DNA of 64,000 bases from Planctomycetia bacterium (GTDB taxonomy: Bacteria; Planctomycetota; Planctomycetia; Pirellulales; Thermoguttaceae). How positions within the stretch are numbered: the stretch's first letter is position 1; each line of letters begins with the position of its first letter. Under the pieces are notes generated by a model that worked only from the letters and a program-made list of their open reading frames with translations, did not search any database and was not told where the DNA came from. Positions 1 to 64,000 of this stretch are shown piece by piece. A program made the translations under genes and the position numbers. The stretch spans positions 21,556 through 85,555 of the forward strand of contig JAUNBG010000010.1 of NCBI GenBank assembly GCA_030527205.1, written 5' to 3'.

Positions 1-332
1 TTTTAGCCAAAATTGATCCTCCGGAACTCTCTTTTGTCAGCTTAAAAACGGACGGAACTGTCCTTTGGCGTTTAAATCTTCCGCAAGATTATCAAGGGCG
101 TCAAATGGAACGAATTTCGTCGGGCGATATCAACGGCGACGGAATTAAAGAATGGATCCTTCCGACCTCAGACGGCGCAATCCGATTTATCAATGCGTCA
201 GGCCAATTGATCGATGAATTTCATACTGAAATGGAACTGACTGGCGTTTGCGTCGCTTTTTGGAATAATCGCCCTCATTTGATTCTATCCGATATAAATC
301 GAATCGTCGCGTTTGAAATCAAGAACAAATAA
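1..332 (+). CDS. C-terminal fragment of a repeat protein (FG-GAP/VCBS-like); the 5' end lies outside the window
   Basis: Frame 3 is open from base 3 to the TAA at 330-332, so the listed ORF 105..332 is only the part after an internal Met. The motif SGDINGDGIKEW resembles FG-GAP/VCBS repeats. Confidence 0.4.
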   Translation, partial: LAKIDPPELSFVSLKTDGTVLWRLNLPQDYQGRQMERISSGDINGDGIKEWILPTSDGAIRFINASGQLIDEFHTEMELTGVCVAFWNNRPHLILSDINRIVAFEIKNK

Positions 333-647
333 AAATAAACAAAAACAGAAAAAAATGCCGATATATTCAACAAACTTCGCTTTGCCGATTCAAAATCCGC
401 CTTCGCTGCCGGGTTGACCGTCCCTGAAATCCCGGATTTTTAAAAGACTTAAATCGAATTAAACCTCGAAACAAGTTTCCAAATCCGATAAGAAATGTTT
501 GATATGAAACGATCTTAATCATTTTGAGCCATTATAATCAGGTTGATTGAAAAACCGGCGTCTTGTTTTCGCTGATTCGAGGCTTGACAGATTATTAAAA
601 ATTGCTCAAAAAATGCCCCGAAAGGGTCTAACCAAACTTGGATAAAA

Positions 648-1118
648 ATGAACAACAATATTTTAGATGATCCCAAACGTCAACAAATTTATGACGCTAT
701 TCCTCATCGACCGCCATTTCTTTTCATTGATGAAATAAAGGAATTGACGAACGACCATATCATTTGCATTTATCAATTTAAAGAAGACGAATTCTTTTTT
801 CAAGGGCATTATCCAGGTTCGCCCATTGTTCCCGGCGTTATTCTTTGCGAATCCGCAATGCAGGCAGGCGCTATTCTCTTATCAAATTATTTTAAAGAAA
901 GCGATTCTGAATCGAAAAAAATCCCTGTTGTCGGACGAATGAACGACATCAAATTCAAACAACTGGTTCGGCCCGGCGATACAATTCAACTTGAAGTCGA
1001 ATTGAGAGAAAAAATGAAAAACGCTTATTTTCTTAACGCCAAAATAATAACCAACGATAAACAATTGATCGTTCGCTTCGAATTTGTCTGTACAATAACG
1101 GAACGTCCCGCGATATAA
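648..1118 (+). CDS. fabZ: 3-hydroxyacyl-ACP dehydratase, FabZ family (hotdog fold)
   Basis: 156 aa with an ATG start. The motifs PHRPPFLFIDEI and GHYPGSPIVPGVILCESAMQAG match the FabZ active-site region. Confidence 0.8.
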   Translation: MNNNILDDPKRQQIYDAIPHRPPFLFIDEIKELTNDHIICIYQFKEDEFFFQGHYPGSPIVPGVILCESAMQAGAILLSNYFKESDSESKKIPVVGRMNDIKFKQLVRPGDTIQLEVELREKMKNAYFLNAKIITNDKQLIVRFEFVCTITERPAI

Positions 1119-1354
1119 CGAAACATTAAACATAAATCCGTTATCTGCGACATCGTTTGAGAAAGACAAAAGACCAACAAAGGGCAACAGGAACATTCGG
1201 TTTAAACCTTGTTGAAAACTCCGTTTTCTGTTTGAAATTCTGTCAAGCCAGAAAAATGACGCAATCGCGCAGCAAACGGTCCGTTCCGGACTAAAGAGAC
1301 CGTTTTCCTTTTGCCCTTAAAAAAAGAGAAACAACAGCTCAATTCTCTCAAAAA

Positions 1355-2110
1355 TCAATCATTGAAAGAAAAACGATTTTTGATCAGTTCGATGATATAA
1401 AACGCAACGATTATTTTCGTTCCTTTAAGTTGAGCGACTGAATTTCCAAGCGGGTCAAGAATTTCAACGCTTGTCGTTAAACCATTCATTGCATTTTGAT
1501 CGTTCAGGACAATTAAATCGCAACATTTTCGTTGAAGTTTTTGCAAAGCCCGAACGCGATGATCCAATGTTTCCAAAGCGAACCCGACCATCCATTGCGG
1601 TTGAGACTTTCGCAACAATTCTTTTTGAACGCCAGCAGAAACGGTTTTCGAATCGTTCTCGGATTTTGTTAAAGGCAAAGCGTCTTGATCGAATTTCTTT
1701 CTTTTTATTTTTCCGAGAGTTGCCATAATATCGGGCGTCTCTTTTAACTGCAAAAAGAACTCGCCATTGGCTTTCTCTTTTTGCGTAAAATCTGCTTTGG
1801 ACATTTTATTTTCCGCAACATGCAACGGTCGATAATCGCAAGGAGCGGCGACTCCAATAACGCCATCGCATTCGGGAAAAATTCTGACGCAGGCTTCCAA
1901 CATTTCTTCCGTTGAGACAACCGGGACAATTTCCGCTTTTTTCGGATATGCTATTTCAACCGGTCCGCTAACAACAACGACCTCAAATCCTGCATCAAGG
2001 GCAGCTCGCGCCAAAGCGGCGCCAGTTCGTCCGCTTGACGCATTTGTCAGATATCGAATCGGATCAAGATATTGCCGAGTTGGCCCCGAGGTTATCAAAA
2101 TTTTCGCCAT
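1355..2110 (-). CDS. coaB: Phosphopantothenate-cysteine ligase (stand-alone CoaB domain)
   Basis: 251 aa. The N-terminus KILITSGPTRQYLDPIRYLTNASSGRTGAALA is the CoaB (DFP) signature. No CoaC flavoprotein domain is fused or adjacent. Confidence 0.8.
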   Translation of the reverse strand: MAKILITSGPTRQYLDPIRYLTNASSGRTGAALARAALDAGFEVVVVSGPVEIAYPKKAEIVPVVSTEEMLEACVRIFPECDGVIGVAAPCDYRPLHVAENKMSKADFTQKEKANGEFFLQLKETPDIMATLGKIKRKKFDQDALPLTKSENDSKTVSAGVQKELLRKSQPQWMVGFALETLDHRVRALQKLQRKCCDLIVLNDQNAMNGLTTSVEILDPLGNSVAQLKGTKIIVAFYIIELIKNRFSFND

Positions 2111-2127
2111 AATAAAACTTTATTTTG

Positions 2128-3720
2128 TCAGAATTTCAGCCAACCGATGGAATGCAAAAACGTTATAATAATACAGATCGGCGACAAAAATCGAATAAAA
2201 ATCCCTAAGATAACGCCAAGAGTTAACGAATGAGAATCCCGAGTCGCATTGGGATCATCTTTAAGCCCCGCCAGAAGCGTAAAGAAATTAACATCCGAAA
2301 ACTGTTCGCCTCCTTTTCGAATCTCATCAATAGCATAACGAGTTCCCCAAACCCAACCGACAAACAATGAGATTCCCAGGCCGCCCAATGGCAAAAGATA
2401 ATTGCAACTGAAGTTATCGGCGGCATCGAAAAAGCTTGCGTCCGTTGAATTGAACAAGAAAAGAAAGATTTTCTCAAGCCAGGGGATTTTTTCCCAATCA
2501 AAAACGCTGATTGTACTGAGAACCCCCATTATGGAAACGAGGAGCGTAACGCCGAAAACAGCTGAATGACGTTTGAAATGAAATTCGTCAATGAGACAGG
2601 AAATACAAACTTCCAACAAACTGATTCCGCTTGTCAAAGCCGCAATGAATAACAAAAGAAAGAAAAGCGAACTCCAAAGCCAACCGACATTATCGCCAAT
2701 TGCATTAAAAGTAACGGGCATAATCTGAAAAACCAACCCTGGTCCAGCTTCAGGATTCATTTGCATTGCAAAAACGGCGGGAAAAATTGCCAAGCCCGCC
2801 ATTAAAGCGATCAAAGTATCGAGAAAGACAATATTCAAACTTGCGATATAAATATTTTTGGAACTATCGAGATAACTTCCGTAAGTCAACATAGCGCCCA
2901 TTCCCAGGCTCAAAGAGAAAAAAGCGTGTCCCAGCGCGATTAAAACGCCTTCTGAAGTCAATTTGCCAAAATCGGGCGAAAGAAGAAAGCGAACGCCTGC
3001 CGCAGCTCCGGGAAGCGTTAAACTTCGCATAATCAAAAGAATAAGCAACAACAGTAATAAAGGCAATAGAAATTTGCTTGCCAATTCAATTCCATTTTTA
3101 ATTCCAAACCAAACAACAAAGCCGCATAAAAGAGTAAACATAAGTTGATAAAAAACGGCAACAAAGGGATTTAAGGCAAAAGAGTTAAAAATATTCTGGG
3201 CTTCAACGGTTGACGAGATATTGAGTTGCTGCGTTATTCCTTTAATAAAATAAGCGAAAGTCCAACCGCCGACGGTTCCATAATAAGACATAATCACAAA
3301 AGGGGTCAAAACGCCGACAAGACCAATGCTTCCCCAGCCGAAATAAAAAGCGAAAGCCGCGAGAACGCCAAAAATGAGCCCCAAACCAAATTTGCCGAAA
3401 CAAAGAAGTCCCAAGGCGATCAAAAGAAAAACCGAGCCAATGGAACGAGTTGTCGACGTTCCATGCGGAGCGATTGCCAAAAAGGCGCCCAGGGGATTTT
3501 TTTGTGTCTTCCGGCCAAGCGTAATTTCGCAGATCATAATAGGAAGGCCGATTAAAATGATGCAAAAAAGATAAACGAGAACGAAAGCTCCGCCGCCATT
3601 CATTCCGGTTATATAAGGGAATTTCCAAATATTCCCCAAACCGATAGCCGATCCGGCAGCAGCAAGAACGAAACCGAGACTTCCCCCCCAATGTTCTCGA
3701 GTTGTTGAATCATTTTTCAT
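2128..3720 (-). CDS. Sodium-dependent transporter, SNF / neurotransmitter:sodium symporter family
   Basis: 530 aa and polytopic. The hallmark WGGSLGFVLAAAGSAIGLGNIWKFPY is at the N-terminus. Confidence 0.9.
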   Translation of the reverse strand: MKNDSTTREHWGGSLGFVLAAAGSAIGLGNIWKFPYITGMNGGGAFVLVYLFCIILIGLPIMICEITLGRKTQKNPLGAFLAIAPHGTSTTRSIGSVFLLIALGLLCFGKFGLGLIFGVLAAFAFYFGWGSIGLVGVLTPFVIMSYYGTVGGWTFAYFIKGITQQLNISSTVEAQNIFNSFALNPFVAVFYQLMFTLLCGFVVWFGIKNGIELASKFLLPLLLLLLILLIMRSLTLPGAAAGVRFLLSPDFGKLTSEGVLIALGHAFFSLSLGMGAMLTYGSYLDSSKNIYIASLNIVFLDTLIALMAGLAIFPAVFAMQMNPEAGPGLVFQIMPVTFNAIGDNVGWLWSSLFFLLLFIAALTSGISLLEVCISCLIDEFHFKRHSAVFGVTLLVSIMGVLSTISVFDWEKIPWLEKIFLFLFNSTDASFFDAADNFSCNYLLPLGGLGISLFVGWVWGTRYAIDEIRKGGEQFSDVNFFTLLAGLKDDPNATRDSHSLTLGVILGIFIRFLSPICIIITFLHSIGWLKF

Positions 3721-4505
3721 TGAAATGAATCCTTAAATATTTGAGTCATTCGGATATTTTATTGCGAAATCAAAGGACAAATTGATGAAAAAACTTGATT
3801 TTTCTGTTTGTTAATCCAACAAAGACAAAAAGAACAACCAAAAGGTCAAAAACTTGCGTCCGTATCAGCTTCGATAAAAATGTTGAAATTTTCAAATGGA
3901 GCTGCCGTTCTGCTGAAACAATCAGCAAAATCGTCGATTTCTGAAAATAAATCAGGCATTGAATACAAACGGCATTGCGATCAGAATTCAATAAATCAGC
4001 GCTCTTCAACCTCGCGTTTTGTCTGTTGAAAGCTCCTATTTGTTTGCCCTTCAAAATAATATTTTATTATAATTGAGGAACAAAATTAAGTCAACAAGAA
4101 GATAGTCAAAATAAGCAAAACAGGTTCTTTCGTTTTGAAAAAAGAGAATGAAATCTTTCCCTTTTCGGGGATTGTAAAACCGTTTTCGATTGTTATACTC
4201 AAAATAGAATTGTTGATCGTTCGGCATTTTTCCGAAGAAACAATTCCTTTTTTCCTTCAAGAACGGGAGAAATTTTCCCTGACATTGCTTAACACAGAAA
4301 AACAAAACTAAAATCATATCAACGACAGTTTGGGCGACAAGATTCGCTTTTTCATATTCCGTCAGTCATTTCAAACTTAAGAACAGCATTTTAAGCATAA
4401 GAACAGAAAGTTTGGCGATTTTCAATTGGTTTGAGTATCAAGAGCGCATTCTCTTTCAAGCAAAACTTCTCATTAACATCAACAAGAGATAAAAAAGGAA
4501 CAACG

Positions 4506-5930
4506 ATGTTCGAATATCGAATGGAACATGATACAATGGGCGAAGTTCGCCTTCCAAAACAGGTTTATTATGGCGCTCAGACCCAAAGGGCGATCGATAA
4601 CTTCCCGATTTCGGGACGTCGAATCGCGCCGGAGTTAATTCATGCGCTCGGATTAGTCAAATGGGCAGCGGCTCTGGCCAATCATCAATTGGGACAATTA
4701 ACCCGTAACGGTCGCAATCCGCTTCAAAGCAAGGAAATTGACGCATTGATTCAAGCGGCGTTTGAGGTTTCGGAAGGAATGTTGGACGACGAATTTCCGA
4801 TCGACGTTTATCAAACCGGTTCAGGAACTTCTTCAAATATGAACGCCAATGAAGTTATTTCGAATCGCGCGATTGAAATTGCGGGTTATGATCGTTTTGC
4901 CATTGAAAAACGAATTCATCCAAACGATCATGTCAACTGCGGTCAATCAACCAACGATATTTTTCCGACCGCGATTCATGTTGCTGCGGCTCTTGAAATC
5001 AAGAATCGTCTGATTCCAGCGATTCAAAAAGGAATTGACATTCTTCAAAAAAAAGCGGAAGATTGGAAAGATATTTTGAAGATCGGTCGAACGCATTTAG
5101 CCGACGCAACTCCCTTATCATTGGGGCAGGAAGTCAGCGGTTTAGGGCGTCAAATGGAACTTTCCCGCAAACGAGCGGAAATGGCTTTAGATCAGATTCT
5201 CGAACTTCCGGTCGGAGGAACCGCCGTTGGAACCGGCATTAATTCGCATACTCAATTTGGTTCCCGGGTCGCCCTGATCCTTGCAGAAAAAACGCAGATT
5301 CCGTTTCAAGAGACGTTCAATCATTTTGAAGCCAATGCTCAACGAGACGGTTTAGTCGCTTGTCATTCTTTATTAAAAACGATTGCGGTTTCCGTCTCAA
5401 GTATCGCGAACAATATCCGTTGGCTTTCTTCGGGACCTCGTTGCGGTTTTTATGAATTGAAACTCAAAGACCTTCAACCAGGAAGTTCGATTATGCCGGG
5501 CAAAGTCAATCCGGTTTTATGCGAAAGCGTTATGCAGCTTAGCGCCAAAGTTTTAGGCAATGACGCAACGATTTCCTATGCTGGAGCTTCCGGCGGTCAA
5601 TTTCAACTTAACATTATGATGCCGGTCATTGCCGATACGGTTTTAGATTCGATTCGCATTTTGAGCGGCGGAATTTCTCTCTTTGCGGAAAAATGTTTGT
5701 CAACAATGGAAGCGAATACGGAACAATGTCAAAAAGCCGTCGAACAGAGCCTTTCGATGGTTACCGGACTGAATCCATTTATCGGTTATGAAAAAGCGGC
5801 GGCTCTGGCCAAAGAAGCGTTCAAAACGAATAAAACGATTCGCGAACTCTGTCAGGAACAGAAAATTTTGCCGCCTGATGAGCTCGAAAAAGCGCTCAAT
5901 CCTTGGCGAATGACCAAACCGCTTTCTTAA
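4506..5930 (+). CDS. fumC: Class II fumarate hydratase
   Basis: The GSSIMPGKVNPVLCE signature and the N-terminal MEHDTMGEVRLP...YYGAQTQRA are present. The listed ORF starts at a TTG (4431). The ATG at 4506 has an AAGGAA upstream and gives a typical N-terminus. Confidence 0.9.
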   Translation: MFEYRMEHDTMGEVRLPKQVYYGAQTQRAIDNFPISGRRIAPELIHALGLVKWAAALANHQLGQLTRNGRNPLQSKEIDALIQAAFEVSEGMLDDEFPIDVYQTGSGTSSNMNANEVISNRAIEIAGYDRFAIEKRIHPNDHVNCGQSTNDIFPTAIHVAAALEIKNRLIPAIQKGIDILQKKAEDWKDILKIGRTHLADATPLSLGQEVSGLGRQMELSRKRAEMALDQILELPVGGTAVGTGINSHTQFGSRVALILAEKTQIPFQETFNHFEANAQRDGLVACHSLLKTIAVSVSSIANNIRWLSSGPRCGFYELKLKDLQPGSSIMPGKVNPVLCESVMQLSAKVLGNDATISYAGASGGQFQLNIMMPVIADTVLDSIRILSGGISLFAEKCLSTMEANTEQCQKAVEQSLSMVTGLNPFIGYEKAAALAKEAFKTNKTIRELCQEQKILPPDELEKALNPWRMTKPLS

Positions 5931-6110
5931 AATGATCCGCAAATATATCTTTTTTATGCGAAATGAACGAAAAAATACGAAAATGGAATAACCAGAAGCC
6001 AAATGATTTTCATAATTAAAGAAAAGTTCGTTTTTAAATGATTTCTTTTGAAAATCCAATCCAATTATAAAAAAACGAATAATCAGAAAACAAAATTTTT
6101 ATGAAATGAC

Positions 6111-7163
6111 TTATTCGGGGTTGAGAAATTTGTTGATCGATAAAATAATAACGGCGAGGCAAATAACAATCAAGGCAAGATACATCAACGATCGCGGTTT
6201 GCCTCGAACGCCTTTCCATTCGCCGCTCACAAATCCGACCAGTTGATTTCCCATAAGTTGTGTCGCCTGTTGAATACCAAATCCGATCGAAGCGCCGAGC
6301 GAGCCAAGATATATCATTCCCTGTCCCATACATAAAAGCGAAATAATGAATTGAAATCCCATCGCAATCCCAAAAATCGTTTCGTCCTTTCGAGCAAAAA
6401 AAGTTTTCCAGGTTTTCTTTTTGGTCAACATAAACATCGCAAAAAGAATGTTAACGATCGCTCCCCCGAAAACGGCAAAGGCCCAGGTTATACAGGTCGC
6501 TTCCAACCCTCCGACTCCTTGCGCTTTCGCCGCATCCTCAATATCCTGACTGTAAACAAAGCATAAGGAAAGCCCAGCCGAAAGAACTCCCGCGATACAG
6601 ACAAGAATAAAACCTTCTACAAAATTCCCTGACGCCTGAGCCTTTTTCTTTTGCTCATCTTGACTTCCAAGCTGTTTTTCCCGACCGACTCCCGCTGCTG
6701 TCGTTAAAATAACGCCCAAAATCAGAACAATCAGCGCTGACAAAATCGTCAGCCCCGCCGCAGACATTAAATCCGGAGCTTTTTGAAATATACCGCTCCC
6801 CTTGAGTATCAAAGGCAAAAGCATTCCAACCGACATCCCCAACCCCGACAACAGGGCGCCGGTCAATGCGGCTCCGATCTTGATAACACAGATAAAATAA
6901 AGAACATTGGCAATTCCCCAACCGACGGAAAATAAAGCAGAGACGGCAAGCGTCTTCAAGCCTGTCGACTTAATGATTAACGAAACGTCATCCAAACAAA
7001 AAAAGACAATACTCCAGGGAATTACAATAAGTCCAAGAAAAATATAAATAAGAAGCATCTGCTCCAATCGAAGATCTTTCGTCACTTTAAACGGCCAAGC
7101 GCCCGTTCCTGTTCCAAGACCCGCAAGAGTTACTAAAATCAAACCCCAAATCATTTGTTCCAT
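6111..7163 (-). CDS. rhaT: RhaT-family sugar:proton symporter (L-rhamnose transporter-like)
   Basis: Collinear similarity to E. coli RhaT blocks: GWGIANVLYF..IG, GVLSAGLSLCF, FGGAIVNILF, GEWKGVRGKPRS. The ATG at 7163 has an AAAGGA upstream. The substrate was not verified. Confidence 0.75.
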   Translation of the reverse strand: MEQMIWGLILVTLAGLGTGTGAWPFKVTKDLRLEQMLLIYIFLGLIVIPWSIVFFCLDDVSLIIKSTGLKTLAVSALFSVGWGIANVLYFICVIKIGAALTGALLSGLGMSVGMLLPLILKGSGIFQKAPDLMSAAGLTILSALIVLILGVILTTAAGVGREKQLGSQDEQKKKAQASGNFVEGFILVCIAGVLSAGLSLCFVYSQDIEDAAKAQGVGGLEATCITWAFAVFGGAIVNILFAMFMLTKKKTWKTFFARKDETIFGIAMGFQFIISLLCMGQGMIYLGSLGASIGFGIQQATQLMGNQLVGFVSGEWKGVRGKPRSLMYLALIVICLAVIILSINKFLNPE

Positions 7164-7412
7164 AACGTTCCTTTCGTTAATTTCTATATAATGAGACGCA
7201 AAAACAGGGCTTTTACGCAACCCTTTTGCTATCCGCCAATCTCATTCTGGTTAACCCCCAAAAAACAAAAAACAGACGGCTCAAAAAGAATATTTTGATG
7301 CCGTCCAAAAGGCTCAAGTTTGTTGAATCCAGAATTGTTCCGTTCAGAAACCAGCAAAGTCAGGCGGATCAGCAAAGAGAATCCCTGTAGCTCATCCCCG
7401 TACAGTAAATAA

Positions 7413-7477
7413 TTCCCTGTTTAAGTTAGGCGTATCCCCCTGTTTTCGTTAGGCGTTTCCCTGTTTTCGTTGGCGTT
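7413..7477. repeat. Three tandem ~22-bp direct repeats (TTCCCTGTTT[TA][AC]GTTAGGCGT-like)
   Basis: Units at 7413-7434, 7435-7456 and 7457-7477, read directly. They lie in the intergenic region upstream of the rhaT-like gene. Confidence 0.7.
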
Positions 7478-7554
7478 GACATCGTTTTCGAGCTTTTTTC
7501 ATGACTTTTTTCTATTTCTGTCACGAAATAACGAACGATCAATCTTATCAAAAA

Positions 7555-8364
7555 TTAAAGCCCCGGAACATAACCTTTTCCCAATTGAAGTCCCATTTCA
7601 TGAAATCCTTCGCTAAAGGACATCCAGGAACTCGTTCCTCCGTCAACAAGAATTGTTTGACCAATAAGATATCTCGCCTCTTCGGAAGCCAAAAAGACAA
7701 CAACGTTGGCAATATCAATCGGAGTTCCGACGAACCCGCAGGGAATTCCTTTCGCTGTTTCGCTTGTATCGTTGGAACCAGCCAATTTAAAATGATTTTC
7801 GACTGGAACAGCGCCCGGAGCAACAGCGTTCAAACGAATTCCTTTTGGCGCAAGTTCAATAGCAAGCTGGCGCGTATAGGCAATGATCGCCCCTTTGGTT
7901 CCCGCATAGACCGAATGGCCTTTACAGGCTTGAAAACCATGAATTGACGACAAATTGACAATCGCGCCGCCCCCTTGCGACAACATTGTTGGCAAAGCAG
8001 TTTGAATCGCAAAAAATTGCCCGCGAACGTTGATATTATAAAGCGTATCGAATTGTTCCGGAGTTACTTTTTCAAATTCAAGCGTCATCGTCGTTCCGGC
8101 ATTGTTAACCAAAACGTCAATCCCTCCAAGCCAATCGATCGCATCGCTGACCCATTTTTGAACCTGACCAACGTCTCGAAAATCGGCATAAAGAGCCGTT
8201 GCTTTGCCTCCCCAGCTTTGAATTTCATGAACGGCCGATTCTGCCCCTTCTTTGCTATGCGCATAATGAAGAACAACTTCCGCGCCGCGTCGAGCGAATT
8301 CCAAAGCGGTTTCTCGGCCCAATCCTGTTCCTGATCCGGTTACTAAAACTTTTTTGTTTTTCAT
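7555..8364 (-). CDS. SDR-family oxidoreductase
   Basis: 269 aa. TGSGTGLGRETA Rossmann motif, NNAG, and the YAGTKGA catalytic YxxxK. Confidence 0.85.
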   Translation of the reverse strand: MKNKKVLVTGSGTGLGRETALEFARRGAEVVLHYAHSKEGAESAVHEIQSWGGKATALYADFRDVGQVQKWVSDAIDWLGGIDVLVNNAGTTMTLEFEKVTPEQFDTLYNINVRGQFFAIQTALPTMLSQGGGAIVNLSSIHGFQACKGHSVYAGTKGAIIAYTRQLAIELAPKGIRLNAVAPGAVPVENHFKLAGSNDTSETAKGIPCGFVGTPIDIANVVVFLASEEARYLIGQTILVDGGTSSWMSFSEGFHEMGLQLGKGYVPGL

Positions 8365-8682
8365 TCTATCCTCAATGATTGATAAAAACTGCTATCTTTT
8401 GCGGACAATTCCAAAAACTTGACGGAAACGCGAACATTTGTCAGCATTTTCCATAAAAACGTTGCTTTGCCAATTGAGTCAAATCTGGAATCAACGTTTT
8501 TGGAATTCTCCTTAATCTATAAAGGTTCCAAACTTAAACAAGGAATTTGTTATGCTGCCGAAGCTGACAAATCCCTTGTTAATAAAGAGTTTATGGTCAA
8601 AACGAATTTCCCTGGCAAAAACTGCCGAAAAGCCAAAATCAACCGTTTTCAAATCTTCGTCAGACTTTTTATTCAAGAAAAC

Positions 8683-10425
8683 TTATTCGGCAAGAGACCT
8701 TGTATAACGTTCAATGCGAATATTACGATATGACGCTTCCCCAGCCGCGCCGCCATGAATTTGCAAGCCGATAACTCCGTCCAACGGGACATTCGGATCC
8801 GTTTCCTTATAATCGACCGTCAGAATATTGTTCAGATACAATTTGACGCGATTTCCCCAGCAAACAATTTTATATTGGTTCCAATCGTTCGGTTTCCAGA
8901 TTTTTTTAATCATTTCCGTATCGGTTTCTGCCAAAAAATCGTTCCGGCGAGATTCATCATAAAGCCGACCCCAATAAAGGCCATCCGAAGTCATATCCGC
9001 CTGATAACCGATCATTTCATTATGATCAGGAATTCGTTCCGAACGAAATTGGATGCCGGCGTTTCCCCCTTCGCCAACGATTTTGCATTCCAAAGTCAAT
9101 GTAAAATCCCGAAATCGTTCCGTCGAACAGAGAAACATGTTTTGAGGAACCAACGTTTCGAGAGAACCGCCAACAATGGCGTCATTTTCAATCCGAAACG
9201 TCTTTTCGGTATCCCCTTCCCAACCGTTGAACGTCTTGCCGTCAAACAGAAGTCGATCAGTCCGTTCATTTTCGATTTGGGAATAAAGTTCCGCAAGAAG
9301 CCTCTTTTCTTCTTCTCGTTCGACAAAAGGAACAATCGCGTCGGCCATTTGAATTTTCGTATCGGGAGTTGCCCCCATTTGTCGAACAAGTCGCAAATAA
9401 CCGCGAACCGCTCGAATTCGATATTTTTGAAGGGAATGCTTTTCCGCAATCAAGATCAAAAACGGAGCTGCGTCCATATTGATCCATTCTCCGAGAACGC
9501 GCGTCGCCGCATCGATAACCCGTTCCTCTTTTTCCCCTGCTGATCGGGCAATCTGCTCAAGAGCGTCGTTGTTTCCAATCTGAACAAACAAGGAAATCAA
9601 AAAACATTTCTGTTCCGGGGACGATCTGGCAAATGCTTTTTTAAGAACGTTAACGGCAGCTGACGGTTCAAATGTCCGTTTGCAAAGCAGTTCCAGCGAA
9701 TCGGCCAACGGCCCCGGAACATTTTCCGGAGAATACGATTCATAAACGTTCAATAAAAGTTCGATTGATTTCGCATCTGGCGAAACAACTTGCGACCAAA
9801 GATTCAATTTCTCAATATCCGACTCATCGGTCAAAGACGTTTTCAAAATCGTCGCAATATTAATATTGGAAATGTCGATCGGTTTGACCGGTTCGACCGG
9901 TTCGACAGCCTCGAAAACAAACGGTTCAACCGGAACGGCATCCAATTTGGCAACAGCAGATCGCGCCGCCTCGGCAACCGTCTTATCGTCAGATTCGGTT
10001 AGTTCAACCAATTTTTCCCGACTAGCTTCATCCTTCATTTCTCCAAGCGACAGAATCACGCCAACAAGAGAAAGCCCCGACAAGGAATCCAAAGATTCGC
10101 GAAGCGCTTTTCGCCCCGCTTCTCCCGGAATATTGATCAGAGCGGTTCGCGCTTGAGTTCCGAGTCGCTCATCGGCAAGCAACGGAATAATCTCCTTGAC
10201 CGAATCCTCCGTTCCAAACCAGGTCAGCCAATTCAACGCATTGGCCATTTCATGAAGCTGTTCGTCAGTCAGATCCGCGTTTTGAGTATAAACGGAAAGA
10301 GTTTCCCTTGCTTTTTGAACCTTGGCGGCAGGGGACTCGTTCGCCTGAACAATCGCAATTGCCATCAAAATCAACAAAACGAGCAAAATCGAAACTCGAA
10401 CCAACTTTTTTTCGATCATCGTCAT
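8683..10425 (-). CDS. Secreted HEAT-repeat protein with a C-terminal DUF1080 (3-keto-disaccharide hydrolase-like) domain
   Basis: N-terminal signal/TM segment (LVRVSILLVLLILMAIAIVQA). The C-terminal 200 aa carry LFDGKTFNGWEG...FRIENDAIVGG...GNAGIQFRS...GYQADM...GLQIHGG...YRNIRIE, typical of DUF1080. The ATG at 10425 has an AAGGGA upstream; the listed TTG at 10455 is less likely. Confidence 0.75.
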   Translation of the reverse strand: MTMIEKKLVRVSILLVLLILMAIAIVQANESPAAKVQKARETLSVYTQNADLTDEQLHEMANALNWLTWFGTEDSVKEIIPLLADERLGTQARTALINIPGEAGRKALRESLDSLSGLSLVGVILSLGEMKDEASREKLVELTESDDKTVAEAARSAVAKLDAVPVEPFVFEAVEPVEPVKPIDISNINIATILKTSLTDESDIEKLNLWSQVVSPDAKSIELLLNVYESYSPENVPGPLADSLELLCKRTFEPSAAVNVLKKAFARSSPEQKCFLISLFVQIGNNDALEQIARSAGEKEERVIDAATRVLGEWINMDAAPFLILIAEKHSLQKYRIRAVRGYLRLVRQMGATPDTKIQMADAIVPFVEREEEKRLLAELYSQIENERTDRLLFDGKTFNGWEGDTEKTFRIENDAIVGGSLETLVPQNMFLCSTERFRDFTLTLECKIVGEGGNAGIQFRSERIPDHNEMIGYQADMTSDGLYWGRLYDESRRNDFLAETDTEMIKKIWKPNDWNQYKIVCWGNRVKLYLNNILTVDYKETDPNVPLDGVIGLQIHGGAAGEASYRNIRIERYTRSLAE

Positions 10426-10442
10426 TATAATATTTCCCTTTC

Positions 10443-11744
10443 TTAAACCGTCCAAGGTTCCCGCAAAGCGCGTTTTCGCATACGATTCGCCTGATCGTCG
10501 TTGAGGAACAGTTCCCGTTCCGGATCAAATTCAAGTTCCCGTTGGAGCATCCAGGAAAGCGCCGCCGCATGACAAGTTACATGCGACGATCGAATAACGA
10601 TTTGATTGCAGGCGGGCAAATCCCGAGTCTTGACGCAATCGAGAAAATTCCGAACATGATTCCGAGGACATTCGCCCACAGAAAGTCTGTTATCCGCGTC
10701 TTTCCGAATGATTTTATTGATCGAAGGACGCAAGGAATCAGGAGAAACAACGATATTGCCGCTGTCGCCGACTTCAACCCAACCTTCTGTTCCTTCAAAA
10801 CGAACGGGACATGTGCCCAGCCCGAGCCAATTGTCGGGACGCATTACAAGTTGAACGCCGTCGGCATAAGTTGCAAAAACGCGTTTTCCCTCCGACCAGA
10901 ACCGAACAGGAGTTGTCCCGTCTTTTCCAAGAGCGAATTGACAAAGATCGACTGTATGCGCCCCCCAGTCAAGCAGTCGGGCGCCGGAATCAAAATCATA
11001 ATGAGCCCGCCAATCGCCCAAAATATAACGTTTGTTATAAGGGCGCCAGGGAGCGGGGCCAAGCCAAAGGTCCCAATCGATTTCATCGCGATCTGGAAGT
11101 TCCTCTGCGGCATACCAATCGGTTCGATAACAAAGCGAATAGATCGAAGCATGAACCGTATGAATTTTTCCAAGTTTTCCGCTTCGCGCCAATTCGCAGG
11201 CAAATCGGCAATTTTCAACGTTACGACGTTGCGTTCCCCCCTGAAAAACCGTCTTGTTTCGATTCATCGTTTCGGCAAGAGAACGACACAGATCCATTGT
11301 CAAAGCGCAGGGTTTTTCGCTGTAAACGTCTTTTCCTGCCTGCGAAGCATAAATCGACGCAATGGCATGCCAGCGGTCGCCAGTTGCAATAAGAACGGCA
11401 TCGATATCGGAACGTTCCAACATTTCGCGGAAATCGCGATACATGTCCGTATCGGTTGTTTCGTATTTGGAATCTCCCATTTGTTTAACCGCTTCCCGAC
11501 GATCCCGACGAACATCGCTTATCGCCAGAAGTCGAACATCCGGTTCATTCAAAAAATAACCCAAAACATAACCGCCGCGATGATTGATACCAATTCCGCC
11601 CAATGTAATTTGATTGGAGGGGGAAACAGCCCCATCTTTTCCCAAAACATATCCGGGAATAATCAAGGGAGCAGCAACGGTTCCCATTGCCGCGAAAGAA
11701 GTCGCCAAAAAAGATCGACGGGATAATTTGTTCAAATGATTCAT
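10443..11744 (-). CDS. Gfo/Idh/MocA-family oxidoreductase with a twin-arginine (Tat) signal
   Basis: 433 aa. SRRSFLATSFAAMG Tat motif, GGIGINHRG Rossmann, and EKP in the catalytic region. Paralog of 35964..37265. Confidence 0.85.
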   Translation of the reverse strand: MNHLNKLSRRSFLATSFAAMGTVAAPLIIPGYVLGKDGAVSPSNQITLGGIGINHRGGYVLGYFLNEPDVRLLAISDVRRDRREAVKQMGDSKYETTDTDMYRDFREMLERSDIDAVLIATGDRWHAIASIYASQAGKDVYSEKPCALTMDLCRSLAETMNRNKTVFQGGTQRRNVENCRFACELARSGKLGKIHTVHASIYSLCYRTDWYAAEELPDRDEIDWDLWLGPAPWRPYNKRYILGDWRAHYDFDSGARLLDWGAHTVDLCQFALGKDGTTPVRFWSEGKRVFATYADGVQLVMRPDNWLGLGTCPVRFEGTEGWVEVGDSGNIVVSPDSLRPSINKIIRKDADNRLSVGECPRNHVRNFLDCVKTRDLPACNQIVIRSSHVTCHAAALSWMLQRELEFDPERELFLNDDQANRMRKRALREPWTV

Positions 11745-11927
11745 TGGGTCAACCCTTTATAACTCAAACTGAAAAATACGGTTTGAGTTAATCATAAATA
11801 ATATTGGTAACGGCGTTTTCCTCGAAATCCCAAACCGGTTTACGGAGAGCGAACAATCATAATTGATTTGGAAAAAAGGATAGTCGCAATACAATTAACG
11901 CAAAGAACAAAAATCAGTAAATAAGGA

Positions 11928-12890
11928 TTATTGTTTTTTCTCAATGCAATCGCCAACTTTGATATTCATCGCCCATTGAATTGAAGAAAAACCGGGAAGA
12001 ACGCAGACCTGTCCATATTTTTTCGCAACATCGGGGCGATCATAACAAATCGAACAAGGCTCGATAATGATGTTGTAAAGTCCGTCCCAACCGTCCTCAT
12101 TGATCAAAATGCCCAAATAAGGAACGTTTTTCGTTTCAAATTGAACTTCAATTCGATTTCCGTCCGGATATTCAAGTTTACAGAATCCCTGATCAAGCGG
12201 TTTTGTAAAATAAAGTTTTTCAAATCCTTTAACGCTGGCATTTCGAGCAATATCGGCGCGATAAGGATTGCCCGTTGCGTCTTTTAAAAACGGCCATTGA
12301 TGAACATCGCCGAACTTTGAACTCCCTGCGGAAAGAACGCTTGTTGCTTCCTTGCAATCTTCGGGAAGCACAATTTTCGTTCCTTCCTGAAGGTTGATCA
12401 TCATATGCCCCGCCCAAAGATATTCAAAGTCAAAAGCGCTATGATTTAACAATTCATATTGATAATGAAGCGTTTCCGGATTGATCAGTTGAACTCTTTT
12501 TTTGATCGAGTAAGGAAAACGAACGCCGCCAGTCGAAAATTCAACGGAAGGGATATCAGAGTTCTCCGAATCAAAAGTTGCCTTCCAGGGAAGAGACCAG
12601 AGTTCGCCATGATCGGCCAATTTTGTCCCTTTCCAGGGAAATGATTCATAAAAACATTCGTCAATAGTCGGAAACATATCGTCAAAACCGCTGCATTCCG
12701 CTTCGACATAAAGAGCATCAAACGGTTGTTCCTTGTAAATCGGGTCGGGACGCTGAACAAAAAATTCATAACCGGTCGATTTATCGATCAAGGAAGCCAA
12801 TTTGCCGCCTGGATTCGGAAGCAGTTCCGCGCGAATTCGGTCGCTTTCCAAGACGATACTTTCTTTATTTTTATAATTCGTTGAACTCAT
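11928..12890 (-). CDS. Aldose 1-epimerase (galactose mutarotase)-like protein
   Basis: The pattern ELLPNPGGKLASL...FPTIDE...ADHGELWSLPW resembles mutarotase-fold proteins. The ATG at 12890 has an AGGAGA upstream. The longer listed ORF (to 13022) would run into the repeat element. Confidence 0.45.
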   Translation of the reverse strand: MSSTNYKNKESIVLESDRIRAELLPNPGGKLASLIDKSTGYEFFVQRPDPIYKEQPFDALYVEAECSGFDDMFPTIDECFYESFPWKGTKLADHGELWSLPWKATFDSENSDIPSVEFSTGGVRFPYSIKKRVQLINPETLHYQYELLNHSAFDFEYLWAGHMMINLQEGTKIVLPEDCKEATSVLSAGSSKFGDVHQWPFLKDATGNPYRADIARNASVKGFEKLYFTKPLDQGFCKLEYPDGNRIEVQFETKNVPYLGILINEDGWDGLYNIIIEPCSICYDRPDVAKKYGQVCVLPGFSSIQWAMNIKVGDCIEKKQ

Positions 12891-12994
12891 TTTTCGTCTC
12901 CTGAAGATTTTAAACTGATGACTGTCAATCAGTTTTGGATTTGCGATAACGTTTATATTCAGATTTATTGAAAATCTTTGAAATTTATATTCAC

Positions 12995-13101
12995 AGGAAG
13001 TTCTAAAAACAGTTTTTTGCAATAAACTTCATTTGTGAACGGCACAAAAACCGGTTCATGCGGACAAGACGTCCGTTCTCAGCGGGTTTTTAGAACTTCC
13101 T
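12995..13101 (+). repeat. MITE-like palindromic intergenic element, copy 1 (forward)
   Basis: AGGAAGTTCTAAAAAC ... GCGGACAAGACGTCCG ... GTTTTTAGAACTTCCT. Confidence 0.9.
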
Positions 13102-13162
13102 TTATCAATTAAACAGCGTCAAACGGTCTTTGAAACAATTCTCTTTTTAAATCGGCTTGAGT

Positions 13163-15247
13163 TTAAAAGGAAGCGTTTTCGCAGAGAATTAAAATACATT
13201 CCCAAGGATTGATTTTTGGAACAACAAATCGCCGATAAGGACCGTCAACGGAATCTGCTTGAACGATAACCGGTTCACAGGAACGATCATAAAAGGTTAT
13301 GAAATCAGAAGTTGTCTGAATCATAACGACCATATTTTCAGCGGAATCAAACGTTGCGTTCAAAGCGACCATTGCCGTTTTTCCCGATTCATCGGGCTGT
13401 CGAACCCAAAGATTAACGCGGTCGAACGACTCAATATAAGCGGGGAGTCGATCTTTGGAAAGCCAGCGCATGATATTTCGAATCTGCGACTGTTTGGGAC
13501 GACTATAAAAATAGGACCAAGGATAATATCCATTAACGCAAACGCGACCGCCCAACCGATTCTCAAAAACGCCAAGAATGGTTTCTGCAGTTTCTTTCGA
13601 TGAATAATCAATCGCAGAAGAAAGCGTTTCGACGCCGGGTTGAGTCTTTTTCAAACTAATCATTGGTTCCCGCCAAAAGGATTGGCGTTTATCTCGAGTT
13701 CGACCGCCAAAAGTTCCATTAAGGAAATGATCCTGATATTTTTCAATTCCGTCAACGCTGATTATGTCGCCATATTCCATTCCCGTTAAATCATTGAGCG
13801 CATAGGATTGAGGATCGTTCAACAACCCGAGCGCATCATTATCGGTATAAACGCCCTCTTTGAAATAAATTTGAATTTCTTCTCGACTTTTTTGAGAAAC
13901 AAAAGCGCGAGACAGGAGAAAAACGTTGCTGTTTCCCTTTGCATAAGCGACAGGAATTCCCGCTTCGCTAACGCCAGACGTTAAATATTGACTCGGAACT
14001 CGCAGCGGAAAATCAGCGTCGGTTCGTTCCCAAAGCGGATGAACGCCAACTAACGGTTGCCGTCCAAGATGTTGAACCAATAAATCATAAAAAGGGCGCC
14101 ATTGGCTCGCGGTTCGAATCATCGGTTCATTATCGTCAAGCGGTTCTTCATTCATCGTTAAGACATTAAAAGCGGCGCCTGTGCAGCCGGTCGCAATATA
14201 AACGGCAGCTTCTAGCGCTGTTACATTTTTGGCCTTTTCAAGCGGTTGATAAGGGAAATTCTCAATTTCCGACTGAATCATCTCAACCAGATTCGGCAAG
14301 AGAGAAACTTGACGACCGATTTCATGCGCTTTGCCGACCAATGAATAAATGCCGGAATGTTCATAAAAGCCGCCGCCTGGACGCCAATAAACGGGTTGAT
14401 CTTGATTGGGGCCGGCAAGCGTTTTGGCCCAACGCTCAAAATCATAACCTTCCTCATAACGTTCTCCGGTCATAAACCCAAGCGGCAGACCGGGACGTTT
14501 CTCATGAACAACTTCTTCAATCAGGGCAAATAAATTGTCGATTGAATCGCTGTTAAATTGATGTATTTTCGCTCGAATTTCCTGTTCATTAATATGAGTC
14601 AACAAATAATCTCGCGATATTTCCTGATCGAATTTTTCGGACATCAATTGCAAACAATAGTCGCAAAAACAGATGGAACCCGCTTCGCCTGTTGAATTGA
14701 GCATATGACCAACTCGAACATCGTCATCAATCCAAATATAATCGGGATCGGCTTCGGCTAAGGCGGCATAAATGCGTCGAATTCGCTCTCGAAAGATTTC
14801 CTGATTCATACAGAGCGTTCCTTCGGCAGTTTTTCCGTCGATTGTTATGCCTCGGGGACATTCTTGACCGATCGAATTCGGGAGATCTTCCGAATGATGC
14901 CCCAATGTACACAAAAGATTAATTCCGGCTCGATAACCCCGTTTCTTGCAAACGGCAATCCGTTCTTTCAAAAGAACGCAACGTTTGACAAGTTCGTCAT
15001 CGGGAATGGGCGAATGCGTTGTTTGCGTAAAAAAAGTAATTTCGTCCGTTGCGCCGGGATATTTGTCGAATAAATCCAGAAGCTGTTCAAATCTCGCGTC
15101 ATTCGACCAGATATTGATGCCGATTCGGAAGGTTATGGCGGCCTTTTTTCCGATCGTTTTTGAACTTTCGTCAGAATAAAGAAGCGAATATGTTGATGAC
15201 AACAAGAATAAAACGAATAAACCTGTCCCAATAATAAAATGTTTCAT
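13163..15247 (-). CDS. Secreted hypothetical protein (694 aa); no family recognised
   Basis: Long ORF with coding-like composition and an N-terminal signal (MKHFIIGTGLFVLFLLSS). The ATG at 15247 has a GGAGAA upstream. It is embedded among glycoside hydrolase genes. Confidence 0.6.
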   Translation of the reverse strand: MKHFIIGTGLFVLFLLSSTYSLLYSDESSKTIGKKAAITFRIGINIWSNDARFEQLLDLFDKYPGATDEITFFTQTTHSPIPDDELVKRCVLLKERIAVCKKRGYRAGINLLCTLGHHSEDLPNSIGQECPRGITIDGKTAEGTLCMNQEIFRERIRRIYAALAEADPDYIWIDDDVRVGHMLNSTGEAGSICFCDYCLQLMSEKFDQEISRDYLLTHINEQEIRAKIHQFNSDSIDNLFALIEEVVHEKRPGLPLGFMTGERYEEGYDFERWAKTLAGPNQDQPVYWRPGGGFYEHSGIYSLVGKAHEIGRQVSLLPNLVEMIQSEIENFPYQPLEKAKNVTALEAAVYIATGCTGAAFNVLTMNEEPLDDNEPMIRTASQWRPFYDLLVQHLGRQPLVGVHPLWERTDADFPLRVPSQYLTSGVSEAGIPVAYAKGNSNVFLLSRAFVSQKSREEIQIYFKEGVYTDNDALGLLNDPQSYALNDLTGMEYGDIISVDGIEKYQDHFLNGTFGGRTRDKRQSFWREPMISLKKTQPGVETLSSAIDYSSKETAETILGVFENRLGGRVCVNGYYPWSYFYSRPKQSQIRNIMRWLSKDRLPAYIESFDRVNLWVRQPDESGKTAMVALNATFDSAENMVVMIQTTSDFITFYDRSCEPVIVQADSVDGPYRRFVVPKINPWECILILCENASF

Positions 15248-15503
15248 AACAGGGTTCTCCAAATAGGGGACTTTCCAAATTTGTCAAAAAATAATAGGGC
15301 TCTCCCAATTTGTCAAAAAAATTATTTTACAGGAATTCCTGCTCGATAGCAATTGGAAAACAGGAATTCCGATAATAATTGTCAAACTGCCGCCCAAATG
15401 GCCAACAGTTTCGTCTTTTTATAAACCGTCGAGGCGACAGATTCTCGCTCCAATAATCTTTGGCGCTCAAACGATTTAAACTAAATGTTTACCGTTTTGA
15501 AAA

Positions 15504-18074
15504 TTATTGTTGTTTTTGATATTCAATAACAATCGTTGACTTTTTCTCGTTCATCAGAATCGGATATTCAGCCAATTCGGCGCCGGTCATTTCCAACGAT
15601 TTCTCAATTTCGTAACCGCGTTTGATATTGATCCGATAATTTGCGTCAGGGTCAATGGCTCGCAGATCAAAACTTCGTCCGATATAAGGGGATTTTTCTT
15701 GACGAAAAACATAAACGACGCCGGCATTCAAATCGCTTCGATGAAGCTGCCAGGCGGTTATTGCCGCTTTGCCCGGAACAACGTCGGAAAGGGGATAAAA
15801 ATCGCCATACCAAAACTTCTGATACGCTTTCGCTTCGTCAACCGATTTCTTCGTCATAACCGGATCATAATCGTCATCCAGGAAATTGTATTGCAAAATG
15901 CAACCTGGATTCGCGGCGCTGCGGAATGTATATGGAGACGGATCCCAAGACGAACAAGAGAAAAGCGGAAGATATTGCGCCAACCCCAAAGTTTGATTCT
16001 GATCCCATTCCGGATGACCAGGCCAGCAACAAGTATCCGATCGCCAAAGGGGAACAGCAATGCTCGTCGTTTCGAGATCAATGCGACGTCCGCCCGAAGC
16101 GCAATTGTCGATCCATAGTCCCGGATTTTCGCTTCGGAAGCGGTTCCACATTTCGTAATGGCCTTCGACATAACGAATTTCTGTCATTCCCTGACGGTCT
16201 TCAGCGTCATTGGCTCGCCAGAAAGAAAGCGGATCAATATTAAAATCGTTCCGATAAACGCCGACTTTATAGTCCTTAATTCGTTTCAAAAGAAGTTCTG
16301 TCAAATGTTTTCGCGCTTCGGGATCATTCAATTTATAAAGCCCGCCCTTTTCGCCGCCGAAAACATATTGCGGATATTTAGTCGCAATTTCCGTATTGGG
16401 AGCGACTCGTTCCGGTTCAAACCAAAGAACGAATTTCAGACCAAGGTCTTGAATTGTTTGACCAAGTTGTTCCAAACCGCCGGGAAAATTCTTCGTATCG
16501 GAAAACCAATTGCCGACGCCATTCGGAAAACCAACGGGGAACCAGGCGGCGTCGAACCAATAAGCTGTGCAGCCGGCAGCCTTGAGACGTTTTGCAAACT
16601 CAACCTGACCGTCATATTTCTCCCAGCCTTCCCGTTTTCGATAATATCGATCAAAACATTGGCCAATCGTTTCCATTTTCATCGGAAGACCATTGTCCAT
16701 TTTCGGAGCGTATTCAAACATAAGAAGTCGTCGAAAGAGAACCTGAGCGCTTAATCGATCCGATTTCCAAGGCATCAGAAGAATGCGCGGCGAACGAATT
16801 TCTTCTTGAGGATAAAGAACGGTCGAGATTTTTTCCATTCCAGCGCGAACGGCTGTTTGATAATGCGAGGGATGCTCAAACGTTGCGTTCCATTGACCAG
16901 ACCAACCAACAGCAATGAAGATTCCTTCGGTCGGTTCATCGTCACTGATTTCGGATCGGACAACATTCCAAAAGGGAAAGACGCCGTTGGACGGTCGACC
17001 GTTCGTTGGGGCAAACGTTTTCGACTTTTGCGCTTCCAACGGATGAATGATCGGCAGCCAAGTATTGTCGTTACAAAAATCGCCGGTCAGCGTATGAATT
17101 GCAATCGGCGCATTTTCCAACCCGATATCAAAGCTGGCATCAAGAACTTGAACGTCCTCAATCAAACCGGAATTTTCATTTCCTGTATTTTTGAAGTTAA
17201 GAACCCAATCGACGCCCGCCAATTTCCCGAATCGTCGGACTTTTGCGGAAACGACAAGTTTCGTTTCGGGATCTGTCCAGGAATAAATGGAATTCAAATC
17301 GTCGATTTTTTCGACGTTAAATTTCCAATTCGCAAGAAAATCTCGAGAGGAAATGCCGTTATATTTAAAAGAGAAAGGAAATTCTGCTCTTAAGGGCGTT
17401 TTAACAACATTTCCCAAAATATATCGTTGGCCTGATTGACTTGTTGCAACGGCGTTAGCCCAATCGGCCTGATCGCAACTTGGACCGTCGGCCGTTGTAT
17501 CGACAACGAGAACAAATTCCGAAACCGGTTTTTCAAATTTGACTTCGAAAGGAATCGCGGGATCGGAACCTTTTTGCGTTTTTGATCGAAGAAGTTCCTT
17601 GCCGGCAACTTCAATCGCAAATTGAACAGAGCCGGCGTTGCCGTTTGTGCTCGAATTATTATCGACGCCAACCATTGCGGAAAACGACTCAACCGCTTCC
17701 GGAAAACGAACAACAAGTCGGCTGTTCGCATGCGTTCCGAGTCCCGTTGCGAATAATTCATTTTGAATTTTGAGCGGATTTCCCATACAGGATTCATTCA
17801 TTCGAAGAATATTAAAATCCTGACGTTCAACAAAAATCGAAACTTCCTGATCGGAAACAGCTGGTTTTTGACCGCCAAAAGCAACTTCCGTCCATTCCTT
17901 AACAAGATTCAGCTGTTCTTGCGACGGCATAAGATCGTCATCCGGGAGAACGGGCCCCCATTTGACATAATCCGAATTTTCAGGATCAAAAGGCGACTCC
18001 TGAGGGGCTGCCGCCAGACAGAATGTCGATAAAGAGAGAAGGCTCATTATCGAGGCAATAAATAAATTTTTCAT
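15504..18074 (-). CDS. Secreted alpha-galactosidase-like GH36 enzyme with an N-terminal NPCBM-type carbohydrate-binding module
   Basis: NPCBM-like GLGTHANSRLVVRF...VGVDNN...GSVQFAIEV. GH36-like WFDAAWFP, LKFVLWFEPERV, YRNDFNIDP, DNCASGGRRIDLE. Signal peptide after the ATG at 18074. Confidence 0.8.
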   Translation of the reverse strand: MKNLFIASIMSLLSLSTFCLAAAPQESPFDPENSDYVKWGPVLPDDDLMPSQEQLNLVKEWTEVAFGGQKPAVSDQEVSIFVERQDFNILRMNESCMGNPLKIQNELFATGLGTHANSRLVVRFPEAVESFSAMVGVDNNSSTNGNAGSVQFAIEVAGKELLRSKTQKGSDPAIPFEVKFEKPVSEFVLVVDTTADGPSCDQADWANAVATSQSGQRYILGNVVKTPLRAEFPFSFKYNGISSRDFLANWKFNVEKIDDLNSIYSWTDPETKLVVSAKVRRFGKLAGVDWVLNFKNTGNENSGLIEDVQVLDASFDIGLENAPIAIHTLTGDFCNDNTWLPIIHPLEAQKSKTFAPTNGRPSNGVFPFWNVVRSEISDDEPTEGIFIAVGWSGQWNATFEHPSHYQTAVRAGMEKISTVLYPQEEIRSPRILLMPWKSDRLSAQVLFRRLLMFEYAPKMDNGLPMKMETIGQCFDRYYRKREGWEKYDGQVEFAKRLKAAGCTAYWFDAAWFPVGFPNGVGNWFSDTKNFPGGLEQLGQTIQDLGLKFVLWFEPERVAPNTEIATKYPQYVFGGEKGGLYKLNDPEARKHLTELLLKRIKDYKVGVYRNDFNIDPLSFWRANDAEDRQGMTEIRYVEGHYEMWNRFRSENPGLWIDNCASGGRRIDLETTSIAVPLWRSDTCCWPGHPEWDQNQTLGLAQYLPLFSCSSWDPSPYTFRSAANPGCILQYNFLDDDYDPVMTKKSVDEAKAYQKFWYGDFYPLSDVVPGKAAITAWQLHRSDLNAGVVYVFRQEKSPYIGRSFDLRAIDPDANYRINIKRGYEIEKSLEMTGAELAEYPILMNEKKSTIVIEYQKQQ

Positions 18075-18392
18075 GATAATCCCTTTAATTATCTCACGAA
18101 ATTTAATTAACAAAACAACAATCTTTCGTTTTGTATTAAATCGATTATTTCATACAGAAAATAATTATAATTCCGACGCTTAGGTTTTTCCTTTGCGCCG
18201 CATAACCTTTGATAATGCGGCTACAGAACTCGCCGCATTTCGGAAAAACTCAAGGAAAACGTCTATAACAAGCCGCATTAACTTGATTGAGAGTTAATAA
18301 AAGAATCCGTTGTCGCTTGAAATCAGTTTCAACCGTTTCGGCAGATTCCAAAACGGTTCAAGCGGCAAACGGAATAATGACAACCAAAAACC

Positions 18393-21224
18393 TTAAAGTT
18401 CCAGAATTTCGCCGTCCGCCAATTCGATGAAATGAATCGTTCCTGTTTCCTGATTTCGGAGTTTAAGTTTCAGCGTTTTGCCTTTTTCAAACGGTCCAAA
18501 ATCGGTTTTCAACTGATTTTTGTAAATCGCTTTCATTTTTTGCGTTACATTTTCCTGATCGTTCTTTTGAGTCGGCTCGAAAATTTCGATTTTCATCGCG
18601 GTTGAATCGCAACTCAAATCGCCGTTATTGCTGACCATAAAATCGATATATTGGAAAGAATCGTCAGAAATCTTCTCAATAAATTCAACGGCATCAACTC
18701 CGGTCGTTGCCCGGTTGCCCGTTGTCGGAAATGCTGAAATCGAACGAACCGTTCCGTCTTTTTCACAGATCGACATTTCATAAAAAATGCCGTCCATACT
18801 TCCTCGCGCCAGAATCGTTCCGGCCAACGTCAAACCCTTTTTGAACGATTGTTGTTTTGGCGTCCAGCGAACAAGAATCGCGGAATTTGGGTCAACAATC
18901 GGATGCGTCAAAAGAAAACGATTGAGTTGATCGGCGGGAATGACTTTATCGAATATCTGTTCCGTAAAATACATTTTCCAATTGACGTCCTGATTCGGGG
19001 ACGGATCATGATTCGCCAAAAAACCGAGACCGGAAGGATCGCCGCAACCAAAAGCGAACCCAGACGGAGTTCCATAAACATTCGCGCCGGAAGAGAGCGG
19101 AATCAAATTGCCTTCCGCAGACGTCGGTTGACGTTTGTCTTTCAGCAGCCAGTAAGACCAGGAACCGGTTTTCGCGCTGTCGTCAAAAACGGCGATTTGA
19201 TCGGTTTTGCCTGCCGGAGAAACATAATCGGCGGCCAAATCCGCAAGTTTATTTCCCTGGGCTTCAAACAGTTTTTCAATGGGACCTTTCGCTTTCGGAC
19301 CATAAAGAGCGGCGACAATGTCTTCGTAAGCCGAAGTTCGAGGTTCCGTAAAGAGTTCATCTTTCATCAAACGAACCGGAGCCGCGTCGTTCATATCGGG
19401 AATATAAAAATAGATATCCAGACTGCTCGGGTCTGTAAATTCTGTGAAGACGACGTCAACTTGATCCCCGCTTTTTTCGATATTTGTCCAGGCTTTGGCG
19501 GCAACTTTCTGACCATTCGGACGAATGGAATCATCGGCAATCGGTTCGCCAATGCTCGACGGATCAATAACCAAATCGCGATATTGGCCGATTTTCGATA
19601 AAAGTTCCGGATTCTGGGCTTCGCCGATTCCGAAAAGAACCGGGCCTCGCATTAAAGCAACGCGACCTTGCTGAGTCGCCCGACCAATAACGAGTCGCCA
19701 GCTCATCGGCATTGAAATTTGAACCGTATCGCCTGTTTTCCAAACGCGATTCAAAACATAACCGCCCAATTCGGATTCCGCTGGATTAATATCGATCGCT
19801 TTTTCATCGTTGACGCGAACCGTCATTGTTTCCGCCCAGCGAGGCGTTCGGAAACGGAACGCGAACTCAACCGGTCTGGAAACCGTAAAGCTCAATTTGA
19901 CTTCGCCGTCGTTCGGATAATTCGTCTCTTCCAGAATTTCGACTGTTGAGCCCTTAACTTCAAACGATTTTTGCGAATCCGTATAAAGATTCAACGCGAT
20001 TCCTTCATCGGGAGTTCGGAACCAAACCTTATTCGGGATTTCCGCAACGGCGCGTCGGAAGTTGCCATTACAGCAAAATGTATCAATTTCTTGAAATTGT
20101 CGCTTGCCTGTGAACGGCGTAAAATAGCAAATTCGACGACCATTCGGCTCTTGAGCCGCAAAAAGGGCGTTATAAATCGTTCGTTCAAGAATATCTCCGT
20201 AACGCAAATCGCCTTCAATCCGCATAAGACTGTCAAAGAGCCGCAAAAGATAAGCCGTCACGCAAGATTCTTCAACCGCTCCGGCGCCGTCTTGATTATA
20301 AGTAAAATACTCCCCTTGCGAACTGGAACCCGTAATAAGCAGAGCGCCATGCCCTTCTTCAAGAAGTTCATGTTTCATCCAACGGCTTTTTTTCAAAAGA
20401 TTTTCGTCGCCGCAAAGTCGATAGCGTTCCGTTTCCGGATACATATGCGACAGCATGACATAAAGATGAAAAGGACGATTCGGAATATTCGCTGCCCATT
20501 CGTCATACGGTTCATAAAACCAATGCGGTTCATATTGCAGATTACAGGCGTAATCCCAATATTTTTCTTCCCCGGTCAAACGATAAAGTTCGACAAAACC
20601 TTCGGCAATTCCGGCGATTGAAATGCCGGCGGGAATGTTATAAATCCCTTCTTCATTGATCGGGAACGATTTCATTATATAATCGGCCATAATTTTCGCG
20701 TCTTCCAGAGACTTTTTGTCCCCAGTCATCCGATAATGACGCGTCAAAGCCAAATTGATATATTCCTGTTCATGCAGAATCCAGTTGATATGATTCTGTT
20801 TATTGTTCGGTTCAACGTTCCAAAATCCCAAATAACCGTCTGCGTCGCGGGTTTTTCGAAGTTCGTCGATCAAATAATGCGTTCGAGCGTCAACTTTCGG
20901 GTCATTCGTATAAGCGGTAAAAAGACTTCCGGCGTCAATAACTTTCCCGATCCCATAATAAACGCTGCCCCGATCGCCTCGGTCTTCCCGATGACGAAAA
21001 TGGTTGAGCCAATGAGCATCAAAATCGACAACCATATAATTTTTGTAGATCAAATCCTGAATACGACGATCAAGTTCGCCGCCAAGTTCTTGACTATTGA
21101 GAACAACTCGTTGAAGGCCGTCCGTTACGACCGGTTGAACAACGTCTCGATCATCCGCAAAAACGAATGACAATGAGACACAATAAATCATAAACGACAC
21201 AATAAGCATTTTTTGTTTAATCAT
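18393..21224 (-). CDS. GH127/GH146-like (DUF1680) beta-L-arabinofuranosidase-family protein with a ~300-aa C-terminal extension
   Basis: 943 aa with a signal peptide. The spacing of ESCVTAY and FCCNGNFRR resembles the Glu-x-Cys and CC..N Zn/catalytic cysteine motifs of GH127. Confidence 0.65.
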   Translation of the reverse strand: MIKQKMLIVSFMIYCVSLSFVFADDRDVVQPVVTDGLQRVVLNSQELGGELDRRIQDLIYKNYMVVDFDAHWLNHFRHREDRGDRGSVYYGIGKVIDAGSLFTAYTNDPKVDARTHYLIDELRKTRDADGYLGFWNVEPNNKQNHINWILHEQEYINLALTRHYRMTGDKKSLEDAKIMADYIMKSFPINEEGIYNIPAGISIAGIAEGFVELYRLTGEEKYWDYACNLQYEPHWFYEPYDEWAANIPNRPFHLYVMLSHMYPETERYRLCGDENLLKKSRWMKHELLEEGHGALLITGSSSQGEYFTYNQDGAGAVEESCVTAYLLRLFDSLMRIEGDLRYGDILERTIYNALFAAQEPNGRRICYFTPFTGKRQFQEIDTFCCNGNFRRAVAEIPNKVWFRTPDEGIALNLYTDSQKSFEVKGSTVEILEETNYPNDGEVKLSFTVSRPVEFAFRFRTPRWAETMTVRVNDEKAIDINPAESELGGYVLNRVWKTGDTVQISMPMSWRLVIGRATQQGRVALMRGPVLFGIGEAQNPELLSKIGQYRDLVIDPSSIGEPIADDSIRPNGQKVAAKAWTNIEKSGDQVDVVFTEFTDPSSLDIYFYIPDMNDAAPVRLMKDELFTEPRTSAYEDIVAALYGPKAKGPIEKLFEAQGNKLADLAADYVSPAGKTDQIAVFDDSAKTGSWSYWLLKDKRQPTSAEGNLIPLSSGANVYGTPSGFAFGCGDPSGLGFLANHDPSPNQDVNWKMYFTEQIFDKVIPADQLNRFLLTHPIVDPNSAILVRWTPKQQSFKKGLTLAGTILARGSMDGIFYEMSICEKDGTVRSISAFPTTGNRATTGVDAVEFIEKISDDSFQYIDFMVSNNGDLSCDSTAMKIEIFEPTQKNDQENVTQKMKAIYKNQLKTDFGPFEKGKTLKLKLRNQETGTIHFIELADGEILEL

Positions 21225-21497
21225 TTAGTATTATCCTGACTTCTTTGGTTAAAAACTGGATTATCAACGACCAAAAGAGAAATTACTTGCAATTGATTTA
21301 AGAAAATCAATATAAGAGAACACACAATTATTGATTATAAGACAATGGCCAGAAAATGAATGATGATTCCAACTTAAACAGGCATTTCAACTCGTCACGA
21401 GAAAAATGAATATCAAAAATTTATACCGAAGTCGTTCTGACCGACAAAATTCGCCCATTTTGGCTTCGGCATAAAAATTCATTCGTATGCCTTAAAG

Positions 21498-21977
21498 TTA
21501 TTTATAACGTTCAACTTTAAAATCAAACGATTGTTGCGAACCATCAACATTACAGGTTAACGGCGTTGTTGAAGCCTTTGTATATTGAACGGCAACGGCA
21601 GGAACCAACATCCGGTCGCCCATTATTTGAGCCCCTTCCGGAACATTTTTCGGAACAATCGGCTGCATGGAAACAGCGCCGTCGCCGGACTTTTCCATTT
21701 CGAGTTGTTCAATCGTTTCGGTTGCGTTCAGATAAACTTTATATTCTCCTTTGGGAAGACCCCCATTGAGTTTTTCGCCCCCGAGTTGATATTGTCCGTT
21801 CGCGTCCAACGTTCCGCGCGCAACATAATCTGCTTTTTGAAAACAGACCGTTCCCGTTGTTACTGGGGTTCCGTCGTCAAAGGTTACTTTGCCGCCAAAT
21901 TTGACATTTTTGCTACAACCCACAACAAGGCCTGTCGTCAGAGCGAACAACAACAATAATAAAGCGTATTTTCTCAT
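21498..21977 (-). CDS. Small lipoprotein (beta-rich, carboxypeptidase-regulatory-like)
   Basis: 159 aa with a lipobox, LLFALTTGLVVGC. It lies directly downstream of the DUF1559 gene, a pairing common in planctomycetes. Confidence 0.6.
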   Translation of the reverse strand: MRKYALLLLLFALTTGLVVGCSKNVKFGGKVTFDDGTPVTTGTVCFQKADYVARGTLDANGQYQLGGEKLNGGLPKGEYKVYLNATETIEQLEMEKSGDGAVSMQPIVPKNVPEGAQIMGDRMLVPAVAVQYTKASTTPLTCNVDGSQQSFDFKVERYK

Positions 21978-22063
21978 TTTTATGTCTCAATAAACAACAA
22001 AGAGTAAATGAAACGACAAAAAACGATTTTGCCGTTTGAGTAAAAAAAAACAACATAAATAAT

Positions 22064-23179
22064 TTACAGAGCCGAAACAGCTTTGCCGTCATTAACAACG
22101 CTCAGAGGATAAAGAACTTCATGCGGCGTCGTTACGGAAATCGGATGAACGGAACCGTCGCCATAAAGGAAATTGACAACGCTGGGATGAGCCGACCCGA
22201 ATTTATGTCCAGACCAACCGTCTTCTTCGCCCGGTAACGCAATAACTTCAGCCCAACCCGGATCGAAAGTTCGAGCGATTGACGTTACTGAAGTTCCATT
22301 TTCGCCCGCGCAAAGATAAGAGCAGTCGCCGCCAACCCAATCGCAGATTCCGAAAGTTGAAAAGTTCCCGCCATTATATGTATAATGTTTTTCGCCAAAA
22401 CAAAACTGATTGCTCGTTCCGTCTTTCATCCAGGAGAAATTATCGCGCGGTTTCCAGGTTTTCATGACGTCGCGTCCCGGAATTCCGTCAACGGTATAAT
22501 CGGATTTCGCAATTCGGAACGGACCGCGAAGATTATAACAATCAACCATTGAATGTTGATACCACATATTGCCGACAAGGTTTCCATTGGCGTCAAGTCC
22601 GCTGCAAACAACCATTGCATAACTGGTTTGCGGACCTTGAAAATATTGAGCCCCGCTTGTTCGGGACGCAGCGGTCGGTTTACTGATCATTGCGGGCGCA
22701 TTATGTCGGGAAGGACAAAGATAAGCCGAAACAGAACCAAACGCTTCGCGCTGTTCTTCAGTAAGCGGAGGAGCCATTCCAGAGAACAAAGTTTCGCTGC
22801 CCCACCAACAGTTGGTCGTCAACCCTTTGGAGAACGAATCGTTGTTATAACCGTCTGACGTATTGCAAATCAGGTCATACAATGAATTCTGTTCAAGATA
22901 AGGGAACAACAACGGAAAAATCGACATTCGATAAGGCGCCAAAACATTCGGCGGCAAACCGTTTTGCGTATCATGAAAATTATGAATCGCCAAACCGATT
23001 TGCTTCAGGTTATTTGTGCATTGCATACGGCGAGCCGCTTCTCGAGCTGCTTGAACAGCGGGCAAAAGAAGACCGATGAGAATTCCGATGATCGCAATGA
23101 CGACCAACAATTCGACAAGGGTAAACCCCTTTCGGAAGAGTTTGCCCCCCCCCTCAAATTTAACATTACTTGTAGACAT
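22064..23179 (-). CDS. DUF1559 protein with a prepilin-type N-terminal cleavage/methylation domain and an H-X9-DG motif
   Basis: [54 protein letters not shown] at the N-terminus and [14 protein letters not shown] near the C-terminus. The ATG at 23179 has a GGAGAA upstream. Confidence 0.85.
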
Positions 23180-23270
23180 TGAATTTTCTCCATTCAAAAA
23201 CAACAGCAAAAATAATGCTGTAAAGACAAAATTTTACGAACTGTATTATATGAAAGGAAAATATTGAAAA

Positions 23271-23380
23271 AGGAAGTTCTAAAAACTCGGATTTTGTAAC
23301 AACCCCAATTCGGCAAACAGCGTTAAAACCAGTTCCTTCGGACGAGACGTCCGCGCTCCGAAGGGGTTTCAGAACTTCCT
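23271..23380 (+). repeat. MITE-like palindromic intergenic element, copy 2 (forward)
   Basis: AGGAAGTTCTAAAAAC ... TCGGACGAGACGTCCGCGCTCC ... GGTTTCAGAACTTCCT. Confidence 0.9.
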
Positions 23381-23985
23381 AAAAGTAATATTCCTTTCAT
23401 CACAAAAATAAAAAAACAATAACCCCCAGATCATTTTGACAAGTTCAGCGTTGATAATCAAGTTATGAAATGGCAAAACGGTTGCCCGACCCGGAACCGG
23501 GATACCCAATCGCCTTCTATTAGCCGCTCGACATTCAAACAATTGCAAAAACAAGTCGGGGTCTTTAAAACGATTAATTGTATTCCAAAACAATTATTTT
23601 TTTATTATAATGAGCCGTTTTAAAAAAAACAAGTCTGAAAATGCGTATAATTTTACAATTTTGCGCAAAACAGGAAGATTTTTTCTTTTTCTTGAAAAAT
23701 GAAAAAATATGAATAAAAGACGAAGAAGAACAATTTAGAAAAAAAATCGGGAAAATGTTTTTATTCAAATGTTTTTTTTTGCAAAAAAAACAATGAATTA
23801 ATTATAAAATCGTTAATCTCCCCCTTTACAAAGATCATAACGCCCCAATCCGTTTCTTAAAAAAGAAAATGGAAATGTTTCAAAAGAGGAACGTTTCAAA
23901 AGGGGTCAGGAAGTCTGCCTGAACAATAGAAAAACAATGCCCGGATTAAAACTTGAAGGCTCAGGTTCAGCGTTGAAAGCAAGGA

Positions 23986-25077
23986 TCATTTCGTTTTTTG
24001 CAACAAAAAACATTCCGCAAGTCTTTTCATTCCTTCTTCGGTTGAGATAAAAGGGCGATAATTGAAATCTTTCTTCGCTTTGGAAATATCAAACCAATAT
24101 GATTGAGCCAGCTGCGTTGCCAAAAAACGAGTCATTGGCGGTTCGCCATTAAGCCGAAAGAGTCGATAAAAACCTTCATAACAAGCGCCGAGCGTCCAGG
24201 CCATTTTGAAAGAAATTCGCTTTTTAACTGTTGGAAGTCCGACAAGCTCCAGAATCTGATTGATCCAATTCCAACAATTGACCGGTTCCCCTTGCGAAAG
24301 ATAATAGACGCTTCCGGCAACGGGACTGTTTGCCTCCAACGCATCGGCAGCAAGCAAATGAGCAAGGGCCGCATTTTCGACATAAATCATATCAAGCATA
24401 TTTTGACCGTCGCCGACTTGAACCAGATTTCCCTTTTTCGCTCGTTCCAAAAGCCGCGGAATTAAATGATGATCGCGAGGTCCCCAAATAAGCCGGGGGC
24501 GCAAAGCGCAAGTCAGAAGAACCTCGGACGACTGCGATAAAACAGCATTCGAACGTTTCGATTGATTCAGTTTGGGAAAGAATCCCCATTGAGAAACGAT
24601 ATGGTCATCAAACGACATTCCATTGGACTGAAGAACCAATTGTTCCGCGATCGCCTTGGTCTCTTGATAATAGGAAAGAAATCGACGCGGATAAGGCGTC
24701 GATTCGTCAACGCCCAATTGCGGAACGCCAGCATCGGTTACGCTCGGACTGCTCGTATAAATCAGCTTGGAAACGCGATGAGCCAAACAGGCATCAATAA
24801 CATTTTGCGTTCCAAGGACGTTGGTCTCATAAAACGGCTGACGCTTTAAACTGATTCCTGGCAAAGACGCTGTATGATAAACAACATTGCAATCGGCGCA
24901 AGCGGCAAAAACGCGTTCTCGATCCCTTAAATCAGCCCGAAAAACTTCGACTCCCAGCTCGGTTAACTCTGGATAATTGCCGCGTCCCATTACTCGAACG
25001 CTTTCGCCGCGTCGAATAAGCTGCTCAACAATATATAAACCAAGAAATCCGCCGCCGCCAATGACAAGATTCTTCAT
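23986..25077 (-). CDS. NAD-dependent epimerase/dehydratase, 3-beta-hydroxysteroid dehydrogenase/isomerase-like
   Basis: 363 aa. The N-terminal VIGGGGFLGLYIVEQL Rossmann motif, YxxxK (YQETK), and overall extended-SDR architecture. Confidence 0.8.
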   Translation of the reverse strand: MKNLVIGGGGFLGLYIVEQLIRRGESVRVMGRGNYPELTELGVEVFRADLRDRERVFAACADCNVVYHTASLPGISLKRQPFYETNVLGTQNVIDACLAHRVSKLIYTSSPSVTDAGVPQLGVDESTPYPRRFLSYYQETKAIAEQLVLQSNGMSFDDHIVSQWGFFPKLNQSKRSNAVLSQSSEVLLTCALRPRLIWGPRDHHLIPRLLERAKKGNLVQVGDGQNMLDMIYVENAALAHLLAADALEANSPVAGSVYYLSQGEPVNCWNWINQILELVGLPTVKKRISFKMAWTLGACYEGFYRLFRLNGEPPMTRFLATQLAQSYWFDISKAKKDFNYRPFISTEEGMKRLAECFLLQKTK

Positions 25078-25352
25078 ATTCTTTCTGTATACTCTTTATT
25101 TGCCCTGATTTTAAAAAACCGATCAATCAATACATTCAGCTTGTTTTACGGATATTTCTTATTATAACATTCATTTTGAATACTGCAATTCTGTCTATTC
25201 TGCGTATTTTATCCATGCTTACATTTTTGCAAATTTTTTTGAAAATTTCGAAAAAATTGCTAAAGTTTTGGTTGCAAACTTCCGCAGTTCTGTTAAACTA
25301 AATTTTGTTTTGTGGGAAACATGCCCATCCGAAGCCATAACATCCAAAAAGC

Positions 25353-25853
25353 GTGGGAAACAATCCCGTGTCCGAAAACCGTCCTTTGATCCTTGGCGAA
25401 TTCAGCCGTCGTTTTGATGATCGATTTCGACTTTCACTTCCCGGCGAAATCCTCGAATCATTCAAACCGAAGGACGGAGATTGTATCATTGCGAAGGAAC
25501 GTTCCGGTTGTATCAGTCTTTGGGATCAAACCGCCTGGAAGGAAAAACTTGACGCCAGAATCCAACTCATTCAACAACGAATCATGTTGGGAGATTTGGA
25601 ACAGCAAATGCCGCAATTACAAATGCTCGGTCGGCTTCTTTCAACGCGACATCGTCCGATTCAACTTGATGGGCGCGGTCGACTTTTGATGCCCGAAGGT
25701 TTTCGCGAATTTTTGAAAGCCGAAACAGGCGGCGAAGTCATGATCGTTGGAGCAGCCGTTTGCATCGAAATCTGGAACCCTAAAAAATGGATTTCTTATA
25801 TTGAAGGGAAAATGCCCAAATTCCGAAAACTCCTGACAAAATTAAGCGGATGA
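25353..25853 (+). CDS. mraZ: MraZ-family transcriptional regulator (two SpoVT/AbrB-like halves)
   Basis: FDDRFRLSLPGEI in the first half and QLDGRGRLLMPEGFREFL...EIWNPKKW in the second half match the duplicated MraZ DxxxR motif. Start is GTG at 25353 or 25368 (uncertain). Confidence 0.7.
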   Translation: MGNNPVSENRPLILGEFSRRFDDRFRLSLPGEILESFKPKDGDCIIAKERSGCISLWDQTAWKEKLDARIQLIQQRIMLGDLEQQMPQLQMLGRLLSTRHRPIQLDGRGRLLMPEGFREFLKAETGGEVMIVGAAVCIEIWNPKKWISYIEGKMPKFRKLLTKLSG

Positions 25854-26289
25854 ATCAAATGATTATACTCAAGCCAGCTCAAAAATCGAGATCGCCGCTT
25901 TTTTAAGCCCGACGATACTAAATGAATTACGAAAGCCGAGCTCAGTTGTTTTTAATGACTTTTGGTTCTTTTACAATTTGATTATCCCATTATTAATTAT
26001 TTATCAACACAAAAAACTAAAATTTCAGTAAAAAATAAAAGTCGAACACCAAATCCCGTTTGCGGATATTTAGCATAAGATTCAATTATAACCCCCCGGT
26101 CGTCATCCGAAGGGAAATGCAAGTCGTCAGCTTTTTTTGTTCTGAATCGAAATGACTAAAGTCCGCAGCGGGAATTTTTCTTTTTTCAACAAGTTATTGT
26201 CTCCCGACGCCTCTGATTGACGCATTCGCAAGATCGGCAACAATGGGCAGATTTTGCAAAGTCCGTTGTCCATATCGGCATTGATAATC

Positions 26290-26403
26290 AGGAAGTTCTC
26301 AACCTCCAGATTTTTCAACAAACGGATTTCGTATAAAAACGTTAAAACGAGTTTTTGCGGACGAGACGTCTGCGTTCCAAACGGGTTTTTAGGACGACTT
26401 CCT
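26290..26403 (+). repeat. MITE-like palindromic intergenic element, copy 3 (forward)
   Basis: AGGAAGTTCTCAAC ... CAACAAACGGATTTCG ... GCGGACGAGACGTCTGCGTTCC ... GTTTTTAGGACGACTTCCT. It ends 8 bp from the comM stop. Confidence 0.9.
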
Positions 26404-26410
26404 TATTATA

Positions 26411-27952
26411 TTATGACCAAAGCTTTCGATCAAGCGTTCGATAACTAATTGCTTCATAAAGATGATCCGGCTTGATATTGACTTCATTATCTAAATCGGC
26501 GATTGTTCGGGCAATTCTGAGAATTTTATCATGAGCTCGGGCAGAAAACCCCAATTCATTCATTGCCGATTTGAGTATTTGATGACCTTCATCGTCAATT
26601 TTACAGAAAAGTTGAATCTGCCGATGCGTCATATCGGCGTTATATCGAGCGCGAGACCGTTGAAATCTTCTGGATTGAATGGTTCGAGCGTCGAGAACCG
26701 CTTTACGAATCATTTCGCTTGACGTTCCGTTCTGTTTGGAGGACAATTCCATATAATCGACCGGCGGAACTTCAATATGAATATCGATCCGATCTAAAAG
26801 CGGACCGCTAATTCTCGACATATAGCGTTCAATCTGCGCCGGATTGCAACGACAATTTCGTCGGGGATCGTTTCGATAACCGCAAGGACAGGGATTCAAT
26901 GCGGCAATGAGAATGAAATTGGCGGGAAAAGTATTTGACTGCGTTGCCCGGGAAATTGTAACTTTGCCATCCTCCAAAGGCTGACGAAGAACTTCGAGCG
27001 TTCCGCGATTGAATTCAGGGAGTTCGTCAAGAAACAGAACGCCGTTATGAGCCAAACTGATTTCGCCTGGCATCGGATTGGAACCGCCGCCGACAAGTCC
27101 CGCTTCGCTGATTGTATGATGAGGCTCCCGAAAGGGACGGGTCACAATTAAAGGGATCTCTTGTTTGATTTGACCCAAAGCGCTATAAACTTGCGTTGTT
27201 TCCAGCGATTCATCAAGCGTCATTGTAGGCAGAACGGTCGGGAAACGTTTGGCCAACATTGTTTTTCCCGTCCCAGGCGAACCGATCATCAGAATATTAT
27301 GTCCCCCGGCTGCCGCAACAGTTAGCGCTCTTTTGGCCGTTTCCTGGCCTCGGACTTCAACAAAATCGACGTCATAATTGCTATAATTGGAAAAAAGATC
27401 TTCTGCTTGATTTGGAATAGCCTCAATTTCAAGTTCGCCCGATAAAAAGCCAACCGCCTGGGCTAAATGCGAAATCGGAATAATGTCGATCCCTTCAACG
27501 ACCGACGCTTCAGAGGCGTTTTGTAACGGAATTAAAATTCCCTTGAGCCGTTTGTTTCGCGCTGTTGCCAAAGCCATTGCCAGAATTCCTTTACTGGATC
27601 GCATCGAACCGTCGAGCGCCAGTTCGCCAACCATTGCGTAATAAGGAAACATATCCGTCTGCAATTGACGATTGCATCCGGCAATGACTCCGAGCGAAAT
27701 GGGAAGATCAAAAGAGGCCGCTTGCTTCGGAATGTCTGCTGGCGCAAGATTGATGACAACGTTATGCTGCGGAGATTGAAATCCGGAGTTTTCAACGGCT
27801 CGAACAACTCGATGATAACTTTCGCGAACAACCGTTTCCGGAAGTCCAACCAAAACAACTTTCGGAAGTCCCTCATTAGAAATATCAACTTCGACTTCAA
27901 CGGGAATCGCCTCAATTCCATGAAGCGTAAAGGTTTGTAATTTGACGAGCAT
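26411..27952 (-). CDS. comM: YifB/ComM-family Mg-chelatase-like AAA+ ATPase
   Basis: 513 aa. The N-terminal LHGIEAIPVEVEVDIS.GLP, Walker A GSPGTGKTMLA, and LFLDELPEF. Confidence 0.9.
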   Translation of the reverse strand: MLVKLQTFTLHGIEAIPVEVEVDISNEGLPKVVLVGLPETVVRESYHRVVRAVENSGFQSPQHNVVINLAPADIPKQAASFDLPISLGVIAGCNRQLQTDMFPYYAMVGELALDGSMRSSKGILAMALATARNKRLKGILIPLQNASEASVVEGIDIIPISHLAQAVGFLSGELEIEAIPNQAEDLFSNYSNYDVDFVEVRGQETAKRALTVAAAGGHNILMIGSPGTGKTMLAKRFPTVLPTMTLDESLETTQVYSALGQIKQEIPLIVTRPFREPHHTISEAGLVGGGSNPMPGEISLAHNGVLFLDELPEFNRGTLEVLRQPLEDGKVTISRATQSNTFPANFILIAALNPCPCGYRNDPRRNCRCNPAQIERYMSRISGPLLDRIDIHIEVPPVDYMELSSKQNGTSSEMIRKAVLDARTIQSRRFQRSRARYNADMTHRQIQLFCKIDDEGHQILKSAMNELGFSARAHDKILRIARTIADLDNEVNIKPDHLYEAISYRTLDRKLWS

Positions 27953-27982
27953 CGGATTTCCTGTTTTTTGTTCATTAAATTA

Positions 27983-29965
27983 TTATTTAGAACGTTTTCT
28001 TCTGAGGATAATCAAACCGGTCAAGACGCAGAAAAAAGCGCAAAGGGCAGGAAACAATCGATAAATAGCCCAAATATTGTCATAATTGGCCGATAATTCG
28101 GGATAAATATTGGCATAAACGATTTCGGTTTTTCCCCGTTTGCCGCAATTTAATATTTTTCCGGTCGGATCGATGGCAGCAGAAAATCCCCCATGAGTTG
28201 CCGAAAGGACATAAATATGATTTTCAACAGCGCGAAAGACGTTTGCCGCCAAATGATAATCAATTTGCCAAATATGGCGAAACCAGCCGTCGTTCGATAT
28301 GTTTACTAAAATTTGCGGATTGCATGAATTATGATGATTGACTTCCTCTATTTGTTTGAAAATGAATTGAGGCGTTGCGCTTTCGAAACAAATATTGGCA
28401 AGAATTGGAATTTCATCGGTTCTGCCGGAAGATTTAACAAAAAACATTTCCGAAGCTTTTCCCGGCTTGACTGTACTGCAAAGCGTTTTCAGCGGAAACC
28501 AATCCGGCAAATATTCTTCAAACGGAAGATATTCTCCAAATATAACCAAATGCGCTTTATCATTCCGCAGTTTCATGCGTTCCGGAGAAACAAACCAGGC
28601 AGAATTATAAAAATTGGGTTGTCCATTTGAATTATATTCGACGGTTAATGCGCCCAAAACAAGCGGCGTTTTTAAGTTTGAAACCCAATCGAATAACGTT
28701 TGATCCCTTTCCGACAAAATTTGACCGATTTGTTCATTTCGGTCGCTTGCCGATAAAGATTCCATTCCCGGAAAAAAGCCGTTTTCTGAAACAAGATAAA
28801 ATGGATCAGAAAAACAACTTTCCGGCCAAACAATCAAATCTGGCTTAAAAGCCCCTTTTTTTGCCGCTTCGTTCGTCATTTTTATATAACTTTGACAAAT
28901 AGCCTCATTAACGTCTTCTGAAACAGGAAACGAAAATGTTGTTCCGTCTTGAAGCAGGGCGACTCGAAAAGCTGAGGTTGATTCTGCTGAAAAATGGGAC
29001 GATTTGCTCTGAGTTGAAGAATGTTGAGCGACGCAATTTTCATATTTTTTTTCAAAAGAATCAAGTTGCCCCTTTCCCCAAAAAAGAATCAAAATAACGG
29101 TCAAAATAACGACCAATAAAGGAAAAAATGAAATCCGGCATTTGCTTTGAATTCGTCTTTCTTTTTCATTTTGATCGTCATTTAATTGAACCATTTCGCT
29201 TGAATCAATAAGATCATCAAAATTCGACTCTTTTTTGAAAAGATTATTTCTTTTTCGATCAGATCGACGCCAAGAATCGCCTGGAAGACGAATCGACAAT
29301 CCCAAGCCCATTCCGATCAAAACGATGACCGCGCCAACAATATATTCGCCGATCGGAAAGGCCAATTGAATCAAGCTCGGATGTTGATAAAGGGAATGTT
29401 CCAAAGAAGCGAAAGAAAAACCGCCAAACAAATGCTTCCTGAACCATTCCATTCCAATCCAAACGATTGGAGCGATCAAGAAAATCGGAAAATTCCAACG
29501 ATAAACGAAAGTTCGAGTCAAAGCAATAAATAAGGGAAAATAAGGAGAAACGACCAAAGCAACAGCCAACCAACCCAAACTCGTTGCCGGATGAGGAAAT
29601 GTCAACCAAAATGCAACAAGGAGCCAAAACAGATAAGTTGCCAGCCAAATTTGTCCATAAAACGAAGCTAACCAAGAGACAAATCTCACAAAAAGAGCAG
29701 CGATCCCTTTCGACCAGACATTATTCTGAGGAAAAATTTCCTGATTTGTTCGTTGAGTTTTTAAGAAAGAATTTAACTTTTCGTTCCGCAAGAGAAAAGT
29801 CCAAATCGCCGGAACCAAAAAGACAAGTCCCCAACAACTGACAGGCGGAAGCGCCAACCAATAAGCAATAAACGAAAAGAACGCAATAAAAAACGGCAAA
29901 AATGTTGTTTTCGACCAATCTTTTTTTTCCGTTTGAATTGAATGCTTATCCGTTGATAATGACAT
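27983..29965 (-). CDS. lnt: Apolipoprotein N-acyltransferase
   Basis: 660 aa. A polytopic N-terminal half, then a C-terminal CN-hydrolase domain with LIVWPES, ...KAHLVIFGEY and NICFES. A charged ~50-aa loop (aa 226-277) lengthens it. Confidence 0.8.
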   Translation of the reverse strand: MSLSTDKHSIQTEKKDWSKTTFLPFFIAFFSFIAYWLALPPVSCWGLVFLVPAIWTFLLRNEKLNSFLKTQRTNQEIFPQNNVWSKGIAALFVRFVSWLASFYGQIWLATYLFWLLVAFWLTFPHPATSLGWLAVALVVSPYFPLFIALTRTFVYRWNFPIFLIAPIVWIGMEWFRKHLFGGFSFASLEHSLYQHPSLIQLAFPIGEYIVGAVIVLIGMGLGLSIRLPGDSWRRSDRKRNNLFKKESNFDDLIDSSEMVQLNDDQNEKERRIQSKCRISFFPLLVVILTVILILFWGKGQLDSFEKKYENCVAQHSSTQSKSSHFSAESTSAFRVALLQDGTTFSFPVSEDVNEAICQSYIKMTNEAAKKGAFKPDLIVWPESCFSDPFYLVSENGFFPGMESLSASDRNEQIGQILSERDQTLFDWVSNLKTPLVLGALTVEYNSNGQPNFYNSAWFVSPERMKLRNDKAHLVIFGEYLPFEEYLPDWFPLKTLCSTVKPGKASEMFFVKSSGRTDEIPILANICFESATPQFIFKQIEEVNHHNSCNPQILVNISNDGWFRHIWQIDYHLAANVFRAVENHIYVLSATHGGFSAAIDPTGKILNCGKRGKTEIVYANIYPELSANYDNIWAIYRLFPALCAFFCVLTGLIILRRKRSK

Positions 29966-30178
29966 TATAACTGATTCCTCTTGATTTTTCCCAAACGAAA
30001 AGATTTATTCAAGCCAATAAAAAATCCGAGATCATCAAGACGCAAACCCTGCAGCAATGCGCTGATTGCGAAAGGGCAAAAAAGGTCTGTTACCGAAACT
30101 GACTTATCGACTTCTGAAGAACTCTTTTGAAAGTTCGATTGAATCTTTGATAAAAACGATGTTTTGCAAAGGCAAGAA

Positions 30179-31879
30179 TCAAAAATTGCTGACAGAAGTT
30201 CCCGACCCGGAATCGGCTATGATTGAGGTCGACGTCGTTGTTATCGTCGAGGAAGGCCCTGAATTAGGCGGATAATTATCCAAAAAACCGCAAAGAAGTT
30301 TTGAACGAACCGGATGTTGAAGTTTTCGAACCGCTTTCGCCTCAATTTGCCGAACTCGTTCCCGCGTTACGGAAAAAATGCGTCCAACTTCTTCTAATGT
30401 ATATGTATAACCGTCTGCCAAACCAAAACGGAGTCGAATGATTTCTCGTTCTCGAAAACTCAAAACGGCCAATACTTGATTGAGTTGTTCGCGAAGAGCA
30501 TCTTTATTCAATTCATTTAACGGATCAACTTTTCGATAATCTTCAATAAAATCGCCAAAATAGCTTTCTGCATAACCTTCTATCGGACGATCCAATGAAA
30601 GAGGCGGACGATTCATTTGAATAACCGATTGAATATCCTCCGAACTGAAACCGGTATGAACCGCAATATCCTGTATCGACGGAATGACTTTTTTTTGTTG
30701 AATCAACTCTTTTGTTGCCAAACGAACCGTTTTCATTGTTTCAATCAAATGATTCGGAATGCGAATGGTTCGACTCTGTTCGGCAATAGCGCGAGAAATT
30801 GCCTGGCGGATCCACCAAGTCGCGTAAGTCGAAAATTTGTATCCGCGCTTATATTCATATTTATCAACCGCCCTCATTAAACCTGTATTGCCTTCCTGAA
30901 TCAGGTCCAGGAAACTAAGTCCCCGATTACGAAAATGTTTCGCAATACTAACGACCAGACGCAAATTGCCTGAGGAAAAGGTTCGTTTTGCGGTTTCAAA
31001 TTCCTGACGCCATTTTTGAATCCGGCACACTTTTTTATTTAAAGAAAGAGGACTTTCCAAAGTTTTGCGCATAATCGAATGCAAACGTTTTCGACTTTTC
31101 TTCCATTTTAAATATATTTCGCAATGTTTTTCTTCGTTTAATTCGTTTTTCAACAGCAATTCGCATTTTCGAATTCTCTGATATAATTTTTGCATTTGCT
31201 GATTAAGCTTCAGAAGAGAATCATAAATTTGCGTAATGCTTTGCGTTCGCAACCCAAGTTCTTCAAGCAAACGAACGGCATGAAGTCGTCGATGACGAAG
31301 ATTTCGAAAAGCCTCTCGACGAACCTGTTTTGACTCGCGTTTATCGATCATCAATCTAAAATCAACTTGATTTCGTTGAAGAATATTATCCAAGGTTGTT
31401 AAATGAGGAGTCAAATAATTCCAAAATCGTTGCTTCGCTTTAATATTGGTTACGGAAATATCAATAGTTCGATCCAGACGCAAATGACCGCTTTGAATTT
31501 CTCGCAATATTTGAACAGCAGCATTAACCATATAATCAACAGAAAAAACGTTCTGACGGAACAGTTTTCGAGACTTTTCGATTTGACTTGCAACTTGAAG
31601 TTCTTCTTCGCGGCTCAGCATTGGCGAATTAGCCATTTGTAAAAGATAAATTCGAATAGGGTCGTCTATTTGCGAATCGGAATCCGCAAATTCATCTTTA
31701 TAATCGTTATCGTCTTCCTCTGTGTCCTGAATATCCAATCTTGACAAATCAGAGGAATATTCATTAAATCCCAAAGAATCAAAAAGAATTTCTTCATTCG
31801 GCAAATCCGTTAATTCATCGTTATCAAACATGGTTCGAATGTCGCCTGCTTTTCCGATGTCGTCCTGTCCAATCGTCAT
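30179..31879 (-). CDS. rpoD: Primary RNA polymerase sigma-70 factor
   Basis: [10 protein letters not shown] (region 1.2), [33 protein letters not shown] (region 2), [30 protein letters not shown] (region 4.2). The N-terminus is acidic. A ~30-aa S/T-rich extension follows the usual C-terminal end. Confidence 0.95.
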
Positions 31880-32752
31880 AAAACGTTCTCTTTAAAAGAT
31901 GAATAAATCAACAAAAACAATCCTTGTTTTTCAACGCTGCCTGTTGATTATTCAATTGAGATTAATAGAACGGCTTATCAACTTGACAATGGAACAATTC
32001 AATTTATAGTAATAAAAGGAAAACAATAAGGAATATTAATTTGTTTCTTTCCAATTTTGCTCTCGAAAATGAAACAATATTATTGACAACAAAGCCTGTA
32101 TAGGCAATCCTGATTTCAGTTTTATTAATCAGCTTTCATTGCCAGACTTGCGTCCCTTCGATTCGGGATTCAATTGCTTCAAATTACTCAAGACGTTGGA
32201 AAAACCGTCTTCTGATTTTGTAAGCCCGACAATTATTTTGAAAAGAATGACATTAAATTATTAATTGCAAACCAAACAATCAATTATTCGCTATTTTCGT
32301 ATTCTGCAATATGTTCAGACAAGAGTCAAAAACTTCCCTGTTACAATATCGGTTTCCTGTTTAATATTCTTGATTCGATCATTTTGAAATCAGATATTCA
32401 ATCGATTCGTTTTATTATGATAAAACAAAGGATCAATAAATAACAAAAAATCGTTATATTACATAAACTCTTAGCTTCTCATTAACGTTTGAAATTTGTT
32501 TATTCCTTGGCCATAAAGACCAAAAACAAACTGACAACAGAACTCATTGTCTTTGATAAGAAATTTGAAAAAAGCAAAATCACAAATAACCCAGAATATC
32601 CTTCTTTCCTGATTAATTTATTTTATTCAATTATAAAAATATTACAATTAAGAGGATATAAAAAAATAAGATTTTTTGCAAAAATTTTACAAAAAATGAA
32701 ACAAACAGCTTCAATGAATCGCAAACAGAACAATTGACGAACAACAACCGAT

Positions 32753-33472
32753 ATGTCAACTCAATTTCCCCCGAATATGTCAGAAAAAACAATAACAAAT
32801 AAAACAGTCCCAAAAAAAGAAACGAAACTGATAACAATAGACGGTCCGGCTGGAGCGGGCAAAAGTTCTGTTGCAAAACAATTAGCCGCTCAAATCGGTT
32901 TTTATTATCTTGATACAGGCGCTCTTTATCGAACGGTTGCTCTTTTGGGACTCAAAAATCAAGTCGACTGGAACGATCCTGCGGCGCTTGTCTCTTTGAC
33001 CCAAAAAAATCTGATTGATTATCGAGCCGGTCGCGTTTATCTCAATCAAGAGGACGTTTCCGAACAAATTCGTTCTTCAGAAATAACGTTTTTAACTCAA
33101 TATTCGTCGAAAAATCCTGCGATCCGTTTGTTGATGAACGATTTACAAAGAAAAATAGCGACAACGGATCATTTTGTAACAGAAGGCCGGGATCAGGGAA
33201 GCGTTGTTTTTCCTGACGCTTTCCGGAAATTTTATTTAACCGCTTCCCCGGAAGAAAGAGCTCGTCGTCGCTTTAAGGAGCAACAACAACGCGGCGAAAA
33301 TGTCGATTATCAACAAATCCTGATTGATATAAATGAACGCGACTATCGGGATTCTCATCGAGACGTTGCCCCTTTGATTCAACCGAAAGGGGCAATCATT
33401 ATTGATTCCGATGGCAAAAGTTTGGACGAAGTCGTTGAATTAATGAAACGTCATATCGAAATGCCAGACTAA
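32753..33472 (+). CDS. cmk: Cytidylate kinase
   Basis: ITIDGPAGAGKSSVAKQLA...YLDTGALYR P-loop/CMP-binding signature. Confidence 0.9.
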   Translation: MSTQFPPNMSEKTITNKTVPKKETKLITIDGPAGAGKSSVAKQLAAQIGFYYLDTGALYRTVALLGLKNQVDWNDPAALVSLTQKNLIDYRAGRVYLNQEDVSEQIRSSEITFLTQYSSKNPAIRLLMNDLQRKIATTDHFVTEGRDQGSVVFPDAFRKFYLTASPEERARRRFKEQQQRGENVDYQQILIDINERDYRDSHRDVAPLIQPKGAIIIDSDGKSLDEVVELMKRHIEMPD

Positions 33473-33473
33473 A

Positions 33474-33580
33474 AGGAAGTTTTAACCCCCTTAGGAGCGC
33501 GAACGCCTCATTCGCAAGAACTGATTTTAACGACTTTATCCGAAATGCGGTTGTTAAAAAATTCGGGTTTTTAGAATTCC
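33474..33580 (-). repeat. MITE-like palindromic intergenic element, copy 4 (reverse)
   Basis: AGGAAGTTTTAAC ... GGAGCGCGAACGCCTCATTCGC ... TTAACGACTTTATCCGAAATGCGGTTGTT ... GGGTTTTTAGAATTCC. It fills the gap between the convergent cmk and HEAT-protein stops. Confidence 0.9.
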
Positions 33581-33586
33581 ATAAAA

Positions 33587-35800
33587 TCATTTCCAACGTT
33601 CAATAACAGTTTGAATGCGATCTTTCAACGCTTGTTCCGTCGTTAAACTTTGGGCATAAATCATTGCCTCAACGAGTTCTTTGCGAGCTTGAATGCGAGC
33701 GTCGCGAGCTTTTTGTTCTTCGTCGGGATCATAAGTCATCCAATCCCAACCGGGTTCGGCAAGATTGATTTTTTCCGCAACCAAAATAGCGGTTTCGCAA
33801 GCTTTTTCCTTAAATTCTTCAACATTCGCATAAGAAAGAGCAGCCTGAACCGATTGGACGTCGATGATTCGTTCGAAAACATCAAAAACAAGGATTTTAT
33901 CTTCTGAACGAGTTGCCAAATCAAACGCGGTTCGACTCATTTCGATTCGTTGTTGAGTTGGCAGCCCAAACTGTCGGGGAACGCGAATGAAGCTTCGAAT
34001 GCCGCGAATTCGATATTTATTGTCTTTGGATTCTTTTGCGATTTTCAAACAGGTTTCCGCAACGGCAGGCATGTCGCCGGGATTATTCCATTCGCCAAGA
34101 ATTCGAGTTGCGTCTTCGATTGTTTCCGGTTTCCAGCAAGCGGAAGCAACGCAATCGAGCGCTGTTTTGCCGCCAATCTGTTTGAGAATTCCAAGCAATT
34201 TGATTTGAGAGGACGTTTCGGAATCGTTAAAAATTCCGACAATAACCTGAGCCGTTTGTTCTTGCGGCAGTCGCAAACAGGCAAAACGAAGAAGTTGATC
34301 AACTTTGCCCGCATCCGATTCCTTGAGAAGAATAGCAATAAGCGTTCCTAATTCTTCAATGGGAACCGTTTCTGCGAACGCTGAAAGAGCCGCGTCCCGA
34401 ACTTTTGCGTCAATTCCCTCTTTTTGAATGATTTCAACTAAAAGAGAATTGGTTTCTTTGATTCTCCGAGCTTGAATTACGCGAAGAAATTCAATGAAAA
34501 CGTTATTCCAAAGCTCCGTTTGACTTTCCATTTCTTCTGGCGAAACCGTTTTTGTTGAAGCGCGATCCCGTTCTTCCCAGGCACGATTGATTTCATTGGC
34601 AAAAGTTTCGTTAACCGAATTGCCGCGAACAGAAATCCAGGCGTTAAATGCAATGGAAATATTCTCTTTGCGTTGTTTGGCTTCCTCAAGATCGTCTGGA
34701 TTGAAATCTTGAATGATTTTTTTAGTATTCTCAATCAGATATTCAAGCAGTTGCGGATTTTCGTCAGCATTGAGATTCCCCAGATATCGGAATATAATCT
34801 TTTGAATCTCAAAAAAGTTTTCATCAGGAATATTTTTGTTCAAAATAAAAGTTTCCATTGTTTTGCGGGAAAAGTCGTCATTTCTCGAAACAATGGCCTC
34901 TAAAACCAAAACCTGCCGTTCAATGGAAAGATCATCAAATTCAATTGTTTTGAAGGTTTCAATCATTGAATCGGCCAGCGAAATATCCAAATCGACAAGA
35001 ACCTTTAACGTTGTCTCAAAAATCGCCGAATCGTCAGAAAACAGATTTTCCGCAATTTTAGACAATCCGTCCGCTTTTTGCGCTAAAATCAAATGATAAT
35101 TTGCTCCGTTTCGGACAAACGCGGGAAAATCGACTTCGTCAAAGGTTAATTGATAAAGTTTAAGCGCCGCTTCCGTTTCTCCTGATTTTTCCAAATGCAG
35201 AGCGCAAATAAGAATTGCGTCGGCCAGACCTTTCCAAAGAAGAAAATCTTCTTGATTTCTTTTTGCAATTTCTGCGACAAGAATTTCTGCGGCTTCTTGA
35301 GTTCCAATGAAACCGAGCGTTGCATAAACCGCTTTTTGAACCAGAGCGTCAGGATTATTTTCCAAAATTGATTTTAATATTGGAATCGCAGTTCTGTCCC
35401 GACGAACGCCGATTGAATCGATAACGCCGGCGCCAGTTTTTCCTCGAAGTTCCAAAGCCGCTTTTTGCAAGGCTTGATCAACCGCTTGACCTGGAATCGC
35501 TTCTAACGCAAATCGGGCATCGAAATTCAATCTCTCATTGGGAAGCATTGCGACAAGAGCCGGAATGGCCGCCTCGGTCCCATAAACCGCCAATCGTTTA
35601 CAAGCAAGATTCTTCAAAAAAATATCATCAAACGAATCGCCTTCCTTTTGAATCGTTGCGATTAAGATTGATTCGTCTGTCGTTGTTTGAAGCGTTTGCG
35701 CAAGTTCGGGATCAATATCAGCCTGAAGGGACGCAACAAATCCTGACGTCCCCAAAATCATAATCATTATATATAATATTAATATTGAGTATTTTTTCAT
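33587..35800 (-). CDS. Secreted HEAT/ARM-repeat protein, paralogous to the N-terminal part of 8683..10425
   Basis: 737 aa with a signal peptide and helical-repeat composition. It shares the block RILGEWNN...KYRIRGIRSFIRVPRQ with RVLGEWIN...KYRIRAVRGYLRLVRQ of the other protein. There is no DUF1080 domain. Confidence 0.65.
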   Translation of the reverse strand: MKKYSILILYIMIMILGTSGFVASLQADIDPELAQTLQTTTDESILIATIQKEGDSFDDIFLKNLACKRLAVYGTEAAIPALVAMLPNERLNFDARFALEAIPGQAVDQALQKAALELRGKTGAGVIDSIGVRRDRTAIPILKSILENNPDALVQKAVYATLGFIGTQEAAEILVAEIAKRNQEDFLLWKGLADAILICALHLEKSGETEAALKLYQLTFDEVDFPAFVRNGANYHLILAQKADGLSKIAENLFSDDSAIFETTLKVLVDLDISLADSMIETFKTIEFDDLSIERQVLVLEAIVSRNDDFSRKTMETFILNKNIPDENFFEIQKIIFRYLGNLNADENPQLLEYLIENTKKIIQDFNPDDLEEAKQRKENISIAFNAWISVRGNSVNETFANEINRAWEERDRASTKTVSPEEMESQTELWNNVFIEFLRVIQARRIKETNSLLVEIIQKEGIDAKVRDAALSAFAETVPIEELGTLIAILLKESDAGKVDQLLRFACLRLPQEQTAQVIVGIFNDSETSSQIKLLGILKQIGGKTALDCVASACWKPETIEDATRILGEWNNPGDMPAVAETCLKIAKESKDNKYRIRGIRSFIRVPRQFGLPTQQRIEMSRTAFDLATRSEDKILVFDVFERIIDVQSVQAALSYANVEEFKEKACETAILVAEKINLAEPGWDWMTYDPDEEQKARDARIQARKELVEAMIYAQSLTTEQALKDRIQTVIERWK

Positions 35801-35963
35801 TTAATGATTCCTCTTGATTCTTTCGAAATAGTTTCTGTTGGCTGCGTCGACAAAATGATTCAACAACCAACAATTCTCAAGGCATTGCCTTAACATTATT
35901 AATCGACAATTCAATTCTTAAACCGAATCCTTGAGGGGCATCCGGTTTCGATAAATCAATAAT

Positions 35964-37265
35964 CTAAACTGTATAAGGCGCCCTCATTGCCCTTGATCTC
36001 ATTCGATTCGCCTGTTCATCCTGAACAAATTCCTCTTTAACCGGATCAAATTTCAAATTTCGCCCGAGTTGCCAGGCAATATAAGCGCAATGACAGGCAA
36101 TATGAGATTGAGCCGCAACATTCGCATTGGCAGACGGCGTTTGTCTCGTCTTAACGCATTCGACAAACTCCGCAATATGAGCCTCTTGATTCGTTCCGGC
36201 AACACTGAAATCTCTCAGTTCGGCGCGAAGAGCGTCCGAAGAAACAGCCATTCGACCGCTGTCGCCCGTTTCGACCCAACCTTCCTCGCCGACATATCGA
36301 GCGCTGCAAGATCCGAGTCCGAGCCAACCGCTTTCCCGCATAATTAATTTCAAACCGTCCTCATAAACCGCATGAATATGCCCCGCCTTCGATCCGTCTG
36401 GTTTGAACTGCGGAATATATTCGACGGGCGCCGTTGCGTCTTTTTGGGCCGCCCATTGACAAAGGTCAACCGTATGCGATCCCCATTCAAGAATCCCGCC
36501 GCCATGAAAATCAAAATGATTGCGCCATTGGCCGTCAACATAACGCTGATTAAAGGGACGCCAAGGACAAGGACCGAGCCAACGGTTCCAATCAATTTCG
36601 TCAACAGAAGGTTCCGGTTCTGCCGGAAACCATTCATGAAGCGTTGCCGGCCAAAGAGTATTGGCATGAACTTCGGTTAATTTGCCCAATTTGCCGCTTT
36701 GAGCCATTTCTGCGGCAAGCATAAAGTTGCTGATATTTCGACGTTGAGTTCCGGCTTGATAAATAACGCCATATTCATGAACCGCATTGGCAAGCGCCCG
36801 ACTTTCATGAATCGTCAATGAAAGCGGTTTTTCGCAATAAATATCTTTGCCGAATTTCGCTGCGGTTATCGACGCCATTGTATGCCAACGATCGCCCGTT
36901 GCAATGAGAACGGCGTCAATGTCGTCGCGGATAAGCAGATCTTCCATATCTTTAAACATCAAACAGTCGTTATCATTATTTTTTTGATCCGCATACTGTT
37001 TGATTTTTTCTCGTTGATCCTTACGAATATCGCAAATGGCGCGAAAACGAATATCGGGACGTTCAACAAAAAAAGTCAAGTCGCTAAAACCGCGATTTCG
37101 GATTCCGATTCCGCCAAGATTAACTCTGCAACTTGGCGCAACGCCGCCATCAAGTCCCAAAACCTTGCCGGAAATATATTCCGGAAGAAAAACGCCCGCG
37201 GTTAATGCGGAAACCGTTTTGAGAAAGGATCGACGTTTCATTGATCGAGAAAAAGATGATTTCAT
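35964..37265 (-). CDS. Gfo/Idh/MocA-family oxidoreductase with a Tat signal (paralog of 10443..11744)
   Basis: 433 aa. KRRSFLKTVSALTAG, GGIGIRNRG, DAVLIATGDRWH, EKP, and the C-terminus NRMRSRAMRAPYTV (the paralog ends NRMRKRALREPWTV). Confidence 0.85.
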   Translation of the reverse strand: MKSSFSRSMKRRSFLKTVSALTAGVFLPEYISGKVLGLDGGVAPSCRVNLGGIGIRNRGFSDLTFFVERPDIRFRAICDIRKDQREKIKQYADQKNNDNDCLMFKDMEDLLIRDDIDAVLIATGDRWHTMASITAAKFGKDIYCEKPLSLTIHESRALANAVHEYGVIYQAGTQRRNISNFMLAAEMAQSGKLGKLTEVHANTLWPATLHEWFPAEPEPSVDEIDWNRWLGPCPWRPFNQRYVDGQWRNHFDFHGGGILEWGSHTVDLCQWAAQKDATAPVEYIPQFKPDGSKAGHIHAVYEDGLKLIMRESGWLGLGSCSARYVGEEGWVETGDSGRMAVSSDALRAELRDFSVAGTNQEAHIAEFVECVKTRQTPSANANVAAQSHIACHCAYIAWQLGRNLKFDPVKEEFVQDEQANRMRSRAMRAPYTV

Positions 37266-37323
37266 AAATTGCCCTTCCGTTATTTTAATAATATCTTATG
37301 TAATTCATTATATTTTTATTTAA

Positions 37324-37428
37324 AGGAAACTCAAAACCCTTAGGAACGCGGACGTCTCGTTCATGAACGGCTTTTAAAACATTTTTAGAATTGAATTAGT
37401 TGAAAAAGCCAGGTTTTTAGAACTTTCT
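37324..37428 (-). repeat. MITE-like palindromic intergenic element, copy 5 (reverse)
   Basis: AGGAAACTCAAAAC ... GGAACGCGGACGTCTCGTTC ... GGTTTTTAGAACTTTCT. It abuts the stop codon at 37429. Confidence 0.85.
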
Positions 37429-39075
37429 TTATTTCATTAACGGAATCCCCTGAATTCCCTTTTGATAAACAGCGTTAACTTCATTAAGAAGCAATTCCCG
37501 ATTCCAAATCCCAAGTTCGTCAACAGAGCCGTTGAGCGAACAAGGATATTTTTTCGTTCCGTCATTTCCGATAACCCATTCCAAAGCGTTTAATTCTTTT
37601 TCGTCGGAAATATCATCGGAAATAAAAGCCAAACGACCATTTTGATCGCCGAGATAAAAAGCGGCGTTGCCGGTTAAATCAACGGTTATTGCAAAGAACA
37701 TCCATTGATCTGCCGGATAATCCATTGGATTCAAATCGTCGCGAATATCCCCATTCGAAAGATTAAAGGTCGCGCTGGTTCCTTCATTATTCAAATTGGC
37801 GGCCAAAACGAAACCGGGATTTTTCCCGCTTGCCCAATCCTTATTCGAAAGAAGAACCGGATCGCCCTTTTGGTTGCCGTTGGCCTTGAACCATAACGTT
37901 GCGGAAAATCCCTTTGTCGAATTAATATCGAGAATATCCGGTTTTCCCAACGAAAGAAAAGCCCCTTCTTTTTCAAACTGAGCGCATTTGCCATTAATTC
38001 CGCCGTCAATCAAAGCAATCGGAAGATTACTTTTTTCGATTTTCGCATTTTTACAGAAATCGTTAAAATTATTTTCAAAAGGCAAATAAACAATTAAACC
38101 GTTTTGAATATTGGGTTCCGCATCCTGATGAACGTCAAAGGTTTTTCCGTCAAAATATTCTGGAATTTGACCGATCATATGCTCCAAAACATAAGCGGCA
38201 ACGGAACAATTTTGAGGTTGACCTTTCATTCGACCGGAAGGAACATCTTTCGACGAAACGACGAGCGGAATTGTATAGCAATTCTCGCAACCGACAATTC
38301 CATGCGTTGTTTTATAACCGCCATGATCGGAAACAACAATAATTTGCCAATTTTCCGTTGAAAAATTGGGGCGACGACGAATCGCGTCTAAAAGGCGACC
38401 GATTTGAGCGTCATAAGTTGTCATTTTCTCGAAGTAAGGCTCTATAAAAACGGAAAAACCGTTTCCGTGCCCAAACATATCCATTGAATCAAGATAAAGC
38501 ATTAAACAGTCAATATCCCAACCTTTTTCCCATTTCGTATTCGAAATCCCCTCGGTCGTTGGGAAAGTTCCGTCAAGAATTTGAACCGCTTCGTCGACAA
38601 GTTTCATATCTATTTCGAAACCGGGCAAATCCTTGATTAATTTTTGATAATTTGCCAACGTTCGGATATCGGCGTCTTCGGTCCAGTTATGCAGCCAAGC
38701 GGTTATTAATTCCGGTTGAGCTTTCTTCAGAATTTCCAAATAAGAAGGAAATTCGTCATATTTCCCTTGATGAATTTCGCCATTGTTAAAAACGTTATTT
38801 TTTGTCGCTGTAACGCCGGTTGCAATGGCGACATGATTCGTTGCGCTGGACGGCGGAGAATCAAGATTCGTATGAGCTTGATAAGTCCAGGTTCCCCGAT
38901 AACCGTCGGCCCAGGAGCCGTCGATCAACGAATCGATATTGGGCGTCGAAGCGGAAAACATAACGTCTGACCGCATTCCGTCGAGCATAATAACAAGCGA
39001 TTTTTTTTCGCCGCCCCAAACAGCAACCGTCCAAAAGGATAATAAAACCCCTAAAAGAAAAATTTTTATTTTCAT
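37429..39075 (-). CDS. Secreted alkaline-phosphatase-superfamily (type I phosphodiesterase/nucleotide pyrophosphatase-like) protein fused to a LamG/concanavalin-like domain
   Basis: Signal peptide. KKSLVIMLDGMRSD metal-site motif, VVSDHGG, and a C-terminal LamG-like region (ATLWFKANG...VDELGIWNREL). Confidence 0.7.
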   Translation of the reverse strand: MKIKIFLLGVLLSFWTVAVWGGEKKSLVIMLDGMRSDVMFSASTPNIDSLIDGSWADGYRGTWTYQAHTNLDSPPSSATNHVAIATGVTATKNNVFNNGEIHQGKYDEFPSYLEILKKAQPELITAWLHNWTEDADIRTLANYQKLIKDLPGFEIDMKLVDEAVQILDGTFPTTEGISNTKWEKGWDIDCLMLYLDSMDMFGHGNGFSVFIEPYFEKMTTYDAQIGRLLDAIRRRPNFSTENWQIIVVSDHGGYKTTHGIVGCENCYTIPLVVSSKDVPSGRMKGQPQNCSVAAYVLEHMIGQIPEYFDGKTFDVHQDAEPNIQNGLIVYLPFENNFNDFCKNAKIEKSNLPIALIDGGINGKCAQFEKEGAFLSLGKPDILDINSTKGFSATLWFKANGNQKGDPVLLSNKDWASGKNPGFVLAANLNNEGTSATFNLSNGDIRDDLNPMDYPADQWMFFAITVDLTGNAAFYLGDQNGRLAFISDDISDEKELNALEWVIGNDGTKKYPCSLNGSVDELGIWNRELLLNEVNAVYQKGIQGIPLMK

Positions 39076-39298
39076 TTTTGCCCCTTTAAACTAAAATATT
39101 TTAAAATTGTTCAATATTCTCCAAAGAAAACTTAATCTGAACAAACAGATTAAGTCCAAATATGATTATAAGAATTATAAGAACAAATGACTTTCGGACG
39201 ATTTGTATTGACAAAATAAACTCTTCATGAGCCCCCAAACGTTTCCCTATCTTTTTTATCAAATTGCCAAACATTTTTCAACCATCCAATTGAATTTA

Positions 39299-40084
39299 TT
39301 AATGATTTCCCCCTTCAACTTGATAAAGTTCAGCGGAACGATCTTTGTTCAGATCGATATTGTTATCTGTTTGGGGCAACAAAATTTGAAATTGATAAAT
39401 CGGGCAAAAAGAAATGGTTCCCGATTTTGTTTGAAAGGTCATTAAATGTCCCCCTTGCTGACGATCCGAACTGATAAAATGAAAATGAACGCCCGGAACA
39501 TTGATTCCCTTAACAAATCCGGGGAGATAAAAACCGACAATATCGCCTTCAACGGTTCCAAGTTCAAATTCCGGCTGCGTTTTCATGACTTCGGCCAAAG
39601 GTCGATAAGGTTTTTCCTGACAATAAGCAGAACGGGTTCGAATATTGGTAAACGTTCCTTGAATATGAATCGCAACAGGAATATTTTCATTCGGAATTTT
39701 TTGACGAATCAGTTCCGAAACATCATCAAAGTCAAGATTTTCGGGCAATGGAACCTTTATTTCCGGAACAAAATTGACGATTGACGCCAAAGGAACTGTC
39801 GTTTCTGCAGAAGGAACCTTAATTGTTCCGTTCGACTTCCAAACATAAAAAACGCCGTCCAAAATAATGAGTTCGCCGTCAATCCGATCAATCGTTCCCA
39901 GTCCAAAATTTCCATAGGATCGAAGTTCCTTTAACGTCATCCAACCGTCATAATCGCCCCCAAGAAGAGAGTCAATAACAGAAACTTGGGTCAATAGAGG
40001 AGAAACTTGAGCCGAAGCGATTTCTCCCAAAATGAAAAAACCAAGAATAAATAATAACGAACAGAATTTGTTTATTTTTCTCAT
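39299..40084 (-). CDS. budA: Alpha-acetolactate decarboxylase-family protein with an N-terminal signal peptide
   Basis: IDSLLGGDYDG..TLKELRSYGNFGLGTIDRIDGELIILDGVFY and PGVHFHFIS match the AlsD/BudA family. The N-terminus FCSLLFILGFFILGEIASAQ looks like a Sec signal. Confidence 0.7.
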   Translation of the reverse strand: MRKINKFCSLLFILGFFILGEIASAQVSPLLTQVSVIDSLLGGDYDGWMTLKELRSYGNFGLGTIDRIDGELIILDGVFYVWKSNGTIKVPSAETTVPLASIVNFVPEIKVPLPENLDFDDVSELIRQKIPNENIPVAIHIQGTFTNIRTRSAYCQEKPYRPLAEVMKTQPEFELGTVEGDIVGFYLPGFVKGINVPGVHFHFISSDRQQGGHLMTFQTKSGTISFCPIYQFQILLPQTDNNIDLNKDRSAELYQVEGGNH

Positions 40085-40404
40085 TAATCTTTTGTTTCTA
40101 ATATTTCTAACATTAAAATTTCTTCATATCAACGTCATAACCCCTATATTTTATCGTTATCTGCGTCCGTTATTTCTTTATTCATAAAAAGAAATTCCAG
40201 ACTTTTCAAATTTTATGTTTACGAACGTTCTCATTCGGAGAAGAGTCGTCTCGACCGTCCCAAACAGATATTCCGTCAGTTTGAAGCAAGCGTTAAATTG
40301 TTGGTCGCAGCCCCTATTCAGAATTCAAGATATATCAGGCAGGCAGAGCGTTTTAAATGCAGAGCGTTTTAAATAACGGATCTGTTTAACGAAATCCGTT
40401 TCCA

Positions 40405-40653
40405 TTGCGTCCCATTTTGGAGCTTCTGCTCGCTGACGGTTCATCGCTCCCATTATCCGCGTCGGTTGCTAAACGGTTATTTGACAACTTTTCGCAAGCT
40501 GATTTTATTGATAAATCTAAGTCTTGGGAACTTCCTGAAAAATTCCTTGAAGAGTTAGAATTAAATGACGTCGATGCGGAATGCGACGAAATTCGCAAAG
40601 ATAAATATCTTGCCAAACTCCGAGCAAAAGTTGCCCATTGGCAACCGGAATAG
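40405..40653 (+). CDS. Possible small acidic hypothetical protein (82 aa, TTG start)
   Basis: ORF only. It overlaps the 3' end of convergent yjbQ by 137 nt and no family was recognised. It may be a shadow ORF. Confidence 0.2.
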   Translation: MRPILELLLADGSSLPLSASVAKRLFDNFSQADFIDKSKSWELPEKFLEELELNDVDAECDEIRKDKYLAKLRAKVAHWQPE

Positions 40654-40957
40654 AAAGCGAAACGCTAAACAACGACGATTTTATATGAGCCGGCATATCG
40701 TCTTTTCCTTCAATAATATGCCGATAACTTGCCGTTTCTGGAGCCAAACGATCCAAACCGGAAATCAAATCCTCAAGAACGTCAGAATCGGCATTTTCAT
40801 TAATCGTCAGCGCTGCCGACGTATGCTGCAAAAACAAATGCAAAAGACCCGTTTGAACCTTTTGTATTTCCGGCAATTCTCTCAAAATATTTTGCGTAAT
40901 CGGATAAAATCCGAGAGAATGCGTCGGAAGGACCAGCGAACGTTGAACCCAATCCAT
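40517..40957 (-). CDS. yjbQ: YjbQ/UPF0047-family protein (secondary thiamine-phosphate synthase-like)
   Basis: GLLHLFLQHTSAALTINENADSDVLEDL and EGKDDMPAHIKSSL...GQLLLGVWQDIYLCEF are hallmark YjbQ blocks. The ATG at 40957 gives 146 aa. Confidence 0.8.
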   Translation of the reverse strand: MDWVQRSLVLPTHSLGFYPITQNILRELPEIQKVQTGLLHLFLQHTSAALTINENADSDVLEDLISGLDRLAPETASYRHIIEGKDDMPAHIKSSLFSVSLSIPVANGQLLLGVWQDIYLCEFRRIPHRRHLILTLQGIFQEVPKT

Positions 40958-41086
40958 TTTTCTCTCTTGAAATCTCCAGGCGTTTCTATTATATTTATTG
41001 AATAAGAAGATTTTCAATTCATTATTTTTTCATTTTCCCGCTATTTTATATATTAGCCGAATGTTTTGCGTTGAAAATCAAAAATT

Positions 41087-41128
41087 TCCTGCTTTTTTAA
41101 TAATATTCCCTGCCCTTTTAATAATATT
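41087..41128. repeat. Two tandem 21-bp direct repeats (YCCTGCYYTTTTAATAATATT)
   Basis: Units 41087-41107 and 41108-41128, 18/21 identical. They lie in the divergent yjbQ/GH16 promoter region. Confidence 0.7.
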
Positions 41129-41171
41129 GTATTTTAACGACTTTTGATCTGACTTTCAACAAGGAGAAGCA

Positions 41172-42038
41172 ATGAAAATTTCATTTTTTACAGTTTTGAT
41201 CTTTTGTTTTGCCGGAACGTTCTGCTCAACCAATGCCGTTTGGGCTGAATCTCCGACTTGCCCAATCGACGGAGATTGGGAGTTTATTTCCGATTTTAGC
41301 GACGAATTCAATGGCGAATCGTTGGATAACGAAAAATGGTTCGACTTCAATCCGGCTTGGATTGGACGCAAACCGGCGCTCTTTTCAAGAGACAATGTTG
41401 CCGTTGCCAACGGAATGCTTCAATTAACAACGCGCGAAATGCCTGCCGAATGGGAAACGCTTGAAAATAACGTTCGCGGCTTCCATACATATACAACCGC
41501 GATTATCAAAAGCAAAAAACGCGTTTTATATGGTTATTTTGAGACGCGATGTCGTCCGATGGCCTCTGCGGCCAGCAGCGCGTTCTGGTTTTATGACCCT
41601 CTTGATCCGCCGGAAAAATATAAAGCGGGAAACTGCTCGGAAGAAATTGACGTTTTTGAACTTTTCGGCAAACATCCGACAATGGAAAATACGCTTTATA
41701 CAACGGTTCATTGTCAGGATACGCCTTATGTCGAATCTATTGTTCGCTTGAATTTGAAATCCAAGGGATCAAAATGGAAGTCCCCCTTCAAATTCGTCGA
41801 TGATTATCATGTTTATGCGTTGCTCTGGACGCCCGAAATCATGCGCTGGTTCATTGACGGACAAGAAGTTTGGAGCCTCGAAAATACGCAACATCATCGA
41901 CCGTTGCATATGATGTTCGATACAGAAGTCTTTGAAACCTGGGCAGGTCTCCCAAATTCAGAAGATTTGCCGAGCACATTTTACGTCGATTATGTCCGCT
42001 GCTGGCAATTGAAATCAGACAATAATTCCGCGCAATAA
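41172..42038 (+). CDS. Secreted glycoside hydrolase family 16
   Basis: AAGGAG RBS and a signal peptide. DEFNGESLDNEKW and the catalytic EEIDVFE (ExDxxE) motif. Confidence 0.85.
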   Translation: MKISFFTVLIFCFAGTFCSTNAVWAESPTCPIDGDWEFISDFSDEFNGESLDNEKWFDFNPAWIGRKPALFSRDNVAVANGMLQLTTREMPAEWETLENNVRGFHTYTTAIIKSKKRVLYGYFETRCRPMASAASSAFWFYDPLDPPEKYKAGNCSEEIDVFELFGKHPTMENTLYTTVHCQDTPYVESIVRLNLKSKGSKWKSPFKFVDDYHVYALLWTPEIMRWFIDGQEVWSLENTQHHRPLHMMFDTEVFETWAGLPNSEDLPSTFYVDYVRCWQLKSDNNSAQ

Positions 42039-42080
42039 CCAATAATTCCGCGCATTTGCCGATATTTCCGCGCAATAACC
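42021..42080. repeat. Three tandem 20-bp direct repeats (AATAATTCCGCGCAATAACC-like)
   Basis: Units 42021-42040, 42041-42060 and 42061-42080, with a period of exactly 20. They span the GH16 stop codon and the convergent intergenic gap. Confidence 0.8.
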
Positions 42081-42107
42081 AACTTATTATTTCAAAACAG
42101 GGCGGGT

Positions 42108-42593
42108 TCATTTTAAGAGCAGACGATACAGCTTGAACAGAATTCGCCTTGGCAAGAAAAGATAATATCGAACAGGAAAAAGGAATCCCCAAACCCGACA
42201 ATAGAGTCGATAACCTTTGGATTGAGAACAATCGATCATTTGATTCCGTCGATAAAAAGCTCGAACAACTCCAATGATCTGGTTTCGATAAATGGGATAC
42301 TCCTTAATCCATTGAGCATCTCCGCAAAGAACGAATTCGTTCTCATTTTTAACGGCAATAATTCGATGCAGAACAAACTGCCCGTTGGAACGTCGATAGA
42401 AAACCAAATCGTCCTTTTTTAATAAATCAAGCGGACGAACAAGAACGACCTCATCCCTTTGGTCGCGAAGCATTGGATACATGCTGTTTCCGCGCGGCGA
42501 AAATTTGATTTCACTGCCGTTTTTCAAACACTCTTCAATCAACGGAAACATTTCTTCCATTGAAACATTTTTCTGAAGGTTTGTCTGTTGCAT
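42108..42593 (-). CDS. S24/S26-family (LexA/signal-peptidase-like) serine peptidase
   Basis: PRGNSMYPMLRDQRDEVVLV (catalytic GxSM motif), LVFYRR..GQFVLHRII. The start is ambiguous (ATG 42593 or 42560; the listed TTG is at 42617). Confidence 0.6.
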   Translation of the reverse strand: MQQTNLQKNVSMEEMFPLIEECLKNGSEIKFSPRGNSMYPMLRDQRDEVVLVRPLDLLKKDDLVFYRRSNGQFVLHRIIAVKNENEFVLCGDAQWIKEYPIYRNQIIGVVRAFYRRNQMIDCSQSKGYRLYCRVWGFLFPVRYYLFLPRRILFKLYRLLLK

Positions 42594-42682
42594 AAATTGA
42601 AAGGGATCATTTTCCAAAAAATATTGCCGTTCAACCGATCAAAAAAGTCATTCCGGCAAAAACATCTTTTATTTGCGAACCA

Positions 42683-42949
42683 TTATTTTATCAAAAGATT
42701 ATTCTCTTCCAGGATTTTTAGAAAAGCTTCAATATCATTTTGAGCTGTTGTTTCATCAACATCATATTCTTTGAGTAAAGCGGAAACAAGCTCGTCTTTG
42801 GTTTGATCCGTTTCAAGTTGTTTCCATAAAAAAACGCCGGTTTCATTAAGCGTAATCATTCCAGAAAAATCAACCGTTGCTTTTCCCGTTGGAACAACGA
42901 CAAAACTTCCGGCTACATTTCGAAGAATAAAGTTTTCCTTGATCTTCAT
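42683..42949 (-). CDS. PqqD-family protein (RiPP recognition element-like peptide chaperone)
   Basis: 88 aa. ...LNETGVFLWKQL....T.DELVSALLKEYDVDETTAQNDIEAFLKILEENNLL is the typical PqqD/RRE pattern. Its ATG overlaps the upstream gene's TAA (TAATG). Confidence 0.7.
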   Translation of the reverse strand: MKIKENFILRNVAGSFVVVPTGKATVDFSGMITLNETGVFLWKQLETDQTKDELVSALLKEYDVDETTAQNDIEAFLKILEENNLLIK

Positions 42950-43698
42950 TATAATTCCTGTTGTTGTATTTCCTGTTGTTTTTGATTCAATGTTTGATAG
43001 GCAAGTTCGACGGCTTCCTGACTGATTGTACAGCCCATTTTAAAAATGACCATTCTGCTCAAAAGTTGATCCAAAAGCGAAAGCAAAACGTTCATTTGAT
43101 CTTGAGTCAAGGCAAAAAGCGTTTGATTAAAAATAAGATAGATCGCTTCGGAAACAGAAATCGATTGAATCCAGTTTTCAGGCGATTGCTCCAGAAACAC
43201 AATTCCTTTGAGCGGAACCTTGATATCGAGATTTTTATCGCTCTTGCCCGACCAGGGAGTTCCAAAAACATAAAATCGATTATCAATCAAACGAATGGCC
43301 GGTTTATCGTCGTTAATGATTATCGCTTTTTCCGTCCCAAAATATTGTTGCCATTGATCCGTATGAGTCGATTTTCCGGTTCCGCTGGGAGCCGAAAAAA
43401 GATAAGCGTTGTCTTCATACGCAATAGCGGAAGCATGAAGCATAAAACCATTATAACGAAGCAATTTGTAATAAAAAATGCTTCCTGTTTCGATATAATC
43501 GCATTCATCAAACGTTAGATGAGGATTCTCTCGAAACATTTTCTCCAATTTTTCTTTTGAGGGTTTAATAATTATATCTGGCGAAAAATCGTTGAAGCGA
43601 GAATCAGGCGGAATTTCATATATTTTTCCCTGACGAATCACTCGTTCACTTTTCGACTCCAAATGAACAATTAAGTCGGCAATTTTATATTTTTTCAC
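42949..43698 (-). CDS. HPr-kinase-like P-loop protein (HprK-related kinase family)
   Basis: 249 aa with a GTG start. LHASAIAYEDNAYLFSAPSGTGKSTHTDQW then IINDDKP...FGTPWSGKS resembles the HprK C-terminal kinase fold found next to PqqD proteins. Confidence 0.55.
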   Translation of the reverse strand: MKKYKIADLIVHLESKSERVIRQGKIYEIPPDSRFNDFSPDIIIKPSKEKLEKMFRENPHLTFDECDYIETGSIFYYKLLRYNGFMLHASAIAYEDNAYLFSAPSGTGKSTHTDQWQQYFGTEKAIIINDDKPAIRLIDNRFYVFGTPWSGKSDKNLDIKVPLKGIVFLEQSPENWIQSISVSEAIYLIFNQTLFALTQDQMNVLLSLLDQLLSRMVIFKMGCTISQEAVELAYQTLNQKQQEIQQQEL

Positions 43699-44035
43699 TA
43701 TAATAACATTCTATTACATAAAACAAAATATGCAAAAAACTATTCTAAAAACAATTCATTTAAAAAAAACGTTTTTAACAATCATACTCGAAAAACCTTG
43801 AAAAACAAGGGTTCCAAAGAAAGATTTTTAACAATTGGAATTTGTCGATGTTATTAAAATGATCAAAATGCCTGTCGCATTTAAGCAGGCAATAAAATAA
43901 TCGCATTGAGGCTTGCGTCCCCCAAACCAAAAGGTTTTAACTCGCTTTGAGCCCTTTATTTTAAACAAAATGCTTGTTTTGTTGAAATAAAATTCTGCGT
44001 TATTGAAAATTGTCGTTTCTTTTGTTATAAATAAA

Positions 44036-44144
44036 AGAAGTCCTGAAACCCCGCTTTTTAACAAACGCATTTGGATAAAGTTGTTCAAACCTGATTCTTG
44101 CGGACAAGACGTCCGCTTTCCTTAGGGGGGTTTTAGAATTTTCT
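44036..44144 (+). repeat. MITE-like palindromic intergenic element, copy 6 (forward, degenerate TIRs)
   Basis: AGAAGTCCTGAAAC ... TAACAAACGCATTTGGATAAAGTTGTTCAAAC ... GCGGACAAGACGTCCGC ... GGTTTTAGAATTTTCT. Confidence 0.85.
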
Positions 44145-44219
44145 ATCAATGTATTGAAATGATCGGTTGATTTCAATATAAAATTTTTGAAAAATTACAA
44201 AATTGTCTGAAAGGAAGAA

Positions 44220-45503
44220 ATGAAACGAAAACTTGCCTTGATCATTATGTTGTTGGGATTCTTTTTTGTTCTGAATAATGATTCGGAAGCACAAAACTGG
44301 TATCGCGGGAACCTTCATATGCATTCCTATTGGAGCGACGGCGTTGCCTTTCCGGAAGAAGCCATTTCGCTCTATCGGGACGAAGGTTATCAATTTGTTT
44401 GTCTTTCCGATCATAATCTTGCTCAAAACAATCCCGAGCGTTTTAATGAAATCAAGAATCGCCCGAGTCAAGAACTTATCGAACGATTTCAAAAGCGTTA
44501 TCCAGATTATCCTCTTGAGATTAAAGAAGAGGACGACAAAAAGTTTGTTCGACTCAAAACCTTTCAAGAACTTAAAAAACAACTTGAAAGTCCAGGCGAA
44601 TTTCTTTTGATTCCCGGTTTTGAATTGAGCGGCGGCGCCAAAAATGGCGTTCAAGTTCATATGAATCTGATTAATACAGAAGAAGGTCGAGCGTTTCCGT
44701 CTTTAGAAACAGAACATGAAACAATGGCCAAATGCCTTGAGTATACAACAGAAATATTCAAAGGACGCGAAAGCTCAACTTTTTTAATGCTGGATCATCC
44801 GGACTGGATTTATTTCGATATTGACCCGGGGATGATCATTGATAAAAAAGCGTTTCAGTTTTTCGAAGTCATTAATTGCGGACCGGTCTATGCGCCGCAT
44901 CCAAACGCCTGGACAACGGACAAATTCTGGGACGTTGTCAATGCGTTTCGAGCAGAAAAAGGCAATGAACCCCTTTATGGAATCGCGTCGGACGATACTC
45001 ATGATTATGTTCCGTTTTATCAACCGGCAGAAAAAGGAGAGCTCAATGGCGGAGGCGGTTGGGTTATGGTTCGAGCTCAAGAATTGACAACCGAAGCAAT
45101 CATTCAAGCGATGAAGGCGGGCGATTTTTATGCTTCGACTGGCGTCTTTCTTGACGATATTCAATTTAATCCGGAAACAAAGACTTTGTCGGTTAAGGTC
45201 AAGGCCGAAGAAAATGTCGATTATTCCATTTCTTTTATCGGAACGAAAAAAGGGTTTGATCAATCGGTTGCAACCGTTGAAGATCCAGCCAAGGATCGCA
45301 AGCCAGCGCGAACTTTGTCGGTTTATTCTGACGAAATCGGCGAAACTTTTGTTACGGTTCAGGGAACCGAAGCAACGTTTAAAATGAGCAATGATATTCT
45401 TTATGTTCGCGCAAAAATCGTTGCCAATAAAGAACCGCATCGAAAAATCAAAGGCAAACCAGATCGTCCAACCGCTTGGACGCAACCGATTTTCGCGCGA
45501 TAA
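44220..45503 (+). CDS. Secreted PHP-domain (CehA/McbA-like) metal-dependent phosphoesterase
   Basis: AAGGAAG RBS and a signal peptide. GNLHMHSYWSDG...FVCLSDHN PHP motif, and a later SDDTHD. Confidence 0.7.
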   Translation: MKRKLALIIMLLGFFFVLNNDSEAQNWYRGNLHMHSYWSDGVAFPEEAISLYRDEGYQFVCLSDHNLAQNNPERFNEIKNRPSQELIERFQKRYPDYPLEIKEEDDKKFVRLKTFQELKKQLESPGEFLLIPGFELSGGAKNGVQVHMNLINTEEGRAFPSLETEHETMAKCLEYTTEIFKGRESSTFLMLDHPDWIYFDIDPGMIIDKKAFQFFEVINCGPVYAPHPNAWTTDKFWDVVNAFRAEKGNEPLYGIASDDTHDYVPFYQPAEKGELNGGGGWVMVRAQELTTEAIIQAMKAGDFYASTGVFLDDIQFNPETKTLSVKVKAEENVDYSISFIGTKKGFDQSVATVEDPAKDRKPARTLSVYSDEIGETFVTVQGTEATFKMSNDILYVRAKIVANKEPHRKIKGKPDRPTAWTQPIFAR

Positions 45504-45531
45504 ATTTCGTCCATTGATTTAATCGTCTATA

Positions 45532-45635
45532 AATCAATTTCGTTATTGCTATCAATCAGTTTCGTTATTGTTGTCATAATCAAAGAACCAGGCAGATTGC
45601 TTGCCGTTTTTCTGCAATCTGCTTGCCGTTGCTTA
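45532..45635. repeat. Two adjacent pairs of 22-bp tandem direct repeats
   Basis: AATCA[AG]TTTCGTTATTG.. at 45532-45553 and 45554-45575 (19/22 identical). GCA..T.GCTTGCCGTT.. at 45592-45613 and 45614-45635. They lie in the leader of the GH-A gene. Confidence 0.6.
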
Positions 45636-45990
45636 ATTGACGAATAGAACAATCAGTTTTTTCGATTGACTTGAGTTTAATCTCTTGTTGGCTTAATAAA
45701 CATTCAAATGACAAATGAACGTTTTGTTTGACTCGCGCCGCAGGAACGCCAGGCAAAGAGAAAAAGGGGAAAGATGATCAAGGGGCAAAAATCATTTTCC
45801 TTGTTTCGTTTGAAAAATCTCCAATCTTTTGAAACCATTTTCTCTTCTGCGCCGCTGCGTCTCTGCGAGGCAAACAAACAGGGGCGCTGACTTTTCCAAA
45901 TCAAATAAAAACCAAAAAACAAATGTTAATCGAACCGTTTCAGTATTAAAAAATCGCTTCGCAAATCTATTCTTAACAAAGGGGTCACTC

Positions 45991-48054
45991 ATGAATTATT
46001 TCAAAATTTGGTTGAGTTTCGGAAAAGTCATTTTATTTATTCAACTCATTATATTGGGATTTTCTGCGAATAATCCTGAACGATCTTTGTTAGGAGAAGA
46101 ATCCGTTCGTTTAACAAGATCGGAAGCGCAAAATTCGAGTCTTTCATACGGAATTTGTGCTCATTTGGGGGGCGGCGAAGAACATCAAATGTTGCCTCAT
46201 AATCTTTTGAAGATTCAAGAAGCGGGAATCAAATGGATTCGAGCCGATTTTTCATGGAACGGCGTCGAGAATCCGAAAGGAGTTTGGCATTTTGAACATT
46301 TGGATCATTTATTTGACGAAATAGAGAAAGTCAATAAAGGACAAGCGAACAACGACGTCAATCGCTTTTCGGACAATAGAGAAAGGGCTCAACTCAACAT
46401 TCTTCCCATTTTGGATTATGACGTTTCCTGGGCTTCGCCTGCTTTTCAACATTTGGATGATTGGAAGGAATATGTTCGCCAAATCGTTTTGCGCTATAAA
46501 GATCGAATGCCGCGAAAATATTTTGAAGTCTGGAACGAACCAAATCTTGAAGGTTTTTGGCGAGCTCAACCCAATGGCGCCGATTATGCTCTCCTTCTTA
46601 AAGCGACTTATGAAACGATTAAAGAAATTGACCCGGAAATACAGGTCGTTTATGGCGGACTTGCCGGCGTTCCCTTCGACTTCTTTGAAGAATCGCTTAA
46701 AGCGGGAGCCGGTTCTTATTTTGATATTCTCAATATTCATCCTTATCGCGGCGGGTTGATTTCTGCTGAGGAAACTCAAAAATTTGTCCAGGAAATTCAA
46801 AAATTCAACCTGCTCTTGAAAAAATATGGCGAACCGGAAAAACCGATCTGGATTACGGAAATGGGCTGGGCAACGCCTCCGAAACTCAATGAAACGGAAC
46901 GCCGTATTCTGGACGCGTCGCTCAAAATTCTTTTTCCGAATCAATGGCAAGGCAAAATTGCTGTTCTAACAGATCAACGATTCGGGCCGTCCATTGGTTT
47001 TCAAGCCGGGATGATCTCGCAATTGATTCCGGAAAAATTCCCTTTTGAGTTGATCAAATTGGAACAAATTCAATCTCTCAACGTTGAAACATATCCCGTT
47101 TTGTATCTTCCGCCTTCGGAATGTTGTCCGACCCCTTTTTTTGATGACTTGGTCGATTATGTCCGCAAAGGGGGAACGCTCATTCTTTTTGGCGGCGTTC
47201 CTCTGTATTATGATATGGCGGAAAAAAACGGTCATATCGTTCAATTAAACCAAACGGTTTCAGAAGAATATCGTTCAAAACTTCGAATCGGCTGGAAAGC
47301 GTTTTGGACTGCGCCGGAAACGCCAAAATCAGCCCCTTTAAAAGTTGACCCGGTTTCTTCAAATGCTTTTGAAGGTTTTTTGCCTGTTCTCGAAGGAACT
47401 CGTTTTTTGACCGATGAGCGTTTGAAAAAAGGAGATCGAATGATTCCCCTTTTGACGGCCCAAACAAAAGATTTTTCGGCTCCTTCTGTTGTTATTTATG
47501 ATTTCAACAGCGATTTTAAGGGAAATCTCATTGTCAGTACTTTATTCAATCCGAGTTGGCATACAAATATATCGACCGTTGATAATCAAGCGATTTTTCT
47601 TCCGCAAGCGATCTTGAGTTCTTTTGCGGCAGGCGTCGACGTTTATTTTTGGTATGAATTTCATTCTCCAGAACGGGACGACAATGACAAAGAACATCAT
47701 TTCGGCATCGTTCATCAAGATTTAACGCCCAAACCTGCCTATTTTGCTTATCAAACCTTAACCAAAGCGAGACCGGCCTTTTCCATTCCGGTTTCTCGAC
47801 CTTTGTTAAATGAAAACAACGTTTGTCTTGTTGAATGGATTCGGCCTGACGGTCAAAAAGGCTGGGCCATTTGGACCCCAGATTCCAAAATTGCTGTTAA
47901 AATTAATTTCGAGGGGCAATTGGAATCCGCATTCAATTATTCAGGAATTCCTCAATCTGTTCGAAATAACGCCCCAATCGAACTTTCGCCAGAAATTCTC
48001 TATTTAATCGGACCGGAAGAAATCAAATTCGACTGGAACGCGTCAATCGAATAA
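45991..48054 (+). CDS. Clan GH-A (TIM-barrel) glycoside hydrolase; family not resolved
   Basis: YFEVWNEPNLEGFW (acid/base NEP) and IWITEMGW (nucleophile Glu). The ATG at 45991 has an AAGGGG upstream and a signal/TM segment downstream. The listed ORF start at 45829 is an upstream extension. Confidence 0.7.
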   Translation: MNYFKIWLSFGKVILFIQLIILGFSANNPERSLLGEESVRLTRSEAQNSSLSYGICAHLGGGEEHQMLPHNLLKIQEAGIKWIRADFSWNGVENPKGVWHFEHLDHLFDEIEKVNKGQANNDVNRFSDNRERAQLNILPILDYDVSWASPAFQHLDDWKEYVRQIVLRYKDRMPRKYFEVWNEPNLEGFWRAQPNGADYALLLKATYETIKEIDPEIQVVYGGLAGVPFDFFEESLKAGAGSYFDILNIHPYRGGLISAEETQKFVQEIQKFNLLLKKYGEPEKPIWITEMGWATPPKLNETERRILDASLKILFPNQWQGKIAVLTDQRFGPSIGFQAGMISQLIPEKFPFELIKLEQIQSLNVETYPVLYLPPSECCPTPFFDDLVDYVRKGGTLILFGGVPLYYDMAEKNGHIVQLNQTVSEEYRSKLRIGWKAFWTAPETPKSAPLKVDPVSSNAFEGFLPVLEGTRFLTDERLKKGDRMIPLLTAQTKDFSAPSVVIYDFNSDFKGNLIVSTLFNPSWHTNISTVDNQAIFLPQAILSSFAAGVDVYFWYEFHSPERDDNDKEHHFGIVHQDLTPKPAYFAYQTLTKARPAFSIPVSRPLLNENNVCLVEWIRPDGQKGWAIWTPDSKIAVKINFEGQLESAFNYSGIPQSVRNNAPIELSPEILYLIGPEEIKFDWNASIE

Positions 48055-48230
48055 CGATACCGATTCCTTTAACTCCAAACCTTTTGAACCCCCTTTGATC
48101 TTTGTTCTCAAATTAAGGCTCAATTAGAATGGTCAAATCTTAAAGCAAAAGTTATCATTTGCAGACAAAACCAATTCTGACTGAGCCAGGTTTGATTTTC
48201 GTAAAGATCGTTATTCATTCTTTTTTCCAA

Positions 48231-48321
48231 CGGAACAATCTGACAATTCTTCTTTTTATGATATGAGAACCAAAGCGCAAGAATGTCGGGATCGCAAGAG
48301 AAACAAGCGAAAAAATCGATC
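48231..48321 (+). repeat. 91-bp inverted duplicate of the ftsK 3' coding end (arm A)
   Basis: 89/91 identical to the reverse complement of 51911-52001. It would encode EQSDNSSFYDMRTKAQECRDRKRNKRKNRS but lacks an upstream ORF. Confidence 0.9.
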
Positions 48322-48341
48322 GAATTCCCCAACAAGTTCAA

Positions 48342-50444
48342 TTATTGCTTTGAGTTTGACCAGACAGGCATTGGACAATTGAGAATGGCGGAAATGGCGC
48401 GAATAAGTTCTCCTTCTGTTTCCGTAATAATTCCGTCGTCGCAAATACAGCAATAAAAAGCGGTCAAAAGTTTCTGTTTTAAAACAGGCGTCGAAAGAGC
48501 AAGTTGTTGAATCGCGGCAAAAAAAGCTTTCGGAGAACATTCCGATCGGGATAACAATTCTGAAGAAAGATAAAAGAATCCAAATGCAGCCAGAAACGCT
48601 TTCTTTTGAGCTTCGGAATCCTCATTTCCATAATAAGCCAGAAACGAGGCAGCAACTCGAAAAGGTTCAATAACTTCTCGAAAAAGAGCAAATCGAATCT
48701 TCGGCGCCGGCGTCAAACCAAAATGTCGATCAAGTCCGTTGAATAACAGCGCCGACAATGTATATTCGAAGATATTGATTCGTTGATCGCAACGAATAAG
48801 TTCATTGACAACAGAACGAAAAGCCTGATAATCGCCTGGCGACAAGTCTTTTAATGCCGGAAGCGCTAACTGAACAATCGGAATTCTTATTTGCGCCGAA
48901 AGGGATTTGATTTGAGTTGAGATTTTTTCGACTTGTTGAAGGAAATCATCCATTTTCTGATCGTTTGAATTTGATGTTCGATTTTCGGAATGACTCGCCC
49001 AATATTTTCCAAGAATGTCTTTCTGTTTTTTCGCTATTTCCGACTTGCTATCAATTAAAAGAGCCCAAATAATATTTTTAGCGTCTTGAGATCGATTAAG
49101 CTGCTCGGAAATTTCAAGAGGAATTGATTCCATTAACGATTCTGCAACGATCAAATTATTTTCGTTGATTTGACCAATGCTGTCAACAATGGCAGCGGCA
49201 ATAACCGCCCCTTTTTGAGCAGAAGGCATTGTATTCTGCGATTGATTGAGGGACACAAACATTGTTGCTTTGGGCAACGATGAACGATCATTAACATTTG
49301 AAAACGGACTATTCGCGTTTTTCGTTTGATCGGAAGAAACGGAATAAGCGGCGTTGTTTTCTTCCAAGTTCAAGTTCACTTGCCCAGCCTCATTCCTCAT
49401 TTTCAATAACTGTTCGGGATATGTCCCGTCAAAATTCGGATCAATTCGTTGAATACGAACGGTTAAATCGGGATGAGTCCGAAACAAAGAAGAAAAAAAG
49501 CCTGGCCGAAAAATATTACCAAAAAACAAATGACTGGTCTCAACAGAATGCGAATGATTGATCATTGAACCAACCCGAGGGCAACCGATTTTCTTCAATG
49601 CGCCGCCGATTCCCAATGGATTTCGCGTAAACTGAACCGCAGACGCGTCGGCCAGAAACTCTCTTTGTCGAGAAACAGCGGCTCGAATCAAATTGCTGAA
49701 AAACATTCCAATCCAACCAATAATGATAATGCCAATTGAAAATAACAGAAGTCCAAGGACAATTGCTTGAGCTTTCCCATCATTATCGCGATCTCTGTCG
49801 CTGGCAAAAGAGATCATAAAAAGATTTCGATAAATAACCAAACCAACAAGAACGATCATCTCAAGCCCGAACAGAACTCCAATCAAGCGAAGATTCATTT
49901 TGGAATCGCCGTTTAAAATATGACTGAATTCATGCGCAATGACTCCTTGCAATTCGTCGCGATTCAAATAATCAAGAGCCCCTTGCGTAACGCCAATAAC
50001 GGAACTTTCTGGCGAAAAACCTGCTGCAAAGGCATTAATTCCTGGTTCTGTCCTTAATAAATAAACATTGGGAACAGGAATCCCGGAAGCAATTGCCATT
50101 TCGTCAACGATATTCAAAAGCCGCTTTTCCTGCGGCGACGTTGTCGAACGATGGATCAGTTCGCCGCCCAAAGAAGTTGCAATTCCGTCCCCTTGAAGTT
50201 GAGAAAGTTGAACAACTTTAAAAAGCGAAGAACAACCAACCAATAAGAGAATGCCAACCGAATCATAAAAAATCAAAAGGGGATTTAACCAAATCGTCCA
50301 ATATGATGTTTTGGATGACACGAAAAAACAATATATAATTAACGAATGTATCGCGAGAAAAATGCAAATCATGGCCAAAATATAAAGAAAAATCAACCAT
50401 TTTGTTTTTCTTCTCGATTGATCTTGATATTCAAAAAAATTCAT
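48342..50444 (-). CDS. M48-family zinc metallopeptidase (HtpX-like) with a large C-terminal domain
   Basis: 700 aa. TM segments flank the HEFSHILNGD (HExxH) motif. It lies downstream of lemA, a common pairing. Confidence 0.8.
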   Translation of the reverse strand: MNFFEYQDQSRRKTKWLIFLYILAMICIFLAIHSLIIYCFFVSSKTSYWTIWLNPLLIFYDSVGILLLVGCSSLFKVVQLSQLQGDGIATSLGGELIHRSTTSPQEKRLLNIVDEMAIASGIPVPNVYLLRTEPGINAFAAGFSPESSVIGVTQGALDYLNRDELQGVIAHEFSHILNGDSKMNLRLIGVLFGLEMIVLVGLVIYRNLFMISFASDRDRDNDGKAQAIVLGLLLFSIGIIIIGWIGMFFSNLIRAAVSRQREFLADASAVQFTRNPLGIGGALKKIGCPRVGSMINHSHSVETSHLFFGNIFRPGFFSSLFRTHPDLTVRIQRIDPNFDGTYPEQLLKMRNEAGQVNLNLEENNAAYSVSSDQTKNANSPFSNVNDRSSLPKATMFVSLNQSQNTMPSAQKGAVIAAAIVDSIGQINENNLIVAESLMESIPLEISEQLNRSQDAKNIIWALLIDSKSEIAKKQKDILGKYWASHSENRTSNSNDQKMDDFLQQVEKISTQIKSLSAQIRIPIVQLALPALKDLSPGDYQAFRSVVNELIRCDQRINIFEYTLSALLFNGLDRHFGLTPAPKIRFALFREVIEPFRVAASFLAYYGNEDSEAQKKAFLAAFGFFYLSSELLSRSECSPKAFFAAIQQLALSTPVLKQKLLTAFYCCICDDGIITETEGELIRAISAILNCPMPVWSNSKQ

Positions 50445-50738
50445 ATTCGCAATCCATAGTTTTTCAAACCGGTTAAGCGTCCTTTTTTGCCCCTAAAATC
50501 AAAAAAACGACAAAAAAACAAGAGGGCAAGTTCATAAAAAGCCCTCATTGAGAGTCATATTCAAGCCTTTTGAAAAGGCCAAACGCTCAATTGGCAACCC
50601 GAACGGCAACGCCAAGCTGATTATGAAAGGGTTAAACGTTGCCCATTCCCCATTTGATAAAAAGGTTATTGTGCCAAATTCTGTCTCAAGGAAAAACGAA
50701 AAGGCAGAAAAACAGAATCAATTAAGAGTTTCAACAAC

Positions 50739-51341
50739 TCAAAAACTGACTTTCGGCGCCTCTTTTTCTGAAGGATTGTTGATCTCGAATAACGACGCTT
50801 CGCTGAATTGAAAAAAGCCTGCAATAATATTGGACGGAAAAACTTCGCGTTGCGTATTATAAAGAGTAACGCCGTCATTATAAGCCTGTCGGGCAAAAGC
50901 GATTTTATTTTCGGTTGACGTTAATTCTTCCTGAAGGGCAAGCATATTTTGATTGGCTTTTAAATCTGGATATGCTTCACAGACAACCATTAAACGGCTC
51001 AACGCTCCTGTCAGTTCGCCTTCGGCGCCAGCCAGCGATTTCATCGCATTGGGATCGCCTGGATTCGTTGCCGCATTTTGGCCGGCATTCATTGCAACAT
51101 TTCTTGCTTGAATAACCGAGGCCAAGGTTTCCTGTTCATGTTTCAGATATCCTTTGACGGTTTCAATTAAGTTTGGTATCAAATCATAACGCCGTTTCAA
51201 TTGAACATCAATTTGAGCAAACGCATTTTTATAGCGATTGCGCAACTGAATCAGGCCATTATAAATACTGATTCCCCAAAACAGAATAATTAAACAGCCC
51301 CCCAACAAGATCAACAGAATTATTAAAATTGCTAAATTCAT
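50739..51341 (-). CDS. lemA: LemA-family protein
   Basis: 200 aa. An N-terminal TM segment, then YNGLIQLRNRYKNAFAQIDVQLKRRYDLIPNLIETVKGY. Confidence 0.9.
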   Translation of the reverse strand: MNLAILIILLILLGGCLIILFWGISIYNGLIQLRNRYKNAFAQIDVQLKRRYDLIPNLIETVKGYLKHEQETLASVIQARNVAMNAGQNAATNPGDPNAMKSLAGAEGELTGALSRLMVVCEAYPDLKANQNMLALQEELTSTENKIAFARQAYNDGVTLYNTQREVFPSNIIAGFFQFSEASLFEINNPSEKEAPKVSF

Positions 51342-51628
51342 TTCTATTCCTTTGTAAATTTTTGTTTGTCAAAAGCAGCGTCATCGAAAAATAAAATATC
51401 GGTTCCAACATTTTATTCTTTTGACTTTATATTTGAAAAAGCCAACATAAATCAAGTCGGCGCTGCCCTTCTTTGCCCTCTTGACGCCAAGACTAACATT
51501 GAGTTAACCGACTTTGACCTGAATTAACTCTTTGTTCCCAAACGAATCATTTTCTTTGCCTTAATTATATAGCAAAAATTTCTCCAAAGCAAGAGAAATA
51601 TGAACTGAATCAATGATTTGTTCTTTTA

Positions 51629-51738
51629 AGGAAGTTCTAAAACCTGTTTTTTACAACAAACTCAATTCAGAAAATGTCGCGAAAACAAATTCCTGCGGAC
51701 GAGACGTCCTCGCTCCCAACGGGTTTTTAGAACTTCCT
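51629..51738 (+). repeat. MITE-like palindromic intergenic element, copy 7 (forward)
   Basis: AGGAAGTTCTAAAAC ... GCGGACGAGACGTCCTCGCTCC ... GGGTTTTTAGAACTTCCT. Confidence 0.9.
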
Positions 51739-51906
51739 TTTAAATAATTGAACTTTGTATTGCAACCTGTCGAGCAACATTTTTTCCTTCAATATTCTTT
51801 TAATCATCGCCTTTTTGAATATCAACACTTATTTTTTATTTTTGTTCAAACCATATAAAACGACTCGTTTATCTAAAAAATCGCTTGATTTTGAAATATT
51901 GTCGCT

Positions 51907-54900
51907 TTAAGATCGATTTTTTCGCTTGTTTCTCTTGCGATCCCGACGTTCTTGCGCCTTGGTTCTCATATCATAAAAAGAAGAATTGTCAGATTGTTCC
52001 GATTGAAATTGCTTTTCTTTTTGTTGTTTGTCCCAAGAATCATAATATTGTTCCCATTGTTCATCTGACCAGCCTTTTTGTTGTTGATCATTTAAATCAT
52101 TTCGATTTTGAGAAGAAAATGAGTTCTTTCCTTTTTGGCGTTTTTTATTTCTGTAATCGCTATTATTGTTATAATCTTCATATTCGTCAATCAAATCGTC
52201 TTCGTATTCATCAAAAAACGAATCTAATTCCTGTTCATTGTTATAACGATAATCGTCATTTTCAAATTGTTCCTGATTCGACTTGGCGTTCCTGGAGAAC
52301 ATTGGCTTCGAATGAAACAAAATTTGACTGTTCGAATTAACAGAATTTTGCGGTTGATTCCGATGATTCAGATTATCTATATCGTTATCAATATCGTTAA
52401 AATTATTGTCATTGTTTTGGCTGTCAAAGTCATCCAAATCGTCTCCATTTCCCGATTGCTTAACGCGATTTGAACCAAAATGATTTAGATCGTTATTTGG
52501 AGAATTTTGATTCAAATAACTCTGATTGTTCGATTGCGAATAAGTTTGTTGAGAAGGACGGAAACGATTTTGAGAGTTATTATTTTGAAGCGAGAGATTC
52601 GATAAGTCCGAACCAGATTCGTTTTGACGGTTTTGCCATTCTTGATAACTGATAATGAGATCGCGCGGTTTGGACGGTTTGAAACGATCAACAGGCGAGA
52701 CGATTCCTTCCTGTTCCATCATTTCGATCATTTTTGCGGCGCGATTATAACCAACGCTGAATTTTCGTTGAATATAAGAAATGCTGGCTTTTCCTTTTTG
52801 AAAAACGGTTTCAACGGCAGCTTCATAATATTCATCCTTTTTCATTTGAATCAAATCATTAACGTCGTCGTCTTCGTCTTCGTCGTTTAACAAATCAATT
52901 TCAGAAATCATTTCCGATTCATCAAGTCCAATGGTCGAGATAACAGATTCGATTTCCTTATCTGAAACAAAGGTTCCCTGACCGCGAATAACCTGACTTG
53001 ATCCCGGTTTAAGAAAGAGCATATCGCCGTTTCCAAGCAATTGCTCAGCCCCTTTGCAATCGAGAACAACCTGACTGTCCGTTCGCGTCGCAACGCCAAA
53101 AGCAATTCGCGCTGGAAGATTCGACTTGATCAATCCAGTTATAACGTCAACAGTCGGTTTTTGCGTTGCAAGGACAAGATGAATTCCGACCGCTCGACTT
53201 TTTTGAGCCAAACGAATGATATGCCGTTCAACCTCTTTTCCCGCCGTCATAACAAGATCGGCCATTTCATCGGCAATGAGAACAATATAGGGCATTGACT
53301 TCGGAATGGCTGCCCATTCTTCTTCTGTTTGCGGTTTCATTCGATTCCGCAATTCGTCCGGAGTCAACTTATTATATTTGGTTATTTGATTGACCCCCGC
53401 CTGAGCAAGCAGCAAATATCGCTGTTCCATTTTTTCAACGGCCCATTCAAGAATCGCTTCCGCTTTCTTCATATCGATGACAACCGGATGCATCAAATGA
53501 GGGATCGTTTTGTAAGGACTCAACTCAACCATTTTGGGGTCAATCATAATCAATCGAACTTCATCCGGGCGACGCGTCATAAGAATCGACATAATGATCG
53601 AATTCAAGCAGACCGATTTTCCTGTTCCTGTTCGACCGGCAATCAATAAATGCGGCAGTTTAGCCAAATCCGTAACCATGGGATCGCCAATAACGTCTTT
53701 GCCCAAAAAAATGGGGATTTCCATTTGATTTGATTCTTCGACGCCCTCTTCCATAACTTCGCGCAAACGAACAAGTTGGCGATCCATATTGGGAAGTTCA
53801 ACGCCAACGGTTCCTTTGCCTGGAATCGGCGAAACGATTCGAACGCTTGGAACTTTCATTGCGATTTCAAGATCGCGCGTCAGCGCATGAATATTTTTAA
53901 CGCGTAAACCTTCCGAAAGAATAATTTCGAATAACGTCAAAACAGGACCGGTTTGAGTATCGACAACTTGAACATCCATTTTATAACTTTTGAAGGCTTT
54001 TTCGAGTTGAATTGCTCTCGCCAACGTTTTTTCATCCAAAACGGTATGATCATATTCTTCTTTTTCCTTGAGTAAATCAATCGGAGGATAATGATATTCC
54101 CGCTTTGGATATTCTTCCGTTTTGGTCAATTGAGTCAAGGATTTGTTTGACGTCGATTTTCCGTCTGACTCATTTTTATTGCTCAAAAAATGATTTGAAT
54201 CCGTTTCAAATGAAGTTGAATGATTCTCGCCCAATTGATTAACAAAACGATCAGGTTGTTCCGGAAAGTCGTTCGAATGAAAATGTTTAGAATCAGTTGA
54301 ATCGGAACCATCAAAACAATCAACATAACCCAAATGTTCAGGATTATCAGAAAGGGAATAAGACTTCGCCTTTTTCGACAACTGATCTGAATAAGCATAA
54401 TCGTTTGGGTTCAACTTAACTGTTGAATCCAATGCGGAAGTCTGGGTTGAGATTTCCGAATCGGTTGGCTTATGAGGTTTCTTTCGATTCTTGGGGCGTT
54501 TATAAAATTGTTTGATCAAATTCAATATAATTTCAGAACATTCATAAATTCCGCTGATAAAAAAGAAATATCGCAGCAAAATAAAATCGCCGATTAAAAT
54601 AGTTCCAGCAATAAAAAGACTGATCAAAAAGATCAAACAGCCAACCGGCACAAAAAAGTGAGACAAATAATAATGCAAAAGGGTTCCCCAATAACCTCCG
54701 GAACCAATGAGAGGCCCCAATGAATTCTGATTGAGCAAAAAAGAGCTCAATCCAGCCAAACCGCTTAAAATAAAAACCATTCCAACGGTTCGAAGGACAG
54801 GATGAGACAGGCCGTCTTTTTTCCAATAAAAAATAAGACTTAAAGCCCCAAAAAACGGAACTAAAAAACCAGCATAACCCAGCAACCCTAAAAGCCAGGC

Positions 54901-55113
54901 AGAAAAGTAAGCGCCAGGAAAACCGCAATAATTCTGAAATTGCTCTGTCGGCGGAAATATTAATCCATTGGGCTTATCGGTCGGGCAATAACTAAAAAGA
55001 CTGATCGAAATAAAGATTAAAATAGCCAACAACAATAAACCAAAGAACAATTTGCCTGTTTTCATTATCTCTTTTTCGTTGATAAAAATAAAAATATAAT
55101 TTGTGAGAACCAT
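51907..55113 (-). CDS. ftsK: DNA translocase FtsK with a 246-aa low-complexity C-terminal extension
   Basis: An N-terminal TM domain, LIAGRTGTGKSVCLNSII Walker A, LIADEMADL, and gamma domain ISYIQRKFSVGYNRAAKMIEMMEQEGIV. An N/Q/D/S-rich tail follows. The ATG at 55065 (MKTGKLFF) is an alternative start. Confidence 0.9.
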   Translation of the reverse strand: MVLTNYIFIFINEKEIMKTGKLFFGLLLLAILIFISISLFSYCPTDKPNGLIFPPTEQFQNYCGFPGAYFSAWLLGLLGYAGFLVPFFGALSLIFYWKKDGLSHPVLRTVGMVFILSGLAGLSSFLLNQNSLGPLIGSGGYWGTLLHYYLSHFFVPVGCLIFLISLFIAGTILIGDFILLRYFFFISGIYECSEIILNLIKQFYKRPKNRKKPHKPTDSEISTQTSALDSTVKLNPNDYAYSDQLSKKAKSYSLSDNPEHLGYVDCFDGSDSTDSKHFHSNDFPEQPDRFVNQLGENHSTSFETDSNHFLSNKNESDGKSTSNKSLTQLTKTEEYPKREYHYPPIDLLKEKEEYDHTVLDEKTLARAIQLEKAFKSYKMDVQVVDTQTGPVLTLFEIILSEGLRVKNIHALTRDLEIAMKVPSVRIVSPIPGKGTVGVELPNMDRQLVRLREVMEEGVEESNQMEIPIFLGKDVIGDPMVTDLAKLPHLLIAGRTGTGKSVCLNSIIMSILMTRRPDEVRLIMIDPKMVELSPYKTIPHLMHPVVIDMKKAEAILEWAVEKMEQRYLLLAQAGVNQITKYNKLTPDELRNRMKPQTEEEWAAIPKSMPYIVLIADEMADLVMTAGKEVERHIIRLAQKSRAVGIHLVLATQKPTVDVITGLIKSNLPARIAFGVATRTDSQVVLDCKGAEQLLGNGDMLFLKPGSSQVIRGQGTFVSDKEIESVISTIGLDESEMISEIDLLNDEDEDDDVNDLIQMKKDEYYEAAVETVFQKGKASISYIQRKFSVGYNRAAKMIEMMEQEGIVSPVDRFKPSKPRDLIISYQEWQNRQNESGSDLSNLSLQNNNSQNRFRPSQQTYSQSNNQSYLNQNSPNNDLNHFGSNRVKQSGNGDDLDDFDSQNNDNNFNDIDNDIDNLNHRNQPQNSVNSNSQILFHSKPMFSRNAKSNQEQFENDDYRYNNEQELDSFFDEYEDDLIDEYEDYNNNSDYRNKKRQKGKNSFSSQNRNDLNDQQQKGWSDEQWEQYYDSWDKQQKEKQFQSEQSDNSSFYDMRTKAQERRDRKRNKRKNRS
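51911..52001 (-). repeat. 91-bp inverted repeat arm B (the genuine ftsK 3' end)
   Basis: Reverse complement of 48231-48321 with 2 mismatches. It ends one base before the ftsK stop codon. Confidence 0.9.
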
Positions 55114-55290
55114 TTATTCGGAATATCTGTTCTTCCCAAGCCAATTGAAACGTCCGAATTTCGATTTTGAAAGCTTGCCAACATTTTATATTTTAACCTT
55201 CCTCAAAGCATTTTTATAAAAAAATTGAACAAAATGATCAAAATAGATTTTTCATTGTTGAAAACCAGAAATATTTTTAGTAATATATTA

Positions 55291-55398
55291 AGGAAGTTCA
55301 AAATCCCAGATTATTCAACAAACGCATTTCGGACAAAGTCATTGAAACTCGTTTCTGCAGACGAGACGTCCGCGCTCCCAACGGGGTTTAGAACTTCC
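55291..55398 (+). repeat. MITE-like palindromic intergenic element, copy 8 (forward)
   Basis: AGGAAGTTCAAAATC ... CAACAAACGCATTTCGGACAAAGTCATTGAAAC ... GCAGACGAGACGTCCGCGCTCC ... GGGGTTTAGAACTTCC. Confidence 0.9.
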
Positions 55399-55578
55399 AA
55401 ATAATAACAACAACTAACATAAAAGTAAACTCAAATCTCGTTGACAACCCCAAATCCTAAGAATGGCAACCCCGACGATAACGGGTCAATCATTCAAGCC
55501 AAACGCTGTCGCCCTTATCGGCTGCGATATATATAATTTTTGTTGGAATATTCTAGTCTTTTTACAGGAGTAAAACGA

Positions 55579-56892
55579 ATGTCGGCATTTCCGGAAATCT
55601 CAAAAATCAAGTTTGAAGGCCGCGAATCCAAAAACAATCTCGCTTTCCGCTATTATGATGAAAATGAAATGGTCGAAGGCAAACCGATGCGCGATCATTT
55701 TCGTTTCAGTTGCGCTTTTTGGCATACAATGCGGGCGTCGGGCAGCGATCCTTTTGGAGCGGGAACAATGTATCGCCCTTGGGAAGACGGAACCGATTCA
55801 ATCGCAAATGCTCAAAATCGAGTTCGCGTCTTCTTTGAAATTTGTGAAAAATTGAATTTAAAATATTTTAGTTTTCATGATCGCGATATTGCTCCAGAAG
55901 GTTTGACTCTTGCTGAATCGAATAACAATCTTGATGAAGTTGTCAAAGTTTTTAAAGAAGAATCGGATCGAACGGGCATCAAACTTCTTTGGGGAACTTC
56001 CAATCTTTTCGGAAATCCGCGATATATGCATGGAGCCGCAACAAGCTGTAATGCCGATTCTTTTGCTTATGCTGCAGCTCAAGTCAAAAAAATGCTTGAA
56101 GTAACCAAAGAACTCGACGGTCTGGGCTATACTTTTTGGGGCGGACGCGAAGGTTATCAATGTATTTGGAATACAGATATGAAGCGCGAAGCGGATCATC
56201 TTGCGCAATTCATGCATATGGCGATCGATTATGCGAAAGAAATCGGTTTTACGGGTCAATTCTATTTTGAGCCCAAACCCAAAGAACCGACGAAACATCA
56301 ATATGATTATGATTGCGCTGCCTGCATTAATTTCCTTCGAACTTATGATTTGCAAGATTATGTAAAAATGAATATTGAAACAAATCATGCAACTCTTGCG
56401 GGTCATAGCGTCGAGCATGAAATGGATTATGCGGGGAGTCAGGGGTTCTTAGGTTCGGTCGACGCTAATTCCGGCGATATGCTGCTCGGTTGGGATACGG
56501 ACCAATTTCCGACCGACGTTTATATGACGACCAAAATGATGCTTATTCTATTAAAATATGGCGGCTTCAAAACAGGCGGTTTGAACTTTGACGCAAAAGT
56601 CCGTCGAGAAAGTTTTGAACCGATTGATCTTTTTTATGCCCATATCGGCGGAATGGACGCTTTTGCTCTTGGTCTCAAAATTGCCGCTGCAATGCGGGCC
56701 TCCGGAGAAATTGCCGAAATGGTCAAAGATCGTTATTCGAGCTGGGATTCCGGAATTGGCGCTGAAATCGAAGCAGGCAAACATAATTTCAAATCCCTTT
56801 CTGAATATATGCTTCAAAAGGGCGAAATCTCCCCTTGTTCAAGCGGTCATCAGGAACTTTTCGAAAACATTGTCAATCGATATATGTTCTAA
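55579..56892 (+). CDS. xylA: Xylose isomerase
   Basis: [50 protein letters not shown] and the NHATLAGH motifs are collinear with XylA. Confidence 0.95.
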
Positions 56893-57205
56893 CAAAACTC
56901 AAATATCTTTGAGAAACTTGTCGTTAATTATTTTGAGTCAATAATAAAATGGCCTGAAAGAACAATTTTGGACTTTCTGGTTTCAATGTTATTATTTTGA
57001 ACTCGTTTTAAACGTTGAATGAAATCTCATTTTAACCCGTTTCCTAAAGCATTGTCATTTGAATCGTTGATTATTTTTCAATTTCTCAGCCTTCCATTTC
57101 GCAGTCCTCAATTTTCATCGCCTTCGAGATCGCTGTTTATAAAAATTTTCAACCGACTTGAATACTCAAAGCAACTTCGGGAAATAGGAGAGGGATTAAT
57201 ATATT

Positions 57206-58177
57206 ATGAATATAAGTTCGAAAAAACATCGTTGTTTAAGCGCTGGAATTCTGTTTGCTGATGTCGGTTGCGCGCCAATCAATCATTGTCCGGTTCCTGG
57301 CGAACTGGTTCAAACGGATCGCGTTGAATTATCTTTGGGCGGTTGCGCCTCAAATGTCGCATTAAATTTAGCAAAATTGGACGTTCCTGTCGGATTATGC
57401 GGTTGCGTCGGCGATGACGCATTGAGCGATTTTGTTATTCATGCCCTCGAACATCCATTAATTGATACAGAAGGAATCCGACGGATTCCAAATTCCGGGC
57501 CGGGATGTTCGCTGATCGTTAATGTTCAAGGTCAAGATCGGCGCTTTGTCAGTACAACCGGCGCTAATGCTGAATTCAAAGTCGCCGACATTTCCAAAAC
57601 TTGGGCTGATGAAGCTGAAGTTTTTTATATCGGCGGTTATTTAATGATGCCGCATTTGGAAGAAGCCGAAACGATTTCGTTTTTGCAAAAGTTTCAGGCT
57701 CACGGAGGCAAAACGATTCTGGATGTCGTTATATACGGAAATCGCCCTTATTGGAACGTTATTCGACCCCTATTGCCTTTTGTTGACTATTTTATGCCCA
57801 ATAATGACGAAGGCCGTTTGATCAGCGGTTTTGAAAACCCGATTGATCAAGCGAAGTTCTTTTTGGACGCGGGCGTCAGGACGGTTATTATAACCTGCGG
57901 AGAAGCTGGTTCGATCTATTATTCCGCAAAACAAAAGTTTCAAACCAACGTTTTTTCCGTTGAATTTATTGGCGGAACCGGGTCGGGCGACGCTTTTGCG
58001 GCTGGCTTTATTTCGGCTCTTTTAGATCAGGCCGATCCGATTGAATTGATGAATCGCGCCAGCGCTCAAGGAATGAGTTGCGTTCGCGACAGCAGCGCAA
58101 CCAAATCCGTTTTTACGCGAAAAGAAGCGGAAGATTTTGTCAAAAAGAATCAATTATTGATTACTGAAATCGGTTGA
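57206..58177 (+). CDS. PfkB-family carbohydrate kinase
   Basis: 323 aa. GGCASNVALNLAKL and the C-terminal GGTGSGDAFAAGF (PfkB signature 2). Confidence 0.85.
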   Translation: MNISSKKHRCLSAGILFADVGCAPINHCPVPGELVQTDRVELSLGGCASNVALNLAKLDVPVGLCGCVGDDALSDFVIHALEHPLIDTEGIRRIPNSGPGCSLIVNVQGQDRRFVSTTGANAEFKVADISKTWADEAEVFYIGGYLMMPHLEEAETISFLQKFQAHGGKTILDVVIYGNRPYWNVIRPLLPFVDYFMPNNDEGRLISGFENPIDQAKFFLDAGVRTVIITCGEAGSIYYSAKQKFQTNVFSVEFIGGTGSGDAFAAGFISALLDQADPIELMNRASAQGMSCVRDSSATKSVFTRKEAEDFVKKNQLLITEIG

Positions 58178-58214
58178 CGTTTATCATTCAATTGACTCGT
58201 TTTTATATTATATT

Positions 58215-58479
58215 AGAGAAAGTTCCCCAACCCCCTTCGGAGCGAGGTCGTCTCGTCTGCAGGAACAGGCGTTCTGTTAATGTTATAAATAGACGTTTGT
58301 TGTTTTTTTTTCAAAGAGCCTGGACGTCCTTTGGATCAGATGCGGACGAAACGTCCGCGCTCCATTCCTGTTTGTTCTGCGGCGGGGGCAACTGATAAAT
58401 AGGAATTCAACAGAGCTCTGGTTTTAACGACCTTATCCGAAATGCGTCTGTTGAAAAATCTGGATTTTTGGAACTTCCT
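58215..58479 (-). repeat. Composite or nested cluster of MITE-like element copies (copy 9a, a hairpin fragment, and deleted copy 9c)
   Basis: 58215-58321 is a degenerate full reverse copy. 58341-58365 is an isolated forward GCGGACGAAACGTCCGCGCTCC hairpin. 58401-58479 is a reverse copy lacking the hairpin module (AGGAATTCAA...GGTTTTAACGACCTTATCCGAAATGCG...TTTTTGGAACTTCCT). Confidence 0.75.
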
Positions 58480-58551
58480 TACATAATATTTATAATATTT
58501 GATCGACCGGTTTATTTCGAAAGACTTCATTGATCGTTTGAAAACCGGTTT

Positions 58552-59016
58552 TCATTTATGTTGTTCATTTGCTATCTCCGATTTTCGCGATACAGAATAG
58601 AACATTATCCGTCGGAAAAAGGGATTTTCGCGCAGCGAACAAGATAAAACTCCCCAAACGAGCGACAAAAACGACTCTTTTTCAAATGGAACTGCCGTTT
58701 TAAAAGCGATTTTAATAACGACGAACTCGGAAGTTTTAAAAAAGAAAGCGTCTTTGCGTTTTCGCCGCGACGCTGCGCGAACATTTCCAATATCATTACA
58801 AAAATCGGGCAAAAAGCAGTCATTTATACTGAAATCAATCTGAAAAAGGGTCATTGAGGCGTCCGATTTCATTTTTCGTATTCTGCCGTTGTTGACCGGT
58901 TTTGCCCGCGATGACTCAAGATTTTCAACAGACTTCAACATAATCGCAAAACAGATATTATGATCAATTACCAACAACTCTTTTGAAGGTTGAGCCAAAG
59001 AATAAAAAAACGACAA
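58552..59016 (-). CDS. Hypothetical ORF; weak coding evidence
   Basis: ORF only (TTG start; internal ATG at 58941). No family was recognised. Confidence 0.2.
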   Translation of the reverse strand: MSFFYSLAQPSKELLVIDHNICFAIMLKSVENLESSRAKPVNNGRIRKMKSDASMTLFQIDFSINDCFLPDFCNDIGNVRAASRRKRKDAFFFKTSEFVVIKIAFKTAVPFEKESFLSLVWGVLSCSLRENPFFRRIMFYSVSRKSEIANEQHK

Positions 59017-59050
59017 TCACAAAATCAAACACATTTCAAAAATTTTTTGA

Positions 59051-59365
59051 TCAGTTGAGATTAGGGGCGGCGCTATTAATAACAACCGGTTTTGAACCGA
59101 GAACCTGAGTTGTTCGAGAACGAGGCAGATCATAACCTGCTCCGCGAGCTTGAAGACTTCGCGGTCCAACAGTTGGATCAAGATAGGCATCGCAACCTTC
59201 TGTATAGACGCTTTGGGCTTCCTCATTGAGATAATTCGGCGTTTGTAAACTGGGATACCAAAACCTTTTGTTTTCCGGATTGTTATTCATTGTTTCGCAA
59301 CCAGACAGCCAGGCGAAAGAAAATAACAGGAGAAACATAATAAATATCGATTGATAATAATTCAT
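59051..59365 (-). CDS. Small lipoprotein, hypothetical
   Basis: 104 aa with an ATG start, a signal peptide and a lipobox (FAWLSGC). Confidence 0.5.
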   Translation of the reverse strand: MNYYQSIFIMFLLLFSFAWLSGCETMNNNPENKRFWYPSLQTPNYLNEEAQSVYTEGCDAYLDPTVGPRSLQARGAGYDLPRSRTTQVLGSKPVVINSAAPNLN

Positions 59366-59400
59366 TGTTTTTTATTAAAGTTCAACTTTCAATTCTTATC

Positions 59401-59511
59401 AGGAAGTTCTAAAAATCCTTCGGAGCGCGGACGTCTCGTCCGCCAAAACAGGTTTTAACGACATTTACCGAATTGGAGTTTGATGCAAAATCCAGTTTTT
59501 TAGAACTTCCT
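59401..59511 (-). repeat. MITE-like palindromic intergenic element, copy 10 (reverse)
   Basis: AGGAAGTTCTAAAAATCC TTCGGAGCGCGGACGTCTCGTCCGC ... GGTTTTAACGACATTTACCGAA ... AGTTTTTTAGAACTTCCT. Confidence 0.9.
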
Positions 59512-59695
59512 TTTATATAATCGTTATTCGCAAAACTTTTGGCCTCAAAGTCCCGTCTGTCATTGTCGAATCAAAAATCTGTGTTTTTCAATTGACTTAA
59601 GAATAACTTGTCATTTCCATTCTATTTTGAAACAATAACGTTTATTGACAAAAATGTCAATAGAAATGTTTTGATTATTTTCGAATGAAAAAACG

Positions 59696-60487
59696 ATGAA
59701 TGAACATAATATTTTAATAACTGGAGCGTCAGGCGGAATTGGAAGGGCAATTGTTCAGCAATTGGCTCAACCGAATCATCGGTTATTTCTTCAAGCAAAT
59801 CGTCATTTTGAAGAATTGCAACGTTTTTCAGAAAAATTGCGCGATCAGGGAACGATAATTGATCCGATTGCCGCAAACCTGGAATCGTATGCGGATCAGG
59901 ATTATTTGATTCGGTTCGTTAAGGAAAAGCTAACGACTTCTCATCAATTGACCGGAATTGTTTTAGCGGCGGGCGTTGATCTTATGTCGCAAGCAATCAA
60001 ACCGCTTTCTTTCGAATCCAAACTCGAAAAAATATGGAAAACCGACGTTTTGGCAACAGTTCGATTAGCAAGAGAATTGGGTTTTTGGATTAAAGAGTCA
60101 AAGTCCCTTTTTCAAGAAAGACAAACGCGACCAACATTCCTTTTTTTCGGTTGGGACGGCGTTGAACGCGGAATGGAAGGCGAAACCGCTCAACTTTATT
60201 CTTTAGCTAAAGGAGCCATTGTCGCTTTTGCAAAATCATTTGCTCAAGAAATGGCTCAAGCGGCTCGCGTTTTAACTATTTCGCCCGGTTGGATTCAAAC
60301 AACTTGGGGACAAAAAGCGTCTCCCGCCGCAAATCAGCGAGCTCTTTCTGAATCTTTGGCCAAACGTTGGGGATCGCCCGAAGAAATCGCTTCGATCGTT
60401 CGTTTTCTTCTTTCCGACGATTCTTCTTTTCTCAACTCCCAAAATATTATTGTCAACGGCGGGTTTAATTATCGAGCTGAGAACTGA
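59696..60487 (+). CDS. SDR-family oxidoreductase
   Basis: 263 aa. ITGASGGIGRAIVQQL and the YSLAKGA catalytic motif. Confidence 0.85.
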   Translation: MNEHNILITGASGGIGRAIVQQLAQPNHRLFLQANRHFEELQRFSEKLRDQGTIIDPIAANLESYADQDYLIRFVKEKLTTSHQLTGIVLAAGVDLMSQAIKPLSFESKLEKIWKTDVLATVRLARELGFWIKESKSLFQERQTRPTFLFFGWDGVERGMEGETAQLYSLAKGAIVAFAKSFAQEMAQAARVLTISPGWIQTTWGQKASPAANQRALSESLAKRWGSPEEIASIVRFLLSDDSSFLNSQNIIVNGGFNYRAEN

Positions 60488-60597
60488 AGAACTCTTCTCA
60501 TTCGCAGTTTGAACTCCAAAAATTCGATCAAATGCATTATTTTTGACAAGATGAAACAATCCGGTTTGACGCAAAAAAGAAAATCGCTTACAATATA

Positions 60598-60707
60598 AGG
60601 AAGTTCTAAGAACACAGATTTTTCAACAAACGCATTTCAAATAAAGTCGTTAAAACCTGGTCTTCGGACGAGATATCCGCGATCCTAAGTTTTTTTTAGA
60701 ACTTCCT
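60598..60707 (+). repeat. MITE-like palindromic intergenic element, copy 11 (forward)
   Basis: AGGAAGTTCTAAGAAC ... CAACAAACGCATTTCAAATAAAGTCGTTAAAAC ... TCGGACGAGATATCCGCGATCC ... TTTTTTTAGAACTTCCT. Confidence 0.9.
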
Positions 60708-60937
60708 TATATTTTGATATGAAACACAGGAACCGGCTCAATAACAGTCCTCGCCCTTTTGTTATTCGCTCATCGTTTCCGGGGTTGTAATCAACGATCG
60801 AAGAGTTTTATGGACTTGCCAGGATAAAATCGTTCGTTAATAAAAACGTTGTCAATATCGATCCTTTCCTGTTAAAAAAGAACCCGACTTTCAATTGGAA
60901 TTAATACAACATTTATCAAAAAAACAATAATTAATCG

Positions 60938-62557
60938 ATGGAAATAATAGAACATTTTGGAATCCTTAGTCTTTTGCCTCCGGCATTAACCATTATTTTA
61001 GCTCTCATTTTCAAAGACGTTATTCTCGCTTTGGTTGTTGGAATTCTGTCAGGAACAATTCTCGCAACAAAGGGAAATATCCTTTCCGCTATTGGTATTT
61101 TTGCCGATTCAATGGCTGACGTTTTGGCCGATGAATGGAATATTCGTATTTTTCTCTTCTGCGCTCTTTTGGGAGGACTCGTTGCCTTGTTGACCAAAAC
61201 GGGAGCCGCTCAATCTTTTGGCAACTGGGCGGCCGGAAAGTTAAAAAGTCGACGCGGCGCTCTCCTTTTTACATTTTTCTTCGGCGTCATTATTTTTATC
61301 GACGATTATTTTAATTCGCTTTCGGTTGGAACAGCAATGCGACCAGTTTGTGACCGTCTCAAAATATCCCGCGCCAAACTGGCTTATATTCTCGATTCAA
61401 CGGCTGCTCCTATCTGCATTATTGCCCCGATTTCGAGCTGGGTTGTTACTGTTATGAGTTGTACGCGAAAATCGCAGGGATTTTCCGAACTCGGTATCTC
61501 GGAATTCGACTTCTTTTTGCGAATGATTCCTTATAACTTTTATGTCTTTTTAACATTATTAATGATTCTTGTTGTCATTTTCTTCAATTGCGATTTTGGT
61601 CCGATGCGCCGTTCCGAGCTTCGAGCGAAAAAAGGAGAGGGATTATATGACGTCCAAACTTACGGAAAAGCAATCGATTCTGAAGAAGCCGATTCCATTA
61701 ATCATGCTCATCCGTTCGATATGATCATTCCGCTTCTGATTTTGATTCTCTCCGCCATCATTTCTTTTCCGGTTGTTACTTGGAAATTGGCAGTCGGCAA
61801 AAATGGTCTGACAACATTTGAAGAAGCATTTCATTCGATTGGTTTAAATGACGCGTTTTGCAATACAGACGCGTCTTGCGCCTTAATGTATTCCATTGTT
61901 ATAACAATTCTTTTAACGACCGTTTATTTTCTTGGCCGTCGATTAATGAATATTCGCGACATCTCGGAATCGATTACTGCTGGAATTCGTTCGATGGTTC
62001 CGGCCTTAATCATTCTTGCGTTAGCATGGACCATCGGAACAATCATCAAATCTTCGCCAGACGAAGGCGGCGTCGGACTTGCTTCTTATTTGGCGGAGAT
62101 TGTCAAGAACTATAGTTTTCCCTATACATTAATTCCGGTATCTGCTTTTTTACTTTCCTGTTTGATCGCTTTTTCGACAGGAACCAGTTGGGGAACAATG
62201 GCAATTATGATTCCGATTGTTTTGCCGATCATTATTGCCGCAGCTGAGGCTCAACATTTAACAGGAAATTCCCTGTTGAATGCGGTCTGCTTTACAATGA
62301 GCGCAACAATCGGCGGCGCTATTTTCGGCGACCATTCTTCTCCGATTTCCGATACAACTATTCTGTCCGCAACAGGAGCGAATTGCCCTTGTCTGGAGCA
62401 TGTCGCAACGCAAGCGCCTTACGCTTTGACAACCGCGATAAGCGCTGCCGTTGGCTATTCAGTCGGTTGCCTGGGCGGCATGAGTTTGATTATCGGAGCA
62501 ACAACTGCCCTTCTCTGTTTTTTCTTTCTGCTGTTTCTATTTTCCCGGATTTTATAA
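60938..62557 (+). CDS. NhaC-family Na+/H+ antiporter-like membrane transporter
   Basis: 539 aa and polytopic. The N-terminus GILSLLPPALTIILALIFKDVILAL and overall organisation are typical of the NhaC family. Confidence 0.8.
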   Translation: MEIIEHFGILSLLPPALTIILALIFKDVILALVVGILSGTILATKGNILSAIGIFADSMADVLADEWNIRIFLFCALLGGLVALLTKTGAAQSFGNWAAGKLKSRRGALLFTFFFGVIIFIDDYFNSLSVGTAMRPVCDRLKISRAKLAYILDSTAAPICIIAPISSWVVTVMSCTRKSQGFSELGISEFDFFLRMIPYNFYVFLTLLMILVVIFFNCDFGPMRRSELRAKKGEGLYDVQTYGKAIDSEEADSINHAHPFDMIIPLLILILSAIISFPVVTWKLAVGKNGLTTFEEAFHSIGLNDAFCNTDASCALMYSIVITILLTTVYFLGRRLMNIRDISESITAGIRSMVPALIILALAWTIGTIIKSSPDEGGVGLASYLAEIVKNYSFPYTLIPVSAFLLSCLIAFSTGTSWGTMAIMIPIVLPIIIAAAEAQHLTGNSLLNAVCFTMSATIGGAIFGDHSSPISDTTILSATGANCPCLEHVATQAPYALTTAISAAVGYSVGCLGGMSLIIGATTALLCFFFLLFLFSRIL

Positions 62558-62786
62558 TGAACTGTTGAAAGTTTTGCCCTTGGGATTATATTGAATAGGT
62601 TAAAGTTCCATAATAAAGAATCCTCAATCCTTGTTTGAGTTATTATATCGAAGTCAATAATAAATGATTCCGAAAAACCTGTTCGACCTCGGTTCAAATT
62701 GGTTTCGTTTCTTTATCAAATAAAACAAGCCAAAGAACTGTTCTGTTCCGAGGCTTCCAATCAATAATCAATGGAAACAACTTCGC

Positions 62787-64000
62787 ATGAAAGAATATTT
62801 TGACATTTCTGGAATGACCTGTTCCGCTTGCGCTTCTCATATTGAACGAGCTGTTGCGGCCTTGGACGGAATTGCAAACGTTTCGGTCAGCCTGACAACG
62901 CATTCGATGAAAGTCGATTATGATGCCGAACTTTTAAGCTCAGATCAGATTATTCAAGCGGTTAATGCGCTGGGTTATCAAGCCAATCAAAGAAAAAAGA
63001 ACAAAGAATCGAAAACAAAAAAGTCCTTAAATAATCAACAGGAATTGAAATCAATGAAGAAACGTTTGCTGGTTTCGATTCTGTTTCTTCTCCCGCTTTC
63101 CTATATTTCGATGGGTCAAATGTCAGGATTCCCCTTACCGGCTATTTTGTCGGGACGCGAAAATATTTTGATCAACGCTTTGACGCAATTTTTATTATTG
63201 TTGCCAATTCTTTATGTCAACGATCAATATTTTCTGCGCGGTTTTCTTCGTCTGTATCAATTTTCTCCCAATATGGATTCTCTTATCGCGGTTGGATCGT
63301 CGGCTGCCGTTGTTTATAGTTTGATAACGTTTATGGAAATCGGATATGCTTTTGGCCATAACGCCCAAAATTCTGCTGAATTTCAAATGTCTCATCTTTA
63401 TTTTGAGACGGCGGGAATGATTCTAACTCTTATAACATTGGGGAAATTTTTGGAAACGCGTTCCCAATCCCGAACCTCTCAAGCGATTGAAAAACTGATT
63501 GAACTGACGCCCAAAACGGCTTGCGTTGAAAAAGAGGGGAAAGAAATTGAAATTCCTGTCGATCTGGTTCAAAAGGGCGATATTATTGTTGTTCGACCGG
63601 GACAGACTATTCCTGTTGACGGCATTGTTTTAACCGGATCAACTTTCATTGACGAATCAACCTTAACCGGCGAACCGATTCCTGTCGAAAAAAAGAGCGG
63701 GGATTCTGTTATTGCTGCAACAATCAACCAAAACGGATTCATTCGTTTTCAAGCTTTAAAGGTTGGCGAAAATACAACAATTGCGCAAATTATCCAAATT
63801 GTCGAAGATGCGGCTTCCTCAAAAGCGCCGATTGCTCAATTAGCGGATTCAGCTGCCGCTTATTTTACGCCAATTGTTATGACAGTTGCGTTAATAACCG
63901 TTTTGACTTGGTTCGCTTTGACCGGTTCTGTTTCGTCTGCAATGACGTCAGGAATTGCCGTTCTTGTGATTTCGTGCCCTTGCGCATTAGGATTGGCAAC
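62787..64000 (+). CDS. Heavy-metal (copper-type) translocating P1B-type ATPase; the 3' end lies outside the window
   Basis: Absent from the ORF track because there is no in-window stop. The ATG at 62787 opens with the HMA domain [15 protein letters not shown]. The frame stays open to 64000, where the CPCALGLA transmembrane metal site is read. Confidence 0.9.

Follow-up and report, generated by a model that had tools for sequence, protein, structure and literature searches.

The window examined here, a single stretch of 64,000 nucleotides from an uncultured Planctomycetia bacterium, carries a family of short repeats which in our judgement are probably copies of a MITE, that is, non-coding passengers of about 110 bp that would be moved in trans by a transposase recognising their AGGAAGTTCTAAAAAC / GTTTTTAGAACTTCCT ends. 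Four features characteristic of this kind are observed: the elements are short and non-coding, they are bounded by terminal inverted repeats (TIR), they show a target-site duplication (TSD) of fixed length, and they exist in multiple dispersed copies. Junk DNA of this sort is commonplace in bacteria, and what is new is the family itself.

A nhmmer profile made from 10 copies was used to scan the window for further elements, and it returned 10 full-length copies (E = 1e-22 to 1e-31), one composite locus and one doubtful remnant. This bears out the first-pass annotation, which had described an element of about 108 bp recurring at 11 loci (10 full-length copies and the composite); the loci it gave were right, and some of their ends were off by 1-2 nt with respect to the profile boundaries. 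It had also raised the question of whether the motif occurs beyond the window, and a further full copy was indeed found on the contig, 6.1 kb upstream of the window (L055 19818-19929, E = 1e-27). The count rises to 12 element copies over about 72 kb of this contig, the upstream copy being the single one that the window does not contain. The loci of the window are the following:

12995-13101, forward: copy 1, 107 bp, E = 1.5e-23; both TIRs perfect 16-mers; hairpin 13060-13076; flanks TCAC / TTAT, the TSD being no longer present; between the start of gene 11928-12890 (reverse) and the stop of gene 13163-15262 (reverse).
23271-23380, forward: copy 2, 110 bp, E = 3.6e-31; hairpin 23338-23354; perfect TSD AAAA / AAAA; upstream of the DUF1559/N-methyl gene 22064-23209 (reverse).
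26290-26403, forward: copy 3, 114 bp, E = 1.2e-28; hairpin 26357-26373; right TIR with a 3-nt insertion; the comM/YifB stop (26411) lies 7 nt away; Logan contig L049 breaks within it.
33474-33582, reverse: copy 4, 109 bp, E = 2.6e-28; hairpin 33499-33515, with one doubly compensated stem pair; fills the convergent gap between the cmk stop (33472, 1 nt away) and the stop of the HEAT-repeat gene (33587, 4 nt); flanks TAAA / AAAA, the cmk TAA stop codon lying within the flank.
37324-37428, reverse: copy 5, 105 bp, the most degraded, E = 3.8e-22; hairpin 37348-37364; flanks TTAA / TTAT, with 1 mismatch; directly adjoins (0 nt) the stop of the phosphodiesterase/LamG gene 37429-39075 (reverse).
~40231-40536, reverse: possible degraded and interrupted remnant, low confidence; two partial nhmmer matches.
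44035-44144, forward: copy 6, 110 bp, E = 1.8e-24; hairpin 44100-44116; the PHP-domain gene 44220-45503 (forward) begins 75 nt downstream.
51629-51738, forward: copy 7, 110 bp, E = 3.1e-30; hairpin 51695-51711; perfect TSD TTTA / TTTA; flanked by the start of LemA (51341) and the stop of ftsK (51907).
55291-55399, forward: copy 8, 109 bp, E = 1.4e-28; hairpin 55357-55373; in the divergent spacer that separates the ftsK start (55113) from ORF 55540-56892 (forward).
58217-58479, reverse: composite locus, 263 bp; three partial nhmmer matches (E = 9.7e-13, 1.9e-10 and 1.5e-3); between the convergent PfkB kinase gene (stop 58177) and ORF 58552-59016 (reverse).
59401-59511, reverse: copy 10, 111 bp, E = 1.7e-30; hairpin 59427-59443, exactly the consensus GCGGACGAGACGTCCGC, then GCTCC; divergent gap between 59051-59365 (reverse) and the SDR gene 59696-60487 (forward).
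60598-60707, forward: copy 11, 110 bp, E = 3.8e-27; hairpin 60664-60680; perfect TSD TATA / TATA; Logan contig L054 begins within it.

The elements measure 105-114 bp, and no ORF is found inside any copy. Their TIR is 16 bp long, with the ends AGGAAGTTCTAAAAAC / GTTTTTAGAACTTCCT; with up to 2 mismatches, AGGAAGTTCTAAAAAC occurs 13 times in the window, when 0.05 occurrences are expected from shuffles. Pairwise identity among the copies ranges from 57 to 83% (mean about 70%). As initially claimed, both orientations are represented (7 forward and 4 reverse, the composite being counted as reverse) and no copy lies inside a supported coding sequence: every one of them is intergenic, and their orientation with respect to the neighbouring genes is mixed. 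The architecture first proposed is also recovered, a 17-nt hairpin followed by GCTCC being present in every copy with 0-4 substitutions. This inner hairpin, GCGGRCGAGACGYCCGC, can be generalised as GCGGRCG-AGA-CGYCCGC + GCTCC(CAG), and it consists of a 7-bp GC-rich stem, a 3-nt loop and a conserved unpaired tag beside the stem. Together with two internal blocks, TTTTTCAACAAAC and GTTAAAAC, it is better conserved than the neighbouring element sequence, and these conserved blocks might reflect some function.

The first-pass annotation saw no consistent TSD, a statement that proves to be wrong. Among the 19 elements with these TIRs, 6 are flanked by a perfect 4-bp A/T-rich TSD, against 0.56 expected from mismatched flank pairs, and 11 are when up to one mismatch is accepted (4.2 expected); duplications of 5-9 bp gave no signal in the same 19 elements. 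Only 4 of the 12 copies of this genome have kept a perfect TSD. The 10-nt flanks are composed of 89% A+T, versus 59% for the window. Insertion would take place into A/T-rich tetranucleotides, with staggered cuts whose repair would leave the 4-bp direct duplication, the hallmark of a DDE-type cut-and-paste enzyme. The host genome is compact, with about 41% GC, and A/T-rich targets would there lie in the short intergenic spacers and at the TAA stop codons, which would be why copies are found in promoter gaps and touching stops. In particular, the copies already noticed to abut the stop codons of comM, cmk, the HEAT-repeat gene and the phosphodiesterase/LamG gene do so with measured gaps of 0-7 nt, and we would attribute this to the A/T-rich 4-bp target.

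The same ends are also found around other cargo. Among the matches listed in a genome scan with the 16-mer, AGGAAGTTCTAAAAAC also delimits short elements with a different interior in two further Planctomycetaceae MAGs, namely elements of 230-260 bp at 8 loci in CAYTLK01 and of about 100 bp at 2 loci in JAIRWK01; the profile of the window element did not match the interiors of either. A common TIR around unrelated cargo would fit a shared transposase. In agreement with the initial statement that the window holds no transposase, no transposase domain was found in any of its sizeable ORFs, nor in the 8 kb upstream, and none lies beside the TIR matches listed in other genomes. A full-length IS with the same TIR, which the first-pass annotation had suggested looking for, was likewise not found in the window or beside these matches, and what the search did yield was this TIR around the other short elements of the two MAGs. 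The nearest relatives (71-75% ComM identity, different gene order) have no copy in about 52 kb of their sequence, and neither the element nor its TIR sequence had a match in the literature, plasmid or phage records searched. The early reading of a non-autonomous, MITE-like element is thus strengthened by two results, the 4-bp TSD and the same TIR around unrelated cargo in planctomycete MAGs.

Two loci depart from the simple unit. In a gapped alignment to the consensus, the composite can be read as a complete element interrupted by about 152 nt past consensus position 61. It can also be read as a left part (consensus positions 1-62, at 58479-58418), followed by a segment that contains a reversed hairpin (58342-58358) and then by a right part (consensus positions 27-111, at 58302-58217). 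It is the only locus in the sequence read from this genome with two hairpins, a single one being found per element elsewhere. As for the doubtful remnant, its left half corresponds to element positions 1-60 at 40536-40477 (nhmmer E = 3.8e-4) and its right half to positions 57-95 at 40269-40231, where E = 3 is not significant and the gapped alignment is poor; it overlaps the final codons of the UPF0047 gene 40517-41017 (reverse).

The GC-rich hairpin had been taken for a feature of this element, and it turns out to be a widespread, REP-like module of metagenome contigs. It was found, nearly identical, at no fewer than 137 sites in at least 120 metagenome contigs of 38-73% GC, and, judging from these contigs, it is present in many unrelated environmental bacteria. 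Among the matches listed, its stem covaries strongly (G-T is tolerated and A-C is absent), further copies lie within 200 nt of half of the sites, often as inverted pairs, and there is no strand bias with respect to genes. Hairpin dimers from other contigs matched only eukaryotic miRNA-precursor models in Rfam, below threshold, and the hairpin had no match in plasmid and phage records or in the searched literature. Within about 72 kb of this genome, it is found only inside the TIR-bounded unit. The founder element probably picked it up from a wider REP-like class of dispersed hairpins, and since then it would have spread in this genome only as a part of the MITE. A further possibility, which we put forward tentatively and regard as rather doubtful, is that the hairpin represents a large, uncatalogued, cross-phylum REP-like class hitch-hiking in planctomycete DDE-type MITEs, either as the fusion of two different mobile-DNA systems or because a hairpin useful to the host is spread by a transposon; the 16-bp TIR would in that case be the mark of a transposase family found throughout the planctomycetes, which would acquire hairpins of this class as cargo time and again.

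These properties of the hairpin bring to mind another kind of mobility, in which the copies would be REPIN/BIME-like, or a TIR repeat, and would owe their movement to an HUH tyrosine transposase present in single copy (RAYT, or a TIR-flanked 'TIRYT'), the GGAGC-tagged hairpin being the recognition and cleavage site and the long TIRs the palindrome enclosing the REP. The number of metagenome sites with close and often inverted neighbours, the conserved unpaired tag and the covarying stem would all suit it, as would the JAIRWK01 element at L071 669-768, in which an inverted pair of GC-rich hairpins stands between the same TIRs. Di Nocera et al. 2013 (PMC3733652) moreover reported REPs and numerous tyrosine transposases from PVC bacteria; they described REP dimers enclosed by long palindromes, as well as families of TIR repeats on either side of tyrosine transposase genes. 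By the definition of PMC3733652, a REP is an imperfect palindrome of 20-40 bp that carries a conserved unpaired tag, GTAG (or CGTC), and the tags may be degenerate, for instance GTGG; here, however, the tag read on the other strand is (C/T)TNG-GAGC, that is, TTNG+GAGC or CTGG+GAGC, and not GTAG. No Y1 transposase domain was found in the window ORFs. Insertion by HUH/Y1 transposases of the IS200/IS605 type leaves no duplicated target, whereas the 4-bp duplication is significant here. Moreover, the same TIR encloses elements devoid of this hairpin, and the hairpin is never outside the TIR unit in the 72 kb of this genome. We thus hold this mode of mobilisation to be unlikely.

Selection by the host is another way to account for such a family: the copies would be functional sites, such as a small structured RNA, a stem that stabilises mRNA or terminates transcription in both directions, or a palindrome bound by protein. 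Both strands do fold much more stably than shuffles (z -3.0 to -4.5), and the positions at gene ends and in promoter gaps, the internal blocks more conserved than their surroundings and the covariation of the hairpin stem across metagenome matches point in the same direction. The first-pass annotation had similarly spoken of an old family under constraint and expected the pairing of hairpin and TIR to be conserved. Its age stands, given the 57-83% identity, but the constraint is not shown: over 11 copies, the pairing of the TIR stem and hairpin is 89.1%, versus 89.0% with the 3' letters shuffled among copies. The stem changes are mostly one-sided breaks, there is no covariation within the element family beyond the conservation of each arm, and nothing within the family indicates that the host constrains its structure. 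Pairing explained by arm conservation alone fits decaying insertions and not a selected RNA. The copies of the window face either way with respect to transcription, as do the hairpins of the metagenome contigs. GCTCC and not a T-run follows the hairpin, and terminator-like sites between 50 and 64 kb are at chance level (17 versus 15.6 expected), touching only the composite locus. Rfam gave nothing at the gathering threshold for the element and the hairpin, and nothing up to E 1 for the elements, so that the novelty claimed at first withstands this comparison. Finally, insertion rather than evolution in situ is indicated by the TSDs and by the finding of the same TIR around several unrelated cargoes. 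A host-selected origin is for all these reasons very improbable. The MITE family is an old one in which decay has set in for most insertions.

That the repeat could be an assembly or binning artefact, as its source is a MAG, can practically be dismissed, since the copies differ from one another by 17-43%, each with unique flanks, and are reproduced by independent Logan contigs of run SRR24915838, from the same sample.

As a MITE, the family accounts for the fragmentation of the short-read assembly (two Logan contigs end inside a copy, as expected for repeats), it explains the folded 110-bp inserts at some stop codons and promoter gaps, and it marks recombination substrates such as the composite at 58.2-58.5 kb. 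With it, a MITE group common to several uncultured planctomycetes is for the first time given a defined signature of TIR and TSD, which can be used as a handle to seek the responsible transposase. The hairpin class, if truly undescribed, would be a more interesting object than the element, and it would allow the spread and the cellular role of REP-like hairpins to be tested directly.

Several known systems can be compared with this family. It resembles the REP/REPIN/BIME repeats and their RAYT (PMC3733652; PMC3116915, Bertels and Rainey 2011) in its GC-rich stem and tag, in the inverted pairs and clusters seen elsewhere and in the lack of strand bias. In particular, the GTGGGAG... of the Pseudomonas fluorescens group I REPs is comparable with the hairpin tag (C/T)TNG-GAGC. 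REPINs, however, have neither the long TIRs nor the 4-bp TSD of this 110-bp unit, and the hairpin here is single in each element, the composite excepted, and not an inverted dimer. With the Correia elements of Neisseria (CREE/NEMIS) it shares the size class of about 100-155 bp, the TIR boundaries, the high density near genes and the capacity of a transcript to fold into a long hairpin. In Correia elements the TIRs measure 26 bp, a TA dinucleotide is duplicated, and an IHF site and outward promoters are present, whereas the TIR here is 16 bp of unrelated sequence, the TSD is 4 bp, and no IHF-like site or terminator signal is evident in the element; the 'Correia-like' label first given to it is thus an analogy and not a membership. 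Bacterial MITEs are exemplified by RUP of Streptococcus pneumoniae and by the IS-derived MITEs catalogued with their parent IS. Compared with these, our family stands apart by a cargo with a REP-like hairpin, by its uncultured Planctomycetia host and by the fact that no parent IS was found, but it is like them in being short and non-coding, in having TIRs and a short TSD, in its dispersed intergenic copies in both orientations, in lacking a transposase of its own, and in its subfamilies, which have different interiors and share the same ends.

The terminal inverted repeat (TIR) of the element, AGGAAGTTCTAAAAAC (16 nt, with up to 2 mismatches), matches 13 times in the window against 0.05 times in shuffled sequences, and repeat finding in the window sorts these loci into families of direct and inverted repeats. 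A nhmmer profile was built from ten aligned copies and the window was scanned with it. This returned ten full-length copies (E from 1e-22 to 1e-31), a composite at 58217-58479 that combines three partial matches, and a weak left-half match at 40536-40477 (E = 3.8e-4), which is a doubtful remnant. The scan gives the same orientations as those counted in the first-pass annotation, 7 forward and 4 reverse. The composite can be read, according to one alignment, as a complete element interrupted after consensus position 61 by an insert of about 152 nt and, according to a second one, as a left part, a stretch with a reversed hairpin and a right part. Its outer TIR also holds the -35 box (TTGGAA) of an outward-reading promoter-like site at 58468-58496, which agrees with the consensus at 10 of 12 positions and may be due to chance; the consensus version of the TIR (TTAGAA) is a poorer -35 match.

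Gene calls place all copies in intergenic regions, as had been noted before. This includes the first one (12995-13101), since the gene calls of an independent assembly put the start of the neighbouring gene at 12890. In four cases the distance between a gene end and a copy is 0-7 nt, which bears out the earlier remark that copies abut them. The window also carries an inverted duplication of 98 nt, 96% complementary (48224-48321 and 51911-52008), of which one arm is the final ~98 nt of the coding sequence of ftsK and the other lies 21 nt past the stop of an M48 peptidase gene; it has no TIR at its borders and is unrelated to the element.

The window sequence is reproduced by Logan contigs of run SRR24915838, and an assembly artefact is excluded because these independent contigs reproduce the copies. 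One of them stops inside the 26290 copy and another begins inside the 60598 copy, a behaviour typical of repeats. A 39.8-kb contig covers the 12995 copy and runs on upstream of the window. Confinement to the window, which the first-pass annotation had held would speak against a mobile element or functional repeat, is not what was found: the family extends further, since a full copy lies 6.1 kb before the window start (19818-19929 in the Logan contig L055, E = 1e-27). A MmeI-type restriction-modification gene (L055 19962-21593; MmeI_Mtase and Eco57I domains, 1323 aa) directly adjoins this extra copy, upstream of the window. The 39.8-kb contig itself ends at about 18256, in the intergenic gap 18113-18393 and without any copy of the element there; the break point holds a small hairpin and GCCGCATTTCGGAAAAAC, which is similar to the internal block GCATTTCGGATAAAG of the element.

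The DUF1559 and N-methyl proteins encoded in the window fit the planctomycete phylum. The closest ComM relatives (71-75% identity) come from genomes of 48-52% GC with other gene neighbours and no synteny, and no copy was found in about 52 kb from them. The strict succession of TIR, hairpin and TIR gave 0 matches in 185,579 GTDB species-representative genomes and 0 in the JGI metagenomes, sets that do not include the source MAG. The TIR 16-mer has 48 single matches in viral contigs, consistent with chance. In genome representatives it is found exactly at no fewer than 100 loci; among the matches listed, 89 are single, chance-like occurrences in unrelated taxa, and 11 come from two Planctomycetaceae MAGs, CAYTLK01 and JAIRWK01. 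Pairs of TIRs there enclose elements of 230-260 bp in the former and of about 100 bp in the latter, and the interiors of these elements are unrelated to that of the window's element, whose profile has no match in them.

Elements bounded by the same TIR in the two other MAGs
L068 5100-5347, TIR-bounded element, CAYTLK01
L076 1437-1666, TIR-bounded element, CAYTLK01
L103 2517-2775, TIR-bounded element, CAYTLK01
L138 2567-2807, TIR-bounded element, CAYTLK01
L065 5323-5556, TIR-bounded element, CAYTLK01
L071 669-768, TIR-bounded element enclosing an inverted pair of GC-rich hairpins, JAIRWK01
L090 3855-3953, TIR-bounded element, JAIRWK01

One TIR around several unrelated cargos is the picture given by a MITE family that related transposases serve.

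Evidence for a MITE also comes from the target-site duplication (TSD), of which no consistent instance had been seen at first. We took the A of AGGAAG and the T of CTTCCT as the ends. For each of the 19 elements with this TIR, the k bases that close the left flank were then set against the k bases that open the right flank, mismatched flank pairs serving as the null. At k = 4, the duplication is perfect in 6 of the 19 elements (0.56 expected) and has at most one mismatch in 11 (4.2 expected), an excess for which a binomial estimate gives about 1e-5; there is no signal among the 19 at k = 5-9.

Perfect 4-bp target-site duplications
23271 copy, AAAA
51629 copy, TTTA
60598 copy, TATA
Copy upstream of the window (L055), TTTG
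L103 element (CAYTLK01), TAAA
L138 element (CAYTLK01), TATT

The flanks are indeed AT-rich, as first observed (89% A+T against 59% for the window). Copies touch TAA stops because A/T-rich tetranucleotides are preferred as targets; the cmk stop sits in the TAAA flank of the copy at 33474-33582. Such a duplication, fixed at 4 bp, is indicative of a DDE-type enzyme, and the transposase of the element would be of this type; a literature search gave no usable source on IS families with 4-bp duplications, and the element is assigned to none of them. We consider it likely that the element is a MITE carrying a REP-like hairpin as its cargo. The main rival is that the whole unit, hairpin included, is mobilised by a tyrosine transposase of the kind that moves REP sequences; the TSD speaks against it, and so do the elements with the same TIR that are devoid of this hairpin.

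No transposase was found in the window, in line with the first-pass annotation, nor next to the TIR at the planctomycete loci among the matches listed. The open reading frames beside solo TIRs encode malate dehydrogenase, RibBA or unannotated products. A TIR-bounded stretch of 1.28 kb (L077 2149-3432) was considered as an insertion sequence and rejected: it holds no transposase, only a gene fragment and two REP-like hairpins in inverted arrangement. An ORF of 186 aa in it matches nothing in Pfam. Its left TIR has 3 mismatches, and it contains part of the 250-bp element. It may be two elements around captured DNA.

The eleven copies are 57-83% identical (mean 70%), and conservation across them is highest in the TIRs, in TTTTTCAACAAAC and GTTAAAAC, and in the hairpin and its tail. 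The earlier proposal of a family under constraint is not supported, as we see no evidence of host selection on the structure. In the TIR stem and the hairpin, 89.1% of the cells are paired; shuffling the 3' letters among copies leaves 89.0%, and the covariation score is 0.118 in both cases. Changes in the stems are mainly one-sided breaks, with one doubly compensated pair, in the 33474 copy. It follows that the inserted copies inherited their pairing and that it is not being maintained. Both strands fold strongly (z from -3.0 to -4.5), which is due to the TIRs and the hairpin, and no Rfam family matches the elements at the gathering score or with E up to 1. The suggested role as terminator or outward promoter gave no signal beyond chance, terminator-like sites in 50-64 kb being at chance level. 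It is unlikely that the element is an RNA or a binding site selected by the host, given the lack of covariation among copies, their mixed orientation relative to the neighbouring genes, and the signatures of insertion. An IS200/IS605-type (PATE) origin is rejected, as there is a TSD and the element is not preceded on its 5' side by a conserved tetranucleotide.

MITEs are common, and this element is one more of a known kind; neither the string of the TIR nor that of the hairpin turned up in the searched literature, and BLAST against plasmid and phage records gave no match. The more unusual point, which would merit its own study, is that the hairpin is nearly identical, and covaries, over very different genomes. 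A weak profile match at a CAYTLK01 locus drew attention to three hairpins there, GCGGGCGAGACGCCCGC followed by GCTCC, which correspond to that of the window with one A-T pair turned into G-C. A metagenome scan for GCGGRCRAGACGYCCGCGYTCC then gave at least 137 sites in at least 120 contigs, where by a rough estimate only few chance matches are expected. Among the matches listed, contig GC ranges from 38% to 73%, and the free stem pair 5-13 is G-C in 92 cases, A-T in 42, G-T in 3 and A-C in 0. Searching the same contigs by the tail motif alone or by full pairing yielded 50 other hairpins, against 5 matches in total in reversed-sequence controls; many of their stems are compensated (GCGACC...GGTCGC, GCCGGC...GCCGGC, GCGCGC...GCGCGC and GCGGCC...GGCCGC), and their loops are GGA or AGA.

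Loci of the hairpin
L195 159-219, L231 1074-1129 and L201 5478-5644, examples among the metagenome loci L156-L275
L077 3004-3083 and 6344-6365, hairpins

Among the matches listed, half of the sites are accompanied by additional copies less than or up to 200 nt away, many of them inverted, and neither strand is favoured with respect to the neighbouring genes. The surrounding genes are ordinary housekeeping ones with no enriched family among the top 25 Pfam families, a count that a rare Y1 transposase could escape. In Rfam, the hairpins found elsewhere match nothing but eukaryotic miRNA-precursor models, below threshold, and these models describe generic long hairpins. Over the 72 kb read of the present genome, every occurrence of the hairpin falls within the TIR-bounded unit.

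Several metagenome loci show particular arrangements. In L269 (about 100-260) the hairpin unit is repeated in tandem every 26 nt with no spacer between units, and L225 3087-3329 has four copies in 250 nt, which may lie in a coding repeat (frame ...AGETPALP...). In L268, two REP-like hairpins (544-565 and 944-965) shortly precede the 5' end of a 16S rRNA gene (1042-1411; Rfam SSU_rRNA_bacteria, 323 bits), and this contig could anchor a hairpin bearer taxonomically.

In these properties, the metagenome hairpins resemble REP sequences. Read on the opposite strand, the hairpin has (C/T)TNG-GAGC ahead of its stem, a tag similar to that of Pseudomonas group I REPs (GTGGGAG...) and reminiscent of the degenerate GTGG tags that PMC3733652 reports for Opitutus. 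Di Nocera et al. (PMC3733652) describe PVC bacteria as having REPs together with many tyrosine transposases, and REP dimers inside long palindromes.

Follow-up and report, generated by a model that had tools for sequence, protein, structure and literature searches.

The window, a 64-kb stretch of a planctomycetal contig, carries three co-oriented minus-strand genes at 42108-43698 that quite probably represent the lppK-lppB-lppS core of a RiPP pathway for linear polyphosphorylated peptides (LPPs). The pathway would be of a Clostridial subtype, and its Planctomycetia host most likely obtained these genes by horizontal transfer, with lppA, lppD and lppN either left behind or lost later. LPPs are made by lppA-K-B-S-D-N clusters, as has been shown experimentally (Popov et al., Nat Commun 2026;17:6633, PMC13381572), with Paenibacillus alginolyticus DSM5050 providing the reference cluster. 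There, the RRE binds the YxxP leader, the HprK-like LppK polyphosphorylates Ser3 of the core (the phospho-acceptor in LppA being the Ser at core position 3), and LppS, a signal peptidase of the SipW-like Ser/His/Asp kind, takes off the leader with the help of LppB, S29/H68/D93 being required (PMC13381572). An interface at helix-alpha1 has been reported for LppS-LppB. The precursors reach up to 200 aa and in some Bacilli are encoded "elsewhere in the genome", and LPPs are known from about 126 clusters of Bacilli and called restricted to Bacillota (PMC13381572). We infer the activities of the three proteins described here by homology to this validated Paenibacillus system; in the planctomycete host they may or may not be functional. 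The initial annotation had proposed an uncharacterised class, a view now superseded by the LPP family published in 2026 (PMC13381572), of which the trio appears to be the K-B-S core. The features of the locus are the following:

42949..43698, minus strand: K, lppK-like kinase, 249 aa, GTG start (MDO4586559.1, annotated as "hypothetical" at NCBI)
42683..42949, minus strand: D, lppB-like RiPP recognition element of the PqqD family, 88 aa (MDO4586558.1)
42108..42593, minus strand: P, lppS-like leader peptidase, 161 aa (MDO4586557.1, "S24/S26 family peptidase" at NCBI)
43699..44219, minus strand: AT-rich spacer preceding K, where full cassettes have lppA

The three ORFs were verified on the minus strand where they had initially been placed. 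Base 42949 is common to the stop codon of K and the start codon of D (TAATG), and this 1-nt overlap agrees with the translational coupling first suggested. Both the NCBI annotation and the alignment of homologues put the start of P at the ATG at 42593 (161 aa) rather than at the TTG at 42617, so that D and P are separated by 89 nt, matching the earlier figure of about 90 bp, whereas they overlap in the homologues. The trio is flanked by a GH16 gene and an ORF without Pfam match, both on the opposite strand, and the nearby ORFs comprise the GH16 gene, a 427-aa ORF without Pfam match and a glycoside-hydrolase-like ORF with weak GH39/GH5 matches. A weak promoter-like TTTGCA-17-TAGAAT (43736-43708) and a terminator-like hairpin (43810-43796) were not enriched over shuffles, and there is therefore no evidence for an operon beyond gene spacing. 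The region 41800-44400 gave no Rfam match.

Two domains make up the kinase K, an N-terminal one of about 80 aa and a P-loop domain with the HprK/PEPCK fold, with LH88, G106-T-G-K-S-T-H112, N129-D-D-K-P133 and G146-T-P-W-S-G-K152 invariant in the alignment of homologues. Searching PDB sequences with K and P retrieved only noise, so that structure prediction was needed. The AF2 model of K (pLDDT 94.8) had HprK/P (1kkl, E 1.6e-5) and PEP carboxykinase as best Foldseek matches, supporting the HprK-like fold foreseen for the 249-aa protein. All profile matches of K fell below threshold (ScmC TIGR04249, 35.8 bits vs. 125; HprK_rel_A TIGR04352, 16.2 vs. 200), and PF27840 ("ScmC"), the precomputed Pfam label on K homologues, was not reported for K of the window by the local Pfam scan. 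With its fold, its P-loop and DD motifs and its coupling to the RRE, K corresponds to the HprK-like kinase of LPP clusters, the comparison with LppK being one of fold and gene context.

Directly upstream of P there is, as in LPP clusters, a discrete gene for a PqqD-type RRE. Its 88-aa product D passes the Pfam cut-off for PF05402 (74 bits vs. 23.4, E 1.2e-20), which settles the PqqD assignment made at the outset. In NCBIfam, D came closest to lasso PqqD chaperones without reaching their cut-offs (38.6 vs. 70), and among PDB sequences it matched TbiB1 (E 2.4e-5) and LppB (9x8z_B, E 1.5e-4). Pairwise comparison gave 49% identity to the RREs adjoining SpI in SSN cluster 4 and 30–34% to LppB of cluster 1. 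The RREs of SSN clusters 4 and 9, which are the nearer, Clostridial groups, were filed as "RRE others" and not as LPP RREs (PMC13381572).

In P, the alignment of homologues shows G35, S37, M38, P40, H76, R77, G91 and D92 (GxS37MxP, LH76R, GD92) to be invariant. From these residues, the predicted active site is a Ser/His/Asp triad (S37/H76/D92) of the SipW/archaeal type (S26B-like) and not a Ser/Lys dyad. The triad falls in register with S29/H68/D93 of LppS, to which P is 26% identical (BLASTP, E 1e-12), the identity rising to 35–38% with the peptidases of SSN clusters 4 and 9. P thus has the features of the SpI-like Ser/His/Asp leader peptidase of LPP clusters, and its best NCBIfam match, although sub-threshold (26.9 vs. 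51.85), is TIGR02228, the model also used for SpI in the LPP paper (PMC13381572). The AF2 model (pLDDT 90.6) matched the SpsB signal peptidase, the LexA C-domain and SipA in Foldseek, all with the S24/S26 fold. The S24/S26 peptidase expected here was therefore right as to fold and wrong as to a LexA-like nature, as His (LHR) replaces Lys in a SipW-like triad: for a LexA/UmuD-type S24 peptidase, the general-base position is occupied by the invariant His of LHR, and PF00717 scored 17.5 bits against a cut-off of 23.3. P shares the GxSMxP, HR and GD(N) motifs and the S24/S26 beta-barrel with the SipW/archaeal and ER-type signal peptidase I (S26B; TIGR02228). It differs from SipW-type enzymes in that the model contains no N-terminal membrane anchor but an N-terminal helix and a long, basic and hydrophobic C-terminal helix (126-160). 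The model has no DNA-binding domain either. Another difference is that in LPP systems the RRE delivers the substrate.

The adjacency of K, D and P recurs in dozens of independent genomes, a linkage far beyond chance, and the gene-neighbourhood check of whether the trio is conserved elsewhere was thus positive. Relatives of the kinase are numerous, with more than 5,000 in metagenomes and others in at least 596 species-representative genomes. The nearest ones (P0003, P0004, and P0009), 54–58% identical to K, belong to Clostridia and are found in full cassettes, in the order precursor (a small ORF), kinase, PqqD-type RRE, S24-like peptidase, ABC exporter and NTP_transf_5, the family assignment of the last being confirmed. 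From sister cassettes (L001, L010, L017, L087, and L088) we obtained a precursor family with the leader MKK.Y..PE[IL]E..F..EDII|[TA]xS, in which Y..P.[IL] occupies the register of lasso and LPP leaders and core position 3 is a conserved Ser. Ten of the precursor peptides were compared with NCBIfam, which has no model for them. Gene-by-gene inspection of homologous cassettes, namely those with an lppA-like gene as well as L001-L006, L087 and L088, revealed neither a cyclase nor a B2 protein. Reduced forms (trio, K-D or K alone) are recurrent in the Clostridial branch. Among the members of the K family, 17/49 stand alone among housekeeping genes, so that the family is not exclusively RiPP-linked, and trio-only cassettes (8/49) make up deep, conserved clades in Clostridia in an NJ tree. 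In this tree, built without support values, K of the window falls within a clade whose other members are all full six-gene cassettes, which speaks against the initial idea of the trio as a "minimal system" in its lineage.

Several features are shared with the published LPP system. The kinase, RRE and SpI-like peptidase of the window are of the same three types, in the same order and with the triad aligned, no macrolactam cyclase or B2 lies between or beside them, and the sister cassettes carry an MsbA-like ABC exporter, NTP_transf_5 and a YxxP-leader precursor with Ser3 in the core. The domain labels of the LPP paper (PqqD, NTP_transf_5, and TIGR02228) are also those matched by these cassettes. 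On the side of the differences, lppA, lppD and lppN are all missing from the window, the identity of its proteins to the validated ones is low (26% for P, 30–34% for D), and the host is a planctomycete, against the restriction to Bacillota stated in the paper. Furthermore, the window falls in a Clostridial branch (SSN clusters 4 and 9, "RRE others") not analysed in the paper, whose leader consensus (YxxPE[IL]E..F..EDII|[TA]xS) differs from that of LPPs (YxxPxVLxHQxIxFET|xxS). The accession of the window is absent from the 2019-era dataset of that work. By analogy, D would bind the YxxP motif in the precursor leader, K, assisted by the RRE, would place one or more phosphates on Ser3 of the core, and the RRE would then present the leader-core junction to the Ser37/His76/Asp92 peptidase for leader removal. 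This is the sequence of binding, phosphorylation and cleavage envisaged initially, and it matches the experiments on the homologous lpp system (PMC13381572). Either the substrate must be encoded elsewhere in the genome, or the trio is currently idle.

Other systems combine similar proteins. The clusters of phosphorylated lasso peptides (paeninodin PadeK; pseudomycoidin PsmK/PsmN; Bradymonas BsfK/B1/B2/N, PMC10368454) also have an HprK-like kinase and a discrete PqqD/B1 RRE, are accompanied by NTP_transf_5 and an ABC exporter, and share the YxxPxL leader motif at positions -17 to -12, the Bsf leader having Ile at -2 (PMC10368454); the phospho-acceptor of BsfA is likewise Ser3 (PMC10368454). Unlike them, the trio of the window has neither the lasso cyclase C nor the cysteine protease B2, and a serine signal-peptidase-like enzyme would take off the leader, so that a linear product is expected. 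The HPr-rel-A and SynChlorMet systems resemble the trio in pairing an HprK-fold P-loop protein with a PqqD-family protein, whereas the trio has no radical SAM/SPASM partner and no HprK-related kinase B. Membership in HPr-rel-A, raised in the initial annotation, was rejected (TIGR04352, 16.2 bits vs. 200; TIGR04353, 18.7 vs. 35), and so was the SynChlorMet cassette (ScmC TIGR04249, 35.8 vs. 125; ScmD TIGR04248, 26.8 vs. 100; no radical SAM neighbour). Literature retrieved for "ScmC" and "SynChlorMet" concerned unrelated acronyms only.

The partners of the trio were sought throughout the window. Searches for lppA, lppD, lppN or Flg_new remnants with tblastn (word size 2, E up to 10) retrieved only noise over the 64 kb, as did the leader regular expression [YFW]..P.[ILVMF]. 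No LPP-type precursor appeared in the window with either the leader HMM or tblastn, and three ABC and three NTP-transferase queries gave no significant tblastn match across it, which upholds the lack of an exporter recorded earlier. The absence of a cyclase and B2, also recorded earlier, holds for the positions between and beside the three genes; of the ORFs within about 5 kb, some were scanned and the rest are too small. The spacer 43699..44219 reached at best -4.1 bits with the leader HMM, compared to a shuffle maximum of 3.0 and to 35–46 bits for positive controls. A 43-codon ORF in it (43775-43906), put forward initially as a speculative substrate, has the right position for lppA, yet the leader profile does not match it, the spacer scores like shuffles and the terminator-like hairpin lies inside the ORF; we have rejected it as a precursor. 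Past the ends of the window (L089 and L090), in sequence that forms part of the remaining contig and includes about 8 kb beyond one end, there were no lpp genes either. With precursor, exporter and NTP-transferase not detectable, a working pathway at this locus is putative.

The contig itself, which belongs to a MAG with locus-tag prefix Q4C95 from sample SRR24915838, is planctomycetal: the best named matches of its RpoD are from Planctomycetia and Thermoguttaceae, and Lnt scored above its cut-off. Part of an LPP-type cluster was likely gained by horizontal transfer. The GC content of K (0.372) and D (0.345), compared to 0.4385 ± 0.029 in the long ORFs of the window, is a mild deviation, at most suggestive of transfer.

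What the trio does at present can be read in more than one way. It might be an inert remnant, an LPP-type fragment transferred without substrate, exporter and NTP-transferase and now functionless and decaying, to which we give a minor but real chance. The window contains no lppA, lppD or lppN or remains of them, the trio state is derived, since K nests among full cassettes, the GC is lower than in host genes and D and P are separated by the 89-nt gap where homologues overlap; besides, one sister locus (L087) shows truncation under way, a 100-aa piece of an ABC gene coming after one trio there, with a full module alongside. Against decay, all three ORFs are intact and keep every family-invariant residue, and trios can persist under selection because trio-only clades are deep, conserved in Clostridia and common (8/49). 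The absence of partners, moreover, applies to the 64-kb window and some 8 kb beyond one end. Those same deep clades are consistent with a self-sufficient module acting in trans, in which K-B-S would phosphorylate and process one or more substrates from other loci, perhaps longer secreted or surface proteins whose N-terminal leader is of the YxxP type, and would need no dedicated exporter or NTP-transferase. An lppA-like gene was found within 10 kb in 0/8 trio-only loci and in 7/13 full cassettes (one-sided hypergeometric p ~0.015), one trio-only protein cluster (P0108) occurs in 46 index blocks, with 23 P0108 contigs read, and the long or distant precursors of some Bacilli (PMC13381572) fit as well. 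There is nevertheless no candidate substrate, and K of the window lies outside the trio-only clades, so we hold this reading to be rather unlikely. Similarly doubtful is that K-B-S is an unbroken "phosphorylate and clip" module, stable in several gut/rumen Clostridial lineages and independently picked up by Planctomycetes.

Two further explanations have much less in their favour. The trio could tailor a phosphorylated lasso peptide (paeninodin, pseudomycoidin or Bsf type) whose cyclase, B2 and precursor are encoded elsewhere in the genome, considering that B1-dependent HprK-like kinases phosphorylate lasso precursors (PMC10368454, PMC7533575) and that lasso chaperones and TbiB1 are the best NCBIfam and PDB matches of D. 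This seems very improbable: those chaperone matches are far below cut-offs, gene-by-gene inspection of homologous cassettes turned up neither cyclase nor B2, a serine peptidase takes the position of B2, and the associated precursors have Y or F and not the W typical of paeninodin leaders. Even less credible is a chance neighbourhood, in which P would be a common housekeeping enzyme, a signal peptidase or a LexA-like protein, next to an unrelated kinase and a PqqD-like gene. The 89-nt gap from D and the sub-threshold S24/S26 profile matches would allow it, but the conservation of the three-gene linkage across many genomes effectively refutes it. P is moreover homologous to LppS and devoid of an N-terminal anchor or DNA-binding domain, and NTP_transf_5::peptidase fusions exist in two loci (L021 and L076).

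The significance of the window in itself is modest, since the system is known and the copy found here is partial and has no substrate in sight. It does place LPP-type maturation genes on a planctomycetal contig, against the published restriction to Bacillota. If the trio really were a module acting in trans, LPP-type chemistry would extend beyond dedicated small precursors and beyond Bacillota. The Clostridial branch to which the trio belongs, much larger and unanalysed in the LPP paper, follows the same six-gene logic with a leader motif of its own. It supplies specialists with further precursor sequences for experiments, and its reduced forms are a natural test of which genes the system can do without.

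The three minus-strand genes of the cassette are present as described in the initial annotation, and all three are intact and retain every invariant residue of their families:

42949-43698, minus strand: K, HprK/PEPCK-fold P-loop protein, 249 aa, GTG start
42683-42949, minus strand: D, PqqD/RRE protein, 88 aa, ATG start
42108-42593, minus strand: P, S24/S26-fold peptidase, 161 aa, ATG start

Base 42949 is common to the K stop and the D ATG (TAATG), the D-to-P gap is 89 nt, and the P start is NCBI's choice, with which the homologue alignment agrees. The convergent gap between the stops of a GH16 gene (42038) and the peptidase gene (42108) is occupied by three tandem copies of ATAATTCCGCGCAATAACCAA (42022-42082, 20-nt period, 81-100% identity), with no further copy elsewhere in the window. 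Divergent from the cassette lies a 427-aa secreted ORF (44220-45503, plus strand), negative in the Pfam scan at E <= 1e-5, whose N-terminus, GNLHMHSYWSDG, presumably resembles a PHP-type metal-binding motif.

D is an unambiguous PqqD protein (PF05402, 74 bits; cut-off, 23.4). The sequence matches of K are all sub-threshold (ScmC TIGR04249, 35.8 against 125; HprK_rel_A, 16.2 against 200), the latter leaving the previously suggested link to HPr-rel-A unsupported. The AF2 model of K, from 28 homologues, has a pLDDT of 94.8, with HprK/P (1kkl, E 1.6e-5) and PEP carboxykinase as top structural matches, and the family shows no variation in the LH, GTGKSTH, NDDKP, and GTPWSGK motifs. The precomputed Pfam label of K homologues is PF27840 'ScmC', while our local scan of the window K gave a weak AAA_29 match only and did not report PF27840, so profile-based annotation of K varies with the Pfam release. 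P is below threshold for the Peptidase_S24 and archaeal signal peptidase I profiles, and its model (pLDDT 90.6) matches SpsB, LexA C-domain, lambda cI, and SipA structures. Its invariant residues (GxS37MxP, LH76R, and GD92) form a Ser/His/Asp active site of the SipW/ER/archaeal type, not the Ser/Lys dyad of the LexA-type peptidase considered earlier.

The proposal that such a cassette would bind, phosphorylate, and cleave a peptide was correct in its intuition, matching the linear polyphosphorylated peptide (LPP) system (order lppA-K-B-S-D-N: precursor, kinase, RRE, leader peptidase, ABC exporter, NTP_transf_5), described experimentally by expressing the P. alginolyticus cluster in B. subtilis (Popov et al., Nat Commun 2026;17:6633; PMC13381572). 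There, LppK modifies core Ser3 with 1-4 phosphates and LppS removes a 27-residue leader, depending on LppB and on S29, H68, and D93, the unphosphorylated precursor being a poor cleavage substrate and the effect of LppN undetectable in that host; the precursor motif is YxxPxVLxHQxIxFETxxS (PMC13381572). The core-gene domain labels of that paper (PqqD, NTP_transf_5, and TIGR02228; PMC13381572) are the same models that match the window proteins and the neighbor genes of their homologues. Compared with the sequences of its Supplementary Data 1, P is 26% identical to LppS (E 1e-12), the Ser, His, and Asp residues lining up, and D shares 30-34% identity with LppB-type RREs and matches the LppB crystal-structure chain 9x8z_B. 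Clearly nearer to both window proteins are two small SSN clusters: cluster 4 (Dehalobacter, Anaerocolumna), with 49% identity for D and 35% for P, and cluster 9 (Ruminococcus), with 41% and 38%, respectively. Both were filed under 'RRE others' with precursors 'not determined' (PMC13381572). The window therefore probably holds homologues of lppK, lppB, and lppS that make up a partial LPP-type cassette, the K-B-S core of a Clostridial subtype left unanalyzed in that work. Also listed, and not analyzed there, are SpI-RRE pairs in anammox Planctomycetota (Brocadia, Kuenenia) and SpI::ABC transporter fusions in Bacteroidota (SSN clusters 6 and 8; PMC13381572); the window proteins are no nearer to the anammox group (P 22-27%). 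By homology, the RRE would bind a YxxP leader, the kinase would (poly)phosphorylate Ser3, and the RRE would present the leader junction to the Ser/His/Asp peptidase.

The K family is large (5,004 matches in the protein collection), with relatives in at least 596 species-representative genomes, the nearest being Clostridia (54-58% identity). Gene order near these closest relatives is strikingly uniform: a small ORF (37-52 aa), K, PqqD, an S24-like protein, an ABC exporter (ABC_membrane plus ABC_tran), and NTP_transf_5, whose identity was confirmed (PF14907). Clustering the small ORFs around 56 cassettes gave one conserved peptide family, found at 12 distinct loci after iterated profile searches and at two more by direct translation (L087 and L088), with the consensus MKK.Y..PE[IL]E[IV]..F..ED[IV]I[TA].S and, after it, a variable tail that is acidic and rich in Gly. 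It contains Y..P.[IL], the motif that lasso-type B1/PqqD proteins recognize in leaders; with lasso-style numbering (Y = -17), Ile falls at -2, and the conserved Ser is the third core residue. This layout is exactly that of BsfA of Bradymonas, whose Ser3 is phosphorylated by the HprK-like BsfK in a B1-dependent manner (PMC10368454). The Clostridial subtype thus follows the same six-gene logic as the published LPP clusters.

The lppA-like gene of full Clostridial cassettes adjoins large secreted proteins with Flg_new/Flg_new_2 (Listeria-Bacteroides repeat), Big_2, or SLH domains, at these homologous loci:

L001: 5094-7694
L017: 6697-8439 and 8711-9985
L033: 6547-9762
L087: 1-2480 and 7240-9771
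L088: 7231-9747

Like-sized neighbors in L030, L080, and L083 were negative in the Pfam scan. These neighbors, recalling the capsule loci in which Bacilli LPP clusters are situated (PMC13381572), hint at a cell-surface role. Two loci encode a SipW-like peptidase::NTP_transf_5 fusion in one ORF of ~540-554 aa (L021 2427-4049, L076 4563-6227), with the peptidase motifs N-terminal and PF14907 at residues 183-422, which supports a functional tie between leader removal and the LppN step. L087 carries two tandem modules on one contig, at 2535-5039 (lppA, a 137-aa ORF, K, B, S, and a 100-aa ORF resembling a truncated ABC membrane domain) and 9801-14366 (complete A-K-B-S-D-N), with a LytTR response regulator and histidine kinases downstream.

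No lppA, lppD, or lppN was found in the 64-kb window: tblastn with ABC, NTP_transf_5, Flg_new-protein, and precursor queries gave nothing significant, and the same genes were not found in ~8 kb past one window end. The 43-codon ORF advanced as candidate precursor has the syntenic position of lppA, yet the leader profile gives no match, the 521-nt spacer upstream of K scoring -4.1 bits (shuffles, maximum 3.0; upstream regions of sister cassettes, as positive controls, 35-46). The main rival readings bear on present function. An inert remnant is possible, if doubtful; against it stand the intact ORFs with all invariant residues kept and the persistence of trio-only cassettes in deep Clostridial clades, neither of which is evidence of a substrate in this genome. 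Rather unlikely is a stand-alone module acting in trans; lasso tailoring genes and a coincidental housekeeping peptidase are effectively excluded.

Of the 49 K genes whose flanking sequence sufficed, 13 lie in full K-D-P-ABC-NTP cassettes, seven of these less than 10 kb from an lppA-like gene, and eight in trio-only cassettes, none with such a neighbor; K-D pairs (3/49) and lone K genes (17/49) also occur, several of the latter between housekeeping genes (e.g., thyA-folA, ung-polA). One clade without PqqD or peptidase (L012, L015, and L028; K at 184-894, 5543-6250, and 9992-10705) has a conserved context of thymidylate synthase, DHFR, K, SDR, uracil-DNA glycosylase, and PolA, and therefore the PF27840 kinase family is not solely RiPP-associated. 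In an NJ tree of K, without support values, architectures track clades and the window K is sister to an all-full-cassette clade (L001, L003, L007, L010, L087, and L088, with L017 and L026 outside), so the trio state in the window is derived. The L087 trio with its ABC fragment, beside an intact module, is likely an intermediate of trio formation.

The contig is planctomycetal: the best named relatives of RpoD, encoded 11 kb away, are Planctomycetia and Thermoguttaceae (52-64% identity), and an Lnt, typical of diderm bacteria and not of Bacillota, scores above cut-off. GC is 0.372 in K and 0.345 in D, against 0.4385 +/- 0.029 in the window's long ORFs; all three proteins, moreover, have Clostridial affinities, and the simplest reading is that the trio was acquired horizontally. 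A second MAG labelled 'uncultured planctomycete' (L022, rumen RUG14274, 59% GC) has the order K-P-D at 9953-11538, 42-45% identical to the window genes, and would be either a separate acquisition or an artefact of binning. The system itself has been known experimentally since 2026; new here are a partial cluster, a new phylum, and the unanalyzed Clostridial subtype. LPPs were stated to be restricted to Bacillota (PMC13381572); the planctomycete genes would widen that distribution, at any rate as far as maturation is concerned.
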